Sequence record: PV400810.1
Length of the DNA stretch: 64,000 nucleotides
DNA from: Pseudomonas phage vB_PaeM_GXNNA8
Direction: 5' to 3' (one strand)
This document shows positions 1-64,000 of this stretch, in pieces (within the stretch, counting starts at the first letter, position 1; the number at the start of each line of letters is the position of its first letter). The translations under genes were made by a program, and so were the position numbers. The notes under the pieces are model-generated. The model had not been told where the DNA came from and did no database searches. It saw only the letters and a program-made list of their open reading frames with translations.

Positions 1-78
1 ACCCGGCCCCAGCATAAGTGTACCGTCCGGTTGAAGATAGGCATCCAGGGTAACCGATCGTGGGAGTTGAACGTTCAT
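1..78 (-). CDS. partial hypothetical protein (N-terminus only; the gene continues past the window start)
   Basis: ATG at 78-76 on the minus strand, and the frame stays open to position 1 (MNVQLPRSVTLDAYLQPDGTLMLGPG...). It lies 22 nt downstream of the promoter-like 18-mer at 101-118. Confidence 0.3.
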   Translation of the reverse strand, partial: MNVQLPRSVTLDAYLQPDGTLMLGPG

Positions 79-100
79 TAGAGGTATTCCTTGCAAATGA

Positions 101-118
101 ATAATGTAGGTTTAAAAT
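101..118 (-). promoter_or_regulatory. promoter-like 18-mer, copy 1 (ATTTTAAACCTACATTAT)
   Basis: Lies 22 nt upstream of the ATG at 78 and abuts the stop codon of the Rad50-like gene. Confidence 0.45.
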
Positions 119-2586
119 TAATTGATAACACTGTGTTGATTGACTTCACCCGGTAAACTCAACCCTTCATAACACATCGCAATTACATTCGGGTTGGTGA
201 ACATTCCGTATTGAGTAATGTAATGGCTAATCATGAAGAGTTGTTTAGCGTCCTTCTGGGTGGTTAACTCGTGAATGAAATTGAAGAAACGACCGCGTTT
301 GATTTCATCGAAGGTGGTACCCACCTCATCCAGCATCAGGGGGAAGTTGCCGTGGTAGCGAATGGCGACATACCGGAACGCGAAGTCAATGATACCTGCT
401 TCACCCAAACTGCAATCACTGACATCTGGCGTGGGTTCATCATCACCGGTAACCACCGGGAACTTCCAGTTCAAATCCCCGTTGTCCTTATGGCAGGGTT
501 TAACAAACAGGGTGGTGTTCCACACCGATTGAATCACCGCATTCATATTGGCGCAATAGGTCTTGATGAAATCCGTCATCAGCTTACCGATCAACCCCTT
601 ATTCGGACACAGACCGTTCATTAACCCATCCACAATCTTCAGACGGCGTTTTAAACGATCAATGTCTTCCGAAATAGACGCGACGACTGCACTCAACGAA
701 CGGCTTTTGATAATGGAGGCGAGGTATTCATCCTTCTCATCCGTTAGCAAATGAATCCGTTCATCAACCCGTTTACGCAGTTCCACTAACCCTTGTTGTT
801 CCAGCCCATTGAAGATCTCGTCTTTAAGACAGCGGAGGGTCTCCAGGTCTCGGGTGTAGGTGTGGATGGTCTTTAGGTTCCTTGTAAGCTGTTCAATACG
901 CCGACGGTAGAAACCAATACGACTGTTCTCCACTTCCAGGTCGTGTTCCAGACTCTTTAAGTAGGTGGCGATGTCTAATACCGAATCCTTCTGTAACAGC
1001 CCTATACGCGTGTTTAAGAGCTTTTCTTCTTCCAATAGGGCATCGATACGTTTCTTACAGTTAAAACGCCCCATGAAGGCCCTGAGGGCGTTTAAAAGGA
1101 TGTTGGTATCCGACTTACCCATGTCGTATGCTTTAATCAGCTCAGGAAGGCATTTAACGTCACCATTCATCCGACAGAACTGATGTAAGGCTAACATGCT
1201 GTGGTACCACTCACTGTCCTGTTCGACTAATTTTTCCAGGGTTTCAACATCCTGCACCAGTTTAGTCACACTCAACTTAAGGGCTTCCGCTTTAACCCGT
1301 GCTGCACGCAGTTCATTCGCGGTAATCCCGACCTTGAATTCATGGGTACATTCCGGACAAGTCACCAGTTCCATGGCATCATAATGTTTCAACTGGTGGG
1401 TGAGAGTGTCCAGCTCATTCTTAGAGGCCCTCAGTTGATTACGGGTTTGCTCCAATTTGACGGTATACTCTTTATACCGCCCTCCGGTTAACTCAGGAGT
1501 ACTGGCATTCACCACCCGACGCAATTGAGCCACCAAGGCCTCGTACACCAATTCCAAACCGGTAAAGTCATAGGCGTCATCGTTGAACAAAGGGTAATTA
1601 CCCAATAGCACCCCATGTTGTTTGTATTCTTCCCGGAGAGCAGTGAGTTCCACCTTGAGTTGTTCCGCTTGATGATGGAAGACAAAGGGATCTTCTTTGA
1701 TCTCTTCCATTCCTTCCAAAACCCCTACATGCTCACTGATGACCATTTGAATGGCAGTGGCTTGACCTTCGTGAACACTCAAGATAGCTTGAACTGTTTC
1801 GATTCCCTGTCTGAGTTCAACCTCGGTCTCAAAGAACCCACTGACTCGGTTCAACGCCATCTGCTCAGCCAGGCGCTTGAAAGTATCAATCTTACTTTGG
1901 AGCTCAGGGTCTACTTTCACCTGCTCCAAACCCCCTCGTACCAACAAGGACTCCCTCAGTTCAGTCTCAATCGTCTTAACTCGACGTTCCAGCTCTTCCG
2001 GACCACATTCGGTGATCTGCTTGAGTTTAGCACTCTCTTCCGTATACCGCGTGACTTGGTTCTTAATTGCAGCCGCCAGTTCACGACGTTCTGTCTTAAG
2101 CTTGTTAAAGACCCCTAAGGCGTAACTCGTGTCATTCGGGTAGATGAACATAAAGAAGTCTTTACGTTGAGCCACTGGCATCGCTGAAAACAGACTGTTG
2201 GGTTTAAGCCCGGACAGAATACGGCTGATAGTACTGTCTAACCGGAAATGGATCCATACCAAGTCCTTCTGTTCCGTAAAGGTTCCATTCTTGTTTAACT
2301 CTTTCCCGTTAAACTTGAAACTGTGACCATTGCCTAAGTCTGTTTTAGAATCCAAAACGAAATGGTCCAATCCCCGTTTAATCTCCACGTACTTGCGTCC
2401 AACACCGCGGTAGTTGGCATTTTCAGGAGCCAGGGGATTGGCTTCTCGGAGGATACTGGTTTTCCCGACACCGTTCTGAGCGATCAACAGGTTAACCAAA
2501 TGATTCAGATCCAATTCTACCCGTTTGATTCCGCTGCTTAACAGAGGAATGTAATTCTCTAGGATCAATTTAGTTAATATAAACAT
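118..2586 (-). CDS. Rad50/SbcC-like recombination ATPase (T4 gp46-like)
   Basis: N-terminal Walker A (LIAQNGVGKTSIL), a long central coiled coil with a CPEC zinc-hook-like motif, and a C-terminal Walker B/D-loop (LMLDEVGTTFDE...LFMISHY). At 822 aa it is typical of SMC/Rad50-family proteins. Confidence 0.75.
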   Translation of the reverse strand: MFILTKLILENYIPLLSSGIKRVELDLNHLVNLLIAQNGVGKTSILREANPLAPENANYRGVGRKYVEIKRGLDHFVLDSKTDLGNGHSFKFNGKELNKNGTFTEQKDLVWIHFRLDSTISRILSGLKPNSLFSAMPVAQRKDFFMFIYPNDTSYALGVFNKLKTERRELAAAIKNQVTRYTEESAKLKQITECGPEELERRVKTIETELRESLLVRGGLEQVKVDPELQSKIDTFKRLAEQMALNRVSGFFETEVELRQGIETVQAILSVHEGQATAIQMVISEHVGVLEGMEEIKEDPFVFHHQAEQLKVELTALREEYKQHGVLLGNYPLFNDDAYDFTGLELVYEALVAQLRRVVNASTPELTGGRYKEYTVKLEQTRNQLRASKNELDTLTHQLKHYDAMELVTCPECTHEFKVGITANELRAARVKAEALKLSVTKLVQDVETLEKLVEQDSEWYHSMLALHQFCRMNGDVKCLPELIKAYDMGKSDTNILLNALRAFMGRFNCKKRIDALLEEEKLLNTRIGLLQKDSVLDIATYLKSLEHDLEVENSRIGFYRRRIEQLTRNLKTIHTYTRDLETLRCLKDEIFNGLEQQGLVELRKRVDERIHLLTDEKDEYLASIIKSRSLSAVVASISEDIDRLKRRLKIVDGLMNGLCPNKGLIGKLMTDFIKTYCANMNAVIQSVWNTTLFVKPCHKDNGDLNWKFPVVTGDDEPTPDVSDCSLGEAGIIDFAFRYVAIRYHGNFPLMLDEVGTTFDEIKRGRFFNFIHELTTQKDAKQLFMISHYITQYGMFTNPNVIAMCYEGLSLPGEVNQHSVIN

Positions 2587-2636
2587 GGTATGAATTCTTT
2601 AAGTGAAGTGAGTCTCTAGATAATGAGGACGCGAGT

Positions 2637-3644
2637 ATGAGTTTAGTGAACGTGGTTAAATGGTTGGGTGTAGGGACGGTTGCCGCCACGAAGGACACCA
2701 ATACCCACGAAGCAATGATCCACCTTCCGTTGCATTCCCCTACCGCCGACGGGAGAACCCTGGCTAAGACAGAACAGAAGGAAGAAACCAGCCAGAATAA
2801 AGAAGGGGAGATGATTACCAGTAAAACCCTGGTCTCTAACACTGTACCAGCGGTCTGGCGATCTATTGGGAATGGGAACCGACTTACCTCACCGGATGTC
2901 CGGGAAGGGGCTAAGGTGTGGGTGTTTCAAATCACAGGTCAGAACCAGTATTACTGGGACATCTTTGGGGACAATACGGATCGTTTCCGCTTAGAGACGG
3001 TTTTGTGGGGCTGGGGGGCTAACCCTGGATTGGCTCAGGACGTCGCCTTTAACCCGGATAACTTCTATACAGCCAGGGTCAGTACCCACGACGGGTTAGT
3101 GGGACTGCGGACCTCTCAGTCCAATGGGGAACGGTCGGGCTTTGATATCCAAGTCAATGCCAAAGAAGGCCGCATCGATATTCGAGGAACTGATGGGAGT
3201 ATCTTCAGTTTCGATGATTACAAACATCAGTTCACCTATACCAACAAGGAAGGGTCCACCATTGCTGTCAATAAGGAGAAGATGGCCTTTTACACCAAAG
3301 ACAGTATTAGCTTTCATGCGGAGAAGGAAATCAATGTCTTAACGAAGACCTTTAACCTTCAGTCCGACACCATTAACATGAAAGCCAATTTGGCGAACAT
3401 CGCCATTGGTCAGACGAACTGGGAAGGGAACATTACCCATACGGGCAATACCGAACAAGAAGGGAACTATACTCAAGAGGGTAATTATACCCAAAACGGG
3501 AATACCACCCGTACCGGTAACAGTGTGAGTACAGGTCTTGTTATTGGACAAACCGATGTGAGAACCGTGAGAGTGTCCCTGAACCTCCATATTCACGGAG
3601 GTGTAGACCCGGGCAATGGAACCACCTCGCCACCCGTGGCTTAA
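2637..3644 (+). CDS. central baseplate spike protein (P2 gpV / T4 gp5-like)
   Basis: An OB-fold-like segment (REGAKVWVFQITGQNQYYW) resembles the gpV N-domain. A C-terminal octapeptide repeat (GNTEQEGNYTQEGNYTQNGNTTRTGN) is typical of a triple beta-helix needle. The terminal HIHGG (HxH) matches the iron-binding apex of gpV/gp138-type spikes. The true start may be an internal Met. Confidence 0.6.
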   Translation: MSLVNVVKWLGVGTVAATKDTNTHEAMIHLPLHSPTADGRTLAKTEQKEETSQNKEGEMITSKTLVSNTVPAVWRSIGNGNRLTSPDVREGAKVWVFQITGQNQYYWDIFGDNTDRFRLETVLWGWGANPGLAQDVAFNPDNFYTARVSTHDGLVGLRTSQSNGERSGFDIQVNAKEGRIDIRGTDGSIFSFDDYKHQFTYTNKEGSTIAVNKEKMAFYTKDSISFHAEKEINVLTKTFNLQSDTINMKANLANIAIGQTNWEGNITHTGNTEQEGNYTQEGNYTQNGNTTRTGNSVSTGLVIGQTDVRTVRVSLNLHIHGGVDPGNGTTSPPVA

Positions 3645-3656
3645 TCCACTGGACCT

Positions 3657-3685
3657 CCCCTACCTCCCTTAACGGGGAGGTAGGG
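3657..3685. terminator. bidirectional hairpin between convergent genes (cccctacctccc/gggaggtagggg, 12 bp perfect stem)
   Basis: A perfect inverted repeat with a 5-nt loop lies between the 3' ends of the + gene at 2637-3644 and the - gene at 3700-6570. Confidence 0.6.
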
Positions 3686-3699
3686 GGATTCATTAAGGG

Positions 3700-6570
3700 T
3701 TAATCAATGATGTCACGTCGGGTAAAGAAGGTGTTAACCCCCAAGTTCCCGTCATCCACAAAGGTGGGAATAGCCGTACCCCGACGGGTAGAACTCACCA
3801 CATGACCACCCATCACGATGTACGAATGATCGATGGTAAGAATCCCGTTCGTTGCAATCCCAAAGAGGACTTCCGAGTTATTGACCTCTCGGCGTACGGG
3901 AGACCCCAACCCTACCAACGCATCCCCTTGGCGTACCAAATAACAGTACGTCGTTCCGGTAGGGTTGACCTTAATGGGGTATTCCTTATCCAGGATATAC
4001 GCACGACCCCTTATAACCACCCTGGATCGAGCAGGGATGCTCACCCAGCCGCTTTCATTTACGTCGTACGGATCCACCACCCCCGCTCCGCCGACCTCCA
4101 ACAGATTCGTGGAGTAGCCGGTGTTAGCAGGGTCGTACTGGTAGATTCCCTTCCGAGGGATCAAGACAGGTGGGTGAACTTCGTTCACCGTATCAAAGGG
4201 TGATGACGCCGTATACAGTTTCGCTGGATTGACCCGTCCTACGGTGTAGGTGGGTGTAAACGGGTAATCCGTGATTTTGAAACTGATATCCCCGTAGAGG
4301 TCCCCAAAGGGTCGACTGACCACAACCGCCCATTCATACCGTTGGGTTTCAATCACTTGGACATCCACGTAGGTCATCCACGGGTTATCACCGGAATGGG
4401 AATAGCGGTACGCGCCCGGTACGACCATACCTGCTGGGGTAACCGGTTTAGTAACGAAGCCCGTAGCGGAGGGGAAGTTCAGCCTAAAGACCCCACCACT
4501 CACCGTATACGGAACCACAGCAGCCTCTGCGTAACACATCCCATCGGTAATCACGACCAACGCGAAGTTATCCGCGACAGCAAAGACGTTGATCACACTT
4601 TCCCTGAGGGCGTTGTTGACTTGAGGGTTCGCGATGGCTGCACGAGCCAGAATACCCCCACTGGCGGCTTGCAGGGTAATCAAGCTGGTTGGGGAGAGTT
4701 TGACCTCAGCGCCCAACTGGACTCGTCCATTCGCCAGGGCGATTGAAGCATACCCGGTATACTGGTTATCCGGTGTGAAACACAGGGCGTTGATACTGAC
4801 TCCATCCACCAGCAGGCTAGCAAACGACGCCATAGCTCTAGGGATACGGGTCAACTCCCGATTAATAATCCCAACATCCGCTGGAACAATACCGAACTTA
4901 TTCCCAGTGGTTACACCCACAATGGAGGTGTTCGACCAGGTCAACTCACTCCACTCATACAACCCGGTTTCACTGTCAACGGAATAAGCCAGATACCGCG
5001 TGGTACCAGCGGTGTGTTCAATGGGGAATAAGCGATCAGGAACCGGCCCAAACGGGCTATGGCGTGACGGAGGATAAAACTCTGTACGAACTTCATCCAT
5101 CCCCACTTCAGCCCGTTCTCCCAACACCCATTCCCTCAAGCCTTTATGGGGGGTGGTAAATCGCTTAACCCGTAGACCGTTCTTCGTGGCGACCGCTTTA
5201 ACCACTTCCCCTGACTTCAGAACGACCCCGGGATACCAGGTCGGATTATTGAAATCCCAGGTGTTCGCGTACCGCAGCCATTTAGCATCGGCGGTGGGTA
5301 GCATATTCGGTTGAATAATGTCCTTGGCCAAATTACCCAGTTGGGTAAAGGTTGCCGTCCCTCCATTCTCCAAGGTACCCGGGGCAATGGATTCCACGAA
5401 GGAGAGGTTATACGGTCGGCGAATACCCCCTTGGACCACATTCACCGGAATAACGACAAAGAGGTAGATTTCCCGGTCTTGAATGTTCCAGAAGAGGGCT
5501 GTGGTGGGTTGCAGTCCTCCATTCATCTCCAGGGTCTGACCTGCACTCAGGGTCACAAAGTCATTAATGTCGTACGAATGACTCCCGTTAGCCGGTCCGG
5601 TATACGGTGCCTTATTGATTTGAGTAAACCGGGCGGTGTACGACGCAGTCACCTGCTCCACCAAAGTGGGATCGGTTTCCAGGAAGTTCACGTTGAAGAA
5701 ATAGTGCTTTAGGGTCAGAACCGTACCGACTCGGTCCCAGCTAATCCCCAGCCCTTTATACACCGCCGTGCTATACCCTTGATACAGCAGGAAGTTCGCA
5801 TTACTGGGGGTTAATGGGAGGGTGTTCTTGAACTCGTAGATCTTCTTCTCAGCCAGGGGTTTAAAGAAGGCTACTTTGCCCGAACTGGTAAACCCTCCTA
5901 CCGCATTCCAATTCCGTCCAGTGTAATACGCGTTGAGGTTCTGAATCTCCGAGAACTGTGTTCCCCCTGCGTTCGCCAGAGAACCAGACAGGAAGGCTGT
6001 GTACCGTTGGTAACGAGACGGATCGGTAACCGGAGACAACACCAGACGGTCATTGTTGATCATCATCCCGACATTCAGAGAGTACCCAAAATAACGAATG
6101 GGTTGAATCACTGTTGGAGCAACCACCGGGTATTCATCCGGGTTGTAGAACGACGAGAATTGGAACACGTCATTGGGTTGATAATCCGCACCGTTATAAC
6201 CGACGTTGTTGGTTACAACCGCAGCGCGAGCACCGTGAGGGGTCACATACGCCAACACAGGCGTTAGAGACTGTTGTTCCGCCAGGGTAGCCGTCCGGTA
6301 GTTGTCCTTAAGACCCAATCCAATCGTCAGTTTGGTTTCACCGTGGACCGCCCCCCGGGAATTGATGTGGGCGTCAATGGGGACAATGGCTTGGTTAATG
6401 AAATCATTCAGGTTTGCGTTGAACAACCGGATCTTTTCTTTAGTCCCCTCATTGTAGCTGTGAACACACGCTTCCAGTTTGTAGGTCATCTCATTGAGCT
6501 TGGAGATCACTCCACCGAACCTGGGTTCAGGGTTTTCGATGAAAGGGGGTTCCCCGCCAAGGATAATCAT
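3700..6570 (-). CDS. large virion protein, baseplate/tail-fibre candidate (956 aa)
   Basis: Long ORF with an ATG at 6570-6568, convergent with the spike gene and adjacent to the fibre paralogs. No catalytic motif was recognised. Confidence 0.45.
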   Translation of the reverse strand: MIILGGEPPFIENPEPRFGGVISKLNEMTYKLEACVHSYNEGTKEKIRLFNANLNDFINQAIVPIDAHINSRGAVHGETKLTIGLGLKDNYRTATLAEQQSLTPVLAYVTPHGARAAVVTNNVGYNGADYQPNDVFQFSSFYNPDEYPVVAPTVIQPIRYFGYSLNVGMMINNDRLVLSPVTDPSRYQRYTAFLSGSLANAGGTQFSEIQNLNAYYTGRNWNAVGGFTSSGKVAFFKPLAEKKIYEFKNTLPLTPSNANFLLYQGYSTAVYKGLGISWDRVGTVLTLKHYFFNVNFLETDPTLVEQVTASYTARFTQINKAPYTGPANGSHSYDINDFVTLSAGQTLEMNGGLQPTTALFWNIQDREIYLFVVIPVNVVQGGIRRPYNLSFVESIAPGTLENGGTATFTQLGNLAKDIIQPNMLPTADAKWLRYANTWDFNNPTWYPGVVLKSGEVVKAVATKNGLRVKRFTTPHKGLREWVLGERAEVGMDEVRTEFYPPSRHSPFGPVPDRLFPIEHTAGTTRYLAYSVDSETGLYEWSELTWSNTSIVGVTTGNKFGIVPADVGIINRELTRIPRAMASFASLLVDGVSINALCFTPDNQYTGYASIALANGRVQLGAEVKLSPTSLITLQAASGGILARAAIANPQVNNALRESVINVFAVADNFALVVITDGMCYAEAAVVPYTVSGGVFRLNFPSATGFVTKPVTPAGMVVPGAYRYSHSGDNPWMTYVDVQVIETQRYEWAVVVSRPFGDLYGDISFKITDYPFTPTYTVGRVNPAKLYTASSPFDTVNEVHPPVLIPRKGIYQYDPANTGYSTNLLEVGGAGVVDPYDVNESGWVSIPARSRVVIRGRAYILDKEYPIKVNPTGTTYCYLVRQGDALVGLGSPVRREVNNSEVLFGIATNGILTIDHSYIVMGGHVVSSTRRGTAIPTFVDDGNLGVNTFFTRRDIID

Positions 6571-6583
6571 AAAGCTACTCCAT

Positions 6584-6604
6584 TTAAAAGATCAGGGGGA
6601 GGTT
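6584..6604 (-). terminator. hairpin agggggag-gttta-ctccccct
   Basis: 8-bp GC stem between two minus-strand genes, with an A-run on the + side, which becomes a U-run in the minus transcript. Confidence 0.4.
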
Positions 6605-6619
6605 TACTCCCCCTTTACC

Positions 6620-9600
6620 TTAAGGTAAAAGTTCCGAGGCTTTCAAGAAGCTAAACGTACCTTCATCCTGCGGTAAACCAGAACTCACCGGAATAATCCC
6701 TCCCGTCCGTGTGTAACTTAATAGGAACTCACCGATGGTAAAGACTTTCTGCCGGGTAATACTGGCGATCTGGTTGGTGTTCGTCACGGCGGTTGCGACA
6801 TGCAGCAACTCACTGGAACGCCGCAGTTTAACATCGGAGACAATATACCGCCCTTCCGACTCTTCAACCGTCGCATAGATGTAGAACGTTTTGTTACGAG
6901 GATTCGAGGACACATTCCTCAAGTCGATAGACCCACCGGGCATTTTGTACACGGTACCGTTGATCATCATCTCGACTTCTTCTTGGAAGAAAATCGTCCA
7001 ACCCACTTCCGGGTAACAGGAACCAATCAGATACGTGTTCGCTCCGATCTTCCCTACATACCCCGCACCGCCAGTGTCCTCAAAGACGTAGCCTTGCTGT
7101 TGGGTAATTAACCCGGCTTTAGGAATGGCGTGGTTCTGCACGCACCACGCCGCGGACATTCCTTCCCCGTTGTTAAAAGGTGTAACACTGGAGAATTTCT
7201 GAGTGGTCTTATTAAGGCTGAAAGTCAGGACTGCTTTGTTGAACCCCAAGGCGTCGCCTCGGACGTTGTACAACGACGAAATACGCCCGGAGAGGGTATT
7301 CGTTGCTTCATCCACATAAAGCGACACTTGAGGACACGCCACAACATCCGCTTCTGTGTCACTCCACTCATCCCCAGCCCCACTGTTGTTCACCGTGGTG
7401 ATAAATGCGGTTTGATCAAGAATCGTAAGGTCATCAATCGGGTAGACCCCCGAGACTGGATTACCAATCACCGGTGCACAGGCCAACAGTTTACTCTTGA
7501 CCACATACCGACCCCCTTCGATGTCCCGGGTATGAACCAACACCAGCACGTAGTTCATCCGACTGAACCCTTTACCACTGACGGGATTGATCACCATCAA
7601 CTCAACCGCCCATTTCTCCCTGAGGGTATCGGGGATCAACTGGATCAGTTTATCCATGACGTTACGCTTAACACCCCAATGGCTTTCACCCTTCAGAGTA
7701 AAGGTTTGATCCCCAGCGTCCATTACCCGACTGAAGGTCCTAGGGCAGGATAACACGATCCCATTTCCTTTAGGGGCTTTAAAGGTAAACTCCCGAGGGC
7801 ATGTGGTATCGGATTCAACCCCTGAGGCCAGGTCGTCGAAATGGTTCATTCCCATTACAGAGAAACAACTGTTCCCCATTTCAATCCCTTCAGCGGTCAG
7901 GAACGCTGCACTCCCGGTTACACTGATCAGGGAAGTATTACGATCTAACCGGTTCTCGTACACCTCCGCACTGATCGGTCGAGCCGATAAGGTGGGGTAG
8001 TTGCTGTTGGTAATCCCAGGACGGACGGCGTATTCACCGCTGACCTTCCGGTAAAAAAACGACCGATTATTGTCCACAGCGCTGTCTGCCCAGAAATACT
8101 CCCCGGCAAGTTCATACCCCACTGCACTGACTCGCCCCCCGTTCTTGATAGGGTAACTGGGTGTTTCCCATTTTCCCACCCCCGAGAAGTTCGCATTGTC
8201 TGCGTGCATGTAATCCCGCAGCATCCCACTGGCGGTTACATTAGGGTTTTTGTTGAACTGCAAGCGACTAAACAACCCCGGGAAGGAGACCCTCAAGCCT
8301 AGACGTGACATCCCAACAATCACCTTATTCTCCAACAGGAGGTGACTGGAGTGATCAGAGATGTTGAAGAAGACGTCACTAATGCCTGCATAATGCACAG
8401 AGGCCGTTGAATTTTTGCTGATGATCTTGCTCAGATCAACGGTCTGTACGGGGGGTTGTTTAACCACTACGAAGGTCGCGGTTTCAGGGTTGAAATCGTA
8501 ACTGCAATCGATGTACACCCCGGTTACACGGTCCACCCCGTTGATGTTCCCAGTAAAGAACATCATCCCGAAGTAATGCATGGAACAATATTGAGGTCCT
8601 ATGTCACTGGTTTCAGAGAAGAACATCAGGGGACGTCGTTGGGATCCCTTAACCCCTTTCTTGGCCTTATAAGGCGCAAAGGTAATGGGGCCGTAGGTAC
8701 TGAATTCACCGTCTGGAGGAGCAGGGGTGAACTCAATGTAGTCAACATTGCTCTGTAAGGCCCCTGGGACGTTCGTCAGTGAGACTTTAACCCGACTGAA
8801 GGTAAGAGGCTGCCCATTCTTAATCGCGCTGAGAGGGGCCCTGTAGGCCCGTGTACGGCTATGCCCCCAACCACCCCATTGACCTTCAGTTATAGCTGTC
8901 ACAAACAAGTAGACCCAATTACCCAACGTGTGTATTTGACTCCACTCCGTTAGGCGAACCGACGTCCCCAGATCTTGGATAGCCAAATCAATGTTACACT
9001 TCACAAACACATGCGCGGAAGGATCCAGTGTGCCATTGGTCAGCGCCGCGTACACCTGGTTCGTCCCATCCCGGGTTACCATGATGATAGTCCGACCACT
9101 CCCTGTAAAGACCCGGTTAGGTACGAAGCCAATGGCCGTTAACGACGGGGGTTGGTATTTATACCCGGTGAAGGAAACGTCAGGATTCAGACTCAAATGA
9201 TTCCGAACCACGGTGTAATACAACCCTTCCGTCCGTCCGTCGTAATGAGCCCGAATAAAGACCAGGTTATCATTCAGTTCCAATACCGCTGCGCAGTCAG
9301 GAGTAACACCCCCTAACCCTTCAAACGAACCACTAATACCCGGAGGGATATAATCCGTTCCTCCAAATCGACTAATGGCAATAATCCCTGAACGCATGGA
9401 AGCCGACGTATCCGGTGTATACCCCCTGACCAGTTCCTTAACACCCAGCGTGGTACTGAAGAGGTTATCAGCCGTACCCGCCTTATCCTGTTCGGGAGTA
9501 GCTGTAGCAAAGTTATCCAGATTGCCCAGGTTAAGGTTGGTCTTCGTTTGGAGGTGAGGGGCGTTGTAATTCTTGTCGTGTTCGACAAGACGACGCATCT

Positions 9601-10201
9601 GGGCGTCACGGAAGTTCCTGAGCTTCGTAAACGCCTCATTGATCACAACTTCCGATTGATCCTCTAGCTCTGGATCTCGGCTCCGGTAAATGTTCGCCAT
9701 GGTGTCCAGGAAGAACGTCAGCTCATACCAATCCCCAATTTCGGTATCGGCTTTATGCAAATGGTATTCGGGAGGCAGAGTGGGTGGAACACCGAAGACC
9801 TTCTCCCACTCAATGGGAATCTTCCCTTCCCGCATTTTTTCCAGCCATTCATCCAGGTTATTACGCGGTACGAACCACGCCCCAATGGTTTGGTAGTCTC
9901 CGGTAACGAAAGCGTTGTTCTGACGAATACTCTCACTTAACCGAATGAAACAACAAACATTCCGACCGCTGATCTCACAGAACGGGATAAAGGCTTCCTC
10001 CAACCAGTAATCCCGGTTGAGGGTCATCTCAGCACCCCGTTCGTCATACAGCGTGAACAGGCCAGGTTCAGCAAAGAACGGGGACCCATTCGGGATCAAC
10101 CAAGGACAGGTCTTATCCTTGATCAGCATTTTCTCCCCGGTGATCTTATTCTCCGGGCGCGTTCCACGAATATCAAATTGAACGATTTTAAACGGATCCA
10201 T
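6620..10201 (-). CDS. tail fibre/spike-like protein, paralog 1 (1193 aa)
   Basis: Shares an N-terminal ~250 aa domain, an internal FIPPGISGSFEGLGG motif and a C-terminal ...ASELLP with the neighbouring 1184-aa ORF. The central and C-terminal regions are divergent. Confidence 0.5.
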   Translation of the reverse strand: MDPFKIVQFDIRGTRPENKITGEKMLIKDKTCPWLIPNGSPFFAEPGLFTLYDERGAEMTLNRDYWLEEAFIPFCEISGRNVCCFIRLSESIRQNNAFVTGDYQTIGAWFVPRNNLDEWLEKMREGKIPIEWEKVFGVPPTLPPEYHLHKADTEIGDWYELTFFLDTMANIYRSRDPELEDQSEVVINEAFTKLRNFRDAQMRRLVEHDKNYNAPHLQTKTNLNLGNLDNFATATPEQDKAGTADNLFSTTLGVKELVRGYTPDTSASMRSGIIAISRFGGTDYIPPGISGSFEGLGGVTPDCAAVLELNDNLVFIRAHYDGRTEGLYYTVVRNHLSLNPDVSFTGYKYQPPSLTAIGFVPNRVFTGSGRTIIMVTRDGTNQVYAALTNGTLDPSAHVFVKCNIDLAIQDLGTSVRLTEWSQIHTLGNWVYLFVTAITEGQWGGWGHSRTRAYRAPLSAIKNGQPLTFSRVKVSLTNVPGALQSNVDYIEFTPAPPDGEFSTYGPITFAPYKAKKGVKGSQRRPLMFFSETSDIGPQYCSMHYFGMMFFTGNINGVDRVTGVYIDCSYDFNPETATFVVVKQPPVQTVDLSKIISKNSTASVHYAGISDVFFNISDHSSHLLLENKVIVGMSRLGLRVSFPGLFSRLQFNKNPNVTASGMLRDYMHADNANFSGVGKWETPSYPIKNGGRVSAVGYELAGEYFWADSAVDNNRSFFYRKVSGEYAVRPGITNSNYPTLSARPISAEVYENRLDRNTSLISVTGSAAFLTAEGIEMGNSCFSVMGMNHFDDLASGVESDTTCPREFTFKAPKGNGIVLSCPRTFSRVMDAGDQTFTLKGESHWGVKRNVMDKLIQLIPDTLREKWAVELMVINPVSGKGFSRMNYVLVLVHTRDIEGGRYVVKSKLLACAPVIGNPVSGVYPIDDLTILDQTAFITTVNNSGAGDEWSDTEADVVACPQVSLYVDEATNTLSGRISSLYNVRGDALGFNKAVLTFSLNKTTQKFSSVTPFNNGEGMSAAWCVQNHAIPKAGLITQQQGYVFEDTGGAGYVGKIGANTYLIGSCYPEVGWTIFFQEEVEMMINGTVYKMPGGSIDLRNVSSNPRNKTFYIYATVEESEGRYIVSDVKLRRSSELLHVATAVTNTNQIASITRQKVFTIGEFLLSYTRTGGIIPVSSGLPQDEGTFSFLKASELLP

Positions 10202-10219
10202 GGACTAAACCTTGAAAAG

Positions 10220-10252
10220 AAGGAGGGAGGGGGGTTAACCCTCTCCCTCCTT
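10220..10252 (-). terminator. imperfect GC hairpin (aaggagggag...ctccctcctt)
   Basis: Inverted repeat between the two fibre paralog genes. Confidence 0.4.
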
Positions 10253-10256
10253 GGGT

Positions 10257-13200
10257 TTACGGAAGCATTTCAGAAGAACGTAACCACGGGAGTTGACCTT
10301 CAGCATTCACCAAGCCTGACGACGCCGGGATGCAGTTCCCCCGTTTCGTCTCGGAGATCCGGTTCCCGTTAATCGTAAAGACATTAAACCGTTCAATGGT
10401 GAGGATCTGACGGTCATTCGTAACGGCTCGTCCGACCCACACAATAAACGGTGTCTCAGCTCGTTTCTCCAAAGTCACTTCGTAGCTCGCATTCCCGTTC
10501 TTAAGAACTGCGTACAAATAGAACGTCTTATTAGCGGGATTAGGGACTATTGCCGACAAATCCACGGAGATGGTCTTCAACGTGTAGTTCTGTCCGTTGA
10601 AGACCACCCTGAGTTCCGATTGGAAGAACAAGTACCAACCGGTAGCGGGGTAAACCGATCCCAACAAGGGGTTATTCACCGACCCTTCAAAGATCGTAGC
10701 GGCTCCCCCAGTGGAAACGTTGTACGCCATTTGGTTAGCTACCCCGTTATCCGGCGTAACGGTCTTGTGGTTAGCACCCCCACTTTGACCGGTAATACCA
10801 GGTATACATTCAGTCCACCGTTTCGTACTACGGTTCGTATACCGGAACGTCCCAAACGAGGTGAGTGAGTCTCCTGGACCTGCTGCAATGACCCCACTGT
10901 CAATAAAGCCTTCCAACTCGGTGGCACTCTTGAGGTAATACCCTACCCTCATCGCTCCCCCACCCGATGTGTTAGCTCCCCCGCCCAGGAAAGCATCCCA
11001 ACTCGCAGGTGTCAACCCAGTAGCACCCTGCGGATGGACACCATGCACCACATCCAGCACAGTATAATCACTGACCACTCGGGCATTGACGGGTCCGGTA
11101 TAAACCGGGTCGATGACCAAGATTGTCCAGTGACGAGACGTGGTGCCAGGTTCTCCGTAGTTGATGATCATTATCACCGGTAACCAACCGAACTTATCGG
11201 TCAGGAAACCAGTGGGATCACACAGCCCGATAAACATCGCGGGGGAGTTTCTACAGGCAGTCGGATTGGCGACATGGTTTACAAACCGAGCTGTAATGGA
11301 CGATGGGTAGAGAATAGTCCCCGTAGGTACCATGGTCATCGAACCATCCGGATTGATCTGCTGGGTATGTCCTGACATAACCTTGATGTCTTGAGGAAGA
11401 TTACCAGCGGGCCATTCCCCTTCTGCTTTCGACAGGTCTAGGTTCACTTTCTGCGTTCCCATACAGAAGGTGAATTCCCCCAAGTCTGTGTTGTACTGAT
11501 CCAACAGGTTAGAAGGAACTGTCACATAAGCTCCACCCACCTGAGGAGGTCCTTCCACTCGGAAGACCGCGTTACTCAGAGGACGAGAAACAACCTTGTT
11601 GAAGAAGAGGTTAGAGACTTCAGGACGCTCCGCTAACTTCCCAGGGGACTGCCGGTACCACAGTTGGTTGGTAATAACACTCGGTAGGGTATTGGTCCCC
11701 GCGGTATACACGTCCCCTCCATTACCCAACAAGAAGGAACGCGGTTTGATCGAGGAAGCAATCGGGCTGGTAATTTTCTCCGCAATGAGTTGCTGGTTTT
11801 CAATATCCCCTAAGTCGGTCATCCACGTCCGGTTCATGACGTCATACCGGGACTTGAACGACCTGGGTACTACGTAGAAGGCTGACCGGGGGAACGACTG
11901 ATAGGCACCATAGGACGCCACAATCGTCCCATCATCCAGCACTTCCATGCCTTGTTCCGAATCGTTGAACACCAATTGGTTAAGGCGGCGGTTTTTTGGG
12001 TCGCCAGAGGACGGAATGTTCAGGAAATCGATTTCCCTTCGAGGTGTTTGATGGAGGAGGGTCATCACACCGGTTTCAGGGTCCATCTCATACACCATCT
12101 CTAGCGGGAGGTCCCAGGTACCTATTACTCCAGGAACCACGTACCGCCCCCACCAGGCCGCCATAAAGCGTACCAGGTATTTACCCGGCTTGTTCGGAAT
12201 AGGGCACACCGCCGTTGGCTGAGAACGGTAAATCCCCGTAAAGGCGAGGTTACTGCTTTGTTTAAAGGTAAAGTAATACCGTTCCCAGGTATCATTGTTA
12301 TTCACCCGCCGATACCCCTGAGGGGTACACCACCGGAAGAACGGTGCGTTATTCCATTGAACACCGTCACCGTCTTTAAAGGTGGGGCGCACCAACGTAG
12401 CGGTTACCGGGATCTGGGCGTTGACATCACTGGTTCTAACCCGGTACAGGTACCGATACCGGTAATCCGTTACACCATCAGCTTGTTCTCCATTCTCCAC
12501 GTTGTGGGCGTGGAAGATGTAGATCCAGTTCCCCAGATACGCCACGCTCAAACTTCTGAACCAAGTATTCCAGGAGAAGTTCGGATTGCCATTCCAGGGA
12601 GCCTTTAGCGCATCCAGGTTAATGGGGGTGAGAATGTGTTTAGTGGGATCCAAGGTACCATTGGTCAACCCAATGTAAAACAAGTTCTTGCGAATATCCC
12701 CCAGCATAATGACTTCACGTCCACTCCCTTGGACAATCCGATCACATTCCGCATTATCCGCTAAGAGCAGAGGGTGGGAATAGCGGTAACTGGTATAGAC
12801 TAACCGGGGGTTGGTATAGGGATCTTCCAGAACCGAGTAATACAGTCCGTCAATACGACCATCCATTCGGTTAGACAGAAAGACGATGCTGCCATCTGCT
12901 TCCATGGTAATGGCTGCACATTCACTCTTACCCCCCAAGCCTTCAAAGGATCCATCAATAGACGGGGGAATGAAGTTCGTGTTACCGAATTGAGCAATGG
13001 GAAGTTTACCGTTCTCAATGAAGTCCTTGGGATTAAAGCCATAGTGGTCAATAATGGCTTGAAGTCCCGATACCGTGAGGTGACGGTCACGTCTACCTTC
13101 CAAGGCACCGGAAGCGGTAGCGGTGGGGAAGTTGTCTACTTTCTCCAATCCCACTTGCAAGGCCGTCAGTCCGTGGCTGTTATAACTCGCTTTATGACGA

Positions 13201-13811
13201 GCCAAGAAATCAGCCAGTGACTTCTTGTAAATCCCCAGGTAATGATTGAACAGTTCAAACGCATGGTCAATCTTAATCTGAAGGTACGGTTTCCCATGCG
13301 TTTCAACCGCGTCAGAGATCATCCCCAAGACTTCAACAAAGTCACCAAAGGCCATGATGTCGTAGAGTAGGCTGTGAGTATGCCACTCCGGTGGGAAGAC
13401 CACGGGTTTGTTCTTGATGTTCTCCCACCAGACCGGACGGTCATCTTCAGAGGCGGCAATCACCATGTGGAGCAGGGTGGTATCAAACAGGCTGAATTCC
13501 CCTACCACATCGTAATCCAACTTCCCTTCGGTAATCGTAGGGTCCAGCAGTTCGATCATACACGCAACTTTCTGAGCGGTGAGTTCCGTCAACCGAGGCA
13601 TCAAGCGATAAATACGGTACTGGGACTCGTCCATGGGTTGACCGTTCGGGAACGTCACTTTCAGGCTGTCTACAAAGAACGGACTGTGGATAGGCACAAT
13701 AATCCGGGACCAGATTCCTGGATCGACTTTAAACGGTTCACCTCGAATTTGGTTCTCCAGGTTATTGTGAACAATATCGGTTTTGTATTCCCGGACGATT
13801 GGAAAATGCAT
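10257..13811 (-). CDS. tail fibre/spike-like protein, paralog 2 (1184 aa)
   Basis: Paralogous to 6620-10201 through FIPPSIDGSFEGLGG, TNGTLDP, an N-domain with PPEWHTH and NFPTATASG, and a C-terminal ...SSEMLP. Confidence 0.5.
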   Translation of the reverse strand: MHFPIVREYKTDIVHNNLENQIRGEPFKVDPGIWSRIIVPIHSPFFVDSLKVTFPNGQPMDESQYRIYRLMPRLTELTAQKVACMIELLDPTITEGKLDYDVVGEFSLFDTTLLHMVIAASEDDRPVWWENIKNKPVVFPPEWHTHSLLYDIMAFGDFVEVLGMISDAVETHGKPYLQIKIDHAFELFNHYLGIYKKSLADFLARHKASYNSHGLTALQVGLEKVDNFPTATASGALEGRRDRHLTVSGLQAIIDHYGFNPKDFIENGKLPIAQFGNTNFIPPSIDGSFEGLGGKSECAAITMEADGSIVFLSNRMDGRIDGLYYSVLEDPYTNPRLVYTSYRYSHPLLLADNAECDRIVQGSGREVIMLGDIRKNLFYIGLTNGTLDPTKHILTPINLDALKAPWNGNPNFSWNTWFRSLSVAYLGNWIYIFHAHNVENGEQADGVTDYRYRYLYRVRTSDVNAQIPVTATLVRPTFKDGDGVQWNNAPFFRWCTPQGYRRVNNNDTWERYYFTFKQSSNLAFTGIYRSQPTAVCPIPNKPGKYLVRFMAAWWGRYVVPGVIGTWDLPLEMVYEMDPETGVMTLLHQTPRREIDFLNIPSSGDPKNRRLNQLVFNDSEQGMEVLDDGTIVASYGAYQSFPRSAFYVVPRSFKSRYDVMNRTWMTDLGDIENQQLIAEKITSPIASSIKPRSFLLGNGGDVYTAGTNTLPSVITNQLWYRQSPGKLAERPEVSNLFFNKVVSRPLSNAVFRVEGPPQVGGAYVTVPSNLLDQYNTDLGEFTFCMGTQKVNLDLSKAEGEWPAGNLPQDIKVMSGHTQQINPDGSMTMVPTGTILYPSSITARFVNHVANPTACRNSPAMFIGLCDPTGFLTDKFGWLPVIMIINYGEPGTTSRHWTILVIDPVYTGPVNARVVSDYTVLDVVHGVHPQGATGLTPASWDAFLGGGANTSGGGAMRVGYYLKSATELEGFIDSGVIAAGPGDSLTSFGTFRYTNRSTKRWTECIPGITGQSGGANHKTVTPDNGVANQMAYNVSTGGAATIFEGSVNNPLLGSVYPATGWYLFFQSELRVVFNGQNYTLKTISVDLSAIVPNPANKTFYLYAVLKNGNASYEVTLEKRAETPFIVWVGRAVTNDRQILTIERFNVFTINGNRISETKRGNCIPASSGLVNAEGQLPWLRSSEMLP

Positions 13812-13821
13812 AACCGGCTCC

Positions 13822-14565
13822 TTAATTAAGGTTCAGCGTACCCGCAGCCAGTCGACGGAGGGCTTCCTTCATAACGGCTACAGTGACGACGAGGTTGTCC
13901 GAATTGCCCGTGATATCATTGACCGTGGCTTTGCCCAAGTTCTCTACATTGTCGAGACCCAGCATTCCCTTATCCGCCCTGTGGGCTTGCGCCAAGTCAG
14001 CCGCTAGGTGTTGTTCCAACAGGGTCTTCAAGGTCGTTGGGGAATCGGAGGTGGTTTGGGTAACCGCTAAGATCAGATCACGCAGGTAATCCATCATCTG
14101 AGCAAAATCATAGACCTGGGCAGCCGGCTGTTCATGAGGATCCGAAGGGAACTCGGTCGGGACATTGACCAGGTTCTCCCAGAGGGCTTCCCGGGGGCTG
14201 TTAATGATGTTGGCTACCAAGGTAGCGTACGCCACATCATCCAACACGAACGGTCCACCAATGGTGTCATATTCCCCCATCAGGACCACTTCAACCGGTT
14301 TCAGCAGAATCACGGAACTGTACACGTTCTTCTGATAGGTCTTAATAAACCGTTGGAAAGGATGACCAAAGATGAAGTCTTGTCCCGGAAGGAGTGGTTG
14401 GTTACTCCCTTGACGGTACAGTTTGAAGTTGTGGGCAAAGAAAGGAGCCGCACGGGGAACGAACTCGACGCGGTTGAGATTACCGGAGGTTTTAATGGTT
14501 TCGTTCGTTACTCTGCAATCTACACGTTCTTGGAAGGGGTTCCAACCATAGACGATGTTCGCCAT
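13822..14565 (-). CDS. N-domain-only paralog of the fibre proteins (247 aa); fibre-family/baseplate-associated protein
   Basis: Shares with the N-termini of both giant paralogs the motifs GWNPF..APFF, VNVPTEFPSDPHEQ (compare VVFPPEWHTH and PPTLPPEYHLH) and LGLDNVENLGKAT (compare LEKVDNFPTAT and LGNLDNFATAT). Confidence 0.5.
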   Translation of the reverse strand: MANIVYGWNPFQERVDCRVTNETIKTSGNLNRVEFVPRAAPFFAHNFKLYRQGSNQPLLPGQDFIFGHPFQRFIKTYQKNVYSSVILLKPVEVVLMGEYDTIGGPFVLDDVAYATLVANIINSPREALWENLVNVPTEFPSDPHEQPAAQVYDFAQMMDYLRDLILAVTQTTSDSPTTLKTLLEQHLAADLAQAHRADKGMLGLDNVENLGKATVNDITGNSDNLVVTVAVMKEALRRLAAGTLNLN

Positions 14566-14680
14566 TAGAATTTCTCCAAAGTCAATAAATGAGACATTTT
14601 ATGATTAATCCCCTAGAGAGTATAGTACCCATAGGGCCTGTAGGGTAGATTTCATAGAATCGTTAAGGAGTTGAACCCCT

Positions 14681-15922
14681 ATGTACATCTATAAAAGGGC
14701 GGTTGGGATCAACCAAATCTTCCCCCGAGGAGAGGAATTGGTGGATATCGGTGAGATGACCACCAAGGAACTGGTGGCTACGTTTTGTGAATTAAAGATT
14801 GTGGTGAAAGATGGGTTGTATGGCCGGGATGTGGTCATTGACCTGGTAGACTATCATAACCAGTTCCTGTTGTTCGATGGGGTGATCCAACAGTGGTTAG
14901 ACACCCAGATCAATGTCCCCCTTAAGACCAGTAATACCCTCCCCGGCAGTGAGTACCGGTATGTAACAGCTCAAGACATCCAATACAAATGGTTTACCCT
15001 GTATCCTGGTGACGCTAAGATTGCCAATGATCGCCAGGAACACCTGGACGTTGCGAGCGCACCGGATATTCGGGTTATCAAGACCGATCGAACGGCGGTG
15101 GATTATAACGCCTTGGTTGAACGGGGGTTGTGGACAATCAATGGAGGGCATTTGGTACGAGCGGTGGCGGATGACCAGGCGGTGTACCTGTTGAACGGTG
15201 GGAAGCACTTCAATGTGAATGACAACATTCATGTGAACTACCTTAACTTCAATACCCTCTCTAAACTCAAGACCTACACCTTCCAAGAGACGGATATCGA
15301 CTTTGAGGATCACGACAGTTACAACTTCCTGCACGTACGGTCTCCAGTCAGTCTAAGGAATAAGACAGTCTGGATGAGTATTGGAGGTCGGTTGTACCTG
15401 AATGACGTGGTACAGGTAATGAGTGACCGTACCTTAACGCTGCGTACGGAGAAGGTGGATTGGTTTTCCGCCCTCTTTATTTCGAAATCGATGATCGACC
15501 TCAGTCGGATCATTGATCCAGAACGTGAAGTCGTGGATAAACGGTTCTTCAGTACAGAGAGCTTCTGGAAGACTCTGTTAACCGATCCCAGTACCTTCCT
15601 CATCGTACTGGATAATCCCAACCTGTATGTGTCCGTGGAGCCCATCACCACGTACCAGTATCCCTTCACCTACCACACCCATGAAACCCGTTCTATTCCC
15701 TTAATGGTCAGTAATGGCCTTATTCCCAAGTACTTCACTCGCAAAATCATCAACAGGAGACTTTTAGACATCGACCTAGGCATTCAACGTAAATTCCTCA
15801 ACAAGACCACCGGTATTACCAACGGTGGAAACCTTTATCACGGGTATACCAATCGCTTCGAACCCAGTTCGTTGTACAACGGTTACCACCTTTACATTCG
15901 AAGTGTTATTCAAGAGGATTGA
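14681..15922 (+). CDS. hypothetical protein (413 aa) immediately upstream of the spanin pair
   Basis: Plus-strand ORF ending 6 nt before the i-spanin start. No lysozyme or peptidase motif was recognised. Confidence 0.5.
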   Translation: MYIYKRAVGINQIFPRGEELVDIGEMTTKELVATFCELKIVVKDGLYGRDVVIDLVDYHNQFLLFDGVIQQWLDTQINVPLKTSNTLPGSEYRYVTAQDIQYKWFTLYPGDAKIANDRQEHLDVASAPDIRVIKTDRTAVDYNALVERGLWTINGGHLVRAVADDQAVYLLNGGKHFNVNDNIHVNYLNFNTLSKLKTYTFQETDIDFEDHDSYNFLHVRSPVSLRNKTVWMSIGGRLYLNDVVQVMSDRTLTLRTEKVDWFSALFISKSMIDLSRIIDPEREVVDKRFFSTESFWKTLLTDPSTFLIVLDNPNLYVSVEPITTYQYPFTYHTHETRSIPLMVSNGLIPKYFTRKIINRRLLDIDLGIQRKFLNKTTGITNGGNLYHGYTNRFEPSSLYNGYHLYIRSVIQED

Positions 15923-15928
15923 CCTGTT

Positions 15929-16420
15929 ATGAACCCAATACCGTTAGGAGGATCCATTATGACATGGATTAGAGACGTGATTCTGATATTGATTCTGGCG
16001 GTTGTCGCGTGGCAGGCCATTGTGCCACGTAACCCCACTATCAGTGTAGAAGCGGTTAATGGGATTCAACGCGTTACCAACCAGTTGCAACGGGTGGCTG
16101 ACAACATGGAAAACAATTCCAATGCCACAGCCGCCTTAACCCAAACCCTCGCCCGTCAGTTGGAACAGCGAACTGAAGAGGACAACTCAGGCTATGCAAA
16201 ACTACTTGAAAAATATGGGGTGGATGTTAATCTGTCTAGTATCCCTGATCCTAGTGGGATGCAGCAACAACCCCAAACTGTCCGAGACCAACTCAATCCT
16301 CCAGGTTCAAGCGGAGCAAGTAAGGATCAACACGTACCGGAAGCAAGTCCTGGCAGCTCAGGAAAGGCTGACCCAAGTGCTCCCTCAACTCAAGAACCCA
16401 CCCGCGGAGATGCCTCCTAG
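15929..16420 (+). CDS. i-spanin (Rz-like), candidate
   Basis: N-terminal transmembrane helix (WIRDVILILILAVVAWQAI) in type-II orientation, followed by a helical/coiled segment and a Pro/Ser-rich C-terminus. Its 3' end overlaps an out-of-frame lipoprotein gene. Confidence 0.55.
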   Translation: MNPIPLGGSIMTWIRDVILILILAVVAWQAIVPRNPTISVEAVNGIQRVTNQLQRVADNMENNSNATAALTQTLARQLEQRTEEDNSGYAKLLEKYGVDVNLSSIPDPSGMQQQPQTVRDQLNPPGSSGASKDQHVPEASPGSSGKADPSAPSTQEPTRGDAS

Positions 16421-16643
16421 TCAGTTAAGTAGTTTAACGACCTTTCTGCTGGAGTATGACTGCTTGGAGAAACCCTCTCGGGAGGCACGAGAGCTCTGTT
16501 ATCGAGTTACCCGGGTACTGCTGATCAATACGACCCGGGCGTTGGATGACAGCAACATGAAGTTATACGCCAGCCAGCGTACCATTTCACAGTTGATTGA
16601 TAACATCAATGTGTTAATTGAGAGTTTAGCTCTACCTGAATGA
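16194..16643 (+). CDS. o-spanin (Rz1-like) outer-membrane lipoprotein, candidate
   Basis: SPII signal with lipobox (MGWMLICLVSLILVGC|S). It starts in a different frame inside the 3' part of the i-spanin gene (overlapped architecture) and carries further Cys and Pro residues. Confidence 0.55.
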   Translation: MQNYLKNMGWMLICLVSLILVGCSNNPKLSETNSILQVQAEQVRINTYRKQVLAAQERLTQVLPQLKNPPAEMPPSQLSSLTTFLLEYDCLEKPSREARELCYRVTRVLLINTTRALDDSNMKLYASQRTISQLIDNINVLIESLALPE

Positions 16644-16659
16644 CAGACGCGTGATAAAT

Positions 16660-16691
16660 CCTACCTGTAGCCCGCAAAGGCTACAGGTAGG
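16660..16691. terminator. bidirectional hairpin cctacctgtagcc-cgcaaa-ggctacaggtagg (13 bp perfect)
   Basis: Lies between the convergent o-spanin (+) and the membrane-protein gene (-). The ctacaggtagg core also occurs at 57740-57771. Confidence 0.6.
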
Positions 16692-16704
16692 ATTCCTATT
16701 GGGT

Positions 16705-17163
16705 TTATTCTGTCTTGGGCTTAGGCGCAATGATCTCAGCCACCTTGGTTCTCATTTTGTTACTAAACCCCGATTGAGACATAATAGTCTTTAAGGTACC
16801 GTTAACGTTCATCCACCCCCATGCACAGATCACCGGCCCCACCATCATGATGAACATACTCATCTCACTGGGCCATTTACCATTGGTGGTTACTGACAGG
16901 TAAATAGTAAACGAGTTAATCAGTGCCGTTAAACACACCACCAACACGGAAAGGATACCACCGAGGTTAATCAACAATACTTTCCATTTACCAAAGATCT
17001 CCCGTTCCACTCCTCCTTCAACAGGAGGAGAATTGGCGGGTAGCTCTGGGTCATCGTCTTGAGTTGTTTCAGTCATACGTTCACCTCTCTGAGACACCGT
17101 AATGCCGGGCGATCTGCTCACACCGATAGAGGCCGATAGCGACACTGTCAGCGGAGTGCTCAT
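16705..17163 (-). CDS. small membrane protein (2 predicted TM helices); holin is only a possibility
   Basis: Hydrophobic stretches VLLINLGGILSVLVVCLTALINSF and FIMMVGPVICAWGWM with an acidic N-terminus. It is convergent with the spanins. Confidence 0.4.
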   Translation of the reverse strand: MSTPLTVSLSASIGVSRSPGITVSQRGERMTETTQDDDPELPANSPPVEGGVEREIFGKWKVLLINLGGILSVLVVCLTALINSFTIYLSVTTNGKWPSEMSMFIMMVGPVICAWGWMNVNGTLKTIMSQSGFSNKMRTKVAEIIAPKPKTE

Positions 17164-17671
17164 CCAGAACCGTCAAATCAATCTCACCAGCGTCTAACCA
17201 CGGATAGTCCATCACCCCTTTATGAACATCCTCCTTCTTACTCCCACTGAAATCTGCACCCACCACGGCTTTAGCTAAACGAGGGAGGAGATACGACAAA
17301 TGAATACCGTGGGTAACGAAGGTTTCACGTAACAAGGAGACCACTTGAATCAACTGCTTAAATGTAAGCGGAGACATACCGAGGAAGTTATCCTCACAGA
17401 TCCCACTGTCGGGTTCGAAGATAGCTAACAGTTGACTTAAACTGCGCGCCATACCGTAACTTCTTGCCGCAATACCAGTGTCCGCGCGATCATCAAATTG
17501 TGCTGGAATGTCAAACAACAACTTATTACCAAAGATCGTGTTCGCGTAAATCAACTTAAACGGTTCAGCTTTAGCAATATTGATGTCGAAGACACTCACC
17601 CCCATACAGGTAGTGGACGGATCTATGGCTAAGACCCGTACACTATCAGAGGGCTTTAGGACGCAAAGCAC
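17081..17671 (-). CDS. RuvC-family Holliday junction resolvase
   Basis: N-terminal AIDPSTTCMGVSV, matching the RuvC/YqgF GIDPG...G catalytic Asp motif. It also has FEPDSGICED and a C-terminal DEHSADSVAIGLY, matching the RuvC D-x-x-DA-A-A motif. Confidence 0.6.
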   Translation of the reverse strand: MLCVLKPSDSVRVLAIDPSTTCMGVSVFDINIAKAEPFKLIYANTIFGNKLLFDIPAQFDDRADTGIAARSYGMARSLSQLLAIFEPDSGICEDNFLGMSPLTFKQLIQVVSLLRETFVTHGIHLSYLLPRLAKAVVGADFSGSKKEDVHKGVMDYPWLDAGEIDLTVLDEHSADSVAIGLYRCEQIARHYGVSER

Positions 17672-18288
17672 ACGTAACAGGCGGGGTGGGCGTAGGGTAG
17701 GTAAATCACCACGATGAACTCAGACACAAGATCATTCAACATGAACTTGGACGGAGCCCATTGGGCGTCACCACGATATGCCACGTGGAATGCCGTCACA
17801 GAGCGTGGAAGGTCCGCACTCCAGTTATTGGTCCACCGACCACCCGCAATGTTGTACTGATTCAACAGAGTGGCCATCCGTTTGGCATAATCCATCGGAT
17901 CAGGGGTCATGGGCGGCGGCGCGTCGGTAATATACCGCAGCCAATCCAGCTCTGTGACGCTCCCCACAAACTCCGGTGGACCCGCCCAGATGATGTTCTC
18001 ATCGGCATTCACGACCGCCGCCATGGGATTGACCAGGGTGGTGTCGTCCAGCGGCTTACGTGCAACACCCGCTTTGTTGACGAAATGCACCACAACCTCA
18101 CCCGTCACAGGGTCGAGCAGGTCCAGAATGACTTTATCACCATCAACGATGGCTTGGGCTTCCTTGAAGTCTTCCGGTTTCAGGGTGGTTTGATAGAAGG
18201 CGTTGGCTATCTCAATTGCCTGACCTGCCGTCATATTCTCAACCAGTGGAAGGTGAACTTCTCCTTTTAGTATGGCTGGGATTTCCAT
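17656..18288 (-). CDS. hypothetical protein (210 aa)
   Basis: Natural amino-acid composition. The antisense ORFs 17761-18270 and 17909-18193 are Arg/His-rich artefacts. Confidence 0.5.
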   Translation of the reverse strand: MEIPAILKGEVHLPLVENMTAGQAIEIANAFYQTTLKPEDFKEAQAIVDGDKVILDLLDPVTGEVVVHFVNKAGVARKPLDDTTLVNPMAAVVNADENIIWAGPPEFVGSVTELDWLRYITDAPPPMTPDPMDYAKRMATLLNQYNIAGGRWTNNWSADLPRSVTAFHVAYRGDAQWAPSKFMLNDLVSEFIVVIYLPYAHPACYVCFAS

Positions 18289-18291
18289 GGG

Positions 18292-19239
18292 TCAGTTTCC
18301 TTGTCCAGTTGGGGGTTGAGTTGAATTGGTATGCAAGAGCATGGGTGCGCTTGCACCGTGGTCAAACGCAAGCTGGATCTTGATGTTAGAGAGCGCATTG
18401 CGGCCATCACGTTCAGTCATGTAGTGGGCAAAGACTGCACTCATGACCTCGGTATACTGGATAGTCGCGCCTCCAGCAATCTCCCCACGGAATTGAGTAT
18501 CAATCCCATAAGCAACACCCACTTCGTTAATGGATGCGTATCCCGCATCCCCGTAGTAGATTTTGCAGGCTTGTGAAATCTCACGCAAATCAGATTGAGT
18601 CAACGAACAGTCCAAAATAGCCGAACTGTTAATGTACTCATTGCTGACAGGAATGTTACCCTCACTGGTAAAGTCAACCGGTTGTGGGTTATCCAGGTCG
18701 TCTTTACGGTGAATGTAAGGTTTAACATCCTCCAGACCGGTTACAGGATCACGAGTGATCTTGTTTTCGGTTGGATTATAGTTATCGAAATTAACCAACT
18801 TCAACCAATAGAACTCGTAAGGAATACCGTTTCTAGCCTCCACGGTCCTCATACGAAACTTCTCGCGGTTAAGGTTGTCCAAAGGGGCGTCCAAAGGACG
18901 TGCAATAAAGGGAACGGGTGTAAACAGGTTCATGTCAATCGGTTGGTGTTGGTTCACCTTCAATCGACTGACCCCCCGACTGTCTTTACCATCACAGTTG
19001 GATCCCCTTACACCAATCCCGAAATACTTCAAGTAGAAATCTCGGGAATTCTTACTTCCCAGGGATTCTTCAGCCAGAATACCATAATGCTCATTGAGCG
19101 TGGTGTACTTGGGAATGGTAATCGGTTGACCAGTGACGATACATTTCGCGATCAGATTACCCATGGAGGTATTCGTGGTCGTCTGAGCGGGAACCTCAGA
19201 TCGATTCTGATCCTGGAGTTCATTAGCAGAAAGTGCCAT
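18292..19239 (-). CDS. hypothetical protein (315 aa)
   Basis: ORF 3 nt downstream of the previous gene. No motif was recognised. Confidence 0.55.
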   Translation of the reverse strand: MALSANELQDQNRSEVPAQTTTNTSMGNLIAKCIVTGQPITIPKYTTLNEHYGILAEESLGSKNSRDFYLKYFGIGVRGSNCDGKDSRGVSRLKVNQHQPIDMNLFTPVPFIARPLDAPLDNLNREKFRMRTVEARNGIPYEFYWLKLVNFDNYNPTENKITRDPVTGLEDVKPYIHRKDDLDNPQPVDFTSEGNIPVSNEYINSSAILDCSLTQSDLREISQACKIYYGDAGYASINEVGVAYGIDTQFRGEIAGGATIQYTEVMSAVFAHYMTERDGRNALSNIKIQLAFDHGASAPMLLHTNSTQPPTGQGN

Positions 19240-19247
19240 GGTAATTC

Positions 19248-19646
19248 CTATTTAAAAGCCATCGAAAAGGAGTGCTTAAAGCGCATAGAATCCGTGGAAC
19301 AGATCACTGTTACGCGGTCTCCAATAATGAGTTTACCCACGTCCTGGGGCAGCAGGGATTCGTTCGTATGGGTATTAAACCAAGCGCTGATCATCTCAGC
19401 GTTAATATCAGAACGGTGGAGTTTAAGACTGCTGTCAAGGTCCAGGGAACGATTCAGGGTGTGGGGTGTCAAACTGATGCGTTCGTGCTCATACCGTGTG
19501 CAAGGGATGCCGTCCCCGTGAAGGATGAACATCGCATTGAGGGTGGTGGGATTACGGCCTTGATATTCAATGTTCAAGGCCGTTGCTTTATCTAACCCGT
19601 GAAGACGACAAAAAGACTCCTTAATGAGTCTCAACTCTTTGGTCAT
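19248..19646 (-). CDS. hypothetical protein (132 aa)
   Basis: Tightly packed between neighbouring genes. Confidence 0.45.
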   Translation of the reverse strand: MTKELRLIKESFCRLHGLDKATALNIEYQGRNPTTLNAMFILHGDGIPCTRYEHERISLTPHTLNRSLDLDSSLKLHRSDINAEMISAWFNTHTNESLLPQDVGKLIIGDRVTVICSTDSMRFKHSFSMAFK

Positions 19647-19660
19647 TAGACTCTTCTCCT

Positions 19661-22042
19661 TTAGTCCTTATTAACGTCTTTAAATTGAAGTCTTCCACTA
19701 GGAGTGACCGCCGTAACCGGCCCTCTTAAGACCAGTCTGCCGTAGTTGGCGGGGTCAATCACCGTCGGGGGACTCAGCTCCTTAAACACAAGGCGGCCAT
19801 AGTCCGCTGGACCTACGAGTGTTTCCTTATGCAGCTCTTTGAATACCAGACGCCCATAATTAGTTTCAGGGAGGCCCATACGATCTGCTGGTAACAGCCT
19901 GAAATAGGAGTCATCGATTATCCGAACTGCATAGTCCAACAGGTTGGTGCTGAGATCCACCCGTTCAAAGATATCATCGCTACGCGCCACCCCATACCCT
20001 TCTGCAATCGCTGCCACCTCAGGGATCATAGGTTCAACCAGGGGATGAACCTCTTCAACGGTACGAACACCATCGAAATGGGTGGGAACATCCATCTGAA
20101 CATGGGTGTAATCCCCGAAGGCACCATTTCCCTTCCCAATCCACCGGGGATCCCCAACAAAGATCTCACTGGGGAGCTCCGTTAAGTCCGTACCGTCATC
20201 GATTTCCTTAATGACCTGGATGGTGTAAGACGACAGCTGCATCATGATATCAATGAGGTTTGACTGTTTAATCCTCAAGGACGGGTTATTGTTGCTGTCC
20301 CAACCCGTGATGCGTTTGAAGATCTCCCAGGCAAAGTTACGGGCTTCTTCCGGGGTGTATTCCGTAAAGTCGAACTCATACCGATTCAAGAGTTGTTGGT
20401 AGGTAGTCAGGTCCGTGATCGTGGCGTTTCCAGACTCGTACATGAACTTCGTGGTGTTCTCCATCCGCGTACGCATGTTCAAGTCGTAGAACTGACTCGA
20501 CATCTTCTTGTGTTTCCACATGAGCGCGTAAACTTCTTCAGAATACGCCATGAGGTATTCCGGTGCAATAAAGGTGTTCACCGGAATCCACACGTTACGG
20601 ATGTCATACGCCATAATCGGCGTAATGAACGAAGGACCCCCAATATCAATCAAGGCTTCCAGGGTGGGAGGAACCGCTTTTAATACGTTGTGGTAATACG
20701 CCGGACAGATGTTGACCGGTTTTTGATCCCTGGCGAAGTCCACCAAGTACCGCCACACGTAGTAGGCATCCCCAACCGGGAGTCTGACCTGTTTACCGGA
20801 TTTAGGATCGGTAACCAGAATACGCCCTTTAAAGTACCCCTTAGCGGTTAAGTAAATCCATTCATTAAAGACTACCGACATCTTGGTATCGATGTGACGG
20901 TTGGTGTAATCCATCATTTTGGATTCCAACGTCTTCGTGGGCAGTTCAGAATGGTTACTGTGTTTCCCTTTCTGCAACGCGTCGTGATAGTACATGGACG
21001 CTTGATTAGGGTTCTCTTTTGCCAAGGGTTGTTGTTTATCGATCATGTGTCGGGTATCGATAAACGTGGCTTCTCGACCGTAGTCTTCCTGCAAGTTAAG
21101 CTGGAGCCTACGGTACAGGGGATTGGGAACCAATTCTTCCAACTGATTCGCTGTATTCTCCACCATATCAAACTTGGCCAGGGGAATACGAGCGTGGGTC
21201 AGGAGGTTGTCCATCAACTTCCCAAAGGTATACTGCTGACCGGGGTTGTTATCAATCCATGCGATGTTGCGGTACAACCACATGGTTTGATACCGATCTA
21301 AACTTTCCTTGTACTTGGAGAACGCCCCGTAGGAATCAATGTGACTCCAAATATAGAAATCATGAGCATACCGCGTCCCAATGGCTTCATGCCGAATGGT
21401 GCAAATGGCTTTGAACAGGTCAGCATACAGCAACATAATCCCGAAAGGGAGCATCAAGTCATCTGTTAACCGGTATTCGTGACGGAAGACTTGTTCCACT
21501 TCACTGTAGATCCAAGCTTGGAGTTGAGGGATCAATTGGTCCTCATTCCATTGCACCAAAGCCTTATTGTATTTGAGGATCTTATAGTCCTCAGCCTCTA
21601 TGGTCTCCTCGTAGGGGATTGGTGCAATAATGCCGCGAATCAATTCAGCTTGTCCCGGGTACCGTTCGACCAAGCGATTGAACCAATAGCCCCCGGTAGC
21701 ATACTCCCTGGCCGTCGCTAAATGGGTCACCAAGTTGTCTTTATTGAAGACAATTTCGTCACCGGTATCAATCGACGTAATAGTCATGATCTGATCATTG
21801 GGGTGGTAGTCCCCATTCAGGTTCATGTAGTACCGCCAGGTCCTTTTATCCAACCCGACAGGATAACCCGCTTCCTCCAGGACTTTGTTATCCCGTAAGG
21901 CAATGGCTTCTATTTTGATGACCATGGTTCTGACTAGACGAAACACGTCAGTCAGATAAGCATTAAATTCAATATTGTCCATAGTTCGCTCGAAGAGGTT
22001 AAGAATGGTCGATACATCTCGTAGACAGTCCAAGGGTAACAC
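19661..22042 (-). CDS. large hypothetical protein (793 aa) with three C-terminal YGRLVFKEL-type repeats
   Basis: C-terminus NYGRLVFKELHKETLVGPADYGRLVFKELSPPTVIDPANYGRLVLRGP. The likely true start is the internal Met (MDNIEFNAYL) near 21982, because the listed start overlaps the divergent gene. Confidence 0.55.
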   Translation of the reverse strand: MLPLDCLRDVSTILNLFERTMDNIEFNAYLTDVFRLVRTMVIKIEAIALRDNKVLEEAGYPVGLDKRTWRYYMNLNGDYHPNDQIMTITSIDTGDEIVFNKDNLVTHLATAREYATGGYWFNRLVERYPGQAELIRGIIAPIPYEETIEAEDYKILKYNKALVQWNEDQLIPQLQAWIYSEVEQVFRHEYRLTDDLMLPFGIMLLYADLFKAICTIRHEAIGTRYAHDFYIWSHIDSYGAFSKYKESLDRYQTMWLYRNIAWIDNNPGQQYTFGKLMDNLLTHARIPLAKFDMVENTANQLEELVPNPLYRRLQLNLQEDYGREATFIDTRHMIDKQQPLAKENPNQASMYYHDALQKGKHSNHSELPTKTLESKMMDYTNRHIDTKMSVVFNEWIYLTAKGYFKGRILVTDPKSGKQVRLPVGDAYYVWRYLVDFARDQKPVNICPAYYHNVLKAVPPTLEALIDIGGPSFITPIMAYDIRNVWIPVNTFIAPEYLMAYSEEVYALMWKHKKMSSQFYDLNMRTRMENTTKFMYESGNATITDLTTYQQLLNRYEFDFTEYTPEEARNFAWEIFKRITGWDSNNNPSLRIKQSNLIDIMMQLSSYTIQVIKEIDDGTDLTELPSEIFVGDPRWIGKGNGAFGDYTHVQMDVPTHFDGVRTVEEVHPLVEPMIPEVAAIAEGYGVARSDDIFERVDLSTNLLDYAVRIIDDSYFRLLPADRMGLPETNYGRLVFKELHKETLVGPADYGRLVFKELSPPTVIDPANYGRLVLRGPVTAVTPSGRLQFKDVNKD

Positions 22043-24977
22043 GCAGGTGGATTTTGCTGCTTTGCGTAAATCGTTGACGACTCAAAACCCAGTGGTTGCA
22101 GCGACCCTGCGTAATGCTACGCCTCGTAACGGTTCATCCCCTGAACGGGATGAGATCAACGGTCATCGGACGGTTAACCCTTACAAACTGGAAAAGCTGA
22201 GTAATATCATCAGCAACAACATTAACGCGGCTACTGATTTGCGGTTAATCACGCCGTATATCGACAAAGCCACCTTGATCTGGCAGACGTGTCTACTCTA
22301 CCCCAATGGGAAGCAAGACAAAATCCTCACCTACGACACCCAACCGTCCCCTATTAAAAATGCAAAATTGCATGATGAACTCCTCACCATCTGGGATGGC
22401 TACTATACCAATGACTATAAGATCGAGAAAGATTTGAGGGAAATGATCGCGGATATTCTCTTCAATACCGGGAGTTATGTGCTGTTTAACTTGAGTCGCC
22501 CAGGTCTCGATTATTTGATCAACGGTGCGGAGCAATCCGGGGATGTTGCCGGTAACGAACAGTTCATGACCCAGGCTAAAGAGATGCTAAGTCATGAGTT
22601 CGTAGTCGTCAACGGTAAAGTCCGGGTGAAGAACAAAGGTGTCTTTGTCGGTAATAGAACCAGTCATAATACAAATAACACCGTCAGTGGTCTAGAATCC
22701 CTTTTCCTGAACCCTTCTTCTCAGGATGCTGGAGTGGAATTCAATATCTTTGAAGACGATAAAGACTCTGTCTCGAAGGAATTGGCTCAGCTGATTGATA
22801 TTACCCTGACCGATAACCCAGCGGTCTTGTACCTCCAGAAGTTCGAGGAAAGTAAACGTCGGTCGAATGTTGCCGCGGTAACGGGAGCGGAAGGGTTGGA
22901 CCTTATTATCCAAACCGCTCTGGTGGCTCGTACGAACCCTGGAGATGATCAACAGCACTATACGGATGCAGATGGTAAGAAACGCAAACGTAAGAAGCCT
23001 GCTGATCCTCAAGCCACTACCGTTAACTTAACAGAAGGTGAATTGAATGAGTTGAGTAACCGTTTGTTCCCTCAACGGAATCCGGTGAGTCAGATCATTC
23101 AATTCAGTAAACCCGTCGATGCCTTGAAGATTGCACCCTATGGACGGGGGATTACCTACAAGGTTCCCAGTGAAGCGGTGATTCCGATTCACATTAACGG
23201 GAGTAATGGAACTCAAACGGACTTTATCCTCCTCACGGATCCTCGGGATGGGAGTTTCCTGAAGAATACGAATGACTTCGAGTACTACCAGAGTAACCGA
23301 AGCAATGCCAGTATGATTGCTAACCGCCCTAAAAACGGTAGTACGAACAACCTGGTTAAACAGCTTCGTCAGATCCAAGAAGGGAAAGAATGTGATTTCG
23401 ATATGACCGAGTTCATTGAGATCTCGAAATCGAATATCATTCGACGGTACATGCAGTCAGTCCTCAGTGGTCGCGGGGAGAATATCAGCATTGAAATCGA
23501 TGAGGAAGCCAACAAGATCTTCCTGCAACGCATTTTCCGTAGGCAGGGGATTCGGTGTTTGTATGTGCCTGGGGAAGCGATGACCTATATGGCCCTGAAC
23601 TATAACCGTTTAGGGATTGGTCAGTCGTTGACTCAAATGGCTAAAATGCACATTGCTCGTTTAGCGGCCTTAGACCTCGCTGACGCGTTGGCGAACCTAG
23701 AGGCGGCTACACCCCACACCCAAATGACGATTAACCTCCAGGAGAACGACGCAGAGCCTTTTGCGGGTATTGCGGCGACCAGGGCAGCGTTCTTTGAAGC
23801 TAACCCACGGTTGCACAGTATTCTCTCAACATCTCAACTATCAGTCCCCATGATTGTGGATACCTTGAGGGAGAACTCCTTAACAGTTAAAGTCAACGCG
23901 GGTGAGAACCCTTACTTCCCTGCCTCGGATATTCAGCTCGATCAATTGGAAAAGAACATCTTCCGCCCGGTCGATCAGAATAGTCGTACGGAGCTGTTGA
24001 ACAAGATCGCCAACTACTTCCACCTGTCTCGGAGTTGGTTGGATGTCAGTGACGATCAGAACAACTTCCAGATTGAGGCCCTGGCTGAACACCAGATGCT
24101 CCTGAACCAAATCGTTAACTGGCAAGAACGCCTGGCAGACTTCATTATTGACTTCGAACGTAAGCATGCTCACGTGAACGGGCCTTTAATGAAGAAGTTG
24201 GTGACCAAGATCTCGGAGAATAAGAAACTCTGGTCACCGGACAGTAAGGAGAAACTGGAAGGGTCTGACGAAGAGATCATTAAAATGATTCTCGTCGACT
24301 TCTTGACTAACCTTAAAGCCCACTTCCCCATCCCCAGTTCTGTTGAAACGACCGCTAAACTCAAGGACAGTTTGGATACGGTGAGTCAGCTGGTGGAGTC
24401 GTGGGTTGCCATGGCGGGTCATTCGGGTAACCTGAAACAGATTGCTGAGCTCTTGGGTATTCCGGAATCTGATGACGGAGAAGGGAATAACAAGAACCTG
24501 ACGGCGATTAACGAGCAAGTGAAGTCAGTGCTCACGGTTGAAGCCTTCAGGCGCTATAACCTCCCGATGCCATTTGACGACATCCTTAACGATGGTAAGG
24601 GTGGTGGTCTTGCTTCCTTGGTGAACGCCGTTGTGAGTCAGCGTCAGAATGTCGGGGAGTTCCTGGCAGCCCTGATTGCAGGGACTCGTGATGCGGATGC
24701 TAAGGTCATTAAGGCACACGCCAAGAAGATCGATAAGGCTGATAAAGACCTCCAAGAAGCCAGGGATAAGGCGAATCTCCCTGAAGGGGATCAGAACGCC
24801 TTAGAGAATACCCCTCCCGGGGAAGAGGAAGAACCGGAAGGTATAGAGGAAGAGGAAGGTTCTGAAGCAGGTACTGAAGGAGAGGAGGAAGAAGAAACCT
24901 CTCCTGAGGGTGAAGAAGGCAATGAGGATGGGACCAATCCTGAAGAGAACAGTCCCGATACCAATCCCTTTGCTTAA
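21975..24977 (+). CDS. large protein (1000 aa) with a poly-acidic C-terminal tail; virion, portal or ejection protein are guesses
   Basis: C-terminal EEEEPEGIEEEEGSEAGTEGEEEEETSPEGEEGNED. A high-codon-bias antisense ORF is absent. The start codon is uncertain because the listed start overlaps the divergent 793-aa gene. Confidence 0.55.
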   Translation: MSIVRSKRLRMVDTSRRQSKGNTQVDFAALRKSLTTQNPVVAATLRNATPRNGSSPERDEINGHRTVNPYKLEKLSNIISNNINAATDLRLITPYIDKATLIWQTCLLYPNGKQDKILTYDTQPSPIKNAKLHDELLTIWDGYYTNDYKIEKDLREMIADILFNTGSYVLFNLSRPGLDYLINGAEQSGDVAGNEQFMTQAKEMLSHEFVVVNGKVRVKNKGVFVGNRTSHNTNNTVSGLESLFLNPSSQDAGVEFNIFEDDKDSVSKELAQLIDITLTDNPAVLYLQKFEESKRRSNVAAVTGAEGLDLIIQTALVARTNPGDDQQHYTDADGKKRKRKKPADPQATTVNLTEGELNELSNRLFPQRNPVSQIIQFSKPVDALKIAPYGRGITYKVPSEAVIPIHINGSNGTQTDFILLTDPRDGSFLKNTNDFEYYQSNRSNASMIANRPKNGSTNNLVKQLRQIQEGKECDFDMTEFIEISKSNIIRRYMQSVLSGRGENISIEIDEEANKIFLQRIFRRQGIRCLYVPGEAMTYMALNYNRLGIGQSLTQMAKMHIARLAALDLADALANLEAATPHTQMTINLQENDAEPFAGIAATRAAFFEANPRLHSILSTSQLSVPMIVDTLRENSLTVKVNAGENPYFPASDIQLDQLEKNIFRPVDQNSRTELLNKIANYFHLSRSWLDVSDDQNNFQIEALAEHQMLLNQIVNWQERLADFIIDFERKHAHVNGPLMKKLVTKISENKKLWSPDSKEKLEGSDEEIIKMILVDFLTNLKAHFPIPSSVETTAKLKDSLDTVSQLVESWVAMAGHSGNLKQIAELLGIPESDDGEGNNKNLTAINEQVKSVLTVEAFRRYNLPMPFDDILNDGKGGGLASLVNAVVSQRQNVGEFLAALIAGTRDADAKVIKAHAKKIDKADKDLQEARDKANLPEGDQNALENTPPGEEEEPEGIEEEEGSEAGTEGEEEEETSPEGEEGNEDGTNPEENSPDTNPFA

Positions 24978-24996
24978 TCAAAAATAAACGTTATAC

Positions 24997-25039
24997 CCCC
25001 TAACCCCTAGCCCCTTTAACAGGGCTAGGGGTTAGGGGT
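24997..25039. terminator. bidirectional hairpin cccctaacccctagccc / gggctaggggttagggg (17 bp perfect) flanked by A-run and T-run
   Basis: A perfect inverted repeat with a 9-nt loop, aaaaataaa upstream and tttatt downstream, sits between convergent genes. Confidence 0.7.
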
Positions 25040-25049
25040 TTATTCAGTG

Positions 25050-25607
25050 TTACTCTTTACTCTCAATGATGTACGGCATGAAGAAGGTCGGACCCAGGCC
25101 TTCCATTGCACGGTAGAAGTTCAGCGAGCGCAGTTCTACCGAGGTTTCAGGATTACCCACCAGGATCGACAGGTTTTTCAGGTCGATCTTCTTGCGTTTG
25201 GCGAATTCCACATAACGCTGTACGGCGACATCGATGTAGTATTCTTCGGGGATAAGACCCGGACGGGTAACCTTACGGACTTCTTCCACCATCTCAATAA
25301 GGAGTTCTTTATTGAATTCCCCATTGTCATAGAGCGACAGTACATTGATCAGAATGTTGTCGAAGTCCTGGTTATCCTCTTCACTCTCGTCTTTCGAGGC
25401 TTTGGGAGACGTTTGAGGGGTAGCGGGAGCTGGCTGAGCGGGAGGAGTCACCGGAGGGGTGGTTACCGCTTTAGCCTTCTCGTCCTCAGGAGTGGAGGGG
25501 TTCTTCTGATCGTTGTTTTTCGACATCGCTTTAACCTCTTGGTAAGTCGGGGGATAAGACATAATATTCGTACAGTCTGTATCCGTTAGAAACCGGTCGA
25601 GTAACAC
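25050..25607 (-). CDS. hypothetical Pro/Thr-rich protein; probable start ATG at 25524 (MSKNNDQK...)
   Basis: An AAGAGG Shine-Dalgarno sits 8 nt upstream of the internal ATG. N-terminus TTPPVTPPAQPAPATPQTSP; C-terminal half is globular. Confidence 0.5.
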   Translation of the reverse strand: MLLDRFLTDTDCTNIMSYPPTYQEVKAMSKNNDQKNPSTPEDEKAKAVTTPPVTPPAQPAPATPQTSPKASKDESEEDNQDFDNILINVLSLYDNGEFNKELLIEMVEEVRKVTRPGLIPEEYYIDVAVQRYVEFAKRKKIDLKNLSILVGNPETSVELRSLNFYRAMEGLGPTFFMPYIIESKE

Positions 25608-25976
25608 GGCATTAAGACAAAAAATAAAAGGAGCGAGGGGAGGAGGAACCCACCTGCTTAGAGCCGATGGCTGTCCCTCCTCCCCTTAACTTGCTAGGTG
25701 TTCAACCAGCGCTAGTTTAGCACCTTCACAAGCCGCCTCACCGTCCGAGAACCTTCCCGCCGACAGCACCGAAAAGGAGACTGAAGTCCAGGTCAATAGC
25801 TCAACAGTGTGACTTGACGATAGCGGCTATACCGTCCATAGGGTTCGGAGTATGAGTTTTGCCAAGCTCATACTCGACGAGTACCACGCCTTATCACCCT
25901 TAAGTTCAGGCGGGACCCGCAGACGCGGATTAATATGACACGTTGTCCGTATATAATACCGTCAACGTGTTAAAAC
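25608..25976. other. 369-bp ORF-free, GC-rich, hairpin-dense region; candidate structured ncRNA or replication/regulatory element
   Basis: Stems include gaggggaggagg...cctcctcccc, ggagtatgagtt-ttgcca-agctcatactc and ccgcagacgcgg. No ORF of 60 aa or more exists on either strand. Confidence 0.3.
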
Positions 25977-26222
25977 TTACTCTCCGTAATCGAGAGTGTC
26001 GTAAACCATCGACCGAGCCACTTCGGCGATAGTGTCGTCGTCGATCAGACGATGACCGTCCTCATTGCGATCTGCTTTATTCCACGCAGAACTTTCACCG
26101 AGTGCGTTCACACATATCTTCCCCCGGTAACCCCTGGCGTCGAGGATAAGTCGAGCACGACGAATCACCTCCGTATCGAATTCCCCGTGGGTCTTGAACA
26201 CCTTAAGGTTCTTTTTAGCCAT
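25977..26222 (-). CDS. small hypothetical protein (81 aa)
   Basis: ORF only. Confidence 0.4.
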   Translation of the reverse strand: MAKKNLKVFKTHGEFDTEVIRRARLILDARGYRGKICVNALGESSAWNKADRNEDGHRLIDDDTIAEVARSMVYDTLDYGE

Positions 26223-26233
26223 GATTGACGTCC

Positions 26234-27259
26234 TTAAATTGCCACTAACTCAACATGAGTCAATTGATTGAGATCGGAGGTCAGTTGCTCAGTATAGGAT
26301 ACCTGATACGCACCGCCCAGGGTATCGATGTGGAACACAACAGCATCCAAGGCCAGCTTATTCACACGACGTACTTTAACCAGGATTTGCTGATCCTCAG
26401 GCACCGTAAGTTTCACGGTCTCTTTATCGGGTGTCACAGGGGGGTAGAGGGACTCAATGAAGAGTACAGCTTTCTTAGCCTCAAAGACCTGATCAATCCA
26501 TTCACTCCCGTTATGAAGCAAACGGTAACCCTTGTCTTCAGATCCCTCAATATGGAAAAAGGGTTTGGGATGTCCTATACCCTTAGTGACCCTTACGACC
26601 TGGACGTTGATAAGACCTACACCCAATCCTCGGAAGAGTATAGTCACGTGGCCCTCTGTAGAGAATTTTGTCATGGCAATGTCTCCCTTTACGAACTCGT
26701 GGTTTTCATCCAATTGGTAAGGAACGCCAGGTTCGAGACCGTCCTCACCGATATATCCAACTGCTGTGCGGTAACGATTGGCTTCACTGTCGAAGTACTG
26801 GATGTGGATCTTTCCATTCTTTCCAGCGGACGCAACGCCATCGAGTCCAACGATAGCAGTCCCCCAATCTCCAGCGGTAGCTTTCCCTTTCTTTCCGGCG
26901 GTGGCAGTACCTAAGTATCCGACAGTAGCCGTACTGTAATTTCCGGCGGTGGCGATGCCATGGTCACCAGCGGTGGCGCTGGCGCAATCTCCGGCGATAG
27001 CCATGCCTTTATTTCCGGCAGAGGCGATACCAAAGCGTTCAACGATGGCTGTCCCATAGTCTCCAGAAACAGCGTGTCCATTGTTCGCAGCGGTGGCGAC
27101 GCTATTTTTTCCAGCGATGGCGGTCCCGTGTTCCCCCACATGGCAAGACCCGTTGTCACCGACTTGAAGGACATGACCACAGCTGGCTCGTTGAAAGGGT
27201 GTTTCTTTATGTTTCATGACCTTCTCCAAAATACAGCGATTGGGTATCCAATCTGTCAC
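26234..27259 (-). CDS. octapeptide-repeat (beta-helix-like) protein
   Basis: About 13 tandem 8-residue units of the G-x-A-x-A-G-x-x type (GTAIAGKN, GIASAGNK, GMAIAGDC, ATAGDHGI, ...), followed by a non-repetitive ~200-aa C-domain. Confidence 0.55.
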   Translation of the reverse strand: MTDWIPNRCILEKVMKHKETPFQRASCGHVLQVGDNGSCHVGEHGTAIAGKNSVATAANNGHAVSGDYGTAIVERFGIASAGNKGMAIAGDCASATAGDHGIATAGNYSTATVGYLGTATAGKKGKATAGDWGTAIVGLDGVASAGKNGKIHIQYFDSEANRYRTAVGYIGEDGLEPGVPYQLDENHEFVKGDIAMTKFSTEGHVTILFRGLGVGLINVQVVRVTKGIGHPKPFFHIEGSEDKGYRLLHNGSEWIDQVFEAKKAVLFIESLYPPVTPDKETVKLTVPEDQQILVKVRRVNKLALDAVVFHIDTLGGAYQVSYTEQLTSDLNQLTHVELVAI

Positions 27260-27392
27260 TCTCGGTAGCTTAAAGGCTAAACGGCTTATTAAGCAAACCG
27301 CCCGGGTTCTACCGAAAACCCGTTTAAGAAGGGTTGGAGACTACACGTGTGATTTAACGGCGTTTACGTGAGTCCCCTCCTTCACGCAGGGG

Positions 27393-27896
27393 TTATTCCT
27401 TTAAAGACAGAGTGGAGTGGTCTTCAGGTTCAGGGGCATGCAGTACTTCAATGCAACGAAAGACAGCGAATGTAGCGTTATTCTCCGCCCTTAACCTTTT
27501 AGCTTCCGTAATAGCTTTTGCTCTGGAGGAATGTCGGTAAGGTCGAGGTGACATATACACGACACCATTTTCACCTACCCTCCCAATAACGTAACGTCCA
27601 ATCGGGTTGGTATAGTGTTCTTGAGTGACGTTATTTTGGAACAGTACGTTATTGTGATAAAATTTGAACCCTCTGAACATCCAGAGGGTTCTCTTATCTT
27701 TGTATTTCCCTTCCTGGTCCTTCTCCAGGTAGATCTCCGCTTTGTTTGTACCCATCACTGGCTGAAGATGTTTTTTCTTCATATGAAACTCAAACTCTTC
27801 ACGCAGATTGAGTTTCATATCCTCAGTAACCTTACGGTGATCGTTAGGAGAAGGGGGAGGTGTTTCATTTTGAATTATTCGATCGGTCACTTTCAC
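27393..27896 (-). CDS. hypothetical protein (167 aa)
   Basis: Has a 4-nt ATGA overlap with the upstream gene, suggesting translational coupling. Confidence 0.5.
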   Translation of the reverse strand: MKVTDRIIQNETPPPSPNDHRKVTEDMKLNLREEFEFHMKKKHLQPVMGTNKAEIYLEKDQEGKYKDKRTLWMFRGFKFYHNNVLFQNNVTQEHYTNPIGRYVIGRVGENGVVYMSPRPYRHSSRAKAITEAKRLRAENNATFAVFRCIEVLHAPEPEDHSTLSLKE

Positions 27897-28651
27897 ACCT
27901 CCGGGTCGTCGTAATCGTCTTCATAACGGTCATCAAACGACCTGTTGTATTCGAATGCTTCGATCCTGGCCTGACGTTCAGCTTCCTTACGCCGGCTGGT
28001 GCGCGCACGCGGCAGACAACGGTTGAAGATCTTGCGGAACTTCTTCTTACTGATGAGATAATGGCAGTAAGCACCATCACCACAGGAGGTTGCCTGACGA
28101 ATGATATCACCGCACATCAGCGAAATCAACTTATCCATATCGATCAGATGAGTGGCGAAGTTATTTTTATTAACCTCTTCCAATTTTCCGTAGATGAAAT
28201 GATAGATCGAGTCGATGTAGTAGTAGTTGGGGTGTTTGTTGATGGGAAGGTGGGTGTCAGGATCCAGGGGGTGGGTGGCTCTGGTTTTCCACAGACTGTC
28301 CTCCACGTCATTCTCCTCAGCACGGAGAGGACCATCCCCCCGTTTAATGATCTTGCGCGCCCAGTGGACGTTAATCGCCGCACGGTCCTTTAGAACAGCC
28401 ACCCAACTGTCCGGCCCATTGGGGACTACACCCTCCACTTCCGCTTCGAACGTTGCGTACCGCTGACCAGGAAACTCACGTTCGTCCTCTTTCAGAAAAC
28501 GCTGGGTTGGGGACTCGAACACCGCGATCGTTCCTTTGGGGAAGTGGGCAGCGCCAAAGGGACATTCGCGTTTCTTTTCTTTACGATTCTGGATGACCCA
28601 TTCCAGTCGGTCTTTACTGAGACGTCCAACAGGTACACGAAAAGGTTTCAT
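27893..28651 (-). CDS. hypothetical protein with a C-terminal Cys cluster (CGD...CGDGAYCH) and a basic/acidic tail
   Basis: ORF; possible zinc-binding motif. Confidence 0.5.
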   Translation of the reverse strand: MKPFRVPVGRLSKDRLEWVIQNRKEKKRECPFGAAHFPKGTIAVFESPTQRFLKEDEREFPGQRYATFEAEVEGVVPNGPDSWVAVLKDRAAINVHWARKIIKRGDGPLRAEENDVEDSLWKTRATHPLDPDTHLPINKHPNYYYIDSIYHFIYGKLEEVNKNNFATHLIDMDKLISLMCGDIIRQATSCGDGAYCHYLISKKKFRKIFNRCLPRARTSRRKEAERQARIEAFEYNRSFDDRYEDDYDDPEV

Positions 28652-28690
28652 AATACTATCCTTCTGTTTAACAGATTGTTTAACAACGGT

Positions 28691-28831
28691 TTAGTGGAGA
28701 TTCTCAACGAAGTGAATATCCCACTGGGTGTATTGGGTTTCCCGCATGAAGAGTTCAACCGCTTCTATCAAGGTCATTTGGTGGGGGGCTTCCCAAGTGT
28801 CCTTGTTGTAACACGTGAATTTCCAAAACAT
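28691..28831 (-). CDS. very small hypothetical ORF (46 aa)
   Basis: ATG at 28831. It fills an otherwise empty 186-bp gap but is not in the ORF track, which uses a 60-aa cut-off. Confidence 0.2.
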   Translation of the reverse strand: MFWKFTCYNKDTWEAPHQMTLIEAVELFMRETQYTQWDIHFVENLH

Positions 28832-28837
28832 GACCAA

Positions 28838-29392
28838 TTACCCCTGTGCTAGTTCATGAAGACGTCCAGCTGCTTTGAGTTTACGGATTTCACTGATCGA
28901 CTTACCGTATTTAGCGGCGAGTTCCCTGACCGTCCCTTCCGGAGCCGGTTTATTCGCAAAGCAGAACTTTTTGGGTGTTTCTTCTCGGCTGACACTCTGG
29001 GAGTGATCAGGGAAACGTCGACTGAGGTCTTCCAGGAATTCCTTAGCTTTGGTGATGTAAACCTTAAGGTAGGCGTGGCCTTCCGAGATATCACTTTCAG
29101 TCAATCGTTGTAACACAACCCTTTCTACGATTCCCTTGGCGGCACTGCCTTCAGTATCGTAGATCATTTTATTTATCAGTCCAACCGCATAACCATTTAT
29201 TGACTCTCCATAACCCTCTATTGACTCTCCAGAGGGCACACTCTTGAAACTGTGCAGCATGTGCTTCAAGTAGATAACATCACCAGTGTGCCCTGTTTCC
29301 ATCAGGAATAACGCCACTTCAAATCCGTTGTAACACCCCAGATCCTCTTGACGAGCAACGTCGAGTTCTTCCATTTGTTTTTCAGTAAACAT
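28838..29392 (-). CDS. HTH protein with a sigma-70 region-4-like C-terminus (possible phage sigma or transcription factor)
   Basis: C-terminal TVRELAAKYGKSISEIRKLKAAG resembles the sigma region 4.2 helix-turn-helix. A GAGGAA Shine-Dalgarno sits 9 nt upstream of the ATG at 29392. Confidence 0.45.
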   Translation of the reverse strand: MFTEKQMEELDVARQEDLGCYNGFEVALFLMETGHTGDVIYLKHMLHSFKSVPSGESIEGYGESINGYAVGLINKMIYDTEGSAAKGIVERVVLQRLTESDISEGHAYLKVYITKAKEFLEDLSRRFPDHSQSVSREETPKKFCFANKPAPEGTVRELAAKYGKSISEIRKLKAAGRLHELAQG

Positions 29393-29422
29393 TGGTTTAT
29401 TCCTCGTGGCTTAATACATCAA

Positions 29423-29440
29423 TAATCTAGGTTTAAAATA
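29423..29440 (-). promoter_or_regulatory. promoter-like 18-mer, copy 2 (minus-strand sense ATTTTAAACCTAGATTAT)
   Basis: Lies 30 nt upstream of the ATG at 29392 and immediately downstream of hairpin 29448-29482. Confidence 0.5.
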
Positions 29441-29447
29441 CGCTATA

Positions 29448-29482
29448 CCGTAATAAACCCTCCTACCTCCCTTCAAAGGGAG
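29448..29482 (-). terminator. hairpin ccctcctacctccctt / aagggaggtaggaggg (16 bp perfect)
   Basis: A perfect inverted repeat follows gene 29513-29809. Confidence 0.6.
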
Positions 29483-29512
29483 GTAGGAGGGTATTTACAC
29501 GGTGTTTACGGG

Positions 29513-29809
29513 TTAGAGCTTAGAAGAGAGTTTGTCTCGGGGGTTCGAGTGGGAAGTACCGGGGAGCAAGGGCTTATTCTTGAGGGTGCCGGAAATGGTC
29601 TTACCGTCCGCATTCACCACGTAAAGATCCCCATCAATCACCCGGAGCAAGGTTCTCCCATCAGCAAACTCGACCGTGAGCTCCCGCCGTTCCTTATGTG
29701 GGTCCCAAGAGATAGCAAACCGATCTCCCTGGCCCACAATAATACCTTCATAGTCACGGGAGGTGCCATTCCCACAGTCCTCTCGCATGACCTTTATAAT
29801 GAACGACAT
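29513..29809 (-). CDS. hypothetical protein (98 aa)
   Basis: ORF only. Confidence 0.45.
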   Translation of the reverse strand: MSFIIKVMREDCGNGTSRDYEGIIVGQGDRFAISWDPHKERRELTVEFADGRTLLRVIDGDLYVVNADGKTISGTLKNKPLLPGTSHSNPRDKLSSKL

Positions 29810-29846
29810 GACGGTATCCTCTGCACATAGCGGATAAAGAAAAGGT

Positions 29847-29883
29847 CCTGTTCCCTACCCCTCTGAGAAAGGTAGGGAACAGG
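29847..29883 (-). terminator. hairpin cctgttccctacc-(11 nt)-ggtagggaacagg (13 bp perfect)
   Basis: Sits in the non-coding island beside the tRNA. A second hairpin, ccatcctg...caggatgg, lies at about 29906-29936. Confidence 0.5.
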
Positions 29884-30026
29884 TACACCGTCACCCCTGT
29901 CAAGAAGCCGCGGTCCATCCTGGAAGAGAGAAGAGAACAGGATGGCTGGCGGAGCGGGACAGTGCAGGGCATTTGGGGGAGGGTAGTGCCGAGCCTGTGT
30001 GTCCCAGTCTTTGGGGTAACGATGTT

Positions 30027-30102
30027 TGGTTCCGTGACCAGGGTTCGAACCCGGGACCTACTGTTTACGAAACAGTTGCTCTACCTACTGAGCTATCACG
30101 GA
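30027..30102 (-). tRNA. tRNA-Thr (anticodon CGU), 76 nt with genomically encoded CCA
   Basis: The reverse complement folds as a canonical cloverleaf. Acceptor TCCGTGA/TCACGGA is 7 bp. D-arm is GCTC-AGTAGGTA-GAGC. Anticodon arm is ACTGT-TTCGTAA-ACAGT, giving U33 and C34-G35-U36. The variable loop is 5 nt. T-arm is CCGGG-TTCGAAC-CCTGG. Discriminator A is followed by CCA. Confidence 0.85.
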
Positions 30103-30443
30103 GTAAACTTAACCTAAATGGATCACCACGATTTCAGTTCCAAAGGTGTCAGCCACCCATTGGTTGAAGTCTTTACGCTTGAGTCCACAGTAGGAGAAAA
30201 TAACAGACGAAATTCTACCGGGCGAACCAGTCCAACAAACCGTATTCGTTCATTGTGTTTTTCTTCCAGTGTTACACTTGAATCGAAAGGGGGTCCGTTC
30301 GCCATTGTCATACCTATTCACCCCATCACAAGGAATAGATAGACCTGTACTGTTTTATGCTCTCGGCCACGGACGACTGCGAGTAACCGCTAAGGGTTAC
30401 TGTTACGAGAGCACCCCTTACAAGGGAAAGATTACGGAAACGA

Positions 30444-30635
30444 CTAACTGGACTTGGAAGGGGTCTTTTTCGAAGATTCCGCTTTATCGGAACTGGGGTC
30501 GAACCACCCCGCCTTCTTGTCTTCCTCGTACCAATGCTTAGCCACCTCGTGATCGATACCCACTTTCTTAGCGAACTCAGCGCTGTGGGCGGCGTCTCGC
30601 ATAAGGTTGGCTTGTTTACGTGATACACTTGGCAT
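30444..30635 (-). CDS. small conserved-looking hypothetical protein (63 aa; MPSVSRKQANLMRDAAH...)
   Basis: The N-terminal S-x-KQ-x-LM-x-AAH motif resembles a DUF3008-like family, recalled from memory and not verified. The overlapping 114-aa ORF in another frame is Arg-rich and probably spurious. Confidence 0.4.
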   Translation of the reverse strand: MPSVSRKQANLMRDAAHSAEFAKKVGIDHEVAKHWYEEDKKAGWFDPSSDKAESSKKTPSKSS

Positions 30636-30692
30636 AGGGTTACCTCTTCTAGAAAAAGAGCGCCCGACATAGATTGGAACGGATGTGGAAGA

Positions 30693-31040
30693 TTAATGCT
30701 GACCCTTTACCTCCGCCCAGAAGGAAGCCTTCAGGTTACAACCCCACGCATAGAACTTGACGTAGTAACGAAGGGTCTCCTCCACCGTTTCAACCAGTTC
30801 TTGGGCGTGTTCAGCGCTCATAACCGATTCCTTAGCCGGTGGGCCCAGGTCTACCCGTTCCTTAAAGGCGGCTGTAAGCACCGGGTAGTTGGCCTCGAGG
30901 GGAAGATCGTTGGTCAGGAAGTACTTGTGGTACAACAAACTCAACCCCGAGCAGACCCCCAGGTAGCGGTCATCGCTGACGGTTTGAAGTTGGAGACACT
31001 CTTTAACCAATCGAGCCCAATGGACCATTCTCATGTTCAT
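30693..31040 (-). CDS. hypothetical protein (115 aa)
   Basis: ORF only. Confidence 0.45.
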   Translation of the reverse strand: MNMRMVHWARLVKECLQLQTVSDDRYLGVCSGLSLLYHKYFLTNDLPLEANYPVLTAAFKERVDLGPPAKESVMSAEHAQELVETVEETLRYYVKFYAWGCNLKASFWAEVKGQH

Positions 31041-31073
31041 TCTCCCTCGGTGGAATAAGGATTAACGGAATGC

Positions 31074-31880
31074 TCAGTGATGAGCAGACGGTTTGGTGTT
31101 ACGCCGGGTGATTTCTTGGTAATGGACCTCCTCCAACGACAGGGAAGGATTGTCATTACGCTTACTCAACACATACCCCAACAGCAGGGGTTGGTGGATA
31201 ACGATTTCCCGGGAAGTGAGAGGGAATTTCTCACTGTAGTACGGCACCCAGCTCTGTTGTTTCAGCAGTTGTTCGATTACCCGGGTTTTCTCATCCTTAG
31301 CGAATTCGATGTTCTCGTGGGTGAATTCGAGCTCATGGGTAATGATGTACCAATGGATCCAAGGATGCGCACCGCCCAAGCGGTCGCAGTAGAAGACACT
31401 GGGTTCGTTGTCCCCTGGGACGTAGAAGCGTCCGGGGTCGCTCTCTTCAAAATTATCCCCTGTGTGGTATACGATAGAACTGAACTGACCGTTGGGTAGG
31501 GTTTTATTCCGATAGAACTCCACATCCCAACGATCCACCACTTCCATTCGAGGGTCCGAAGGATCCTCCGAATTGCAACGGATAATGTAGATCACGAAGG
31601 TGTAGGACCCATCCGGGTCTACAGGCCGATCCAACCCCGCAGAGCGGAGGTCGTACAATGCCCGATAAGGATCCTTGGAGTACAACCCCTCTTCCTCATC
31701 AACTATCCGTTTAACCACTTTAACGGCTTCAGGGAGCGTTGTGAAGGCTTTTGCGTCGTACCAGTGGGTCATGTAGCGGGGATGGTCAAACGCCTCACCA
31801 TAAGCGTTATAGAAGCGTGTAACGGCATCTCCTTGGTTATTGAGACGGGAATCAATCCGGATGATGTAGGAAATGGACAT
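31074..31880 (-). CDS. hypothetical protein, paralog family A, member 1 (268 aa)
   Basis: Clearly paralogous to 32911-33696: LGGAHPWIHWYIITHELEFT versus LEGAHPWVYWYIRSHELEFT, VDRWDVEF versus VDRWGVDF, and SLEEVHYQEI versus TLEEIHQQKL. Confidence 0.55.
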   Translation of the reverse strand: MSISYIIRIDSRLNNQGDAVTRFYNAYGEAFDHPRYMTHWYDAKAFTTLPEAVKVVKRIVDEEEGLYSKDPYRALYDLRSAGLDRPVDPDGSYTFVIYIIRCNSEDPSDPRMEVVDRWDVEFYRNKTLPNGQFSSIVYHTGDNFEESDPGRFYVPGDNEPSVFYCDRLGGAHPWIHWYIITHELEFTHENIEFAKDEKTRVIEQLLKQQSWVPYYSEKFPLTSREIVIHQPLLLGYVLSKRNDNPSLSLEEVHYQEITRRNTKPSAHH

Positions 31881-31935
31881 GATGATTTCCTTTTAAGGGG
31901 GGGTAGGGTTGTAGGACGTGGGGAAGAGTATTCCA

Positions 31936-32301
31936 TCAATGGAGGGTGTGTGGGATTTCTTCGACTTCACTCATGTATTCTTCGGCGACACGAAGCACGC
32001 CTTCCAACGTTTCGCCGCCGTACTTAGCATCTTTGTAGATTCCCATCGACAATTCGCCATCATTGTACATCATGATGACTCCCTGGGGATGGATACCTTC
32101 AACATTTTGAATACGGATTGAGATGATAATCGCAGTTAAGAGGGTGGGTTGATATTTATATCCCTGATGCAGGATGAAATCGACTATTTCGCCGTCAATC
32201 TCTAAGGTAATACACACCCTCGCGTTAGGACCCTTCAGGCGCTGGATATCTTGAAGATTCTTCGCCATCGATTCAAATACTTCTTTAATCGTTCTTTCCA
32301 T
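31936..32301 (-). CDS. hypothetical protein (121 aa)
   Basis: ORF only. Confidence 0.45.
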   Translation of the reverse strand: MERTIKEVFESMAKNLQDIQRLKGPNARVCITLEIDGEIVDFILHQGYKYQPTLLTAIIISIRIQNVEGIHPQGVIMMYNDGELSMGIYKDAKYGGETLEGVLRVAEEYMSEVEEIPHTLH

Positions 32302-32376
32302 AAATCACCCAAATACGAAATGGAGGGTTGTAGGTTAATCGCCGAACTGATCGTTTTGGGTACCTATAAACTCCTC

Positions 32377-32874
32377 CTAGTTACGGGGTTTTACAGCGAT
32401 AACTTCGAATGCTTCACCGATAGGCTTGTCAGCGTAGAGGGCTCCCAACGGAACGTTAACGTCGAAGTATTTACCAAAAAGGTGAACGAATTCATCCGCT
32501 CCAAAGGTAAACCCCTTATTCTCTCCATTACACACGTTGATTTCCTCCCCACGGAAATCATAGACCCGCCTGGGAGTAACGAGGATAGCGCGTTGTTCCG
32601 CATCCGCAATCAGGCTTTGCCATCCTTCAAGGGTCAAATGGCAGGGGAGGGTCGTCAGTGAATACGCCGCTTTCATGCGTTCGGGGTTGGGTTTCTTGTA
32701 GAACACCGCACAGAGAATCGGTTGGCCTTCAATGGTCGATTCAAACGGGCAGGTGTAAAAGAAGTCGCCCTTTTGGATGTCATTGGTTACCAGCGCGTAC
32801 TGGCGATGACGAATCAACATACATAGAGTTTTTCTAGCCATTACAAATTCCTTGACTACTGAAATAACTACCAA
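32377..32874 (-). CDS. hypothetical protein (probable start MARKTLC... near 32838)
   Basis: ORF only. Confidence 0.45.
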   Translation of the reverse strand: MVVISVVKEFVMARKTLCMLIRHRQYALVTNDIQKGDFFYTCPFESTIEGQPILCAVFYKKPNPERMKAAYSLTTLPCHLTLEGWQSLIADAEQRAILVTPRRVYDFRGEEINVCNGENKGFTFGADEFVHLFGKYFDVNVPLGALYADKPIGEAFEVIAVKPRN

Positions 32875-32910
32875 CAGAGGCCCTGTGAGGCCTCTGTTGA
32901 ATGATTGTCT

Positions 32911-33696
32911 TTATTGTTTATCCGAAACACGACGAGACAATTTTTGTTGGTGGATTTCTTCTAGGGTGAGATCGGGGTTCTTATTACGAAGAGCCAGAAC
33001 ATCCCCCAGGAGTACTAGATCCCCCACTGCAACCTGATCCCCTGCCTTAGGAAACATCTCGTCATAAAGCTCCACATTGGAACTTTGGTTACTGATCTTA
33101 CCGATGACCTTGTCTTTCTCTTCCAAAGCAGTTTTAACTGAAGCGGAAGTGAACTCAAGTTCATGACTGCGGATATACCAGTACACCCACGGGTGAGCGC
33201 CCTCCAATGCCTTGGGGTAGAAGAGACTCGGTTCATTCTTACCCGGCAAGTAGGGCATGTTGGGTTGATCGGGATTCGTTTCGACGCGGTAGAAAGTCCT
33301 GGCGAGTTTATCTCCTCCACCCCATATGAAGTCGACTCCCCAGCGATCAACTGTTTTGACTTTCAAGTCGGAGGGATCGGTGTAGGAGAACTCGACAATG
33401 GAGAGATCGAACTCGTATTTCGTACCGGGAACAGGTGCGTTGTAATCACGACGCAGTATCCGGAATGTGAGGGGAAGATCGACCGAACCATCACCGAAGC
33501 GGGTGTTCTTATCAGTGAGCATCCGGTTAATGACTTCAGTAGCACTTTCGAGGCTGTGGAAGGTACTACAGTCCATCCAGGACTTGCTGAAATCGGGATA
33601 ACCACGAGAAGAGGGATCCTCGGCATAATACTGAGTGATGGTTCCCGGGTGGGAAGTGGAACGTTGGTCGACTTGAATGATGTAAAACGTGTTCAT
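32911..33696 (-). CDS. hypothetical protein, paralog family A, member 2 (261 aa)
   Basis: See 31074-31880. Confidence 0.55.
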   Translation of the reverse strand: MNTFYIIQVDQRSTSHPGTITQYYAEDPSSRGYPDFSKSWMDCSTFHSLESATEVINRMLTDKNTRFGDGSVDLPLTFRILRRDYNAPVPGTKYEFDLSIVEFSYTDPSDLKVKTVDRWGVDFIWGGGDKLARTFYRVETNPDQPNMPYLPGKNEPSLFYPKALEGAHPWVYWYIRSHELEFTSASVKTALEEKDKVIGKISNQSSNVELYDEMFPKAGDQVAVGDLVLLGDVLALRNKNPDLTLEEIHQQKLSRRVSDKQ

Positions 33697-33713
33697 ACCA
33701 CCCCCTCGTCTTG

Positions 33714-34037
33714 TTAAGTCAAAAGGTCACTGAAATTGTCATGTAGGATTTGGGTGAACGGCTCTCCCAAGTCTTCACAACATGGGTCACCTATTCTCTC
33801 GGCCAGATGATCCATGTGTAGATTATCGAGGAATTCCGTGTGTTCTTCCTCGCTGTACCAAGATTCAACGAGATGGTCTAACACACAATAATTGATTTCC
33901 CCGTCGTACTCGATAACTCGATACGTCCCATTCTCCAGGTATTCTTTGTTGTTATGGAAATCAACGGAATCCCGTTCGCCTACGATGGGACTCGACAGAG
34001 GGGTCCGTTCTTTCCCTTCCTTACGAACTGTTGCCAT
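33714..34037 (-). CDS. small, strongly acidic hypothetical protein (107 aa)
   Basis: Asp/Glu-rich throughout, for example EEEHTEFLDNLHMDHLAERIGDPCCEDLGEP. Confidence 0.45.
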   Translation of the reverse strand: MATVRKEGKERTPLSSPIVGERDSVDFHNNKEYLENGTYRVIEYDGEINYCVLDHLVESWYSEEEHTEFLDNLHMDHLAERIGDPCCEDLGEPFTQILHDNFSDLLT

Positions 34038-34061
34038 GGGGGTTACTCCTTCTGAAAGATG

Positions 34062-34544
34062 TTAAAAGTCTTCGACGTAGAAGAGTTTGACCAATTCAAT
34101 ATGACGAACCACTTTACCCAGGAGTTCGTCTTTGTAATCCACACCCCCATGCAACAGGTGTTTGTTCTTGAAATCCCGTTCCAGATCTTTCATTCCCCAG
34201 CCCAGGGTCCCTACGGTCAACCCTGCAATGACCCCTTTAGTGTTCCGTACGATCTTAATCCGGAAACGAATGTTCCCTGAATACCCTTCTCCGAAACCGT
34301 GGATAGCACCTTTGTTCCGCTCCTGGTAGATGGTGTGGAGAAAGAAGAAGTCTTCCGTCTTGGCTTCACCCCGGGGTAGGTGATTGAGAATATCCTTATC
34401 GATAGGGAGTTGGGTGATTACCCGATCGAAGTTGGAGAAGAACACCCCAACTTCCTCGTACCCTTTGTAAATGTCATCCACAACGCCGGGGAGGGGTTGA
34501 GCATTAATGATCATTTCTTGTAGCCGTGATTTAATCGGTAGCAT
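34062..34544 (-). CDS. hypothetical protein (160 aa)
   Basis: ORF only. Confidence 0.5.
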   Translation of the reverse strand: MLPIKSRLQEMIINAQPLPGVVDDIYKGYEEVGVFFSNFDRVITQLPIDKDILNHLPRGEAKTEDFFFLHTIYQERNKGAIHGFGEGYSGNIRFRIKIVRNTKGVIAGLTVGTLGWGMKDLERDFKNKHLLHGGVDYKDELLGKVVRHIELVKLFYVEDF

Positions 34545-34629
34545 TTTGGATTACCTCAGGTGTTTGTGAAATTCTAAATGATTCTGGTCAATGTACGTAT
34601 TAGATACACTCAACAGAATAATTTAACCA

Positions 34630-34650
34630 CCGGTAGGTTATCCCTACCGG
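34630..34650 (-). terminator. hairpin ccggtagg-ttatc-cctaccgg
   Basis: 8-bp perfect stem after gene 34669-35136. Confidence 0.45.
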
Positions 34651-34668
34651 GGTATTGATGGTGAGGGG

Positions 34669-35136
34669 TTAGTCTTTACCACCTTCAATGACCTTGAACG
34701 GAGAGGTGTGTCCATTCTGAGGTTTAGGGGCGGAGGATTCTTTCTTATCGTCCTGACCTGGAGGAGTGATTTCACCAGGGGCGAGCATCAGGTGACCATC
34801 TTCATCCTGACCTACGATTCGACACACCCCACCCAGGTAAATCAAGTCTCTGTTATACCGTACACCCAAGATATCTTCATACTTGATGAAGAGCTCGTAT
34901 ACCTTCCCCTGGCAACGGCATTCGAAATGAACGTACTCCTCATGGAAATGAAGGTACTTCACCGCGAACCCTCCGATGTTGAAGAAGACGCTGGGGTTCC
35001 CTTGACCGATTTCTTTCACTTCAGGGCTGGCGTCGGTGTTAACCAGGATGACACACGCACCCGTGGTTTCATTCAGGTAGGTGTACAGGGCTTCCAGGTG
35101 CAGTTTACGGAAGTCCGGTGGCATTTTCTTCGACAT
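34669..35136 (-). CDS. hypothetical protein; possible SspB-like adaptor fold with a flexible C-terminal tail
   Basis: The hydrophobic pattern L-A-Y-YL...VILVNTD...VFFNIGGFAV..L.F.EEYVHF resembles the SspB substrate-binding domain. A Gly/Pro/Lys-rich tail ends in ...SPFKVIEGGKD, where the SspB ClpX-binding tail ends in LRVVK. The similarity is weak. Confidence 0.4.
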   Translation of the reverse strand: MSKKMPPDFRKLHLEALYTYLNETTGACVILVNTDASPEVKEIGQGNPSVFFNIGGFAVKYLHFHEEYVHFECRCQGKVYELFIKYEDILGVRYNRDLIYLGGVCRIVGQDEDGHLMLAPGEITPPGQDDKKESSAPKPQNGHTSPFKVIEGGKD

Positions 35137-35267
35137 AACGGTGTCCTATAAGTGGATTAATGACAAAAGGTTTTTAATCAACGATGGATGGACCCAGTTT
35201 ACTCCCTAGGTCAATCCTGTACTGCTTGGCGAATACCTCCTATGAGGCGCCAACATCCAGGTCTTTT

Positions 35268-35519
35268 TCATACGGTTCTCCTGTAGAACAGGTTGTATTT
35301 AAAGAAGTCTTCAAGGGAATAGATATACCTGGGATCAGTGACCAGCCAGCATTGACCATCCCGAACTTCAACACGACGGGCATGTTGATAGACGTGATGA
35401 TGGTGCGAAGGGGAGGTTACATAAGTCCCATTGGGGAGTTTCCGCAATTCCTCTTGACTCAGAAACTTTCCATTAGGATTTATTCCGGTAGGGTAACAAC
35501 CCTTATTCATTCTAAACAT
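35268..35519 (-). CDS. small hypothetical protein (83 aa; contains HHHH)
   Basis: ORF only. Confidence 0.35.
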   Translation of the reverse strand: MFRMNKGCYPTGINPNGKFLSQEELRKLPNGTYVTSPSHHHHVYQHARRVEVRDGQCWLVTDPRYIYSLEDFFKYNLFYRRTV

Positions 35520-35535
35520 ACGTCTTCCTCAAGAA

Positions 35536-35559
35536 AGTCTCCCCTAAGGAGGGGAGACT
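35536..35559 (-). terminator. hairpin agtctcccc-taagga-ggggagact
   Basis: 9-bp perfect stem between minus-strand genes. Confidence 0.45.
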
Positions 35560-35575
35560 GTTTGCCGTTAATCCT

Positions 35576-36007
35576 TTACACTTCGGAGGGAGGAAGGTTC
35601 TGATACGCATTCAACAGAAGCTCACCCACCTCCAAGGCATGGGAATGGGAATACCCCATAACCTGACTGTACCAAGTCACCCACTCAGGAGAGAGCTGAT
35701 TGTCTTCAGTCAAGAGAGGGGGTTGAGGAAGCCCTTGTCCAACGTTCACCCTACCCCCAGAATTCACCCCGACTTGCATCCAACGATTGTACTTCAAGGA
35801 AAGACAATTGGGGAATTCCTTTTTGTACGCATTCAACTTGGTATCCGCCTCTTCCAGGAGAGACATGGATAACGCAAACATCTCCTCACTCCTGTTAACA
35901 TTCGCGGCGGCCGAGACCTTAACCAGAAGCTGATTAGCTTCCGAAATCAGACTAAAGATTTCAGCCACTCTTGCCCGACGTTTCTTCGCTTCATCTGGCG
36001 TTAGCAT
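35576..36007 (-). CDS. hypothetical protein (143 aa)
   Basis: ORF only. Confidence 0.45.
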   Translation of the reverse strand: MLTPDEAKKRRARVAEIFSLISEANQLLVKVSAAANVNRSEEMFALSMSLLEEADTKLNAYKKEFPNCLSLKYNRWMQVGVNSGGRVNVGQGLPQPPLLTEDNQLSPEWVTWYSQVMGYSHSHALEVGELLLNAYQNLPPSEV

Positions 36008-36096
36008 GGTATTTCCCTATGTGAAAAATGAAAGAGACGTAAAGAACCCGCCTCCTCATCCCTCTTAAACAGGACAAGGAAGCGGGGGTGGGTTCT

Positions 36097-36294
36097 TCAG
36101 TGTTGGTAGACCAGGATCTCTTGCCCGTTAGGGGCGATGCGATGTCCCAAGATCACCTCTTGAGATTCATCTTCCTGAGTCTCTTGGCCGTAGTTCGCGT
36201 TCACGAACAAGAAGCCGAACATAACACCAACGCACAGAAGAAGCAGGCCGCTGGATTTCATAATAAACACCTTCCTGGCTGAGTGGGTTACCAA
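36097..36294 (-). CDS. small secreted or membrane-anchored protein (signal-peptide-like MKSSGLLLLCVGVMFGFLFVNA)
   Basis: N-terminal hydrophobic signal and an acidic mature part. Confidence 0.35.
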   Translation of the reverse strand: MVTHSARKVFIMKSSGLLLLCVGVMFGFLFVNANYGQETQEDESQEVILGHRIAPNGQEILVYQH

Positions 36295-36336
36295 AAAAGA
36301 AGAGGAGAAGGGATAACCTTCTCCTTGGAACAGACG

Positions 36337-36693
36337 TTACTCGCTGGCGCTTGGTAGGGCTTCTTGGGCGGCACCCATTACCGAACCAGCCAGTTCACCC
36401 GCGGTGATGGCGATCGACGCACCGAGCAGACCCGACCAGGCACTACCCAGAATGGTAGCTGGCGTACCGAGGTGTTGAACAGGGGACACCAGACGACCCG
36501 CCGCCCAACCGACGGTCACACCGGCCGCACCGGCGATCAGGGACGAACCGATGTTTTTGGTGCCATTGAAATGGGCGGCGGCACCCAGGACGCCTCCGAC
36601 GATCCCGGCGACAGTTGTGGCTGCGAAACCTTCCTTGCGCTCACCGGTGAAGGATTTGTTGGTGGTTTTGGCTTTGTCATTGGAAGTGGTCAT
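36337..36693 (-). CDS. glycine-zipper membrane protein (118 aa)
   Basis: GxxxG/AxxxG-rich hydrophobic segments (VAGIVGGVLGAAAH, LIAGAAGVTVGWAAG, LLGASIAITAGELAGSVMGAA) typical of glycine-zipper two-TM proteins. Confidence 0.5.
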   Translation of the reverse strand: MTTSNDKAKTTNKSFTGERKEGFAATTVAGIVGGVLGAAAHFNGTKNIGSSLIAGAAGVTVGWAAGRLVSPVQHLGTPATILGSAWSGLLGASIAITAGELAGSVMGAAQEALPSASE

Positions 36694-36825
36694 GGGTGAG
36701 TCCTCGTTCGTGTGTAGGAAATGGGGAGTAAAACAGTTAACAACTAATAGGATTGTTGCTATTCACCCTGATTATTTAGATCTGAAAATAACTGTAAGTT
36801 AAATAAATAAACCAATAAGGAATAC

Positions 36826-36855
36826 CTACCCTAGTGGAGATCCACTAGGGTAGGT
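36826..36855 (-). terminator. 30-bp perfect palindrome cctaccctagtggaGATCtccactagggtagg
   Basis: Fully self-complementary and centred on GATC. It lies downstream of gene 36892-39237. Confidence 0.55.
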
Positions 36856-36891
36856 TAATTGTTTTAATTCAATCGCGATTAAATCAAGTAT

Positions 36892-39237
36892 TCAGAAGAG
36901 ATCCAACAGGACCAAGGGACTTCTTCGACTGACCACCCGAAGAGTGGCGACATTCTTATCGACGGCTGAGTAACTGAATAACCAGAGTTGATCACCTCCG
37001 GAGAATTGAATCAGTTTATCAATAACGTCCAGGTTATCCGTCTCTTTCATCGTTCCCTTGAATCCTTTCTCTATGAGATCGAAGTACTCCGGGAATCGAC
37101 TGCGCTTAATGATCAAGGGTTCTCCCGATGGATCCGGCAACGGCCCATTGCGCTTATTGATCACCGTGATGTGGAAGCGGCGTTCCAACGGTAGCTCCAA
37201 CTTCTTCTGAGCTTCTTGGATTAGCCCGCCCTCTTCACTTTCTACGCCATCGTATTTCCCATCGGGAACGAACAGTTTCATTTGTTCCGTCAGGTAGTTA
37301 CCCGGCCCTCCCGGTTCGTTGAACCGTCGGTACCCTTCAGGATGATCTTCTTCCAGGATCTTATCCAGCTCGTCGAAGTCCTCGACGATGTCGGTTACCG
37401 ACAGATGGTTCCGTGAGCTGGGTAAGCGTTCATACCCCAGGGAACTGACGAACCACGCATTCACCGTTGCGGTCAGACGAGTCCGAATGAACTCACCCAA
37501 CTCCTCATCCAGAATCCCTTCATCCAGGTACTCCTTAACCGCTTTCATCCGGTGGTAATACGACGGGGAGTGATCGTCCTCCTTAAAGTCTTTAAACAGG
37601 AACGGGAGATCGTTCTTGAGTCGGATTTTATCCCGAGCGTCGGAACAGGTGAAGGTATCCCAGATCGTAGCAGAGAACGACGTGGCGTTGGTCCCTGGCA
37701 TGTTCTTACTCAGGGCGGTGTTGGTCGTCACCACAGCCGCCATCAGCTTCTTAGACGTCGCGCTGACGATACCTTCGGACACCGTAACCACTGGGATCCC
37801 TTCCAATTCTTCACAGGTCTCCAGCGTGATCTCCAGGGACTTGGTATCTTCTACCACCTTCTCCACCGGCAGGACCACCACGTCATTACCGTCTTCCGTA
37901 GCTTCCAGCAACGGCAACAGCTTTTCAGGGCTAGACAGAGCAGTGACCATATCGAGTGTACGACTCCTTACAACAGTGCTGAACCAGCCGTTATCCTTTT
38001 CCAGGTCAATAATCACAATACGGAAACAACCCGGGAGGATACTCTCTTCTTGAGCAGACTGTTCAGGGTGGCGTTTATAAACCTTCTTTATCCGCTTCCA
38101 ATCCGTTTCCGGAATCAGATAATGCTTGGGTTTACCGATGTAATGGAAATAACTGGTGAGATCAAACTCATCCTTGTTCTTAACGGTCAGGTTTTCAAGA
38201 TCATTCCGGACCTTATTCCAGCGTTGAACTTCTGGGGGTTGGAACCGAGGATCTTCAGGGCGAGTATACCCCTGGTTGTCCCGTCTGGCCAGCTCAGCCC
38301 GTTTCCTCACCATTTCAAAGATGTCTTCAGTGGTTGGATCGTTCTGGGATTCCACGCCGTTGTTCGCTCCAAAGTTAGAATGAAGGAAGGCGGTTTGTGC
38401 TTCGTGGATCAGATGGCTCTCCGTCGTGGTTGGCGTCTTCACCTCGTACACCAGGGACGCATAAGGATTCGTACAACCTAACGTGTTACAGGCGAGGCTA
38501 AACGTATCCTTGAAATGCTCCAGGTTAGCGATCATTTTCTGGATTTCAGGGGTCAACCTATACGTGAACTGTCGGCCTGCCGGACTCTTGCACAACCAGG
38601 AGATCATCTCCATGGTTAAAACCGACCGATAGGCAAAGACTGCGGATCCCATATAGTCCGACGTCGTCAACTCCGAAGACCCTTGTTTACCCAGGACAAT
38701 CAGTCGCTGGACAAACATCGGCACAGAGGCCGTTGAGATAAAGCGGAGGGTTTCAGGGTACTTGTTCAGGTTGTTAACGAATTCATCCCGAATGGGACAT
38801 TTAACCGGGGTTTTAGGAACAAAACGAAAGTTTTCTAAGGTCTCCCGGTATTCGTTATAGAACGCCCCTTGCCGTCTTCCTAGCTGCTGAATCAATTCCA
38901 CCCCAGCACGGGAAAACTTCTCCAAGAAGAGTTGGTTACTATCTATTTCAGAATTCGCATTCTCCCGGATCTCCCGGAGCGCAGCGTCTTCATAGAGGGA
39001 GTTACCGTAGCGTTCCCAATGGATGGAACCCCCACCCCCACCCTGACTATTCCCTTGCAGGCCGTGTTCGAGGACACCACGGAGTTGCATGGACGGTGAC
39101 ATCTGGTTGTACATACCTTGACGGGCGCCAAGGCCCATCGCCGTACCAGAAGCCCCGGGGATGGGTGCATTAGGATCTATTGAGACGGTTCCTCGGTTGA
39201 CTTGTCCGGATGGACGGAGGATGTTTGCCATGGCCAT
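36892..39237 (-). CDS. large hypothetical (probably virion) protein, 781 aa
   Basis: Long ORF. The antisense 309-aa ORF 37552-38481 is Arg-rich and was rejected. Confidence 0.6.
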   Translation of the reverse strand: MAMANILRPSGQVNRGTVSIDPNAPIPGASGTAMGLGARQGMYNQMSPSMQLRGVLEHGLQGNSQGGGGGSIHWERYGNSLYEDAALREIRENANSEIDSNQLFLEKFSRAGVELIQQLGRRQGAFYNEYRETLENFRFVPKTPVKCPIRDEFVNNLNKYPETLRFISTASVPMFVQRLIVLGKQGSSELTTSDYMGSAVFAYRSVLTMEMISWLCKSPAGRQFTYRLTPEIQKMIANLEHFKDTFSLACNTLGCTNPYASLVYEVKTPTTTESHLIHEAQTAFLHSNFGANNGVESQNDPTTEDIFEMVRKRAELARRDNQGYTRPEDPRFQPPEVQRWNKVRNDLENLTVKNKDEFDLTSYFHYIGKPKHYLIPETDWKRIKKVYKRHPEQSAQEESILPGCFRIVIIDLEKDNGWFSTVVRSRTLDMVTALSSPEKLLPLLEATEDGNDVVVLPVEKVVEDTKSLEITLETCEELEGIPVVTVSEGIVSATSKKLMAAVVTTNTALSKNMPGTNATSFSATIWDTFTCSDARDKIRLKNDLPFLFKDFKEDDHSPSYYHRMKAVKEYLDEGILDEELGEFIRTRLTATVNAWFVSSLGYERLPSSRNHLSVTDIVEDFDELDKILEEDHPEGYRRFNEPGGPGNYLTEQMKLFVPDGKYDGVESEEGGLIQEAQKKLELPLERRFHITVINKRNGPLPDPSGEPLIIKRSRFPEYFDLIEKGFKGTMKETDNLDVIDKLIQFSGGDQLWLFSYSAVDKNVATLRVVSRRSPLVLLDLF

Positions 39238-40889
39238 GGTTCTCTTTTCTTGAGGCGTTTATCTGTTCGTTCGTAGAGTTCTTTAAATTGAGGGTCTAAG
39301 CCCGTTGTACGATTATTGATCAGATAAATGCTTGGATTAAGGAATCCCCGTGCATCAGGATTAGGATTCGTAACCCGTAAAAAACTATGAACAAAGGGAA
39401 GCGACGCGTGGGTAAAGGTTGAGCTGTCTGACGTGTCGAAGTCACCCCGTTTACGCTTACCACCACCGGTATAGACCTTGTGTTGGGGCATGCAGCCCAA
39501 CCCGTAGTCTACGAACGGATTATCCGTAGGGGTGGGTTCCAGGATAAGGTTGGCGTATTGTGCATTGTCGATCTCCTTAATAGGGAAATTGTGAGTCAAG
39601 AACCTCGCCACCTTTTTCTGGTTGATTTCCGAGTTGTTCTTGATATCGTGCTTGAAGTTATTGGCAGACGTCAGCAGACTGTCCAGCGTGAATTCCAAAC
39701 TGGCCAAGTCTTTATTGAACGCTGACGCACGGTCGGTGGTCTGGACAATCTCACTGCGGTTCGCAATGATGTAGTTGAACAGATCAAACATATTGGTCAC
39801 TACGATCGATTTAGCAGCGAACTTCTTAATCGAATCTTCATCCAGGTACTCCCGGATGGAATCGAAGTGCTCATACATCAAACGCATGATGTACTCGTCA
39901 CTGTCACCCGCCTTAACGGAACACCGCCCTATGATCAGCTTCCAATAGTCCGGATCATCCAACCGTTCAATATCAAAGTACGACGAACAACAGTTCGCAA
40001 TGAACAATAAAGCACAGCTGTACTGTAACCCGACTGCGCTCAGTTCCTTACGACTGCTAGACTTGTTCCGTACCGCAATACCGATGTCCAAACTGACATA
40101 ATCACCTAACGAAGGTTTATTATCCGAAGCACGCTTAGGACCGGTAAAGACTTCCCACCGGTCTTCTGCCTTGCATTCGTTAAGCAGCGCATCCAGAGAG
40201 CCTATACGGAAGTCACACTCCGCATATTCCTCCATGGCCGTACTGAAGCCCATGTCCGCAAAGATATACCACGCCAACAACGGAACAGGGGTCTTACTGT
40301 CCTTGATCTTCCGGGATTCGGTTGGACTGTAGAAGCGGTTAGCCGCCAGGTTGATGTCCGTGTGACGATGGGTCTCAATCCCTGTGTCGGTAAAGACTTG
40401 ACAGAAATTGAAATGCTCGATTCCAATCTTAAACTTGAAACCCAGCACTTTCACGAACAAGGCGTTCTCTTTCGTTACGGGTAGACCCTGTTCAGCGAGT
40501 ACGATCTGAGGATTATACAACGATCCCCTCAACCACAGATCCCCGTACTTATTCGTATACGGGAGCATCGTGTAGGTGTAAAAGTCCGTTAACTTACCCC
40601 CTCGGTCCTTATACTGGATCCAGATCTTAACCGGATACAGGCTTTCCTTATGGACATCGAAGACTTTACGACTGCTGTTGATCAAGTAGTCAATGAACTC
40701 CCGGGGTGAAGCCCGTGTGGTTTTCTTGTAAAAGACACCCCGTTTCTCAACACTTTTCAGAATGGCCCTCATGGAATGATCGAACACTCCTAACGCATTA
40801 CTAAACTCCTTCTGATGAAATCCATCCACCAGTAACTTATTGAACTTCGGCATGGAATTTTCAATGTGTTTAATGAGTTGCCGGTCCAT
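39177..40889 (-). CDS. hypothetical protein (570 aa)
   Basis: ORF co-oriented with and overlapping the downstream gene. Confidence 0.6.
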   Translation of the reverse strand: MDRQLIKHIENSMPKFNKLLVDGFHQKEFSNALGVFDHSMRAILKSVEKRGVFYKKTTRASPREFIDYLINSSRKVFDVHKESLYPVKIWIQYKDRGGKLTDFYTYTMLPYTNKYGDLWLRGSLYNPQIVLAEQGLPVTKENALFVKVLGFKFKIGIEHFNFCQVFTDTGIETHRHTDINLAANRFYSPTESRKIKDSKTPVPLLAWYIFADMGFSTAMEEYAECDFRIGSLDALLNECKAEDRWEVFTGPKRASDNKPSLGDYVSLDIGIAVRNKSSSRKELSAVGLQYSCALLFIANCCSSYFDIERLDDPDYWKLIIGRCSVKAGDSDEYIMRLMYEHFDSIREYLDEDSIKKFAAKSIVVTNMFDLFNYIIANRSEIVQTTDRASAFNKDLASLEFTLDSLLTSANNFKHDIKNNSEINQKKVARFLTHNFPIKEIDNAQYANLILEPTPTDNPFVDYGLGCMPQHKVYTGGGKRKRGDFDTSDSSTFTHASLPFVHSFLRVTNPNPDARGFLNPSIYLINNRTTGLDPQFKELYERTDKRLKKREPWPWQTSSVHPDKSTEEPSQ

Positions 40890-40901
40890 CCTACCACCTT
40901 A

Positions 40902-42053
40902 TCAGGAAGTACATAGTTTATACCCCGCAGCAAACACGGTTGCAATCGCCCCGATCGCCTTAGCCACTTCTCCCCAGTTGTTAGCGCTGGCCCGTTGGCG
41001 GGTGAACTCCAGATTCGCCTTACTCAAGGTCTTGTCCATTTCACTCCGTACTTTGGTCGCATCATTGTTGATTTGCAGCCGATTCACCTCCAGTTGACGT
41101 TCATTTCTCGCTTGCATGAGTTCCAACCGATGAGCACTTTTGAGGTGGGTCAGCTCGATACCCAACTCAACACTCTTACGGACATTCTCGTCTACCAAGT
41201 CCTTCAGTTTGGAAATCTCGTTATTGGCTGAACTCAGTTGTTTATTCAGTTCAACCACTTTCTTCTCGGCAGTCATTGCCCGTTCTGTATTACCCCCCAT
41301 TTCGCATTCCGCTTTGGTCTTAAAGATACCCAGGAAACCCAGGGTTTCATCGCAGAGATGGTCAAAGGTGTAGAATAGCTTCTTCGGTAGTGAATTACCG
41401 TAGGCCAATCCCACATACAACCCATGATCTTTATTCATCTCCCTGACCGTAGGGACCATTACCGCTTTACCCATGACATTGGTGTACAACGGGTTTTGAA
41501 CACTCAGGGGATCGTTCAGATACACGTAGTAATGAAGACCTCCCGGCTCATCACTCTCACTGATCCCCCACTTCATCAGGTCATTGAGGGTGTAGTCTGG
41601 CGTATTCAGGGGATAGAGATCGCTGGTATTCTCTTCCCGGTTATACAACGTGATACCGAGGATATCACTGTGGATCGGTTCACCTTCCAGGTCTTCAACC
41701 ACATCCCTGTTCAGTTTGATCGTGACGCCGAAGTCATGATACTGCCGAATGTCCACGTGCGACTCTTTGCTCGACACAAAGCTCAGGTGAGCTTGGATCT
41801 TATCAATCAACAGACGATCGAATTTACTCCGCGCTGCTGACTTATCAAAACTGAAATCACCGACATACAGACGATCGAATTTGATGTCAATCATCGCCCC
41901 GGGATACCACGAAGCCTCTAGCGGTTTGCGAATAAGGTAACTCAATCCCCCTTTCGCTTTGACAATAATCTGTTTGCTGCTCATATTAGTGATATCATAA
42001 GTCAGCCGGAAATGCCGGTAGGGTGAAACATCATTCATGGTGAGGATCCTCAA
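40902..42053 (-). CDS. protein with a C-terminal coiled coil and a terminal hydrophobic segment (383 aa; ATG at 42038 more likely than TTG at 42053)
   Basis: Heptad-like region KVVELNKQLSSANNEISKLKDLVDEN...LEVNRLQINND with terminal AIGAIATVFAAGYKLCTS. The + strand reads caa at 42051-53, so the listed start is a TTG. Confidence 0.55.
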   Translation of the reverse strand: MRILTMNDVSPYRHFRLTYDITNMSSKQIIVKAKGGLSYLIRKPLEASWYPGAMIDIKFDRLYVGDFSFDKSAARSKFDRLLIDKIQAHLSFVSSKESHVDIRQYHDFGVTIKLNRDVVEDLEGEPIHSDILGITLYNREENTSDLYPLNTPDYTLNDLMKWGISESDEPGGLHYYVYLNDPLSVQNPLYTNVMGKAVMVPTVREMNKDHGLYVGLAYGNSLPKKLFYTFDHLCDETLGFLGIFKTKAECEMGGNTERAMTAEKKVVELNKQLSSANNEISKLKDLVDENVRKSVELGIELTHLKSAHRLELMQARNERQLEVNRLQINNDATKVRSEMDKTLSKANLEFTRQRASANNWGEVAKAIGAIATVFAAGYKLCTS

Positions 42054-42110
42054 GTTAGTGTCAAGATCATCTGGTGCGCGGTCAGATAACCTATTGTCTT
42101 GTACCCAAGG

Positions 42111-42128
42111 ATAATGTAGGTTTAAAAT
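42111..42128 (-). promoter_or_regulatory. promoter-like 18-mer, copy 3 (ATTTTAAACCTACATTAT)
   Basis: Sits immediately downstream of hairpin 42160-42193 and about 72 nt upstream of the ATG at 42038. Confidence 0.5.
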
Positions 42129-42159
42129 ATTCCAATAAACGGTATAACTGCAAATATAA

Positions 42160-42193
42160 CCCTACCCACTCCCCGTTAAGGGAGTGGGTAGGG
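42160..42193 (-). terminator. hairpin ccctacccactccc-cgttaa-gggagtgggtaggg (14 bp perfect)
   Basis: Directly follows the codon-optimised probable capsid gene. Confidence 0.65.
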
Positions 42194-42270
42194 CTAATGG
42201 TACACGCAATTTCCGTGAGGTACCTACTAAGGCAGCTCTGGATACTCAAGCCGCCCGTAATTCGCAGGAC

Positions 42271-44496
42271 TCACGGACCGGCGTTTGGGTCGGGTTTCGC
42301 ATCCTTGATGTTCTCAACCTTGACACGTTTGACGGCCAGTTGGTTGATGAGACCTTTGTCGCTCAGCAGGTCTTCAGCATCTTCGATGACCAGAGAACCA
42401 ATGACCACGTTGAGCGGCCAGTGTTTGTAGCTCGGCAGGGTCATCACGACACCGAAGTCGCTGTTGTCACGCGTGATGTTACCCTGTACAACGACGTTCT
42501 CCTTCGATACCAGAACACCAATACCCGCCAGCGGGTTAATGGTTTCGTTGTTGGAATCGTTGGTCGGAACGATGTACATCTTACCGATCATGCTGTCGAA
42601 GTTGGTTTCAACCACTTTCAGGTTGTTGATCGGACCAATGGTCCGTGCATCACCCGAACGGAAGATGAAACGGCTCAAGTTCTGATGGACGACCACCGTC
42701 CAGGCGTTCTTGGTATTACCAGTGCTGTATTCTGCAATGGATGCCAAGCCGGACTTGGTGTTCAGGGCCGCAACGATATCGGCGATCTCGTTGGTAATGG
42801 CCGATGCCACCGACACGAACACATCCGAAGAACTGTTAGCCGAGATCACATCAGACAGCTTGAAGCTACGGTTGATGGCGATCGGACTCACAAAGTGCTG
42901 ACCCGCGAGCACTTCCGAACCTTGGTCGTTGGCAACCACCGGCTGACCAGTAATCGAGGTGACATACTCGATGTGCTTCTCAGCCGCTTGGAAAGCGTGA
43001 GCGGAGCACTGGTTGTTAATCACCACCGACATCTGGCTCAGTGCGAAGTCCAGGCTCGCCTGGTTGACGTCATCAGCCGAGATCGGGTATTTCACCGAGA
43101 TCGGGGAACGACGTTTCACCGACAGGTGTTTCTTGGCATCGTACACTTCAATCCGATAACCGAAGTTACCGCGGTTGGTATTCGATACATTCTGGGTGGT
43201 AATAGCGCCGATCAGTTTACCTTCGGTGAAGGAGCGCATCAGAGCCTTAACCGTGCTGTCAGCGAAACCGATCTTGGTGACCACACCGGTGGTGATGTTG
43301 CGAACAGCGGTGATGGTCACAGTACCCGGTTGCAGGTTGAACTCGTTGGTCTGGCGTTGGTAGCTACCAGTCAGGCGGAAGGCCAGCAGCGGTTCGTAAC
43401 CTGCGGACTTGAAGCTGGCGAAAATGGTTTCACCCACCACTTTGCCGTCTTTGTCGCTCACCGAGAAGCCCGGCAGTTGTTTGACTTGCAGGTTCAGTTG
43501 ACGCTCATCGCTGGACTGGGTGTTGCCGCCCGGTGCGAAGGTGTTGTTCGACATGGCGCCGGTTTTGATGAAGAACGAAATATCGGTGCCGTCCAACTTA
43601 CCGCTCGCGGCGATGAGAGACACGGAGATGGAGTTGGATTCGAGTTCGTCGGTGGAATTCCACGGACGTTGACCTGGCGCTTGGGTCAGGGCGAGCAGGT
43701 TCGGAATCGATACCGGAACCGCCAGCATTTGGGTTTCGTGCTCACCACGACCGTAGGCGTCACCTTGCGGGTATTTCACAGGACGCGGGGCGATGACACT
43801 GTCAGCAACGAAGAAGGCACGCTCTTCGCTCGCGGTATCTTCCGGGTAAACCGGGTAGACGGCCAGGGCTTCGTCTTTGAACATATCGCCGCTGCGGAGC
43901 AGGCCGAAGATCGGACGCAGTTCCGAAGCCGATTGCCACGGGGTGTTGCCGTACGCGTAGGTACCCAGACCCGCTGCACGAACGATCAGCTCGGCACCTT
44001 CGTCTTGATAACGCACACCGACGGTGGCGAACAGGGCTTCAGCGCCTTCGGTTTGAAGGTGGCTCTGGGCGTTCAGGGTCAGGTTGGCGGCACGGATCTC
44101 TTGCTCACGACCCTCGAAGTTCTGCATCGAGAAGCCTTCAGCACCTTCCACCTTGGCGAAGTTATCACCGGCTTCTTGGAAGATACGAACGCAGTCCATG
44201 GGGATCAGGTCACGGCTCTTGCGTTCCAGGATACCTTGGACGATGTCGTAAGTAGCCGAGTTGAAGCCCGTGTGCAGGTCCAGGCCCTCGGTACCACTGA
44301 CGTTCGGAAGCGAACGACCGATCAGACGGTTGACCAGAAAACCTTCCTGACCACCCGCACTCTGAAGAGTGCTACGGAAGTCTGCGAAGCTCTCGTTACC
44401 GGTGATGTTGGAAAGACTACCGGCTACCAGGGACTTGCAGACATCGCTGAAAAGATTGTTGTCTCCATTAATGGAGGTTCGTAGTTGCTTTGCCAT
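42271..44496 (-). CDS. probable major capsid protein (about 742 aa from ATG 44496, MAKQLRTSING...)
   Basis: Strongly biased 'optimal' codon usage (CTG, GGT, CGT, AAC, TTC, ACC) that differs from most of the window. It is followed by a strong terminator, has an AGGA Shine-Dalgarno upstream, and its size fits jumbo-phage capsid proteins. No fold was checked. The antisense 766-aa ORF is an artefact. Confidence 0.5.
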   Translation of the reverse strand: MAKQLRTSINGDNNLFSDVCKSLVAGSLSNITGNESFADFRSTLQSAGGQEGFLVNRLIGRSLPNVSGTEGLDLHTGFNSATYDIVQGILERKSRDLIPMDCVRIFQEAGDNFAKVEGAEGFSMQNFEGREQEIRAANLTLNAQSHLQTEGAEALFATVGVRYQDEGAELIVRAAGLGTYAYGNTPWQSASELRPIFGLLRSGDMFKDEALAVYPVYPEDTASEERAFFVADSVIAPRPVKYPQGDAYGRGEHETQMLAVPVSIPNLLALTQAPGQRPWNSTDELESNSISVSLIAASGKLDGTDISFFIKTGAMSNNTFAPGGNTQSSDERQLNLQVKQLPGFSVSDKDGKVVGETIFASFKSAGYEPLLAFRLTGSYQRQTNEFNLQPGTVTITAVRNITTGVVTKIGFADSTVKALMRSFTEGKLIGAITTQNVSNTNRGNFGYRIEVYDAKKHLSVKRRSPISVKYPISADDVNQASLDFALSQMSVVINNQCSAHAFQAAEKHIEYVTSITGQPVVANDQGSEVLAGQHFVSPIAINRSFKLSDVISANSSSDVFVSVASAITNEIADIVAALNTKSGLASIAEYSTGNTKNAWTVVVHQNLSRFIFRSGDARTIGPINNLKVVETNFDSMIGKMYIVPTNDSNNETINPLAGIGVLVSKENVVVQGNITRDNSDFGVVMTLPSYKHWPLNVVIGSLVIEDAEDLLSDKGLINQLAVKRVKVENIKDAKPDPNAGP

Positions 44497-44523
44497 GGAT
44501 ATAAATCCTGTTCGAGATGAGTA

Positions 44524-44567
44524 ACAAACATGTTTGTTGCGCAATAGAACTGCACATAAAATGTGCG
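44524..44567 (-). promoter_or_regulatory. two perfect palindromes upstream of the capsid gene: aacaaacaTGTTTGTT (44524-44539) and tgcacat-aaa-atgtgca (44551-44567)
   Basis: Perfect dyads 28 and 55 nt upstream of the ATG at 44496. Confidence 0.45.
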
Positions 44568-44578
44568 CAGCCTTTTAA

Positions 44579-45124
44579 TCAGGGGTTTTGAAGGTGGATC
44601 AGCTTGAACACTTCAGCCAGAGTCAATTCCCCTAAACCTGCTTTCGGTACAGGACCGAAATGACTTTCCAAATAACCGACCCTTGCATAAAGTGTTTCCA
44701 ATACAGCGGTTGAGATTGTTTTGGCTTGAAGTTTCTCCCAGCTAGCGGTGGCTTTATGTTCCCCTACCTCGACTCCAATGAGAATCACTTGACCATTAAC
44801 CGTCGATCGGAAATGATTGGCGGTACGAAGGAGGGTGGCTATTGCATCACTGTCCACCCCATTAAATGCTTCGGCTACCATCCCCGCATTATACCCATGA
44901 CCAAAGTACGCCGTAGGGTCAGGCATTTCTACACCAAAGACTTTGGCCGCCGCATACTGTAAAGCTACAAAGTTAGCCATTTCACCAAAGGTGATCTTGT
45001 CATGGTATGCAGAAATTTCTTTCAATCCACAGAGCGGGATGGATTGAGCCACCAGGGTGTCAACCAACTCCCCGGTTATCACATACAACTCGAACGGTAA
45101 ACCGTTAGGGTATTTAAAAATCAT
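44579..45124 (-). CDS. hypothetical protein (181 aa) immediately upstream of the capsid gene
   Basis: ORF only; a head-assembly role is a guess from position. Confidence 0.5.
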   Translation of the reverse strand: MIFKYPNGLPFELYVITGELVDTLVAQSIPLCGLKEISAYHDKITFGEMANFVALQYAAAKVFGVEMPDPTAYFGHGYNAGMVAEAFNGVDSDAIATLLRTANHFRSTVNGQVILIGVEVGEHKATASWEKLQAKTISTAVLETLYARVGYLESHFGPVPKAGLGELTLAEVFKLIHLQNP

Positions 45125-46682
45125 CTACTTTACACTCTCAGGGGTTAGCATGAACGATTTGCTGGTGTTAGTAAAACTGTTATCAGCAATATATCAGGCC
45201 AAAAAACTAAAAGACACGAACCTGATCGAAGAACTGACAGACTTACTGGAAGAACTCCCAGCCCCAAATCCCGATGTGATGTCTCAAGACCGACGTGTCA
45301 GGGACAGCATCCGGTCTTCAATTAGCTGGCTGCTAGACCAGTCTAATGACGATCCACTTATAAAATCGTTGCTGATGCAGCGGGTAGCGATCTTCTGCAA
45401 GAATGATGACAGTCTCAGGGATGCGGTGAATGTTGGGTTGGAAGACCTGGAAACAGAGGAACTGTCTCGTCGTCTGGTGTATAAACAGATCACAGAGATT
45501 CGTTCCAGTATGGAAGATGAGGTCTTCGAGAAGCAGTTCAAGAAAGCTATGAAAGAAGTCCTGTACAAGGACCTCGTTGATACCAAACCCGAAGACTTTG
45601 CTAAACTGATTGATTTGATCCAAGAGCGGGTGAATAACGCGTATGGGGAACGTCAATCCGAAGTGGTGAGTTCCGTCAATACGGCTACACCGGAAAGTAT
45701 GCTCGATATCATCGAGATGGCGAAGACGGAGAACAGTTCAGAAGGGATCATTAAAACCGGTATTCAAGGTCTTAATCAAGGATTGGAACCGGATGGAGGC
45801 TTACGTCGAAGTAAGATGTACCTCCTAGAAGCCATGACGAACAGAGGTAAGTCTTTCGGTATGGCTCACCTGATTGCCTCAGCAGGGATGTACAACAAAC
45901 CCATGCTGCGGAATAAGGCTAAGATTCCAACGATCCTGTATGAATCGGCTGAGGATGCCATGGAACTGGTGATTCGTCGGATCTACAAGCTGGCAGTAAC
46001 CACCAAGTACAAAGAAGACCGGGACTTTCAGGTGACTGAAAGCATGGACATTGTAACTGCTATTGCGGATTGCTTCCGGAAGAATGGGTGGTACCTGGTG
46101 ATTAACCAGATTGAAGCCCATAAAGACAATCGGGACAAGATGTTCGCTCGTGTACGGCAATTGGAACTCAAAGGCCATGAGATCATCCTGTACGGGTATG
46201 ATTACTTGGCGTTGCAGAATTTCGATAAACTCCCTGGGGAGAATAAGTCCGATAAACTTCAATTACTATTCCGTACTGTCCGGTCATTTATGATTGCCCG
46301 GGGTATTTGTTTCTTAACACCTCACCAGTTGAGTCCTGAAGCTAAGAAACTACTAAAAGAACTGGATGATGAGTCTGAGGTCTACTTCGCTCGGGAAGTC
46401 TCTGGTAAGTCAATGACAGAAACGTCTACGAAGATTACCAACGAAGTGGATGGTGTCATTACCATTCATGTGGCGAAGACGTCCATGAAGAATTACTTTA
46501 CCTGTTCCATTGGTAAACAACGGGGTGAAGGGTGTTCACCTGAGAAGCGGTTCTTTATTTATGATCTTGATCCCGTGTTAGGGCTTGTACATGACATTAA
46601 TGGTAAACCCGCCTTTAGACGGTCTTTGCAACAACGCTTTAATGAGAATGGTGATGTCGTGAAAGATTGGGACGCCATGTAA
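45057..46682 (+). CDS. DnaB-like (RecA-fold) helicase, candidate; true start probably the Met at about 45150
   Basis: The C-terminal half carries helicase-like motifs in order: RGKSFGMAHL (Walker A-like), LYESAEDA (H1a SLEMS-like Glu), IILYGYDYLALQ (Walker B, hhhhDYLxL), TPHQLSPEA (H3 SQLNR-like) and DGVITIH. Confidence 0.45.
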   Translation: MSTNSPVITYNSNGKPLGYLKIIYFTLSGVSMNDLLVLVKLLSAIYQAKKLKDTNLIEELTDLLEELPAPNPDVMSQDRRVRDSIRSSISWLLDQSNDDPLIKSLLMQRVAIFCKNDDSLRDAVNVGLEDLETEELSRRLVYKQITEIRSSMEDEVFEKQFKKAMKEVLYKDLVDTKPEDFAKLIDLIQERVNNAYGERQSEVVSSVNTATPESMLDIIEMAKTENSSEGIIKTGIQGLNQGLEPDGGLRRSKMYLLEAMTNRGKSFGMAHLIASAGMYNKPMLRNKAKIPTILYESAEDAMELVIRRIYKLAVTTKYKEDRDFQVTESMDIVTAIADCFRKNGWYLVINQIEAHKDNRDKMFARVRQLELKGHEIILYGYDYLALQNFDKLPGENKSDKLQLLFRTVRSFMIARGICFLTPHQLSPEAKKLLKELDDESEVYFAREVSGKSMTETSTKITNEVDGVITIHVAKTSMKNYFTCSIGKQRGEGCSPEKRFFIYDLDPVLGLVHDINGKPAFRRSLQQRFNENGDVVKDWDAM

Positions 46683-46702
46683 AGACAAAATGAATAATAG
46701 AC

Positions 46703-46738
46703 CCCCTACCCCCTAGCCTGAGAGCTAGGGGGTAGGGG
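46703..46738. terminator. bidirectional hairpin cccctaccccctagc-ctgaga-gctagggggtagggg (15 bp perfect)
   Basis: Lies between the convergent helicase (+) and the ParB-like (-) genes. Confidence 0.65.
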
Positions 46739-46747
46739 TATGTCACG

Positions 46748-47107
46748 TTACATAACGCGATTACGGTAACCCTTTACTTTAAAGGGGCTTCCTTTACCTT
46801 TAAACCAGTCCGTTGGAATGACCTTAACGTTCAAGGTGGGTTGTCCTTCCCAATGGGCTTTAAGGAACCGGTGCCAGCCATCAATGATCACCCACTCTCC
46901 TTCCCATTCCGTAATCAGCAACGGAAAGGAATAATCCGCTCGCTTAATCCGGTCCTTGTCCTCTTCAACGGCATGCGCCAGGAGCCATTCAAAGTCCTTT
47001 AAGGGAACCGTTTGAACGGGGAGTGTCTCACTTCGACGGAGGAAGTCGTTGAGGTGGTAGACTTTACCGTCATGAACGAACGTAGATCCATATTCCTGAT
47101 ACGCCAT
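46748..47107 (-). CDS. ParB/Srx-fold (ParB-like nuclease domain) protein, candidate
   Basis: WVIIDGWHRFLKA contains the DGxHR signature of ParB N-terminal-like domains. Confidence 0.35.
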   Translation of the reverse strand: MAYQEYGSTFVHDGKVYHLNDFLRRSETLPVQTVPLKDFEWLLAHAVEEDKDRIKRADYSFPLLITEWEGEWVIIDGWHRFLKAHWEGQPTLNVKVIPTDWFKGKGSPFKVKGYRNRVM

Positions 47108-47814
47108 TAGTCCCCCTTAATGGGTAGATCCATCCGAACAGTTCGAGTCGGTTGGGTGTAGTCTTCCAACAGGCCCATGAGCTGCTCCCGGAGACGATCC
47201 CAGCTCGGTTGAGTAATCGTTAGGTTATCCAACTTCAGTCGGATATTCCGAACCTCAGGGTCTGCGAAGACTTCCGTCAACGGGAAATACGCATAGTTCC
47301 GTCCTATTTTAAACCGAACCTTGTATTTCTCGTCAAAGAACTTCAAACTGTGATTCAACCGTTCCAGCAAGATACTCGCCACGTGTTCTTCCGGTAGAGA
47401 CAGGTAATAATCCCCGTCTTGGGTAAAGACCAACCCTTCCTTATCGTGGAGGGTGACTTTACCGGCTTCTAATACGGCTTCAAACCGCCCGTCCTTGTTG
47501 TCGTGGAACATCAGGGTATGGGTGCTCCGTCCCATCTTCACCACCCGCTTATTGTGCTTATAGCACGCAATCACCACCAACAACGGTAACGTCTGGTAAT
47601 CATACGAACGATCGCTTAGGTATTCCTCCACTTCCCCCTCGCTGGTTTCACGGATAATCACCAGGTGTTCAGCATACACGTCATACAACACCGATTCGTT
47701 ATGATCCAGCAACGTGGTAAAAAACCGTTTGGATTCACCGTTAATGAACAGACCGGTGTCATGTGTATGGGTTTTACCCAATAGGTCTTGTTCAAACACC
47801 ACTTGGTAATGCAT
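47107..47814 (-). CDS. hypothetical protein (235 aa)
   Basis: An AGGAG Shine-Dalgarno sits 9 nt upstream of the ATG at 47814. The stop/start overlaps the next gene by 1 nt. Confidence 0.5.
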   Translation of the reverse strand: MHYQVVFEQDLLGKTHTHDTGLFINGESKRFFTTLLDHNESVLYDVYAEHLVIIRETSEGEVEEYLSDRSYDYQTLPLLVVIACYKHNKRVVKMGRSTHTLMFHDNKDGRFEAVLEAGKVTLHDKEGLVFTQDGDYYLSLPEEHVASILLERLNHSLKFFDEKYKVRFKIGRNYAYFPLTEVFADPEVRNIRLKLDNLTITQPSWDRLREQLMGLLEDYTQPTRTVRMDLPIKGD

Positions 47815-47856
47815 AAACCGAATCTCCTAAATGATCCATTGGGTATAATCACGACG

Positions 47857-47874
47857 GTAATATAGGTTTGATTT
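47857..47874 (-). promoter_or_regulatory. promoter-like 18-mer, variant copy 4 (AAATCAAACCTATATTAC)
   Basis: Matches the consensus at 14 of 17 positions. It lies downstream of hairpin 47904-47930 and 43 nt upstream of the ATG at 47814. Confidence 0.4.
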
Positions 47875-47903
47875 CCCCTTTAGCTTAAATGCGGTATAAC
47901 ACC

Positions 47904-47930
47904 CCCTACCTAAGCTCAGCTTAGGTAGGG
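47904..47930 (-). terminator. hairpin ccctacctaagct...agcttaggtaggg
   Basis: Inverted repeat after gene 47981-48421. Confidence 0.5.
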
Positions 47931-47980
47931 AGGTCAGTAATGGGGTAGTAAGTGGGTATACCAGTAAACATTTACTGTTT

Positions 47981-48421
47981 TCATGTCTCAAAGTCTACAG
48001 GGGGAGGAGCAGTCAGCAAGCGATCACCCGCATACACCGCCCCGTAATACCCGGGGCCTTCTTGATACAACGGTTCTGTCTTCGTAAAGGCTAAGAAGAC
48101 ATCTTCCAATCCGTCAGGGACTTTACACAACGGAGGATCAGTAGGGGGTTTATCTTGAAGTACTCTGTACGCTTCTGTAAGCTTCCAATAGAGCCGATTG
48201 TCCTTACCCGCCTCTACCGTACTCCTTTCTACCTGATCGCCTCGCCTAAGCGCTGCTAGACGCCTTACCAGCATCACAAACAACGCATCCGCCTTAGCAA
48301 AGGTAATCTTCGCCTCCCTTTCCAATAACCGTATCAATATCCCCGCATTCGTTTGATCCTCTACACTCACGTGTAAGAGATCAAATGTATTCTTAATTTC
48401 ATTAACCCCACGATGCGTCAT
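47981..48421 (-). CDS. hypothetical protein (146 aa)
   Basis: ORF only. Confidence 0.45.
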   Translation of the reverse strand: MTHRGVNEIKNTFDLLHVSVEDQTNAGILIRLLEREAKITFAKADALFVMLVRRLAALRRGDQVERSTVEAGKDNRLYWKLTEAYRVLQDKPPTDPPLCKVPDGLEDVFLAFTKTEPLYQEGPGYYGAVYAGDRLLTAPPPVDFET

Positions 48422-48702
48422 TGTTTTTCTTTTCCTTTAACCGTGATGCGTTCACCAAGCAGACCGAGCACACGTTCGTCTTTGCCGTCGTCGAGACAGG
48501 GAATGATATCAGGTAGAGGTTCAGTTGCCCGGAGGCGTTTTCGGATGAGTTTGAGCATTACAGGCCCGGGTATCTCGCTCGTCCGCGTAGTGCCGTACAA
48601 ATGGTAACCTGCCAGTAAGTCTGCCAGTTGACGGTTACTGAAATGGTCGAAATCCCCAGTCATGGTATTTACTCCGGTAGTGAATCGGTAATGGCAGAGC
48701 AA
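48418..48702 (-). CDS. hypothetical protein (94 aa)
   Basis: Has a 4-nt overlap with the downstream gene. Confidence 0.4.
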   Translation of the reverse strand: MLCHYRFTTGVNTMTGDFDHFSNRQLADLLAGYHLYGTTRTSEIPGPVMLKLIRKRLRATEPLPDIIPCLDDGKDERVLGLLGERITVKGKEKQ

Positions 48703-49018
48703 TCTTCTCAGCTCTGCTTGCTGAATGTATTAATCAGAACGTGTTGGAATACTGATTAACCTACGGTTCTCTCTCCTTTTTCCTCATCCCCCTTCCGGGG
48801 GTATAAGGGGGTATTCCCTCTCTTCCCTTTCTCTTCTCTCTCTGTATTCCGTATAGATCAAAAGAAAGATCTAAAGAGAATAGAGAAAGATCAAAAGAGA
48901 GAACAAGGAAGTCGTAGTTACTCCGTAACTACTCCACTCTTTATTAGGAAATAAACCCCTTTCCCCACTGCTTGTCAGCCAGTTTACAATACAATAAATA
49001 CATTAAGTGATAAATTAC
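48703..49018. repeat. 316-bp non-coding island with an 85-nt polypyrimidine tract, an AG-rich tract with three GATC sites and direct repeats, and several hairpins
   Basis: Elements: ttaatcag...ctgattaa; cccccttccggggg; ctctcttccctttctcttctctctc followed by gatcaaaagaaagatctaaagagaatagagaaagatcaaaagagag; and gtagttac-tcc-gtaactac. Confidence 0.5.
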
Positions 49019-50362
49019 CTAAGGAGCATCAAATACCCTGTCATTCAAGAAGAGGGTTAAAGCAGAATGTTCCCTGAAGATAATATCTGGACTTTCCGTA
49101 TCCTTCATGAGTTCAGTACGAGCACCAATCAAAGTACCCTCCTTGTACTTCAAGCGATCATCCCCACTCATAAAGAAGAACCGTACAGGCATACCCGGTT
49201 CTAGTAAGTCCCTGTTCGAGTTATTCCACTGGATCGTTTCCAATGTCCCATCATTGTAAGCATTCACGGATAAGTGCTTACAGAGGTTATTGGTAGGAGT
49301 CGGTTCAAAGGGTATAATCTCCTCCCCACTGCTCCGCTTAGCGGTTTGGTATTCGGAGAGGGAATCAGGACGGGTAGATGCTGACTGACCCTTAGCGTAG
49401 TAGTTGCCCACTTCACCCATGACCGCGTCCGAACTGATCAACCGTTTACCCGTACCCTCATTCTGACGGTCAATGTCAGCCCCATCCACATGTCGACCTG
49501 TACCGGTTGCCAAGATCGTTGTAACCCGGTCTTGGGTAAAGTACGTGGCGTGGAGGGTAGGGACTGCATCAGGGGGTAGTCGATAAATACTCAGTACCCG
49601 TTTACCGTTCTCATACCGACCGATCTTGAAGAGCGGGTAAATCATCCAAAGGCCTTTCTGGTAATACATCCCAAAGCCTTTGGTATAGATCCCAAACTCC
49701 TCATGGGTCTGCATCCACATCCCTAACTGGGGTAAAGGCACCGCAGACGGTATATCGATCAACTTAAAGACCCGAGGGTTATCAATAGGGCGTTCAATGT
49801 CCACCCCTCTAAAGGCATCCTTACCCGTCAACTGAAGTTGCTTACCGTATTTGGTGAGTTGGTAGTGGAGCGCGTCATCCAAGGTGGTCATTAAGTGTTT
49901 GTCAGACACCATCTCATTCTTCAGCAAAGCGTACCCCAGTTCAATCATCTGGAACTTAACCGTTATCAGGTTAATACTGTCCTTACCTTCCAGGTGAGCC
50001 AAATGGACGCTGTTACCGGCCATCTCAGGGTTCGAGTCACTCAAGGGGATACACCGGAACCGACTCATGGTTTGATGAAGACCTTGGCGTTCGACCACTT
50101 CAATAAAGAGATTGTCCTTATAGGGCAGGATTCGGTTCAGGTAAACCCCGGGTTGCAAGTTGCCCTGAATACGCCAGTCATCGGAACAGTTCGCTGAATA
50201 CATCGACAACCGAGCCATCCCCGTGGGGATAATCAGTTCAATCTGTTCAACCGGAGTAATGATCGTTGCAAACAGTCGGATCTTCTTATCCGACCGTTGC
50301 GTATTCACCGAGTTTGCTAAGGCGATTAAGTTAGCTAATGGACGTGGTAATTCCATACTCAC
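49019..50362 (-). CDS. hypothetical protein (447 aa), first gene of a 15-kb minus-strand block
   Basis: ORF with a 4-nt overlap with the next gene. Confidence 0.55.
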   Translation of the reverse strand: MSMELPRPLANLIALANSVNTQRSDKKIRLFATIITPVEQIELIIPTGMARLSMYSANCSDDWRIQGNLQPGVYLNRILPYKDNLFIEVVERQGLHQTMSRFRCIPLSDSNPEMAGNSVHLAHLEGKDSINLITVKFQMIELGYALLKNEMVSDKHLMTTLDDALHYQLTKYGKQLQLTGKDAFRGVDIERPIDNPRVFKLIDIPSAVPLPQLGMWMQTHEEFGIYTKGFGMYYQKGLWMIYPLFKIGRYENGKRVLSIYRLPPDAVPTLHATYFTQDRVTTILATGTGRHVDGADIDRQNEGTGKRLISSDAVMGEVGNYYAKGQSASTRPDSLSEYQTAKRSSGEEIIPFEPTPTNNLCKHLSVNAYNDGTLETIQWNNSNRDLLEPGMPVRFFFMSGDDRLKYKEGTLIGARTELMKDTESPDIIFREHSALTLFLNDRVFDAP

Positions 50363-51093
50363 AGTAATCCTGTCGGTTTATTGAACAACCAAGGACCGAG
50401 ATCCTCAGGTGTATCATGCGTGGCTAAACTATCCGCTACAGCTTTGTTCGTGATATACGGCTGTTCACTGAGTGAGAGACCCGGGTTCAACGTATCGTCC
50501 CCGAAGAGTTCATCCAAATGACTGACGAAACTGATCTCAGCTTTGGGGGTTCCCATGGCGTTGATACTAAACAGCGCTGACAACTGCATTAGGTTCCGTT
50601 TATCGGTCTCTTGAACATCACCCCCCAGTTCCCGTAGTTTCTTCTTATCCAAGTACGGTTTAATCCGTTTGTAGAAGTTAAAGAGGGTATACGCCAGGAG
50701 TTCCAGCTTACGAAGTTCATCAATGGAGGGTGTTGGAAACTCCGGTGCTTTCTTAAAGAGTTCACACCAGAGACAAATGTACTCCTGAATGGATTCGTAG
50801 ATCAACGGAATCACAATCTGAGGTTCCCTGAATCCCAAATCCTTCTCACTGGACAAGTTAGGCAGGATATCGATGATCCTGGGAACACTCATCCGTCGAA
50901 CTTGGTATTCGTTGTAGTAATTCGGATCTCCAACGAACCCCTCCTGGGAGTATTCTTCCCGATCCCGGAGTTCTTCCAAACTCATGAGCATTGCGGGCGT
51001 TACCCACACATCGAAGGACCGGTTATTCAGAATGTTGTAGAGTTCGATTAGTCGGGTGCGTATGGTGTTATACCGACTTAAGGGCATGCTCAT
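50359..51093 (-). CDS. hypothetical protein (244 aa)
   Basis: Translationally coupled with both neighbours. Confidence 0.55.
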   Translation of the reverse strand: MSMPLSRYNTIRTRLIELYNILNNRSFDVWVTPAMLMSLEELRDREEYSQEGFVGDPNYYNEYQVRRMSVPRIIDILPNLSSEKDLGFREPQIVIPLIYESIQEYICLWCELFKKAPEFPTPSIDELRKLELLAYTLFNFYKRIKPYLDKKKLRELGGDVQETDKRNLMQLSALFSINAMGTPKAEISFVSHLDELFGDDTLNPGLSLSEQPYITNKAVADSLATHDTPEDLGPWLFNKPTGLL

Positions 51094-52385
51094 AGCGGAC
51101 CTCCAAATTTACGCGCGTACTTCAGCAGCATCAGCAGAATAGCCCCTTCGTACAGTTGTTCTACCGGTTCCTTATCAAAGTACCCTTCGCAATAGGCTAA
51201 GAGTTCTTTATGATCCGTGACTTTCGTGGTAAGGGTTCGGTACAGGAGGTTCTCAAAGGCGCCTTCGGGTTTCCCTTGGTAAAAGCCTTGACTAAAGAGG
51301 TACGTAATGTCCTCTTGTTTCCCGGGAATAACAATGGGATACCCGTCCATATTGAAGTGAACCCGATACGCAATGAAGTCCTTAGGGTTGGTGGTCACGA
51401 ACCACCGGATCTTACTCGACGACAGGTTACCGTACAACCGGCTGTTCATTAAGCGGGTTACTTCCACCAAGGCGGCTTTGTTGTCGCACACCTTCAAGAG
51501 ATTCAAATCCCCCCTCAACAACACTTCCCAAATGTTGTTCGTTCCCCACCGGCTGTACTCCAATCCCCCGTACTGAACCGAGAACTGGTTAATGGGTGGG
51601 TAGTTCTGTCGCATGTCCGGGGTAATGAACGCAGACAGGAAGTTCACCAGATAAGGGTCATACACCTTATCCTTCTCATTGGTCCCCTTCTTATCGAACA
51701 CGATGGTGCGTTCGGGGTTCCAGTAGAACCGTTTCAGGATATGACTGGCGATGGTTTGATTCCACTGGAAGAGTTTCTGTCCAACCTCCTCTTCCCCTTT
51801 AGTAATCAGGGAAGCCCCTCCATGGAGTACAGAATCTTTGGAATACACCCGGTGTTGGACCACCCGTCCTTGGAGAATGGTATCCGTCTCCTGGTCCAGG
51901 ATACCCCTCAATACCGCGGTAACGAAGTACACCTTATTTGCGGTGAAATTACGAATTTCCGGTTGTTCCGTACACGCAAAGAGCCCTGCTCGACCATCCC
52001 CAATGTCCACAATAAACACATCATGGCGAATAGGGTTGGCATCGGTGGTAAACCAGAAGTTAAAGATCTTGGTGGATTCACCGGTCTGAGGATCAAAGTT
52101 AAACGTCTCATCCCCATCGATCTTGAGGGGTAACCGGTCAATACGCACGTAACTCTGGTACGTATCGGTGTTTCCAGGGTAGAAGGGTTTTGGTTCTTCA
52201 CCTGGATTCAGGAATTGACGGAAGTACTGACAGAGACGAGGACGTCCTTCAACTTCAGAGAGCAGGCTCTGTTCGGGTTGCCAAACGGAATCCACAATGG
52301 AATGCCGATACGTCTCGCTGTAGATCCGGGGCGTTTCAGGTTCAATCGGAATATCCCTTCCGATAGGGTTAATATCCAGAGACAT
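51090..52385 (-). CDS. hypothetical protein (431 aa)
   Basis: ORF only. Confidence 0.55.
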   Translation of the reverse strand: MSLDINPIGRDIPIEPETPRIYSETYRHSIVDSVWQPEQSLLSEVEGRPRLCQYFRQFLNPGEEPKPFYPGNTDTYQSYVRIDRLPLKIDGDETFNFDPQTGESTKIFNFWFTTDANPIRHDVFIVDIGDGRAGLFACTEQPEIRNFTANKVYFVTAVLRGILDQETDTILQGRVVQHRVYSKDSVLHGGASLITKGEEEVGQKLFQWNQTIASHILKRFYWNPERTIVFDKKGTNEKDKVYDPYLVNFLSAFITPDMRQNYPPINQFSVQYGGLEYSRWGTNNIWEVLLRGDLNLLKVCDNKAALVEVTRLMNSRLYGNLSSSKIRWFVTTNPKDFIAYRVHFNMDGYPIVIPGKQEDITYLFSQGFYQGKPEGAFENLLYRTLTTKVTDHKELLAYCEGYFDKEPVEQLYEGAILLMLLKYARKFGGPL

Positions 52386-52400
52386 GGTTTCATTTCCTTC

Positions 52401-53909
52401 TTAATCGTTCCGGTAGGCCCACAGGCCAAAGCCCATCTCATATCGGTTAAAGCGCTCGGTCCAACGACCCCATCCCTTATGGATGTGTTTCCGGAGGTAG
52501 TTGATGTGTAAGTACCACGGTTCAGGTACTTCACTGAAATCGAACCAATCAAAGATCTGAGGCAAAATACCCCAGTCTTCAGGATGATCGATTAAATCGC
52601 TCCAGAATGCGTCAGAATAGTCTCTTATCGCATAGTCGAGGGTTACCACTACTCGATACGTTTTGTTTAAAACAGGCCTGCTGTGGAGCGTTATAGACCC
52701 CTTCTCATCCAGGGTCAGGTGTTCGGGGGCAATTAACTGGTCATTTTCAAAGACTTGAATCAGAAAAGGGGTTTCAAAATGCTGGAAGGCAACCGCATGA
52801 CGACGAAGTAAATACGCCTTAGCATTGTCGTACCAAACAAAGTCAGGAATATCAAATAGGTTACAAAGTACCTGAGTGGGTTCATCCTCGACTTTGAGTC
52901 GTGCTTGGATCACCGGTTGCATCCAATCGAAGTTAGGCCACGCCCAAGGATCGTGCTTAGGCAGCTTCAAATAGAAGGGGGTGTGTCTGAACCCTTCCGG
53001 GAACATAATCTCCCGACCGGCTTCTACTTCAGGAGCGGCTTTAATGAACTCCGGTAATTCATGTTGAGGTTGGACTCTCGGAATATACTGACTGGGTATT
53101 TCATCCTGATAAATGTTCAGGGGATACTCAAACTCCCACCCAATGAAATCATTGAAGAAGAAGCTGTACGTAAACTCCACTTCCCACCGACCATAAGTCG
53201 CGCTCTTATTCGTCTTCGCTACAAAGGGTTCGGAGAACTGAATACCAACTCGGTTCTGTTTAAGCGGGATAACTACCCGTTTGTGGTTACCCGCTACGTT
53301 ACTGATCACACGCACCGGAAATTGCCACATCTCACCCAGCCATTCAGACGGGTCGGGTACCGACGGGTTGTTCTTCTTCAAGAGGTCGTAAATCACCTCC
53401 AGGAATTCCATAATAGGAGGATTAATGACCATATGAGTCGTTGGGGAGAAGGTGAAGTCAACGACTTGGTTCTCCTTGAGCCGGTTCATACGGTCTTTCA
53501 TCTGACGAGCGGTGTTCTCCGAGTTGAACATCGACACGACTTTGACATCAATCCGTTTGTTCTCAAACGTAGGGCACAACAGGATACCCGGTTCCTTGTT
53601 GTACAGTACGGGTCGTTCTACCATCTGACGACGGTTCGTCCAAGCTTCACTACGGTTCACCTCAGGAACAATAAAGATCTTGTTCCTGAAAATCCCATCT
53701 GTGTACCGATCTGCATGAGGGCCGTCACTCATATTGCTCCCTACGGTCTTCGCAATCTCATTCTCACCGTTGTAGTAAATGGCGGTGGCGGAGTCTAGCC
53801 CGTAGAAGTTCAATACAGCCTTAATGGAATCATAAATCGCAGGACGCAAATAAGCGTCGTAGTTTTCTTCGCATTCAACAAAAGTTTTAAGCATATTCAC
53901 TGCCTGCAC
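52401..53909 (-). CDS. hypothetical protein (502 aa)
   Basis: ORF only. Confidence 0.55.
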   Translation of the reverse strand: MQAVNMLKTFVECEENYDAYLRPAIYDSIKAVLNFYGLDSATAIYYNGENEIAKTVGSNMSDGPHADRYTDGIFRNKIFIVPEVNRSEAWTNRRQMVERPVLYNKEPGILLCPTFENKRIDVKVVSMFNSENTARQMKDRMNRLKENQVVDFTFSPTTHMVINPPIMEFLEVIYDLLKKNNPSVPDPSEWLGEMWQFPVRVISNVAGNHKRVVIPLKQNRVGIQFSEPFVAKTNKSATYGRWEVEFTYSFFFNDFIGWEFEYPLNIYQDEIPSQYIPRVQPQHELPEFIKAAPEVEAGREIMFPEGFRHTPFYLKLPKHDPWAWPNFDWMQPVIQARLKVEDEPTQVLCNLFDIPDFVWYDNAKAYLLRRHAVAFQHFETPFLIQVFENDQLIAPEHLTLDEKGSITLHSRPVLNKTYRVVVTLDYAIRDYSDAFWSDLIDHPEDWGILPQIFDWFDFSEVPEPWYLHINYLRKHIHKGWGRWTERFNRYEMGFGLWAYRND

Positions 53910-53920
53910 GATGTGGTCTA

Positions 53921-53951
53921 GGAGGGAGAGGGGTTCCCCCCTTCTCCCTCC
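53921..53951 (-). terminator. imperfect GC hairpin ggagggaga-gggg-ttc-cccc...tctccctcc
   Basis: Inverted repeat between minus-strand genes. Confidence 0.4.
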
Positions 53952-53968
53952 CCAGTACCAGACGTTGG

Positions 53969-54724
53969 TTATTCCGGGTCTACGTCACCGGGCGATGGTT
54001 GGGGATCTTCTTCCCCTTCGGAACGGTACCGAATAAACAGATGAGGACCCTCCTCAAGCTTAATGATCACCAAGCCTGAGAAACAATCCGATACGTTATC
54101 GATCAGTTCTCCCCCTTTCAACCGATCCACCGTAACCGACTGGATCTTAACGGAGTTCAGGTAATCCACCACCTGCTGACAGAAAGTGTCAGACAACCGA
54201 GACCGGTTCTCCGTAAAGAGGTTCCCATTCCCCTGGAAGATTTTAGAACTTAACGCCATCTGGAGACGAGGGGTATCCAAGTCGGTGGCTTTAAGAATCC
54301 CTGAAGGCCCTAAGCGGGCTTTATTGAGCAGTTTAAGGATCAGGCGCCCTTTCCACAGGATACTGGTCGGAGCGATCTCCAGGGTGACCATCTGGAAAGG
54401 AGAAGGTGCATTCTTGGGCAGGTCTACTTTCCCTTCTGGAACCGTATAGTCCACCCCTTCCACGAGGAAGAGTTTAAACGTGTTACTGAGCCGTTTAAAC
54501 ACCTGAGCCAACGGTTCTTGGTCAGCCACCGGGAGCTCAGGAATACTGACCCCCATGTAATCCCCAATATCCTTCTTTGGAATAGGGAGTATGGTTTCGT
54601 CGTTATTCAACTGAACCACCACATACCCGACGTCTTCATCTCCAGGTTGAGTACCCAGGATAACGCTGTCTTTGGGCAGCTGTGTTTGGATCTGTTCCAA
54701 GACACGTGGATGGAGTGTTTTCAT
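53969..54724 (-). CDS. hypothetical protein (251 aa)
   Basis: ORF only. Confidence 0.5.
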   Translation of the reverse strand: MKTLHPRVLEQIQTQLPKDSVILGTQPGDEDVGYVVVQLNNDETILPIPKKDIGDYMGVSIPELPVADQEPLAQVFKRLSNTFKLFLVEGVDYTVPEGKVDLPKNAPSPFQMVTLEIAPTSILWKGRLILKLLNKARLGPSGILKATDLDTPRLQMALSSKIFQGNGNLFTENRSRLSDTFCQQVVDYLNSVKIQSVTVDRLKGGELIDNVSDCFSGLVIIKLEEGPHLFIRYRSEGEEDPQPSPGDVDPE

Positions 54725-56193
54725 GTGTTCGTACCCCCAGTGTTCCCACCCTCTTTAATAAAGATGTGGGGTGTAATACCTTTAATGGCTTTACGAAGAC
54801 CTTTAACCAACTTATCGTGCTCACCAATCTTCTTCTTGGCCTCCGCAACGGCTTCTTTAGCAGCTTTAACCGTTTCCTGTACTGCTGCCTTAGCCGCACT
54901 AACCGCTTCTTTGTCTTCATCATTCCCACTGGTCTGCTGAGAGGCTTTCCTCAATTCAGCCAGGGTGGTATCAACCGCTTTCTTATCAGCCCGGAGTTTC
55001 TCACCGTTGACTTCTTCTTTCTTAAGAAGACCCAACAGTCCATCGATTACACCCCCTACGTCCGTGGGTGTCCGAAGCCGATTCACAACCTGAGACATTG
55101 CCCCAGAGACATCCACCTTCTCCGCTAGGGTCTTAATCCCCTCACGTGCCTTGTCGTTGATGCTGACATTCTTGGTGGGCATGGATTGGACCGCTTTCTT
55201 ATTGTCCTCCCCAGTCTTTGCTACGGCATCGTTGTCGGCTTTCTCTTTCTCAGACGACTCGTACCAAGCTTTCAGTTGTTCCCAGCCACTCAAAGCCGCT
55301 TGGTAGGCGTTCCGAGCAACCGCTTTAATGGAGTCAAAGACTTGACCCTCACTCCCTTCAATGGAACGGAGTTTAACCCCGTTCATTTCAGCAACAGTCA
55401 TGAAATAATCACGGTCGGTGCTTTGAATACCATCCAGGTAATCTTCCAGACCCTGGAGAACATGCAATGGGTGGTCGAGCACACACCCGCATTCACAGGT
55501 ATCACCTCCCGCACACTCCAACCCAGGAACCCCCCAATGATTGACCTCAATCGGATGGAGGTAGGTGTAGTCCATCGGCGCATACTCTTCCAAGCCCGCC
55601 AACAGCCCCTGACGAGAGGTTACGAAGATGTCCACCAAACTCAGAATCTTGTCAATGTATTCCAGTTTACGCGCGGTAGCGGAATACACTTCAGCTGGGG
55701 TGAGCTTCAGACTATCCTCATCCTGTTCCAGCAGGTAATTGACCAACCCTTTACCCTTGCTGATCAGTGCACCTACTCCTTCCGCCTCCGTAAATGCACC
55801 ACCCTTATTCCCCAACGAACAAATCAGCATGGAAATGTCCCGAGGGAATTGATAGATTCCGTTCTCAATACTACTCAGGGTTTCCTTCAGGTAACGGTCC
55901 AGGACAGCATTCACTTTCAACTCACTGGCGTCGTAATAGTCAAACTCACGACTGATAATATTCAGTGTGTTGACAATCTGACCCATGATGTGTTCTTCAG
56001 TTAATTGACTAATCCCATGTTTCTCCAGGTAGCTAATCAATTCAGGGGTCTTCTCCTCGGAGAGAACGTCCTTACCCACTTCCCCCAGGATCATCCCCAG
56101 CAAACCTAAACGATAGGCTGCGTTCATCATCGTCCCCTTACTTAACCTTAACGGTGACATTACCCTTGTAAATCGTCGAGTAACGTGCGTCAA
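54721..56193 (-). CDS. hypothetical protein with a Cys cluster (CAGGDTCECGC) and a Lys/Ala-rich C-terminus; true start probably the internal Met near 56130
   Basis: The listed 5' end overlaps the upstream gene by 56 nt. Confidence 0.55.
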   Translation of the reverse strand: MTHVTRRFTRVMSPLRLSKGTMMNAAYRLGLLGMILGEVGKDVLSEEKTPELISYLEKHGISQLTEEHIMGQIVNTLNIISREFDYYDASELKVNAVLDRYLKETLSSIENGIYQFPRDISMLICSLGNKGGAFTEAEGVGALISKGKGLVNYLLEQDEDSLKLTPAEVYSATARKLEYIDKILSLVDIFVTSRQGLLAGLEEYAPMDYTYLHPIEVNHWGVPGLECAGGDTCECGCVLDHPLHVLQGLEDYLDGIQSTDRDYFMTVAEMNGVKLRSIEGSEGQVFDSIKAVARNAYQAALSGWEQLKAWYESSEKEKADNDAVAKTGEDNKKAVQSMPTKNVSINDKAREGIKTLAEKVDVSGAMSQVVNRLRTPTDVGGVIDGLLGLLKKEEVNGEKLRADKKAVDTTLAELRKASQQTSGNDEDKEAVSAAKAAVQETVKAAKEAVAEAKKKIGEHDKLVKGLRKAIKGITPHIFIKEGGNTGGTNT

Positions 56194-56623
56194 TTATGAG
56201 AGTGTCGTTAACCAGGCCCAAGTCGACTTCGTGACGGTAGAGACCGGGTAACCCTACAAAACTCCGCCAGAGTTCAAAGTACGTGGTATGAGGATCATCC
56301 TCCTTGAGGACGAGGGGGGTGCTGGGTTGAACAATCGGTTCCTGTTCCTCTGGGATCACCCCCAGCTTTTCCTGGAGAAGACTCACAACGATCTCAGGCG
56401 TTTCCTTATAAGTCACCTGGCTAATGTCCTGGGGAATCCCCTTTAGGAACTCTCCGAGATCCAAGCGTTCAATCAGGACACCCTGACGCAGTTCTCCATG
56501 GGGGATGTATTTGAACACCGCATCGTTAACCCTCGTAGTAATCCCAAACCGAGGGTTAATGTCAGTGTAACCACCCAATGCGGCTTTCACCACAACAGAT
56601 TGATTCAATAAGCTAAGCTGCAT
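56138..56623 (-). CDS. hypothetical protein (161 aa)
   Basis: ORF only. Confidence 0.5.
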   Translation of the reverse strand: MQLSLLNQSVVVKAALGGYTDINPRFGITTRVNDAVFKYIPHGELRQGVLIERLDLGEFLKGIPQDISQVTYKETPEIVVSLLQEKLGVIPEEQEPIVQPSTPLVLKEDDPHTTYFELWRSFVGLPGLYRHEVDLGLVNDTLIIDARYSTIYKGNVTVKVK

Positions 56624-56628
56624 AGCCT

Positions 56629-57696
56629 TTAGCTCCTTCTCTTCACAGCGGCTTCCAACACCGCGTAAACAGCGTTAGCACTCCGGTACACTTCCGTCTC
56701 CATGACTTTAAGACTCGCCATGGCATTACGAATCACGGCTTTCATTTCCTTGATGACAACCTGAGCTTCAGGAGACGCCTCTTTAACGTTCAGACTTGCC
56801 ATTAACGCCGTTACAAAGTCATTCTCCAACGAATGGACCTTAGTGTTCATGTCCTTGAGGGATTCTGTTAGACGATTGTGCTTGACCAGGAGTTCACGTA
56901 CCTGGGAGACATTGGTCTTAAAGGTCGCGTTCTTCACTCGATCATTCGACAAGACACCCAGTTCCCGCGTCAGGTTAATCGTCACGTCCACGGTGTTCTT
57001 ACCCACGACCAGGTCATCTTTAAACACCAGTGTGGCTTCCTGGTTCGCATTCACCCCTAACAGACCCTTAACCTCTTGGTAGAAGGCATTCCCCTTGGTA
57101 CTGAATTCCGTGTATTTCGAATGGTCAATCAGACGACCCAATTCCTTACAGAAGTTCCCTACACTCGAACTGTACCGTTCAATCGTCTTAATCCCACGCT
57201 CAATATCCCCGATGACGGTACCTACCCACCCCACATTCGACGGTAACCTGCCCGTTTTAGGGAAGATATAAAAGGCGGCTTTGGGATACGGAATGTCATC
57301 CTCCCGTACACCGTTGGCTTTAAGAGCGACCTCCAGTTCATCTCCTTTGTCTTTCAGGGCTTTCCCTTTGGTCCCAAAGAAACTCCAGATCCACTTAAAG
57401 AAATCCTTAACCACTTGAATGAGTTTACCGATACCGTGTTTAACGGAATCAATAAACCCCTCAGTACCGGTCGAAGCAGTCAACCGATTCTGATGTCGGT
57501 GGAGAACGTAGTTGTAGACACTTTCTAATCCACTGATCTTGTCGTTCTCTCTGGAGAGTGCAACCATAGTCGTTTCGTCGTTGACTAGATCATAACCCTC
57601 CCTATCCTCCTCATACTCTTCATACACCGTCGGTGAATTCACGTATCGGAGGGGTGCTACAGGATGCGTATTCATCGTTAACAACCTAATAGTCAA
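56629..57696 (-). CDS. hypothetical protein (355 aa)
   Basis: ORF only. Confidence 0.55.
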   Translation of the reverse strand: MTIRLLTMNTHPVAPLRYVNSPTVYEEYEEDREGYDLVNDETTMVALSRENDKISGLESVYNYVLHRHQNRLTASTGTEGFIDSVKHGIGKLIQVVKDFFKWIWSFFGTKGKALKDKGDELEVALKANGVREDDIPYPKAAFYIFPKTGRLPSNVGWVGTVIGDIERGIKTIERYSSSVGNFCKELGRLIDHSKYTEFSTKGNAFYQEVKGLLGVNANQEATLVFKDDLVVGKNTVDVTINLTRELGVLSNDRVKNATFKTNVSQVRELLVKHNRLTESLKDMNTKVHSLENDFVTALMASLNVKEASPEAQVVIKEMKAVIRNAMASLKVMETEVYRSANAVYAVLEAAVKRRS

Positions 57697-57739
57697 GTTG
57701 AGTACATAGCATCGAAATTACAGTATTGCGACATAAAGG

Positions 57740-57771
57740 CTACAGGTAGGGGGATATCCCCCTACCTGTAG
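57740..57771 (-). terminator. hairpin ctacaggtaggggg-atat-ccccctacctgtag (14 bp perfect)
   Basis: Directly follows the second codon-optimised gene. Confidence 0.65.
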
Positions 57772-57802
57772 TACCTCTAGGAATAGATCCTAACACTCGA
57801 CC

Positions 57803-59059
57803 TTACAGGTGAGCCGCAACCAGATCCAGCGATTGCTTGGCTTGGTAAGCCAGCAGACGGTTGACCGACTGGGTCAGGCTCGCACCGGTGCTGTACAGCG
57901 CGCGCACCAGTTTGATCGCCTTGTCAGCATCACCCTTGGCGTCTTTGTCACCACCTTTGGCGTTCAGGGTGCCGACGACACGGTCACGTTCAGCCTTGGA
58001 GAACTTCTGGCTGATCTTGCTGTCTTTCAGAACGAATACAGTAGCGCTCACAGTTTTCAGCAGGCTTTCCAGTTGTGCTTTGGTTGCCTTGACAGCCACT
58101 TCACCTTTGGCGAACTCGGCAGCGTCCTTGTTCTTGCCGAAGGACAGCTTGACGGAACGCGCGGCAGCCAGGACTTCTTCATCGGTATCGACCTTCTCTT
58201 CGTAGGTCAGGTAGATACCGAAGCCGGCACGTGCAGCCAGGACTTGACGCTTGTCACCGGAACCTTTCTCAGTGGCATTGCCACCGGTTTCTTTCACAAC
58301 GGCTTTGACGTCAGCGACCAGGCTGTTGTACGCAGTCTTGAACTGGGAGGCGTTGACACCGTCGAGGTTCTTGCCGATGTCGATGAAGGCCGGCAGGGAT
58401 TCGCTCAGGACTTTGGTAAACGGACCTTTGTCCAGGATGTCCGCGCCGTTCTTGGCATAGTCGACACCGATGTTCCATTTGCCCAGCTTGACTTTCTCTT
58501 TCAGCTTGTCGGCTTTACCGAGTTTGTCGGCGAGCTGAGCACGACGACGGTCGATACCGGCAGCGGTGCTGAACAGACCCACGAAGAAGTTGATGACGGT
58601 GTTGAAGATCGCCTTGATGAACTCGGCGGCTTTCTTACCGGCATTCTTCACGGTGTCCATGAAGGCTTCAACGCCGGTCACCGAAGCGATCTTGGCGGTG
58701 GCAGCGTCGGAGATGGATTCCGCACCCAGGCGTTCGAAGGATTGGCCGCCCAGCTTGGCGTTCAGACGCAGGGCCTTGTTGTAGCTGTGAGCGAAACCAA
58801 CGGAGCTGAACTGACCCGAGCTCAGCATGCTTTCCAGGCCTTCGACTTCTTCAGCCAGTTCTTCGACGACTTCTTCGTGCTCTTCCAGGTCATCACGCAG
58901 TTCTTCGACTTCAGCCGCGACCTGTTCTACCTCTGCCACAACCTCGGCGATGTCAGCACGCACTTCTTCGACAGCGGCTTCGGTCACACCATCTTCGAGG
59001 TTGTCCGCGCCGTTCTCCAGAAGCTCTTCCATGCCAGTGTAGCGATCGAGAATACTCAT
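57803..59059 (-). CDS. highly expressed-looking acidic coiled-coil plus Lys/Ala-rich protein (scaffold or internal head protein are guesses); start ATG at 59059 (MSILDRYTGMEELLE...)
   Basis: Codon usage matches that of the capsid gene. The N-terminus is EEL...EEVRADIAEVVAEVEQVAAEVEELRDDLEEHEEVVEELAEEVEGLE. An AAGGA Shine-Dalgarno sits 8 nt upstream. The antisense 424-aa ORF was rejected. Confidence 0.55.
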   Translation of the reverse strand: MSILDRYTGMEELLENGADNLEDGVTEAAVEEVRADIAEVVAEVEQVAAEVEELRDDLEEHEEVVEELAEEVEGLESMLSSGQFSSVGFAHSYNKALRLNAKLGGQSFERLGAESISDAATAKIASVTGVEAFMDTVKNAGKKAAEFIKAIFNTVINFFVGLFSTAAGIDRRRAQLADKLGKADKLKEKVKLGKWNIGVDYAKNGADILDKGPFTKVLSESLPAFIDIGKNLDGVNASQFKTAYNSLVADVKAVVKETGGNATEKGSGDKRQVLAARAGFGIYLTYEEKVDTDEEVLAAARSVKLSFGKNKDAAEFAKGEVAVKATKAQLESLLKTVSATVFVLKDSKISQKFSKAERDRVVGTLNAKGGDKDAKGDADKAIKLVRALYSTGASLTQSVNRLLAYQAKQSLDLVAAHL

Positions 59060-59074
59060 GAGTTGTTTCCTTTG

Positions 59075-59110
59075 TTTCGTTAACGAAATGAAATGATTGT
59101 TTATAAACAA
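59075..59110 (-). promoter_or_regulatory. two perfect palindromes upstream of the acidic protein gene: tttcgttaacgaaa (59075-59088) and ttgtttaTAAACAA (59097-59110)
   Basis: The dyad half-site TTGTTT/AAACAA is shared with the palindrome upstream of the capsid gene. Confidence 0.45.
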
Positions 59111-59111
59111 A

Positions 59112-60203
59112 TCAAGCGAATACCCCAAGTACACCATGAATGTACTTATCGGTATAACCGACCACACGAGGAGTGAATCCGCTATAAAATGCGAGCGCTC
59201 CCATGTTTCCAGCCATCAGCTTCTCAGCTTCGCCTATTACCGTCTTACTCACTTGATCCAATTGACTCAAGTTACCATCAACACCTTTGACCATTTCTGC
59301 CCAAGATTTGATGAATCCGAGATAACTCTCATACGATGCCTTAACCCGCAAGTGCAACGCATTGACCTTCCCGAGTTTATTCAGGATGTCAGTGACCTCG
59401 GTTTTAGACAGGTTCAGGGTCACCCCTTCCCCTTCATGCGGTTCACCCCCAATGGAATACACCGCAGGTTTATCGTCTTCTTCCTGTTTGAAGAGGAAGA
59501 AACGACCACCCGGTAGCACCTCAGACTTATACGCCTTATCCAACCGGTCAGCGAACTTCATAACGGGATATTCCAACCCGTTGAACGCATCAATGACCTT
59601 GTGAATGTCTTCGGACTTCTTAGCCGATTTCAACTGCTTCAAGGTCACCAATTCACGGTCCAAGAACCCCATCAGGTCTTTGGCGTGTTGTTCAACGACT
59701 TCGAGGTCCTTAACCAGAAGATCCATGTCGTGGAGAATACGGTCAGGGTTACCCGTCGCAGTAATCAGTCCAATCTTCTTGCCAGTAACCTGAATATCTT
59801 TGTCAGCCACCTTACCAGCGTCTTTAAGGACATTTTTAATAAGTCCTTGATTGTCATTGAAACTCTTATTCAGTTGATTACCTGCGGTCGTCATACCACG
59901 AATAAAGCCATCAATCGCTTTACCCCCGACCCATTTACTCACACTGAACAAACCCCGACCCACCGAAGACAAGCTGTCCATGGCGGCTTCTTTCAACGCC
60001 TCACTGCCCTCGACATCATCCATTCCCATGATACTGCCCAACTCAAGGAGTTCTGAGTGAGCCTGCATCAGGTCCTGGTGTTGTTCGAGGGCATCAACGT
60101 ATTGGCTTTTATAACCCGCGCTCATACCCTCACCCCGCTTAGTCCAGGCTTTCTTCGTAAAGCCCAATGGAATCGTTACAGATAGACACCATCCCGTTGA
60201 CAA
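59112..60203 (-). CDS. hypothetical protein (363 aa; start possibly the internal Met near 60125)
   Basis: ORF only. Confidence 0.5.
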   Translation of the reverse strand: MSTGWCLSVTIPLGFTKKAWTKRGEGMSAGYKSQYVDALEQHQDLMQAHSELLELGSIMGMDDVEGSEALKEAAMDSLSSVGRGLFSVSKWVGGKAIDGFIRGMTTAGNQLNKSFNDNQGLIKNVLKDAGKVADKDIQVTGKKIGLITATGNPDRILHDMDLLVKDLEVVEQHAKDLMGFLDRELVTLKQLKSAKKSEDIHKVIDAFNGLEYPVMKFADRLDKAYKSEVLPGGRFFLFKQEEDDKPAVYSIGGEPHEGEGVTLNLSKTEVTDILNKLGKVNALHLRVKASYESYLGFIKSWAEMVKGVDGNLSQLDQVSKTVIGEAEKLMAGNMGALAFYSGFTPRVVGYTDKYIHGVLGVFA

Positions 60204-61449
60204 TCAGAGTGAGGTAGTTCGAGACCTCAGCGCGAATACCCAAGAGCTCGGTTTGGTTCTTACGAACGACTTTAGCGAACGTCTTCGACAACACCGTCTT
60301 CGCCTCATCACTGATATCGGCTTCCAGGAAACCTTTAATGATGTCGTTGTAATCCGAATCCGTTACGCGGTAGGTCTCCGCCATCTCAAAGACCTTACCC
60401 CAGTCTTTCAAGAGCTGGCGCAGGAGTTTGATGACGGTCTTAATGTCTTCACTCGACAACGCCTTCACTTCAGCCCCAACATCCCGAAGGGTATACTCTT
60501 CGTTGTTATCGAAACCGGTGTGATCAATTTCAGTGTAACGGATCACAAAGTCTTGAATGTCGTCAGGGTTCTTCAGGATCACCGGTTTAACGGTACTGCG
60601 AACATCGTAGAAGTATGCACCGCCCATCAGCTCGACCGACCGTTTAGCCACCACGTTAGGTCCCGAACGGCGTTTATCCGGATAAGTACATTCCTTAAAC
60701 GGCGTTGATGGCAGACTCACCGGCATCATGCAGAGGCGTTCATCCACTTCCACTTGGGTCAGACCTGAGAACCCACCGAAGTAACTGAACGATGCCGCCA
60801 ACGCATTCTTGCTGTTGAGGTAGTAGTTATTACTCAGACCCGACAGGGTTTGATTGAGCTTGGTCAGGTTACCCACCCAGTTCTCATCCACTTTACCGTT
60901 GATCTTAAACCGGTTAAAGAGACGGTGACCCAGGATAAAGGTACCTTGACTCCCAAACTTCTCAACAGAGGACAACCGGGTTTCCAGCAGGTCAATCTGC
61001 TTACTCAGACTCTCCTGGGATTCCATAAAGAGAACGTACGAATCCCGGAAGAAGGTCCCAATCAAACTGACTACTTCCCGGGAGCTCTTAAAGAAGTCGC
61101 TCAGGAAGCTCTCACAGCCCGCTAGACGCGTTGCAAGGTACGCCTTAGGGAGAAGGGTAAGCCCCAAGGCTTCCGCCCCTTCTACGGCCTCTGGGAGGGC
61201 TTCTGCGGCAATCAGGTCTTTATCGAGCTGTTCAGCCAGCTCCGGCGTCACCTCGTGGGCTTCCAGGGTGTTCAACGTGCGTTGGACTTCAATCACGCGA
61301 TCGAACAGATCATCGAGGCTGTTCTGGTACTCCGACAGTTCCGCCGTGGAACGGGCGGCTTCCACGATCTCCTGGGATTTGACTGCACTGACCGCAGCCA
61401 TTTCAGCAGCCAACGTCTTTTCATCATCATTCATTGCACTCTTCTCCAC
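60139..61449 (-). CDS. hypothetical protein (436 aa)
   Basis: ORF only. Confidence 0.55.
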   Translation of the reverse strand: MEKSAMNDDEKTLAAEMAAVSAVKSQEIVEAARSTAELSEYQNSLDDLFDRVIEVQRTLNTLEAHEVTPELAEQLDKDLIAAEALPEAVEGAEALGLTLLPKAYLATRLAGCESFLSDFFKSSREVVSLIGTFFRDSYVLFMESQESLSKQIDLLETRLSSVEKFGSQGTFILGHRLFNRFKINGKVDENWVGNLTKLNQTLSGLSNNYYLNSKNALAASFSYFGGFSGLTQVEVDERLCMMPVSLPSTPFKECTYPDKRRSGPNVVAKRSVELMGGAYFYDVRSTVKPVILKNPDDIQDFVIRYTEIDHTGFDNNEEYTLRDVGAEVKALSSEDIKTVIKLLRQLLKDWGKVFEMAETYRVTDSDYNDIIKGFLEADISDEAKTVLSKTFAKVVRKNQTELLGIRAEVSNYLTLIVNGMVSICNDSIGLYEESLD

Positions 61450-61456
61450 CTAAGGG

Positions 61457-62062
61457 TCAGCTGTAGTAATTCTCACCGCCCAGTAGCAACAAGGTCCGCC
61501 CTACATTGGAAGGACTGATACCGGACATTAGGCGATAGAGATCGTAGTCGTGGACGATGTAGCCGTCTTCCAGGAGCGGAAGCGGACTGCCCGTGGTTTG
61601 GGTTTGGCGGTAGGTCGCTTTACGTACTTTCGACGCACTCAGGAGTTTACGCTCCTCAATACGAAGCGACGTAATCAGCGAGTGGTGACCCATACGCCCA
61701 TTGAGGTAATGAACAATGTCTTTGATCAATCCTGCAATAGGTCCACGGCCACTGTCGTAGTTGGCTTCCATGAACTGACGGAAACTGGGACCCACCAACC
61801 GAGTGACATCCCGAATGGTTTCAATGGCCACATGACCTTTGATGACCAATTCGAAATCACTGTACGCATCCTTCCGGAGGAGATTGAGGTTAGTAAAGGC
61901 CTCCGTCATCTCCGCATCCGTCAGCTTTGCGTTCACAAACCCATTGGGGGAGCGACGAAAACTATTCATAGCGTCTCTCGATGGTTTCAATGGTGTTAAC
62001 GTTCTTGATGATCTCGTCCTGAAGCACCTCGATCTGACGATCGATTTCAGCATCGTTGACAC
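61457..62062 (-). CDS. hypothetical protein (201 aa; start uncertain)
   Basis: ORF only. Confidence 0.45.
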   Translation of the reverse strand: MSTMLKSIVRSRCFRTRSSRTLTPLKPSRDAMNSFRRSPNGFVNAKLTDAEMTEAFTNLNLLRKDAYSDFELVIKGHVAIETIRDVTRLVGPSFRQFMEANYDSGRGPIAGLIKDIVHYLNGRMGHHSLITSLRIEERKLLSASKVRKATYRQTQTTGSPLPLLEDGYIVHDYDLYRLMSGISPSNVGRTLLLLGGENYYS

Positions 62063-62846
62063 CGTTCTTCATGTTCACGGCTTTCGAGATCTTCATGGCG
62101 AAGAGTTCGTTGTCCCGACGCATCTTCTCGATACGTGCAATGTTCAGGTTCATGTTCGCCAAACTGATCCAATACTTCGGATTCAGCAAATGGACCCCAA
62201 AGCCTCGCTTCAGGTAATCCGGAGCGGCTTTAGGGTCAGTGGCTTCCAGAACAGCCAACGAGGTTTCATTGACTTCCACGTCCGGAAGATCATCCAGACC
62301 CTCCAGGAGACGACGAGAGCCTTTCAGGAGGTCCAAGGTAACCGACTTGTAGAACTCCAGGGTCCCATTCACCAGTTTCAAGTCGGCCTTATCCAAGGCC
62401 TTCTCAGGGGTGGTGACCGACTGGTTGTTCAAGTCCAGCAGAACATTGTAGACCATATTGGTGTATTTCAACCAATACTCCATGTGTTCCATCAGGTTCA
62501 GGATATTGACTTGACGCAAGGTCAGGAGCTTACCGTCCCAGACTTCGTCTTTATACCCATTCACCCGTTTCGTTAACTCGGGGACCAAACTGATAATCGT
62601 TTCACACGATCCCCGGGTAGCACCCACCAAGCCTACACCCCGGTACCCGTTATTGTCCAGTTCACGAACAATACTCTTGGTAATCACCCACTGATTGATT
62701 TCATGGCTCAAATCCACCTTATTCGCCACCATTCGTTCGAGGTTCGAAATCAGGTCGTTACTGGCCACCGTGAGGGTAGTGAGTTTGGTTATCAGTTCGT
62801 TCTTCTTGAACGTCTTAACACCCTTCACGTATTCAAAGATATTCAT
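61962..62846 (-). CDS. hypothetical protein (294 aa)
   Basis: ORF only. Confidence 0.5.
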   Translation of the reverse strand: MNIFEYVKGVKTFKKNELITKLTTLTVASNDLISNLERMVANKVDLSHEINQWVITKSIVRELDNNGYRGVGLVGATRGSCETIISLVPELTKRVNGYKDEVWDGKLLTLRQVNILNLMEHMEYWLKYTNMVYNVLLDLNNQSVTTPEKALDKADLKLVNGTLEFYKSVTLDLLKGSRRLLEGLDDLPDVEVNETSLAVLEATDPKAAPDYLKRGFGVHLLNPKYWISLANMNLNIARIEKMRRDNELFAMKISKAVNMKNGVNDAEIDRQIEVLQDEIIKNVNTIETIERRYE

Positions 62847-63940
62847 TAGAGACCCCCGTTGAGCAATTTAACGAGATCTTGTAGCGTGTTCGCAGAGCCT
62901 TCTTTCTTGGACTTAACGGACAAGTCTCGACGTGTGTAAACTTCCGGCATGGTTTGACCATCGGTGTAGAACGTGAAAATACCCCGGTCATCATTCACGA
63001 TAACGAGGGTATTCGCCGAAATACTCTCGAAGATTTTTTCACGGCTAACCGGGTCCGCAAACTTACGACCGATTTCCAGTTCGAGCTGAGTCGCCGTATC
63101 CTGAGTGATGATGACCGTGTTCGCCATGGAGTTCATGCTAATGATACCCGTGCGAATCGCTTCCAGCTTATTCTGGGTATCCCGCTTCATGGCTTCCTTG
63201 TAATACCCAGAGGTATCACCCATCTTCGCTTTAAAACGGGCTTTAACGATGTCACTACCATCAAACCACTGAGGCGTGGTGATCTCGCCACTCTTCTTCA
63301 TGATCCACCGCATCTTCAACCCTTCATCGGGTTTAGCGGCAGAGAAGAGGGTCACCAGGTTCTCATGGGTCACCGGGATCGGGATCTGACGGATAGTAAG
63401 GGGAACTTCGATCTTGTTACCATTCGCTCCGTAGAGCGTGGCGTTCACCACTTTACCCACCGCCAGGGGGGTGAACTCCATCAGTTCACTGTAGGTCTTG
63501 CCATTGACTTGAACTTGGTTCGGGGTAGCCGGGTCTTTGGGTTTGATGTTGTTATCCATCGCTTCCAGTCCCGAGAAGAGACTCATCATCCCACCGCGGT
63601 TGGGACTGATGCTCCCGATGAGGTTCTCTACCTTAACCCCCACTTCCACGGAATTCTGCAACGCGAGGTGAGTCAGTGTTGCGGTAATATCCCGTAGGGT
63701 CACCACTGTCATGAGATCCGGGGTGTATTCCTGGTGGATAAGGGACCCCTCAATGGCGACCATCGGATTCAAAATAGTGCGGGCTGCACTACGTTGTACC
63801 GAGCTCGTGGAAATCACATTGTATGAATGTTTGGCCCGGTCCGTTACTTGGGCCGCCGAGGCAATATCCTTGCTCTCAGGATACAGCTGCTTGGCGATGT
63901 CCAAGAAGAAGGAACCTAGAGACAATACTTGTCCTATCAT
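62846..63940 (-). CDS. hypothetical protein (364 aa)
   Basis: Stop/start overlaps the neighbouring gene by 1 nt. Confidence 0.55.
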   Translation of the reverse strand: MIGQVLSLGSFFLDIAKQLYPESKDIASAAQVTDRAKHSYNVISTSSVQRSAARTILNPMVAIEGSLIHQEYTPDLMTVVTLRDITATLTHLALQNSVEVGVKVENLIGSISPNRGGMMSLFSGLEAMDNNIKPKDPATPNQVQVNGKTYSELMEFTPLAVGKVVNATLYGANGNKIEVPLTIRQIPIPVTHENLVTLFSAAKPDEGLKMRWIMKKSGEITTPQWFDGSDIVKARFKAKMGDTSGYYKEAMKRDTQNKLEAIRTGIISMNSMANTVIITQDTATQLELEIGRKFADPVSREKIFESISANTLVIVNDDRGIFTFYTDGQTMPEVYTRRDLSVKSKKEGSANTLQDLVKLLNGGL

Positions 63941-64000
63941 GATAAACCCCTGATCACTTTAAGGTAATAAACAATGGCTGAAGACCCGAATAATTACGAC

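Follow-up and report, generated by a model that had tools for sequence, protein, structure and literature searches.

The closest described system is Pseudomonas phage EL, whose sequence record (AJ697969/NC_007623) carries nine 19-nt features labelled "putative phage promoter". Their consensus, WTTTYAAACCTACATTATY (Hertveldt et al. 2005), has been tabulated in later papers beside the motifs of phiKZ (TATATTAC), OBP, and 201phi2-1. The early promoters of phiKZ, 201phi2-1, OBP, N1M2, phiR1-37, and AR9 share an AT-rich octamer, TATATTAC/TATATTAT, near -10. In AR9 the layout TATATTAT-(6N)-G+1 was mapped experimentally, and in phiKZ and phiR1-37 transcription starts 6 nt past the consensus, a spacing taken from the text of the AR9 paper. 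The phiKZ early promoters have been described as "extended -10 plus T-rich upstream of -19", and the intrinsic terminators of the phiKZ type consist of a GC hairpin followed by TTAT (Putzeys et al. 2024).

The 64,000-nt stretch of DNA analysed here (the window) is approximately 95% identical to EL AJ697969 as its reverse complement; the window phage is a relative of EL and not EL itself. An initial annotation of the window had noticed a repeated 18-mer, read it as a phage promoter set in terminator-promoter cassettes, and pointed to a likeness to the phiKZ early consensus. The likeness is confirmed, EL WTTTYAAACCTACATTATY being tabulated next to phiKZ TATATTAC. The repeated motif is a known element of EL, and since it has been annotated there from 2005 on and its consensus published, finding it again is a rediscovery that matters little as such. 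The practical gain is an extended definition of the signal with predicted starts for the five promoters of the window, about 12 sites beyond the EL annotation, and positional conservation between Elvirus and Risingsunvirus. Such results could help with re-annotation and in choosing templates for biochemical work on the virion RNA polymerase, which is still poorly understood.

Motif copies in the window

The 18-mer ATTTTAAACCTASATTAT occurs three times without mismatch in the window, always on the minus strand (118-101, 29439-29422, and 42128-42111), whereas no exact copy is expected by chance (100 dinucleotide-preserving shuffles). No further copy was found in the window at up to three mismatches. 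The exact recurrence that had been claimed is therefore borne out, and the coordinates first given for two of the copies hold; the second had been placed one nucleotide off, at 29440-29423. The variant AAATCAAACCTATATTAC, which the same annotation had added as a 14/17 match, does lie at 47874-47857 but matches only 13/18 positions, so that it is not significant on its own.

With a 32-nt matrix that includes the flanks, the family in the window has five members: the three exact copies, this variant at 47874, and an additional copy at 36788-36770. All five score 28-38 bits and the next best site less than 8; the maximum over 50 shuffles of the window was 17.5 bits, against 28.2 bits for copy 4. 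Copies 1-3 match the 19-nt consensus WTTTYAAACCTACATTATY at 19/19 positions; copies 4 and 5 deviate from it at 4-5 positions and join the family only via the extended matrix. For copy 4, positional counterparts in other genomes add to the matrix score. The putative promoters are the following.

93..124, minus strand: putative promoter copy 1, core ATTTTAAACCTACATTATT at 118-100, exact, 35.9 bits, predicted +1 at the G at 94
29414..29445, minus strand: putative promoter copy 2, core ATTTTAAACCTAGATTATT at 29439-29421, exact, 29.4 bits, predicted +1 at 29415
36763..36794, minus strand: putative promoter copy 5, core TTTTCAGATCTAAATAATC at 36788-36770, 34.0 bits, predicted +1 at the G at 36764
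42103..42134, minus strand: putative promoter copy 3, core ATTTTAAACCTACATTATC at 42128-42110, exact, 38.3 bits, predicted +1 at the G at 42104
47849..47880, minus strand: putative promoter copy 4 (the variant of the initial annotation), core AAATCAAACCTATATTACC at 47874-47856, 28.2 bits, predicted +1 at the G at 47850

The core of copy 4 carries the phiKZ-type TATATTAC. Copy 5 had been missed by the initial annotation and has no annotation in EL; it also lies behind a hairpin. All five sites are in non-coding DNA and have the same orientation as the genes. For copies 1-4 the distances to the start codon (22, 29, 72, and 42 nt) agree with those first described, and so does the presence of a ribosome-binding site, of the AGGA/GAGG type, before each of these start codons.

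Sites in the EL genome and the extended signal

The three exact copies are orthologues of three of the nine annotated EL features, with the same sequence at orthologous positions. Copy 1 corresponds to the feature at 132472-132490 (upstream of ORF119), copy 2 to 103608-103626 (upstream of ORF098), and copy 3 to 90601-90619 (upstream of ORF079). The EL counterparts of copies 4 and 5, at 84856 and 95946, both lack annotation there. Across the EL genome, 21 sites reach 18.7 bits or more, all of them on the main coding strand and in non-coding DNA, which makes up 7.6% of the genome; leave-one-out scores were at least 20.5 bits, against a shuffle maximum of 18.6. About 12 of these are additional to the nine annotated boxes, two of them in the part that corresponds to this window. 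The 18 EL sites that were tabulated lie 22-104 nt (one 320 nt) upstream of an annotated start, and an annotated structural gene directly follows 0/21 sites. The placement upstream of genes that had been proposed thus holds in EL, where 21/21 sites are strictly intergenic and co-oriented with the genes. The motif is absent inside EL genes, and so the comparable frequency in coding regions that the initial annotation had named as evidence against a promoter was not seen.

The matrix built on the EL genome sites gave a longer signal than the 19-nt boxes of the EL annotation, reaching from an A at -29 to a G at +1. In full it spans about 30 bp: the A near -29, a T-run at about -23 to -20, AAACC at -19 to -15, the octamer TAYATTAY at -14 to -7, six bases, and the invariant G. 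Most sites have TTTY at -23 to -20, which corresponds to a T-rich tract upstream of about -19. The octamer is present in 5/5 window sites (TAAATAAT in copy 5) and in 18/18 tabulated EL sites. At the level of sequence only, a G stands exactly 6 nt past it in 21/21 EL sites and in 4/5 window sites, and this spacing is fixed while the distance from site to start codon varies. Nine sites had been picked by the 19-nt core alone; position 25, which the search had not used, is a G in 9/9 of them, which reproduces the AR9 layout. At the predicted +1 of copy 2 (29415) the window has an A, and EL, HHBS47_1, and vB_PQ1 have a G in the alignment. This A counts against the explanation that we favour below.

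Upstream hairpins

A strong GC hairpin lies 18-35 nt upstream of copies 2-5 (4/5). The hairpins were found by folding and by a purpose-made scan for a hairpin followed by TTAT; a standard terminator scan missed those of copies 2-4, because G-T/A-T extension of the stem consumed the T-rich tail.

29457..29492, minus strand: predicted terminator hairpin of copy 2, 16 pairs, then TTATTAC, 17-18 nt upstream
36824..36855, minus strand: predicted terminator hairpin of copy 5, 14 pairs, 35 nt upstream, z = -5.6
42157..42196, minus strand: predicted terminator hairpin of copy 3, after the major capsid gene, then TTAT, 31 nt upstream, z = -7.5
47902..47932, minus strand: predicted terminator hairpin of copy 4, then TGTTAT, 27 nt upstream, z = -5.8

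The 90-nt segments upstream of copies 2-4 fold at -36.5 to -46.5 kcal/mol with z = -5.8 to -8.6; the one of copy 2 (-43.0 kcal/mol, z = -8.6) was also found in the hairpin+TTAT scan, which likewise recovered the hairpins of copies 3 and 4. The initial annotation had placed a perfect GC hairpin before three of its four copies, and this is confirmed, although the spacing is 18-31 nt and not "a few nt". Folding gave no hairpin upstream of copy 1, where the first base of the motif is the last base of the preceding stop codon. The hairpins of copies 2-4 resemble the phiKZ-type terminators in their perfect G/C-rich stems with TTAT within 0-3 nt; the hairpin of copy 5 differs, TTAT coming only 6 nt downstream. 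In HHBS47_1 the inner stem and the loop of the copy 3 hairpin are changed and a GC-rich hairpin is kept. The Rfam search returned tRNA only.

Genes downstream of the sites

Downstream of copy 1 the window contains the start of an ORF119-like gene (ATG at 78-76), which runs off the window. The genes behind the other copies are the following.

28838..29392, minus strand: ORF098-like gene, 184 aa, downstream of copy 2, function not predicted
36337..36693, minus strand: ORF082-like gene, 118 aa, downstream of copy 5
39177-40889, minus strand: ORF080-like gene, 570 aa, second gene downstream of copy 3
40902-42038, minus strand: ORF079-like gene, 378 aa, first gene downstream of copy 3
47107..47814, minus strand: gene downstream of copy 4, 235 aa, the same 235-aa ORF being annotated in HHBS47_1

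Judged by its database matches, the ORF080-like protein is homologous to gp123, a subunit of the non-virion RNA polymerase of phiKZ: it matches PDB 7ogp_E PHIKZ123 at E = 1.9e-6, falls in phrog_2943 ("polymerase"), and is 62% identical to RisingSun gp85, annotated as "RNA polymerase beta prime subunit". Five RisingSun genes that bear the label RNA polymerase beta or beta' have homologues in EL; split beta/beta' subunits of phage multisubunit RNA polymerases are thus encoded, as in phiKZ-related jumbo phages. The ORF082-like gene is the first of a block of small genes, tRNA-Thr among them.

The product of 28838-29392 had been called a sigma-region-4-like HTH protein. No Pfam family was found at E<=0.01 (best lax match Thioredoxin_13, E = 0.25), the PHROG match is phrog_24977, itself of unknown function, and a comparison with PDB sequences gave no relative, only Sec15 at E = 0.76. 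An identity as sigma-70 region 4 is therefore unsupported by Pfam (strict and lax), PHROGs, and PDB sequences. All that may remain of the earlier label is a short C-terminal helix-turn-helix (residues ~155-181, pLDDT 76-84), suggested by an AlphaFold single-sequence model that is poor overall (pLDDT 45).

Conservation in other phages

The cassettes of EL, HHBS47_1, and vB_PQ1 align at approximately 97-100% identity across their whole length, so that comparing the conservation of motif and flanks among these close relatives is uninformative. In the Erwinia phage RisingSun, whose orthologous proteins are 27-62% identical and whose intergenic DNA cannot be aligned, four of the five promoter positions of the window recur. 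The counterpart of copy 1 (RisingSun 113962) directly follows the SbcC-like gene, that of copy 4 (77122) lies upstream of gp79, and that of copy 5 (88197) upstream of gp87. The terminator-promoter cassette of copy 3 recurs with the capsid gene on one side and the ORF079/RNAP-subunit genes on the other. Further RisingSun sites stand before the tubulin-like gene and before operons with RNA polymerase subunits. From these comparisons, the predicted promoter positions are conserved between Elvirus and Risingsunvirus. Klebsiella phage Miami has an OBP-type version of the motif at the capsid/ORF079 junction. An exact-pattern scan of IMG/VR found the same 17-mer behind a G-rich hairpin and TTAT in many uncultivated viral contigs of 197-238 kb; it is to be read qualitatively only, as many chance or coding matches also came up in AT-rich contigs.

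Discussion

By analogy with related phages, it is probable that the motif is the core of an early-class promoter of an EL-like (Elvirus) jumbo phage, most likely read directly by the virion RNA polymerase (vRNAP) without host sigma-70. The core of the initial reading, a phage-specific promoter in terminator-promoter cassettes that is related to the phiKZ early TATATTAC, is supported. The analysis shows the anatomy of the sequence, its intergenic and co-oriented placement across the genome, the conservation of positions between genera, and the identity with annotated and published motifs; we infer the start at the conserved G, the early timing, and vRNAP as the enzyme, the early class being assigned by analogy with phiKZ, 201phi2-1, AR9, and phiR1-37. 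A search of the accessible literature returned no start-site map, time course, or in vitro transcription for EL or another Elvirus, and so the EL motif is called a promoter by inference.

Under this explanation, a multisubunit vRNAP packaged in the virion and injected with the DNA would recognise the motif directly and would initiate at the conserved purine, a G usually within GTG, six unconstrained bases past the octamer. The GC hairpin with TTAT would act as a phiKZ-type intrinsic terminator of the preceding, mostly late or structural, unit, and since that unit would end there, the promoter would open an insulated one. Small proteins of unknown function would be made from the units so started, and the unit behind copy 3 would add a subunit of the non-virion RNA polymerase, the second polymerase, which would take over later. 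The position of copy 3 at the head of the operon with the gp123 homologue is as expected if vRNAP must express the non-virion polymerase. In 201phi2-1, however, the early promoter is missing from some non-virion polymerase subunit genes, and the tie of copy 3 to gp123 is therefore no more than suggestive. One near-consensus motif of AR9 is silent, so that single sites may also be inactive here, the weaker copies 4 and 5 above all.

The six phages with known early promoters share further traits with the EL type: a T-rich upstream tract, a conserved start position 6 nt past the consensus (predicted in EL), often GTG, and intergenic sites that head operons of small unknown and polymerase subunit genes. 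EL differs in that its commonest form has a C at octamer position 3 (TACATTAT), and the AAACC block is specific to the clade of the EL type and the RisingSun-like phages. EL has ~21 predicted sites, against 28-32 in phiKZ.

It is improbable that the motif is a phage promoter of the middle class, served by the non-virion RNA polymerase, or one that both phage polymerases use and that is not purely early. The early timing in EL is a prediction by analogy; some AR9 genes bear early and late promoters, several 201phi2-1 polymerase subunit genes are under middle or late promoters, and AAACCTAC bears a loose likeness to the middle motif of phiKZ, in which an A-rich run is followed by TACT centred at -22. 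However, bioinformatics fails to find the middle and late motifs of phiKZ-like phages, which are weak, whereas strongly conserved AT-rich motifs centred at -10 are early in every phage tested. The octamer, 6-nt spacer, and G agree with the mapped early layout, and none of the 21 EL sites comes directly before an annotated structural gene.

We regard it as quite unlikely that the motif is a non-promoter element, namely, a site bound by a phage regulator or a signal for processing or translation that acts in read-through RNA. It does always have a terminator or stop codon on one side and a ribosome-binding site on the other, and promoter activity in EL is a prediction. Against this, the distance to the start codon varies (22-104 nt, one 320) with the octamer-G spacing fixed, and primary 5' ends have been mapped downstream of the homologous motifs in phiKZ, 201phi2-1, and AR9. 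Copy 1, moreover, shares a base with a stop codon and lacks a hairpin, so that RNA structure at the level of the cassette is not required.

The 3' part of the motif had also been described as -10-like, and the AT-rich hexamer is indeed of that kind and shared with bacterial sigma-70 promoters; the -35/-10 architecture of such promoters was not found in the consensus scan (hexamers at 16-18 nt spacing), and the conserved upstream bases are wrongly placed. A host sigma-70 promoter with TACATTAT as its -10 box is hardly credible and was rejected, for despite the similarity of CATTAT/TATTAT to TATAAT and a weak match overlapping copy 5 (CTTACA-16-AATAAT, 9/12), there is no excess of sigma-70-like matches (14 found, 19.4 expected) and none falls at copies 2-4 (copy 1 lay outside the scan), no bases are conserved where a -35 would sit, the conserved AAACC and T-run at -24 to -15 do not form a sigma-70 element, transcription in phiKZ-type phages does not depend on the host polymerase, and the genome encodes polymerase subunit homologues.

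Within the early promoter reading, we raise tentatively, as a doubtful proposal, that the family comprises two conserved subtypes, a near-invariant TTTYAAACC-TACATTAT and a CARGTC-TATATTAC that may be nearer to the OBP and phiKZ consensus. EL-like and RisingSun-like phages, with proteins down to 27% identity, may both retain the two forms at orthologous positions. If AAACC served the virion polymerase, or a specificity factor injected with it, as a further recognition element, the subtypes could set different early strength or timing and, if true, would offer a handle on how promoters are read by a sigma-less multisubunit polymerase.

The Motif Is the Putative Promoter Annotated in Phage EL

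The window contains three exact copies of the degenerate 18-mer ATTTTAAACCTASATTAT, always on the minus strand, against 0 copies expected from dinucleotide-preserving shuffles, and no additional copy was found in the window with up to three mismatches allowed. The initial annotation had these three copies right, except that its coordinates for copy 2 were one base too high. Its variant (copy 4) is present, but matches at only 13 of 18 positions. A scan with the 32-nt matrix described below gave five matches at 28-38 bits, all others scoring 8 or less, and so added copy 5, which had been missed.

Motif copies in the window, with predicted transcription starts
Copy 1: 118-101, minus strand, exact ATTTTAAACCTASATTAT match; predicted start 94 (6-nt spacing to the conserved G)
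Copy 2: 29439-29422, minus strand, exact ATTTTAAACCTASATTAT match; predicted start 29415 (A in the window, G in three relatives)
Copy 5: 36788-36770, minus strand, TTTTCAGATCTAAATAATC, matrix match; predicted start 36764 (6-nt spacing)
Copy 3: 42128-42111, minus strand, exact ATTTTAAACCTASATTAT match; predicted start 42104 (6-nt spacing)
Copy 4: 47874-47857, minus strand, variant AAATCAAACCTATATTAC; predicted start 47850 (6-nt spacing)

By megablast, the window in reverse complement groups with the Elvirus jumbo phages of Pseudomonas aeruginosa, at ~95% identity to EL (AJ697969/NC_007623) as well as several isolates of recent date. The EL record holds 201 CDS and nine 19-nt features labeled "regulatory: promoter, putative phage promoter", which together read ATTTyAAACCTACATTATy and include the counterparts of all three exact copies.

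EL promoter features with a counterpart in the window
90601, upstream of ORF079: copy 3
103608, upstream of ORF098: copy 2
132472, upstream of ORF119: copy 1

The EL consensus WTTTYAAACCTACATTATY, credited to Hertveldt et al. 2005, is tabulated in a 2020 paper beside predicted promoters of phiKZ (TATATTAC), OBP, 201phi2-1, and N1M2, so that the likeness to phiKZ noted in the initial annotation was correct. Since it is annotated in the EL record and its consensus is published, the element is already known and the motif is a rediscovery. The reading as a phage promoter in terminator-promoter cassettes is supported by annotation, literature, and comparative evidence alike, and each of copies 1-4 is indeed followed, 22-72 nt downstream, by an ATG on the minus strand whose ribosome-binding site is purine-rich, as had been claimed.

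An Extended Signal Reveals Unannotated Sites

A first matrix trained on the nine annotated boxes was applied to EL and found nine extra sites, all intergenic, on the main coding strand and upstream of annotated starts. When the 18 sites were aligned with their flanks, a G was found at the 25th position in 18/18, mostly inside GTG, and an A five bases ahead of the box in 15/18. Because this G was not used in finding the sites, its presence in all nine extra sites (chance probability ~0.25^9) is independent support. The 32-nt matrix added three further sites, giving 21 at 18.7 bits or more, all within non-coding DNA, which makes up 7.6% of EL. In leave-one-out tests no score fell below 20.5, versus a shuffled-genome maximum of 18.6 and a top coding-region match of 15.9; the comparable frequency inside genes that would have spoken against a promoter was thus not found in EL.

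EL sites without annotation in AJ697969 (plus strand, intergenic)
18, 17569, 26005, 40997, 84856, 95946
139694, 141104, 149097, 164541, 165830, 206521

These 12 include one site ahead of the GroEL-like chaperonin ORF146 and two ahead of operons in which RNA polymerase subunit homologues occur (ORF023-024 and ORF037-039). The extended consensus and the additional unannotated sites, two of them in the window, are mildly new. In the region EL 84856-85622, the annotation gives ORF074 142 aa and places its start 320 nt after a promoter-like site, while in the window (47107-47814, minus strand) and the EL-like relative HHBS47_1 a 235-aa ORF begins 42 nt after the site; a wrongly called start in EL or a frameshifted gene is the probable cause.

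Layout and Probable Mechanism

According to the AR9 transcriptome paper, AR9 early promoters read AAATATATATTAT-(6N)-G+1, and transcription in phiKZ and phiR1-37 starts 6 nt past the consensus. The EL family has a matching sequence layout, with an octamer TAYATTAY, exactly six unconstrained bases and an invariant G, and this spacing makes the G the predicted +1. The octamer then falls at -14 to -7, AAACC at -19 to -15, the T-run at -23 to -20 and the A at -29, in agreement with the phiKZ "extended -10 box and T-rich motif upstream of -19" and with the conservation at -10, -20, and -30 in 201phi2-1. Copy 2 is the sole family member that lacks the G (29415-29417, minus strand, GTA versus GCG in EL, HHBS47_1, and the EL-like vB_PQ1).

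In reviews, strongly conserved AT-rich motifs near -10 are early promoters in every such phage profiled and are attributed to the virion RNA polymerase, middle and late motifs being weak. By analogy, the most likely mechanism, in which we have good confidence, is that the injected virion RNA polymerase would recognize the motif directly and initiate at the conserved G, with phiKZ-type terminators insulating each promoter unit from the one upstream. No published start sites, timing, or polymerase for EL-type phages were found in the literature searched. That the promoters are read by the phage's non-virion polymerase, or by both polymerases, is improbable in view of the early class given to such motifs in those reviews. 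An RNA-level or operator element in place of a promoter is still less probable, given the fixed octamer-to-G spacing in EL and the mapped start sites downstream of related motifs in other phages. A host sigma-70 promoter is very unlikely, as a consensus scan of 29.0-48.5 kb gave 14 sites versus 19.4 expected, none of them on copies 2-4.

Hairpins and Terminators

Each of copies 2-4, three of the initial four as first described, has a strong hairpin before it, but these hairpins end 18-31 nt ahead of the motif and not a few nt from it. For the 90-nt segments upstream of these copies, folding energies range from -36.5 to -46.5 kcal/mol, with z-scores of -5.8 to -8.6 versus shuffles. A 14-pair hairpin lies 35 nt ahead of copy 5; none was found in the 90-nt segment upstream of copy 1, whose first base is the final base of the preceding gene's stop codon. 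The hairpins of copies 2-4 are followed by TTAT, the reported signature of 61 phiKZ intrinsic terminators; at copy 5, TTAT lies 6 nt past the hairpin. A scan for hairpin plus TTAT found six elements in the window, three of which precede copies 2-4, versus 0-3 elements in shuffles. Four other strong GC hairpins without a promoter motif are presumably stand-alone phiKZ-type terminators.

GC hairpins with a TTAT or T-rich tail and no promoter motif behind
24997-25038, plus strand, presumably stand-alone
32871-32900, minus strand, presumably stand-alone
46703-46738, minus strand, presumably stand-alone
57740-57771, minus strand, presumably stand-alone

Genes Served by the Motif

Copy 3 heads an ORF079-like gene followed by the gene for a 570-aa protein. 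This protein is a homolog of PHIKZ123, the chain E subunit in the solved structure of the phiKZ non-virion RNA polymerase (PDB 7ogp; E = 1.9e-6), matches a phrog labeled "polymerase" and is 62% identical to the "RNA polymerase beta prime" of Erwinia phage RisingSun. Copies 1, 2, 4, and 5 head small proteins of unknown function, copy 5 preceding the gene at 36337-36693. A polymerase subunit and small proteins are the content expected of early units.

The sigma-region-4 label given to the 184-aa protein at 28838-29392 is unsupported: Pfam, PDB, and PHROG searches gave no sigma match; the protein fell into no Pfam family, had no relative among PDB sequences, and matched only a PHROG of unknown function. 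Its structure model, built from the single sequence, is of poor overall quality (pLDDT 45), with a helix-turn-helix in the C-terminal ~30 residues (TVRELAAKYGKSISEIRKLKAAGRL, 28838-28930, minus strand; pLDDT 76-84), formed by two short modeled helices and a turn at residues ~155-174. A small C-terminal helix-turn-helix is plausible from this model, possibly as a short tail by which an early protein binds DNA.

Conservation in Other Phages

Close relatives add little because their cassettes are nearly identical, and more distant phages were compared. Distant homologs of the protein downstream of copy 3 occur in RisingSun (28% identity) and Klebsiella phage Miami (23%). The RisingSun interval between capsid gene and homolog holds a GC hairpin, TTTATTAC, then TTTTTAAACCTACATTATT, with the G at the expected position; the same capsid-side interval of Miami holds a hairpin with TTAT and the OBP-type ATTTTTTAAGGACTATATTATC. 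In the first 150 kb of RisingSun, the EL-trained matrix found ~19 sites on the plus strand; nearly all are intergenic, and four match window copies.

RisingSun sites matching window copies
Directly after the SbcC-like gene: copy 1
Before gp79: copy 4
Before gp84: copy 3
Before gp87: copy 5

Flanking genes of EL-type phages and RisingSun are orthologous by tblastn (SbcC 47%, capsid 57%, helicase 56%, polymerase subunit 62%). Other sites common to EL and RisingSun lie before the tubulin-like gene and before operons with RNA polymerase beta and beta' homologs. The conservation of promoter positions across genera is mildly new, and two conserved motif subtypes are a possible further point of this kind. 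The exact 17-mer was also found behind a G-rich hairpin and TTAT on many contigs of uncultivated viruses (197-238 kb), with chance matches elsewhere too. An informative case among the close relatives is the capsid terminator of HHBS47_1, in which inner stem and loop are changed and a GC-rich hairpin is retained.

Copy 2 sits within a small-gene block (EL ORF083-102) that is absent from RisingSun, where gp87 is directly followed by the ORF103 homolog. The block comprises ~20 small genes (window ~25600-36300) and looks like an Elvirus-specific accessory (early-gene) insertion. It also holds, downstream of copy 5 and ~590 nt upstream of copy 2, a tRNA-Thr (anticodon CGT; 30027-30102, minus strand), while the EL GenBank record has no tRNA feature and vB_PQ1 annotates one. 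In the latter (PQ516283.1, 108000-134000) each of the capsid, helicase, and polymerase genes is broken into 3-6 CDS, and "CRISPR" repeat_region features are placed within coding DNA; both look like error-rich assembly or automatic annotation, not biology.

Follow-up and report, generated by a model that had tools for sequence, protein, structure and literature searches.

The window analysed here is a 64,000-nucleotide stretch of the genome of Pseudomonas phage vB_PaeM_GXNNA8 (PV400810.1). It aligns with the reverse complement of approximately 68.6–132.6 kb of phage EL at an identity of about 97%, and by this comparison its source is an EL-type, phiKZ-like jumbo (giant) Pseudomonas phage. GC-rich hairpins start 4–74 nt past stop codons in the window, including those of the major capsid and helicase genes (Table 1). 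Genome comparison places all 18 hairpin sites in both the window phage and EL; four lie between convergent genes, as had been described for several of them, and a tRNA-Thr is located ~145 nt upstream of the hairpin at 29847–29883.

Table 1. Predicted terminator hairpins and promoter-like motifs in the window (strand ".", bidirectional; energies in kcal/mol)
Feature	Position	Strand	Energy	Context
Bidirectional terminator hairpin CCCCTACCTCCC-ttaacg-GGGAGGTAGGGG	3657..3686	.	-28.1	Convergent ORF117 (+)/ORF116 (-), 12 and 13 nt from the stops; identical in EL
Short G-first terminator hairpin AGGGGGAG-gttta-CTCCCCCT	6594..6614	-	-17.1	5 nt past ORF115 stop; phiKZ-like, CTC/GAG type
G-first terminator hairpin, then CUUUU	10220..10252	-	-23.7	4 nt past ORF114 stop
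Bidirectional terminator hairpin AATCCTACCTGTAGCC-cgcaaa-GGCTACAGGTAGGATT	16657..16694	.	-31.6	Convergent ORF110 (+)/ORF109 (-)
Bidirectional terminator hairpin CCCCTAACCCCTAGCCC, 17-bp stem	24997..25038	.	-41	Convergent ORF103 (+)/ORF102 (-); loop inverted relative to EL; canonical hairpin plus T tract in scan
Terminator hairpin ACCCTCCTACCTCCCTT	29457..29492	-	-33.3	20 nt past ORF097 stop; downstream TTATTACGG, then promoter-like motif
Imperfect CCCTACC hairpin	29847..29883	-	-30.3	Within annotated ORF096; EL version has a U.G wobble, pairing on transcribed strand only
Terminator hairpin without CCTACC	32872..32899	-		11 nt past ORF089 stop; loop inverted relative to EL
Short reversed-polarity hairpin CCGGTAGG-ttatc-CCTACCGG	34630..34650	-	-19.7	18 nt past ORF086 stop
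Terminator hairpin AGTCTCCCCT-aagg-AGGGGAGACT	35536..35559	-	-17.7	16 nt past ORF084 stop
Extra imperfect hairpin, then T-rich tail	36047..36086	-		10 nt past ORF083 stop; G.U pairs valid on - strand only
Hairpin AGGAGAAGG-gataa-CCTTCTCCT, then CTTCTTTTTT	36303..36325	-		11 nt past ORF082 stop
Terminator hairpin ACCTACCCTAGTGGA	36824..36855	-	-27.2	36 nt past ORF081 stop; syntenic site S+7650, CCTAC kept in most lineages
Major capsid gene (ORF078) terminator; transcribed strand CCCUACCCACUCCC-UUAACG-GGGAGUGGGUAGGG, then UUAUAUUUGC	42157..42196	-	-35.5	Syntenic to phiKZ T057
Bidirectional terminator hairpin CCCCTACCCCCTAGC	46703..46738	.	-35.9	Convergent helicase gene ORF076 (+)/ORF075 (-); syntenic to phiKZ T054
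Terminator hairpin CCCTACCTAAGCT	47904..47930	-	-25.6	50 nt past ORF073 stop; downstream GGTGTTATACC and promoter-like motif
G-first hairpin GGAGGGAGAGGGG...CCCTTCTCCCTCC	53921..53951	-	-29.1	18 nt past ORF067 stop; relatives have G-first hairpins (GGAGG-taacc-CCTCC type) near the syntenic position, upstream of the capsid gene
Reversed-polarity terminator hairpin CTACAGGTAGGGGGAT/ATCCCCCTACCTGTAG, then CCTTTATG	57740..57771	-	-30	31 nt past ORF063 stop
Promoter-like motif AAACCTACATTAT, conserved	42111..42123	-		Downstream of capsid-gene terminator
Further copies of promoter-like motif	101-113, 29422-29434, 47857-47869	-		

The first-pass annotation had described 11 hairpins built on CCTACC or CCCTA and four on GGAGGGAG/CTCCCTCC; all of them are present, displaced by no more than a few bases from the positions given there, and further members at 32872, 36303 and 36047–36086 had been overlooked. 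These 15 originally listed sites fold with energies of -17.1 to -41 kcal/mol (z-scores -2.6 to -7.9). Counting perfect stems with loops of up to 10 nt, nine of at least 12 bp occur in the window, all intergenic, compared with none in 40 dinucleotide shuffles, and 14 of at least 10 bp compared with 0.5. The pattern CCTACC-N(0-30)-GGTAGG has eight matches in the window where 0.21 are expected. Nor is the word equally frequent in coding sequence, the outcome on which the family was to have been given up: the 4,868 non-coding nt contain 21 copies of CCTACC or GGTAGG, against 29 in the 59,132 coding nt, which makes the pair nine times denser in non-coding DNA, and this count therefore leaves the family standing. 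The 11-mer reported as common to 16657 and 57740 is indeed shared (CTACAGGTAGG). Several generalizations hold with exceptions. The perfect stems of 8–17 bp are the rule, except at 29847–29883 (16/18 paired), a site that also lies not between genes but within an annotated, dubious small ORF; at 57740 and 34630 the word has reversed polarity, with GGTAGG in the 5′ arm, and 24997 has CCCTA without CCTACC. The flanks, which had been described as an A-run and a T-run, are actually T-rich or contain TTAT.

We consider these hairpins very probably to be the transcription terminators of this jumbo phage (EL type, phiKZ-like), forming transcript 3′ ends as RNA stem-loops. EL contains 49 strong intergenic hairpins starting 4–30 nt past stop codons, 29 between tandem and 16 between convergent genes. 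TTAT follows within 14 nt on 31 of 64 transcribed-sense sides and on 3 of 32 non-transcribed sides, against a background of 4%; at tandem sites it marks the transcribed side (18/29) rather than the other (3/29), and at convergent sites it is found on both (7/16 and 6/16). In the first 10 nt past the hairpins, 49% of the bases are T; the longest T-run measures 2–4 nt at 30 of the 31 tandem sites, and only about half of the sites conform to the canonical rule of a hairpin followed by five or more T within 8 nt. The same hairpins are annotated as terminators in the record of Klebsiella phage Miami. The terminator function put forward earlier is in accord with the proximity to stop codons, the TTAT element and the synteny with phiKZ T057 and T054, and the copies between convergent genes are predicted to act both ways, because their stems are perfect palindromes. 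They share with canonical Rho-independent terminators a GC-rich stem-loop at the gene end and a T-rich tract after it; they differ from these in a U tract that is often broken (TTAT, TATTTGC; T-runs of 2–4 nt), in stems of unusual length and perfection, in the strong split of G and C between the arms and in non-random word usage. It is most improbable that the hairpins function instead at the DNA level, as cruciforms or protein-binding palindromes for replication, recombination or packaging. The perfection of the palindromes, the SbcD-like nuclease encoded by EL and the exact loop inversions between close relatives, which imply recombination or template switching of the arms as DNA, would suit such a role, but the TTAT element is strand-specific and tracks the direction of transcription, tetraloops and valid G.U pairs are restricted to the transcribed strand, and the hairpins lie strictly past stop codons.

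For phiKZ and 201phi2-1, terminator motifs are known from ONT-cappable-seq mapping. In phiKZ, 61 of 133 mapped termination sites share BCCYCCCCHWWDGGGRRGGBYTTATKYYGT, and mapped 3′ ends are documented for the post-capsid hairpin T057 (at 120,629, 8 nt past the stem; syntenic to window 42157) and the post-helicase hairpin T054 (syntenic to window 46703) (Putzeys et al., 2024; PMC10914365). In 201phi2-1, motif A is found at 59 sites, and eight terminators that were tested are functional in uninfected cells (PMC11512511). The window hairpins are the EL-lineage counterpart of this experimentally mapped motif, a connection absent from the first-pass annotation. As with motif A/B and its phiKZ equivalent, they are intergenic and just past stops, with a C-rich 5′ arm, a G-rich 3′ arm, a stable tetraloop and a TTAT or T-rich tract on the transcribed strand, and would be bidirectional at convergent genes; as in phiKZ, syntenic hairpins follow the capsid and helicase genes, and a conserved promoter comes next after the capsid gene, so that this hairpin-then-promoter module is kept from EL to phiKZ. 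However, EL-type stems measure 12–18 bp compared with 8–9 bp in the two mapped phages, and whereas phiKZ arms hold C and T only (CCYCCCC), EL-type arms are broken by TA steps (CCTACC, CCCTA, TAACC). CTAC occurs in only 4 of 32 phiKZ hairpins, the window contains no literal match to the phiKZ consensus, and the EL terminators are predicted from sequence, those of phiKZ known from mapped transcript ends. The promoter-like motif, labelled 'putative phage promoter' in the EL record, couples a stem-loop to a conserved early-type promoter at 29457, 42157 and 47904, in the manner of the PeSL (promoter-early stem-loop) cassettes that Arbiol, Comeau and Krisch reportedly described in T4-type phages in 2010. 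Unlike PeSLs, most EL-type hairpins have no adjoining promoter motif, and there is no sign of modules flanking shuffled gene cassettes.

The weak U tracts raise the possibility that RNA stability or processing is the main role of the hairpins, the transcript being read through, cut in the A/U-rich TTAT tract and trimmed to the protective stem. A single-stranded TTAT beside a stem resembles endoribonuclease sites, and the phiKZ 3′ ends from ONT-cappable-seq could, taken alone, reflect either termination or processing back to a protective hairpin. We nevertheless find this role improbable: several orthologous sites in relatives carry a hairpin followed by canonical T-runs (full U-runs), the phiKZ counterparts are classed as intrinsic terminators by ARNold (PMC10914365) and 201phi2-1 terminators of the same type cut reporter expression in uninfected cells at least as strongly as lambda T0 (PMC11512511).

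At three syntenic sites, a hairpin of -18 to -42 kcal/mol is present in nearly every one of 37 IMG/VR relatives and also in Joad and FishSpeaker; the stems differ in sequence among the relatives, whose capsid identity is 51–67%, and are fully compensated. At site S+7650, the upper stem turns over but the CCTAC columns do not vary. Descent from a REP-like element, as had been suggested, or more broadly an origin as REP- or MITE-like repeats or recent intragenomic copies (by transposition or gene conversion) that are intergenic by chance, is rejected as a mobile-element reading and has very little probability. The resemblance is real in that REP/BIME elements with their RAYT are likewise short multicopy intergenic palindromes with GTAG/CTAC, often between convergent genes, GTAG being the conserved head of bacterial REPs; moreover, EL 64717 and 90533 have a 13-nt word in common, EL 74965 and 115896 an 11-nt word, EL has a transposase-like gene, and CCTACC-type hairpins are clustered in this genome region (9/12 versus 8/37 elsewhere). 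However, the sites are ancient and syntenic across the relatives, 18 of 18 being common to the window phage and EL, and the stems are compensated. Within-genome similarity is not in excess: for words of at least 8 nt, the frequency of sharing is 4.6% inside EL compared with 3.1% when EL is set against distant relatives, and for those of at least 10 nt it is 0.51% compared with 0.52%. In addition, CTAC lies within the stem at variable offsets and not in a fixed external head, and no RAYT was found, the sole annotated transposase, EL gp037, being a TnpB/OrfB_IS605 protein and not a Y1/RAYT transposase.

The arms themselves obey a common grammar. The 5′ arm is C-rich and nearly G-free and the 3′ arm G-rich; interruptions are almost only T or TA, which as TA yield CTAC/GTAG and hence CCTACC/GGTAGG, and the transcribed strand forms the stable tetraloops UUCG, GNRA and UAAC, with the loop UUAACG found again in five genera. 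That this relatedness exceeds the needs of stem stability, as proposed earlier, is borne out by CCTACC in 17 of 49 EL arms versus 1.3 in composition-shuffled arms. CTAC is found 60 times, and CATC, energetically equivalent to it in stacking, and CAAC once each; CTC outnumbers CAC in the arms by 76 to 10. The polarity of CTAC is 76 to 16, and its offset from the stem base is 0–10 nt (mostly 0–8) with no fixed position. In 124 G-rich arms, TG is nearly absent (52 versus 156 expected, z = -13), TA is in excess (188 versus 70, z = +18), GA is depleted (ratio 0.62), AG is enriched and NTG codons number 30 against 130 expected (minimum in 2000 shuffles, 106).

Either a specific factor or the avoidance of start-codon-like signals may underlie this grammar. 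Tentatively, the CCUACC/GGUAGG box could be a recognition element, besides or replacing intrinsic termination, for a phage factor conserved in the EL/Joad/Miami/Aphrodite/OBP branch, such as an RNAP subunit, a termination or antitermination factor, a phage-nucleus RNA-binding or export protein, or a processing nuclease. The word is kept across phages of Pseudomonas, Erwinia, Shewanella, Klebsiella and Vibrio, and the invariant columns at S+7650, the preference and polarity of CTAC at equal stacking energies and the recurrent UUAACG loop fit such a factor. Against it, the word varies in position within the stem and is present in just ~35–45% of hairpins, word-less hairpins occupy equivalent positions, loop inversions are tolerated, no candidate protein was found, and a generic dinucleotide rule (no TG) fits the data about equally well. 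It is also possible, if doubtful, that the word arises indirectly, from negative selection which purges start codons (NTG) or TATG-like promoter cores from the G-rich arms because these resemble Shine–Dalgarno sequences; in a C-free arm every T would then be followed by A, giving GTAG, GTTAG and GGTA. The TG and NTG depletion, the TA excess and the bias against CAC, CATC and CAAC conform to such a purge, but the arms are locked in very stable stems where ribosome access should be minimal, the GA depletion and AG enrichment are not predicted by start-codon avoidance, and phiKZ arms are openly Shine–Dalgarno-like (GGGAGGG).

For the terminators themselves, a very stable RNA hairpin would be made a few nucleotides past the stop codon, and the transcript would terminate in the T-rich, TTAT-containing tract just downstream; in EL, termination would be carried out by the multisubunit RNA polymerases that the phage itself encodes, and any bacterial-type RNAP would probably respond. 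The strong word preference goes beyond the termination mechanism as it is now understood. Judged by the sequences compared, the shared word represents a clade-wide terminator grammar, or 'dialect', of EL, Joad, FishSpeaker, Miami, Aphrodite1 and OBP across different hosts, which would be inherited at syntenic sites and maintained by selection.

The window corresponds, in reverse complement, to approximately 68.6–132.6 kb of the genome of EL, a phiKZ-like jumbo phage (Elvirus) of Pseudomonas aeruginosa; its identity to EL, and to a further seven EL-like isolates, is 97–98%. Its gene map was transferred from EL; approximately 92% of the sequence is coding and the majority of genes lie on the − strand. 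All 15 hairpins listed in the first-pass annotation, 11 built on CCTACC or CCCTA and four on a second sequence theme, were found. Their description as perfect and intergenic holds for every stem of at least 12 bp and fails at site 29847 (sites are named by their start in the window), which has an imperfect stem and falls within annotated ORF096. The proposed arm polarity is inverted in word orientation at 57740 and 34630, and 24997 carries CCCTA only; the flanks, described as an A-run and a T-run, are in fact TTAT or T-rich. An unbiased census of the window for perfect inverted repeats (stem of at least 8 bp, loop of at most 10 nt) returned 28. Previously unlisted family members are present at 32872, 36303 and 36047. 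Nine stems reach at least 12 bp, all of them intergenic and eight with CCTACC/GGTAGG, and 14 reach at least 10 bp, compared with 0 and 0.5, respectively, in 40 dinucleotide shuffles. The arrangement CCTACC-N(0–30)-GGTAGG occurs eight times in the window (0.21 expected). CCTACC and GGTAGG are together nine times denser in non-coding DNA, so the equal frequency in coding sequence that had been named as evidence against such a family is not observed. Each of the 15 sites adopts a stable GC-rich fold (−17 to −41 kcal/mol; z-scores −2.6 to −7.9), and the stems begin 4–74 nt after a stop codon. A search of the window against Rfam families gave only a tRNA at gathering score and no hairpin family match.

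In the complete EL genome, 49 intergenic hairpins are strong (free energy at or below −14 kcal/mol), and most of them start 4–30 nt past a stop codon; 29 are in tandem and 16 in convergent gene contexts. The G/C segregation index of their arms is 0.59 (control 0.34), and among 167 hairpins 90 are C-first and 33 G-first. Along the direction of transcription, T accounts for 49% of the first 10 nt after the hairpin, with short T-runs. At least five U in the 8 nt immediately after the stem are present at 24997, 29847, 32872, 36303 and 36824, and are narrowly missed at 29457, 34630 and 42157. The tetranucleotide TTAT lies within 14 nt downstream on 31 of 64 transcribed-sense sides and on three of 32 non-transcribed sides (background 4%). 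Since it occurs on both sides at convergent sites (7/16 and 6/16) and mainly on the transcribed side at tandem sites (18/29, versus 3/29 on the opposite side), TTAT is part of the terminator rather than of a promoter further downstream. CCTACC-type hairpins make up nine of the 12 strong hairpins in EL 68.6–132.6 kb and eight of 37 elsewhere (Fisher p = 0.0014), a regional clustering that may arise from gene class or timing, or from local gene conversion.

These properties place the hairpins close to a known terminator class. ONT-cappable-seq of phiKZ identified 133 termination sites, of which 61 carry 5'-BCCYCCCCHWWDGGGRRGGBYTTATKYYGT-3', in the order C-rich arm, loop, G-rich arm and TTAT (PMC10914365). 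The same motif is present at 59 of 132 sites in 201phi2-1; eight such terminators are functional in uninfected P. chlororaphis and several outperform lambda T0 (PMC11512511). Our census of phiKZ 100–150 kb yields the published motif type, e.g. GCCCTCCC-ttcg-GGGAGGGC-tttatg, with stems of 8–9 bp and CTAC in four of 32 hairpins. The EL hairpins share with this type the intergenic position after a stop codon, the C-rich 5' arm and G-rich 3' arm and the TTAT on the transcribed strand, whereas their stems are longer than the phiKZ consensus and contain TA steps. The literal consensus BCCYCCCCHWWDGGGRRGGBYTTAT has no match in the window even with up to three mismatches, and the EL form is therefore a related yet distinct dialect. 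Using phiKZ 3' ends from the supplement of bioRxiv 10.1101/2023.10.13.562163, we found the hairpins after the capsid and helicase genes to be syntenic to mapped phiKZ sites (see table). The phiKZ counterpart of the former, T057, is classed as intrinsic, with its 3' end at 120,629, 8 nt beyond the stem and within TTTATGTT (bioRxiv 10.1101/2023.10.13.562163). The window hairpins are accordingly predicted transcription terminators of the phiKZ-like type in an EL-branch dialect, and the second hairpin group of the first-pass annotation (GGAGGGAG/CTCCCTCC) is a phiKZ-like flavour of the same grammar. The phiKZ-like class is known and the EL-branch dialect is its variant; the accessible literature yielded no description of this dialect, of how deep it reaches in the phylogeny, or of its CTAC grammar with TG avoidance.

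The dialect extends well beyond EL. The nearest relatives outside EL, Erwinia phage Joad (57% capsid identity) and Shewanella phage FishSpeaker (46%), have post-gene hairpins with the same words and even the same UUAACG loop, and 37 IMG/VR loci with 51–67% capsid identity contain 136 strong hairpins, 57 with CTAC and 29 with CCTACC. It also reaches Klebsiella phage Miami, in whose record such hairpins are annotated as terminators, Vibrio phage Aphrodite1 and OBP. Five phage genera have terminator hairpins with the same hexaloop UUAACG, which on the transcribed strand is a UAAC tetraloop with a closing U·G pair. In an unascertained search, three positions were set solely by their offset from the start of the capsid gene (−2250, +2300 and +7650), and essentially all lineages carried a hairpin there, with energies between −18 and −42 kcal/mol. 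The orthologous stems have different, fully compensated sequences, with UUCG, GNRA or UAAC tetraloops on the transcribed strand and, in several lineages, a canonical T-run after the stem. The +7650 site has invariant CCTAC columns but a variable base and upper stem; at three base pairs the double changes number six, five and two.

Descent from a REP-like or otherwise mobile element had been offered as one source of the shared words, and is rejected. The sites are syntenic in relatives and all are common to EL and the window phage, between which no copy-number or insertion polymorphism of the hairpins was found. Words of at least 8 nt are shared by 4.6% among EL arms versus 3.1% with the arms of distant relatives, both approximately tenfold above the shuffled expectation. 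In REP/BIME elements the GTAG head is fixed and lies outside the palindrome, whereas CTAC sits within the stems, at offsets from 0 to 10 nt and with no fixed position. A Y1 (RAYT) transposase is absent among the annotated EL transposases, the sole one being gp037. Nor does the word comparison support the idea that the similarity arose mainly by recent duplication within the genome or by gene conversion, although a few long common words (a 13-mer and an 11-mer) may derive from occasional conversion. The similarity of the words is a clade-wide grammar rather than a trace of REP-like descent.

Over the shorter distance between the window phage and EL, differences number seven in 476 stem positions (mostly beside the loop), 35 in 1440 flanking positions and 11 in 83 loop positions; purifying selection on the stems is not detected in this comparison (1.5% versus 2.4% in flanks, p = 0.28). 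The sole mid-stem change, at 29856, leaves a U·G wobble that is valid on the transcribed strand only. Seven of the 11 loop differences are accounted for by two exact loop inversions, at sites 24997 and 32872. At these two sites, and in the IMG/VR locus pairs of the table, the loops of very close relatives are exact reverse complements (CTTTAACA versus TGTTAAAG; tttgcg versus cgcaaa), and their occurrence on unchanged stems indicates frequent DNA-level inversion of the spacer within palindromes, which explains most of the apparent loop hypervariability.

Features of the window and related loci.
Feature	Location	Strand	Remarks
Hairpin after capsid gene	42157–42196		Syntenic to phiKZ terminator T057
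Hairpin after helicase gene	46703–46738		Syntenic to phiKZ T054, a mapped 3' end
Hairpin in ORF096	29847–29883		~145 nt downstream of tRNA-Thr
UUAACG hexaloops, window	3669–3674; 42174–42179		
UUAACG hexaloops, other phages	Joad L008:27793; FishSpeaker L009:22243; Miami L050:15936; Aphrodite1 L049:24003		
Inverted loops, window	25014–25021; 32883–32888		Stems unchanged
Inverted loops, IMG/VR locus pairs	L017/L018 (~19.2 kb/12.0 kb); L020/L021 (~17.6 kb); L021/L022 (~20.1 kb)		
Promoter-like motif, (T-rich)-AAACCTACATTAT	101–113; 29422–29434; 42111–42123; 47857–47869	− (all)	'Putative phage promoter' in EL
tRNA-Thr (anticodon CGU)	30027–30102	−	Rfam, 69 bits; ARAGORN
Same tRNA-Thr in EL	L002:1947–2022		Unannotated in both EL GenBank records
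Inverted repeat AGGGGAGGAGGAAC/GTCCCTCCTCCCCT	25636–25686		23-nt spacer; at ORF102 start
Non-coding stretch, 320 nt	25655–25977		Bordered by the repeat 25636–25686
Additional 167-aa ORF	27393–27896	−	In gap of EL-derived gene map
Local difference from EL	27217–27893		
Local difference from EL	30211–30239		~28 nt stand in for ~345 nt present in EL (a portion of ORF095)
Low-identity region	27.9–30.2 kb		94% identity to EL; ORF098 76% amino-acid identity
EL gp037, annotated 'transposase'	EL 41045–42187 (L003), outside window		TnpB-like; OrfB_IS605, Cas12f1-like TNB and HTH domains

Several further features were recorded alongside the hairpins (see table). ORF096 may not be a genuine gene. The long-spacer inverted repeat at the start of ORF102 has the purine/pyrimidine theme of the hairpins but a long loop. 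The AAACCTACATTAT motif is probably an early (virion RNAP) promoter; its copy after the capsid-gene terminator is identical at 13 of 13 positions in relatives with merely 51–67% capsid identity, and the module of hairpin followed by promoter is kept even in phiKZ, whose promoter core is TCTATATTAC.

The relatedness of the hairpins exceeds the needs of simple stem stability; the first-pass annotation had judged it greater than terminator function requires. CCTACC/GGTAGG occurs in 17 of the 49 EL arms, whereas composition-shuffled arms give 1.3 (maximum seven in 5000), which excludes arm composition alone; the minimal common word CTAC is present in 24 of 49 (4.9 expected). CTAC outnumbers GTAG in the 5' arm by 76 to 16, and C-rich arms contain CTAC 60 times versus CATC once and CTC 76 times versus CAC ten times. 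CTAC and CATC are equal in stacking energy, so stem stability is rejected as the cause. TG is the most depleted dinucleotide of the G-rich arms (52 versus 156 expected, z = −13) and TA the most enriched (188 versus 70, z = +18), and NTG codons number 30 (130 expected). Back-up stop codons, i.e. TAG or TAA placed in the arms, are excluded because the three frames are used evenly (30/28/30). Mimicry of the promoter core, with which the hairpins have CCTAC in common through the conserved AAACCTACATTAT, is unsupported because promoter core and hairpin dialect vary independently: the core has CTAT in Miami, Aphrodite1 and phiKZ, and CTAC hairpins are nonetheless retained in Miami and Aphrodite1.

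Two accounts of the grammar remain as candidates. In one, start-codon-like or TATG-like signals are purged from arms that resemble Shine–Dalgarno sequences. In the other, the arms are recognized by a conserved phage factor. A specific form of the latter, which we consider rather unlikely, is that the CCUACC/GGUAGG (CUAC/GUAG) box and the recurrent UUAACG loop form a recognition signal in the EL/Joad/Miami/Aphrodite/OBP branch of nucleus-forming jumbo phages. It could be read either by the sigma-less phage RNA polymerase, one of whose subunits would enforce or modulate termination, or by an RNA-binding protein that would tag mRNA 3' ends for stabilization or export out of the phage nucleus.

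In the phiKZ group of jumbo phages, the genome is transcribed within a protein 'nucleus' by the phage's own multisubunit RNA polymerases, which are sigma-less, and to our knowledge the mechanism by which these polymerases terminate is not understood. The hairpins improve the annotation of EL-like genomes, from which terminator features are currently absent, and offer a ready set of strong, often bidirectional predicted terminators for Pseudomonas synthetic biology. To the conserved terminator motif of phiKZ they add a distinct, deeply conserved EL-branch dialect with rules beyond stem thermodynamics, namely the CTAC rule and TG avoidance, and this dialect provides a concrete sequence variable for termination assays. 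Should recognition by a conserved factor prove true, the terminator hairpins would be dual-purpose cis-elements.

Follow-up and report, generated by a model that had tools for sequence, protein, structure and literature searches.

Conserved palindromes in the leaders of the two most codon-biased head genes of an Elvirus jumbo phage

The window, that is, the whole 64-kb stretch of DNA analysed, comes from an Elvirus, which is related to the phiKZ-like phages that form a nucleus. It is a close relative of Pseudomonas jumbo phage EL (97.5-98% identity). The minus-strand gene at 42271-44496 is the orthologue of EL gp78 (98% DNA identity to EL) and encodes the major capsid protein (Pfam PhiKZ_MCP PF25620, E 7e-131). 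The minus-strand gene at 57803-59059 is the orthologue of EL gp63, the main internal head protein (Pfam phiKZ_IP PF12699, E 7e-47; PHROG 5750). The initial annotation had described the codon usage of both genes as optimal, which is right and indeed understated: in the 201-gene EL genome no other long gene is as biased, ENC being lowest in gp63 (30.7) and second lowest in gp78 (34.2). The preferred codons include CTG (77%), CGT (72%), GGT (68%), CCG (84%) and NNC (>84%). Shine-Dalgarno boxes can be read from the sequence as AGGA before the capsid gene (44506-44509, minus strand) and AAGGA before the internal head protein gene (59068-59072, minus strand). In the minimum-free-energy fold the former pairs as part of a GGAU/AUCC hairpin.

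The capsid gene is preceded by ATTTTATG (44555-44562, minus strand), whose TATG at 44558-44555 lies 59 nt upstream of the capsid ATG and is present before the capsid gene in every relative inspected. This is probably a late promoter of the phage non-virion RNA polymerase, with G 44555 as the predicted transcription start. The late-promoter motif of phiKZ is T-3ATG+1 (PMC4666361, PMC7598289); TATG is required by the phiKZ polymerase, and transcription starts at its G (PMC4666361, PMC12809450). ATTTTATG is an extended form of this motif. Six of its nine copies in EL are intergenic, versus 0.68 expected (P=1.3e-5), and these are located upstream of structural operons. TTATGTG is intergenic in three of 11 cases in EL, all three correctly oriented, before gp6, gp78 or gp158. 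Two marks of a phiKZ-type late promoter, a TATG overlapping the predicted start and an intergenic preference, are observed. The only other ATTTTATG in the window (14596-14603, plus strand) is found 78 nt upstream of ORF 14681-15922, the orthologue of EL gp112.

The gene at 39177-40889 (minus strand), placed as in the phiKZ gene order, encodes a homologue of gp123, which in phiKZ is the beta-like polymerase subunit responsible for TATG binding; the homologue may have the same role. The identity is 21%, and five of 14 pocket residues (F151, K158, H331, S334, Q466) are identical in an alignment that is uncertain at such distance. No transcript mapping for EL-clade phages was found in the literature searched. 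As at phiKZ late promoters, e.g. P119L, the TATG is immediately upstream of a late structural gene and the motif is enriched between genes. The neighbourhood is also the same, with a helicase, a small head gene, the capsid gene, and a gp123-like polymerase subunit two genes downstream. However, the promoter here has an extended consensus, (C)ATTTTATG(T/A), and a predicted start site, and it is located between the gp119-like and capsid genes, whereas that of phiKZ is upstream of the gp119-like gene.

The promoter overlaps what had been noted as a second capsid palindrome with 7-nt arms. The perfect arms of this inverted repeat, GCACAT-TTT-ATGTGC (44552-44566), are 6 nt long, and conservation is limited to the right arm, where TATG lies. 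In EL and four other Elvirus genomes (MIZ-Pa99, HHBS8_1, IR-QUMS, phiRU) the left arm is ATGCAT, and no palindrome exists there. The repeat is specific to the window and resembles the product of a one-step template switch; chance or template switching is the best reading of its symmetry. The second palindrome is simply the probable promoter, and the suggestion of a late-promoter element at this locus holds in the form of its TATG. A terminator scan flagged the GCACAT hairpin weakly.

A stem-loop, GUGCAGU-UCU-AUUGCGC (44539-44555, minus strand; hereafter hp1), begins at the predicted +1 of the capsid mRNA, pairing +1..+5 with +13..+17 in a numbering that rests on the inferred start. Across an alignment of 25 distinct leaders the stem is paired in 93% of cells, and none of 500 shuffles reached its score. 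At two pairs UA and CG replace each other with both sides changed, and there is G-U variation as well. The stem-loop is part of the minimum-free-energy fold of the window sequence and of all leaders tested except that from Vibrio, including lineages without the palindrome described below; these retain a stem from +1 and have a longer 5' hairpin in place of the palindrome. Given the predicted start, hp1 is a covarying stem at the 5' end, as expected of a 5'-terminal stabiliser stem-loop. None of the leader elements matches Rfam 15 at the gathering score, the sole match in the window being a tRNA at 30030-30102. Stabilising stem-loops at the 5' end of abundant mRNAs are known from the E. coli ompA and T7 gene 10 leaders. 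By analogy, the capsid leader would also have a hairpin at +1 and another one after it, ahead of the ribosome-binding site of a gene expressed at a very high level. However, the second hairpin here would be formed by a perfect palindrome consisting entirely of A-U pairs and conserved in sequence.

This palindrome, AACAAACATGTTTGTT (44523-44538; dyad 1), lies directly 3' of hp1, at +18..+33 of the predicted leader, and ends 26 nt before the capsid ATG at 44496. It had been placed one base off, at 44524-44539. A perfect (A)AACAAAT..ATTTGTT(T) palindrome was found in 43 of 55 IMG/VR capsid loci, with capsid protein identity ranging from 30 to 98%, and also in eight separately fetched jumbo phages of Erwinia, Shewanella, Vibrio, Klebsiella, Aeromonas and Edwardsiella hosts. 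In the relatives it lies 12-24 nt after the G of TATG, and 13-23 nt downstream of a TATG in the 43 loci; the distance to the ATG is looser (16-50 nt). The centre may be TA, TATA, CATG, TGCA, TATATA or TCGA. The arms ACAAAT/ATTTGT are kept in sequence, beyond mere pairing, down to 30% capsid identity. Several lineages without the palindrome still have TATG.

Two further palindromes were found upstream of the internal head protein gene, both exactly as initially annotated. Dyad A, TTGTTTATAAACAA (59097-59110), is located 2 nt after the stop codon of the upstream gene (59112-59114) and ends 37 nt before the ATG at 59059. Dyad B, TTTCGTTAACGAAA (59075-59088), abuts the ribosome-binding site on its 5' side. 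Together they occupy the 53 nt that separate this stop codon from the ribosome-binding site. All 13 distinct relatives have both: dyad A occurs in the same place as TTGTTTATAAACAA, TGTTTAATTAAACA, GTTTAATTAAAC, AATTTAATTAAATT or TTATTTAATTAAATAA, and dyad B is TTTCGTTAACGAAA, TTCGTTAACGAA, TTTGAAATTTCAAA or TTTTACTTAAGTAAAA. Both palindromes are maintained by compensatory changes, but the sequence drifts away from TGTTT. No TATG or other visible promoter was observed in this leader. The gene is followed by a strong terminator hairpin with 16-bp arms (57740-57771, minus strand) and then CCTTTATG.

A single dyad of this kind is not significant, since such inverted repeats are not rare: the window contains 26 with arms of at least 7 nt and a spacer of at most 4 nt, versus 17.1 +/- 3.9 in shuffled sequences. 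With some 17 palindromes of similar size expected per 64 kb, the dyads might be functionless by-products of chance or template switching in AT-rich spacers. However, they keep their positions at 43 of 55 loci for the capsid and 13 of 13 for the internal head protein, in leaders that otherwise cannot be aligned. Conservation in such distant relatives shows that the dyads are not due to chance, and this explanation is contradicted for the three leader palindromes, being improbable in the extreme. As judged from sequence comparison, they are functional-looking, evolutionarily conserved cis signals.

Intrinsic termination was considered and rejected: the dyads have 14-29% G+C and no consistent T run, the terminator scan listed only the weak GCACAT hairpin, and the real terminators in the genome have G+C-rich arms of 9-17 bp. 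In 201phi2-1 and phiKZ, transcription terminates at promoter-proximal sites past the capsid promoters, and these sites have been proposed to time capsid expression (PMC11512511). Those sites, like the elements described here, are structured and lie just past the capsid promoter of related jumbo phages. However, they are mapped 3' ends in another clade, whereas our elements are known from sequence, and the palindrome has neither a G+C stem nor a consistent U tract.

The initial annotation proposed one TTGTTT/AAACAA operator, activator site or late-promoter element shared by a regulon of abundant virion proteins. That both genes are the extremes of codon bias agrees with this proposal, as does an excess of intergenic sites in EL: three TGTTT-N0-6-AAACA versus 0.22 expected, and two AAACA-N0-6-TGTTT versus 0.19 expected. 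However, the enrichment test is post hoc and counts the two founding sites, and one of the few extra intergenic sites is the anticodon arm of tRNA-Thr. The hexamer TTGTTT is missing from dyad 1, so that only the 5-mer TGTTT/AAACA is common to both sites, and its arms stand in opposite order and spacing, AAACA-TGTTT with zero spacer in dyad 1 versus TGTTT-AT-AAACA in dyad A. In the relatives the capsid dyad keeps AACAAA/TTTGTT, whereas the half-site is not kept in the internal head protein leaders, where dyad A drifts to AATTTAATTAAATT or TTATTTAATTAAATAA. In one metagenomic genome the capsid dyad is gone but both internal head protein dyads persist (loci L061 and L081 on the same contig), which shows that the elements can be lost independently.

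A genome scan gave no regulon either. Each dyad is single-copy in the 211-kb EL genome: AACAAA-N-TTTGTT, TGTTTATAAACA and TTCGTTAACGAA occur once each. No such dyad was found upstream of the other strongly biased or abundant genes, namely those for the tail sheath gp6, gp5, gp127, gp147, gp161 and gp162. With a single copy of each dyad in the genome and none at other abundant late genes, a shared operator or regulon is not supported; it is already contradicted by the comparative data and very improbable. What stands is that cis elements with conserved positions and compensatory changes are tied to both top-expressed head genes. The dyads are three separate gene-specific elements in untranslated leaders, not one operator.

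Our favoured explanation, with a probability of roughly 45%, is that these gene-specific palindromes act on the transcript as short hairpins. Three highly expressed genes, encoding the capsid, internal head and nuclear shell proteins, have perfect palindromes 9-50 nt before the ATG. The transcription contexts of these genes differ, being a late promoter, an intercistronic spacer and an early promoter, respectively. What they have in common is the mRNA, which argues for action at the RNA level. Moreover, in the leaders of the nuclear shell and internal head proteins palindromy is kept despite sequence drift; the nuclear shell palindromes differ wholly in sequence between phages. The varying hp1 stem at the predicted +1, and the longer 5' hairpin of lineages without the capsid palindrome, also speak for the RNA level. 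In the capsid module, transcription would start from the ATTTTATG promoter at G 44555, and hp1 from +1 would be followed by AACAAACATGTTTGTT, then by the ribosome-binding site and start codon. Transcription of the internal head protein gene is probably by read-through from head genes further upstream, and the strong terminator closes the gene. The palindrome hairpins, together with hp1, would shield the 5' end of the mRNA and insulate the ribosome-binding site. We infer that a stable, efficiently translated mRNA would result, on top of the optimised codons.

Several observations are not easily reconciled with action on the transcript. The palindromes consist entirely or nearly so of A-U pairs and are very weak as RNA, roughly -1 to -4 kcal/mol. 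They fold no better than shuffled sequences (internal head protein leader, z = -0.06; hp1 with dyad 1, z = -1.25), and in the full fold of the capsid leader the 3' arm of dyad 1 favours another partner. The capsid arms are conserved in sequence and not in pairing alone, and a test for tolerance of sense-strand G-U at the flanks gave a neutral result (8 vs 10). Finally, all variants are symmetric across the central 2-4 nt (TA, TATA, CATG, TGCA, TCGA, TTAA, AATT, ACGT, AGCT). A stem does not explain this, since the central bases cannot pair in a hairpin.

One possibility suggested by the same observations is that the capsid palindrome, and perhaps others, is a duplex-DNA site for a dimeric, two-fold symmetric phage protein. 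Bound at +13..+40, a gene-specific repressor, roadblock or activator would time or boost capsid transcription. The site resembles the operators of dimeric repressors and activators in its length (12-20 bp), zero spacer, perfect two-fold symmetry through the centre, and conserved ACAAAT/ATTTGT arms. The central symmetry has survived no fewer than four independent double changes, with CATG and TGCA found in two different hp1 lineages each. The uniqueness in the genome, the weakness as an RNA structure, and the spacing to TATG, tighter than that to the ATG, also agree with a protein-binding site. However, in contrast to such operators, there is one site per genome, downstream of the start, and the palindromes of the other leaders are unrelated in sequence. 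The capsid, internal head protein A and B, and nuclear shell palindromes would require different proteins; no promoter is visible where dyads A and B lie, and the nuclear shell palindromes change completely between phages. No candidate protein was found: the neighbouring gene shows no Pfam domain, and its PHROG family has no known function. On balance, we regard a dimer site as somewhat unlikely.

Alternatively, the capsid palindrome could be part of the promoter, as an AT-rich, easily melted, self-complementary downstream element where the non-virion polymerase would first open the DNA before the bubble moves to TATG. The fairly fixed distance to TATG is in line with this. In phiKZ, replacing +1..+51 of P119L, where no motif is known, costs about 30-fold activity (PMC4666361), and a 2026 structure paper proposes that the strands open at "unknown sequence determinants" and that the bubble then moves to TATG (PMC12809450); a promoter element at the palindrome would fit both. 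However, neither the other ATTTTATG promoters of EL nor P119L has such a palindrome, AACAAA..TTTGTT being absent from the gp119-gp120 spacer of phiKZ as well, and TATG is kept where the palindrome is lost. The internal head protein and nuclear shell palindromes, far from any promoter, would be left unexplained. This role is thus rather improbable. The AACA tetranucleotide in dyad 1 resembles the AR9 late promoter, A-11ACA-(6N)-T(A/G)+1 (PMC5449584, PMC7598289). An AR9-type promoter was rejected, as AACA-AACATG-TT does not fit the T(A/G) start and AR9 recognition needs uracil DNA.

Hairpins on the transcript remain the preferred reading. The argument for a DNA-level role of the capsid palindrome rests on its perfect symmetry through the unpaired centre. 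It is conceivable, though still doubtful, that AACAAAT..ATTTGTT at +13..+40 exerts control at the DNA level, as an element not described before and conserved throughout a clade of nucleus-forming jumbo phages. If so, it would be either the missing downstream determinant by which the non-virion polymerase can open and use its strongest late promoter, or an operator bound by a dimeric regulator dedicated to capsid synthesis.

Both loci match Pseudomonas phage EL and its Elvirus relatives at 97.5-98.6% identity (Megablast). Members of this group are phiKZ-related jumbo phages with genes for a nuclear-shell protein and for RNA polymerases of their own. The minus strand of the window corresponds to the plus strand of EL. 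The gene at 42271-44496 is the orthologue of EL gp78, the major capsid protein gene (Pfam PhiKZ_MCP, E 7e-131), and that at 57803-59059 is the orthologue of gp63, encoding an internal head protein (Pfam phiKZ_IP, E 7e-47). Genome-wide tests were run on the whole EL genome (211 kb), pieced together from five annotated stretches. The optimal codon usage ascribed to these two genes in the initial annotation was strongly borne out: the codon bias of gp63 (ENC 30.7) and gp78 (ENC 34.2) is the strongest in EL (201 genes), making them the top two long genes. They lie at one extreme of the first principal axis of EL codon usage and prefer the classical optimal set, CTG, CGT, GGT, CCG, ACC, ATC and C-ending two-fold codons.

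Sigma-70-like promoter matches are scarce at window positions 42000-60500 (5 versus 17.5 +/- 3.9 in shuffles), which fits independence from the host polymerase. Three minus-strand copies of the motif TTTAAACCTA(C/G)ATTAT, which the EL annotation labels 'putative phage promoter', were observed at 101-116, 29422-29437 and 42111-42126, the last just 3' of the capsid gene (0.18 expected by chance). This motif is probably an early promoter of the virion-polymerase type.

The dyads reported upstream of the two genes were all found, including dyad A at 59097-59110 and dyad B, TTTCGTTAACGAAA at 59075-59088, in the internal head protein leader. The palindrome in the capsid leader, dyad 1, is present but shifted by one base, to 44523-44538; the second capsid palindrome exists as GCACAT-TTT-ATGTGC at 44552-44566, but its arms are of 6 nt, not 7. 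The claim of one half-site at both genes is weaker than put forward: TGTTT/AAACA is all that they have in common, and the arm order is opposite, AAACA then TGTTT in dyad 1 and TGTTT-AT-AAACA in dyad A. The window contains 26 palindromes with arms of at least 7 nt versus 17.1 +/- 3.9 in shuffles. Palindromes of dyad size are common by chance, and thus function is not demonstrable from sequence alone.

AACAAA-N0-10-TTTGTT has a single occurrence in the 211-kb EL genome, and TGTTTATAAACA and TTCGTTAACGAA occur there once each. No TGTTT/AAACA dyads were observed upstream of the strongly biased EL genes gp23 (nuclear shell), gp161, gp162, gp147, gp6 (tail sheath), gp5, gp127 and gp16 (tubulin). In EL intergenic DNA, mild enrichment of loose TGTTT..AAACA dyads was seen with the founding sites counted in. 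A genome-wide TGTTT/AAACA family was rejected, having just 3 + 2 intergenic EL sites, the two founders included. The opposite arm order, the single-copy dyads and their absence at other biased genes contradict the proposed common operator of a regulon; the dyads are not one shared operator, although the original observation is largely right. One extra intergenic TGTTT..AAACA site was discarded as the anticodon arm of a tRNA-Thr. Small ORFs flank this tRNA (30027-30102, minus strand; anticodon CGT; 69 bits with Rfam), whose anticodon arm forms the palindrome ACTGTTTACGAAACAGT at 30060-30076; no RNA gene is given for this stretch in the RefSeq feature table of EL.

The late promoters used by the non-virion RNA polymerase of phiKZ have the form T-3ATG+1, where all four bases are needed and the G is the first base transcribed (PMC4666361, PMC7598289). 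Gp123, a beta-like subunit, recognises the motif on the non-template strand of opened DNA (PMC12809450). TATG is the sole known late-promoter signal of phiKZ-like phages, and further, mainly downstream, determinants are expected (PMC4666361, PMC12809450). The right arm of the second capsid palindrome carries TTATG. Nine copies of ATTTTATG occur in EL, of which six are intergenic (0.68 expected, P=1.3e-5), upstream of gp52, gp78, gp112 and gp172 among others. TTATGTG has three intergenic copies, each in the right orientation: one precedes the tail sheath gene, one the capsid gene and one the gp158 tail-fibre operon. The left arm varies, being GCACAT in the window and ATGCAT in EL and four further Elvirus genomes, and the TATG side is the same in all of them; thus the second palindrome is incidental and the promoter is its conserved part. 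Judged by these comparisons, it is a probable phiKZ-type late promoter with a predicted start at G 44555 (EL 88174). A gp123 homologue is encoded two genes 3' of the capsid gene, the same as in phiKZ; with 21% identity and only 5 of 14 pocket residues identical, it supports the assignment weakly. An AR9-type late promoter (AACA-N6-T[A/G]) was rejected, as spacing and bases do not fit and uracil DNA is required.

In comparison with five other Elvirus genomes, the window has three substitutions within four bases (GCAC versus ATGC) at 44560-44566 (EL 88160-88166). Through them the left arm of the second capsid palindrome has become exactly reverse-complementary to ATGTGC, and the cluster resembles the product of a single template switch (quasi-palindrome correction). 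The spacer between the divergent gp113 and gp112 orthologues (14596-14633) contains two TATG motifs facing each other, ATTTTATG on the plus strand with G at 14603 and TATG on the minus strand with G at 14630; should transcription start at both, the first ~28 nt of the two transcripts would be complementary. Ahead of gp6 (tail sheath), ACATGTTATGTG, a putative late promoter, shares bases with the palindrome ATAACATGTTAT (EL 5520-5545); ACAGTG-N8-CACTGT follows at about +4..+23, so 5' hairpins may be a general trait of late transcripts.

Dyad 1 follows the TATG. A perfect zero-spacer palindrome on AACAAA..TTTGTT is present 12-24 nt past TATG in all eight sequenced jumbo phages compared, whose capsid proteins are 30-57% identical and whose hosts are Erwinia, Shewanella, Vibrio, Klebsiella, Aeromonas and Edwardsiella. 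In an unbiased set of 55 IMG/VR loci, collected by capsid-protein alignment, 43 contain an AT-rich perfect palindrome with arms of at least 7 nt, located 13-23 nt past the G of TATG and 16-50 nt ahead of the ATG. Two further loci have palindromes with 6-nt arms, and in three small lineages the palindrome is lost or decayed. The centres (TA, TATA, TATATA, TATATATA, CATG, TGCA, TCGA) are self-complementary throughout. The exact 16-mer AACAAATATATTTGTT occurs in more than 120 IMG/VR contigs, and since a capsid homologue adjoins it in only 10 of 80 inspected, the string by itself is not diagnostic. In phiKZ itself the AACAAA..TTTGTT element is absent from the capsid leader. The phiKZ gp119-gp120 spacer has a zero-spacer palindrome of its own, TCCTACGTAGGA (3250-3261 of the fetched locus L023), overlapping the ribosome-binding site of the capsid gene. 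The literature searched yielded no match to the palindrome strings and no relevant EL transcript map. The capsid palindrome is apparently an undescribed feature, conserved in an entire clade of jumbo phages. The dyads have no match among known RNA families (Rfam). They were rejected as terminators, being without a G+C stem or U tract, and as a replication origin or packaging site, since GC skew has no turning point at either dyad and the capsid element is always positioned between TATG and the ATG.

The stretch between the G of TATG and the capsid palindrome is filled by a stem starting at +1 (hp1, 44539..44555, minus strand), found by RNAalifold. EL has GUGCA..UGCGC and many relatives have GUGUA..UACAC; the stem of the Vibrio phages is GUGC..GCAC and that of pEt-SU is GCGU..ACGC. 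Across 25 distinct leaders, pairing occurs in 93% of cells, with UA<->CG two-sided changes at two pairs and some G-U pairs; no shuffle reached this score, and slid controls drop to 0-70%. Hp1 is in the minimum-free-energy fold of every leader tested except Vibrio, palindrome-less lineages included. One palindrome-less lineage instead has a single longer hairpin from +1; in this lineage (six loci, L038, L047, L056, L060, L061, L068) the inverted repeat GCGGTAT..ATACCGC brackets TATG. The dyad 1 hairpin was not called by RNAalifold, because its centre varies in length and its stem is A-U only. Indirectly, hp1 lends good support to the start site as predicted and to a role of the 5' end at the RNA level. 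Hp1 is similar to the stem-loops at the 5' ends of the ompA and T7 gene 10 leaders.

The internal head protein spacer lacks TATG in all 13 distinct relatives (37-54% identity), and all 13 have two perfect palindromes at the same places. Dyad A, directly 3' of the upstream stop codon, is TTGTTTATAAACAA, TGTTTAATTAAACA, GTTTAATTAAAC, AATTTAATTAAATT or TTATTTAATTAAATAA; dyad B, abutting the ribosome-binding site, is TTTCGTTAACGAAA, TTCGTTAACGAA, TTTGAAATTTCAAA or TTTTACTTAAGTAAAA. The changes are compensatory, and the TGTTT half-site is lost among relatives. One metagenomic genome (L081 and L061, same contig) keeps both these palindromes while the capsid palindrome is gone; thus the two sets are independent. 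A terminator with 16-bp arms lies 3' of the gene, making a processed or read-through message ending there plausible. This hairpin is directly followed by CCTTTATG (together 57729-57771, minus strand), which resembles the phiKZ terminator motif ending in TTAT(K) (PMC10914365). By analogy, this suggests terminator-plus-late-promoter units.

The nuclear-shell gene, the fifth most biased long gene in EL, has an early-type promoter. A zero-spacer perfect palindrome was found 9-27 nt ahead of its (chimallin) ATG in EL, RisingSun, FishSpeaker and Miami, differing in sequence in each phage: TTTCTTAAGAAA at EL 26097-26108 (L005), and TAATAAACGTTTATTA, CAGTAACGTTACTG and CTAATAGCTATTAG in L100, L101 and L102. 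A locus search with the nuclear shell protein alone matched solely EL itself. Zero-spacer palindromes are present at codon-bias ranks 1, 2 and 5; among 141 long EL genes the association with bias is not significant (Mann-Whitney P=0.29).

On this comparative evidence, the three remaining palindromes (dyads 1, A and B) are real, conserved, gene-specific leader elements. What the capsid, internal head protein and shell genes have in common is the mRNA leader, not the promoter class. An RNA-level role is favoured by this, by the RNA-stem-like hp1 and, in the shell and internal head protein genes, by the drift of sequence with palindromy retained, a sign of structure. The palindromes and hp1 would protect the 5' end and insulate the ribosome-binding site, and thereby might support very high expression. 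Another possibility is a duplex-DNA site for a two-fold symmetric protein, or a promoter-proximal DNA element. Three observations speak against the RNA-level role and would fit this alternative: the palindromic hairpins are thermodynamically marginal and no better than shuffles, the symmetry is kept through central bases unable to pair in a hairpin, and the capsid arms are conserved in sequence. In the RNA-versus-DNA comparison, sense-strand G-U tolerance at the palindrome flanks was neutral at 8 versus 10. A promoter-proximal element is attractive, because phiKZ P119L requires an unmapped +1..+51 region (PMC4666361) and the latest structural model of the phiKZ polymerase invokes undefined opening determinants (PMC12809450).

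With these data the TATG motif also covers the phiKZ-like branch of EL, RisingSun and the Vibrio, Aeromonas and Klebsiella phages. The strongest late gene in the EL branch has a deeply conserved two-part leader, a +1 stem and then a perfect palindrome. If the element does no more than stabilise mRNA, it is a feature of an ordinary kind, found in a new family. For studies of what determines the strength of late promoters or the fate of mRNA in nucleus-forming phages, the leader is a concrete, mutable target; its compact parts could also serve to engineer high expression in these phages.
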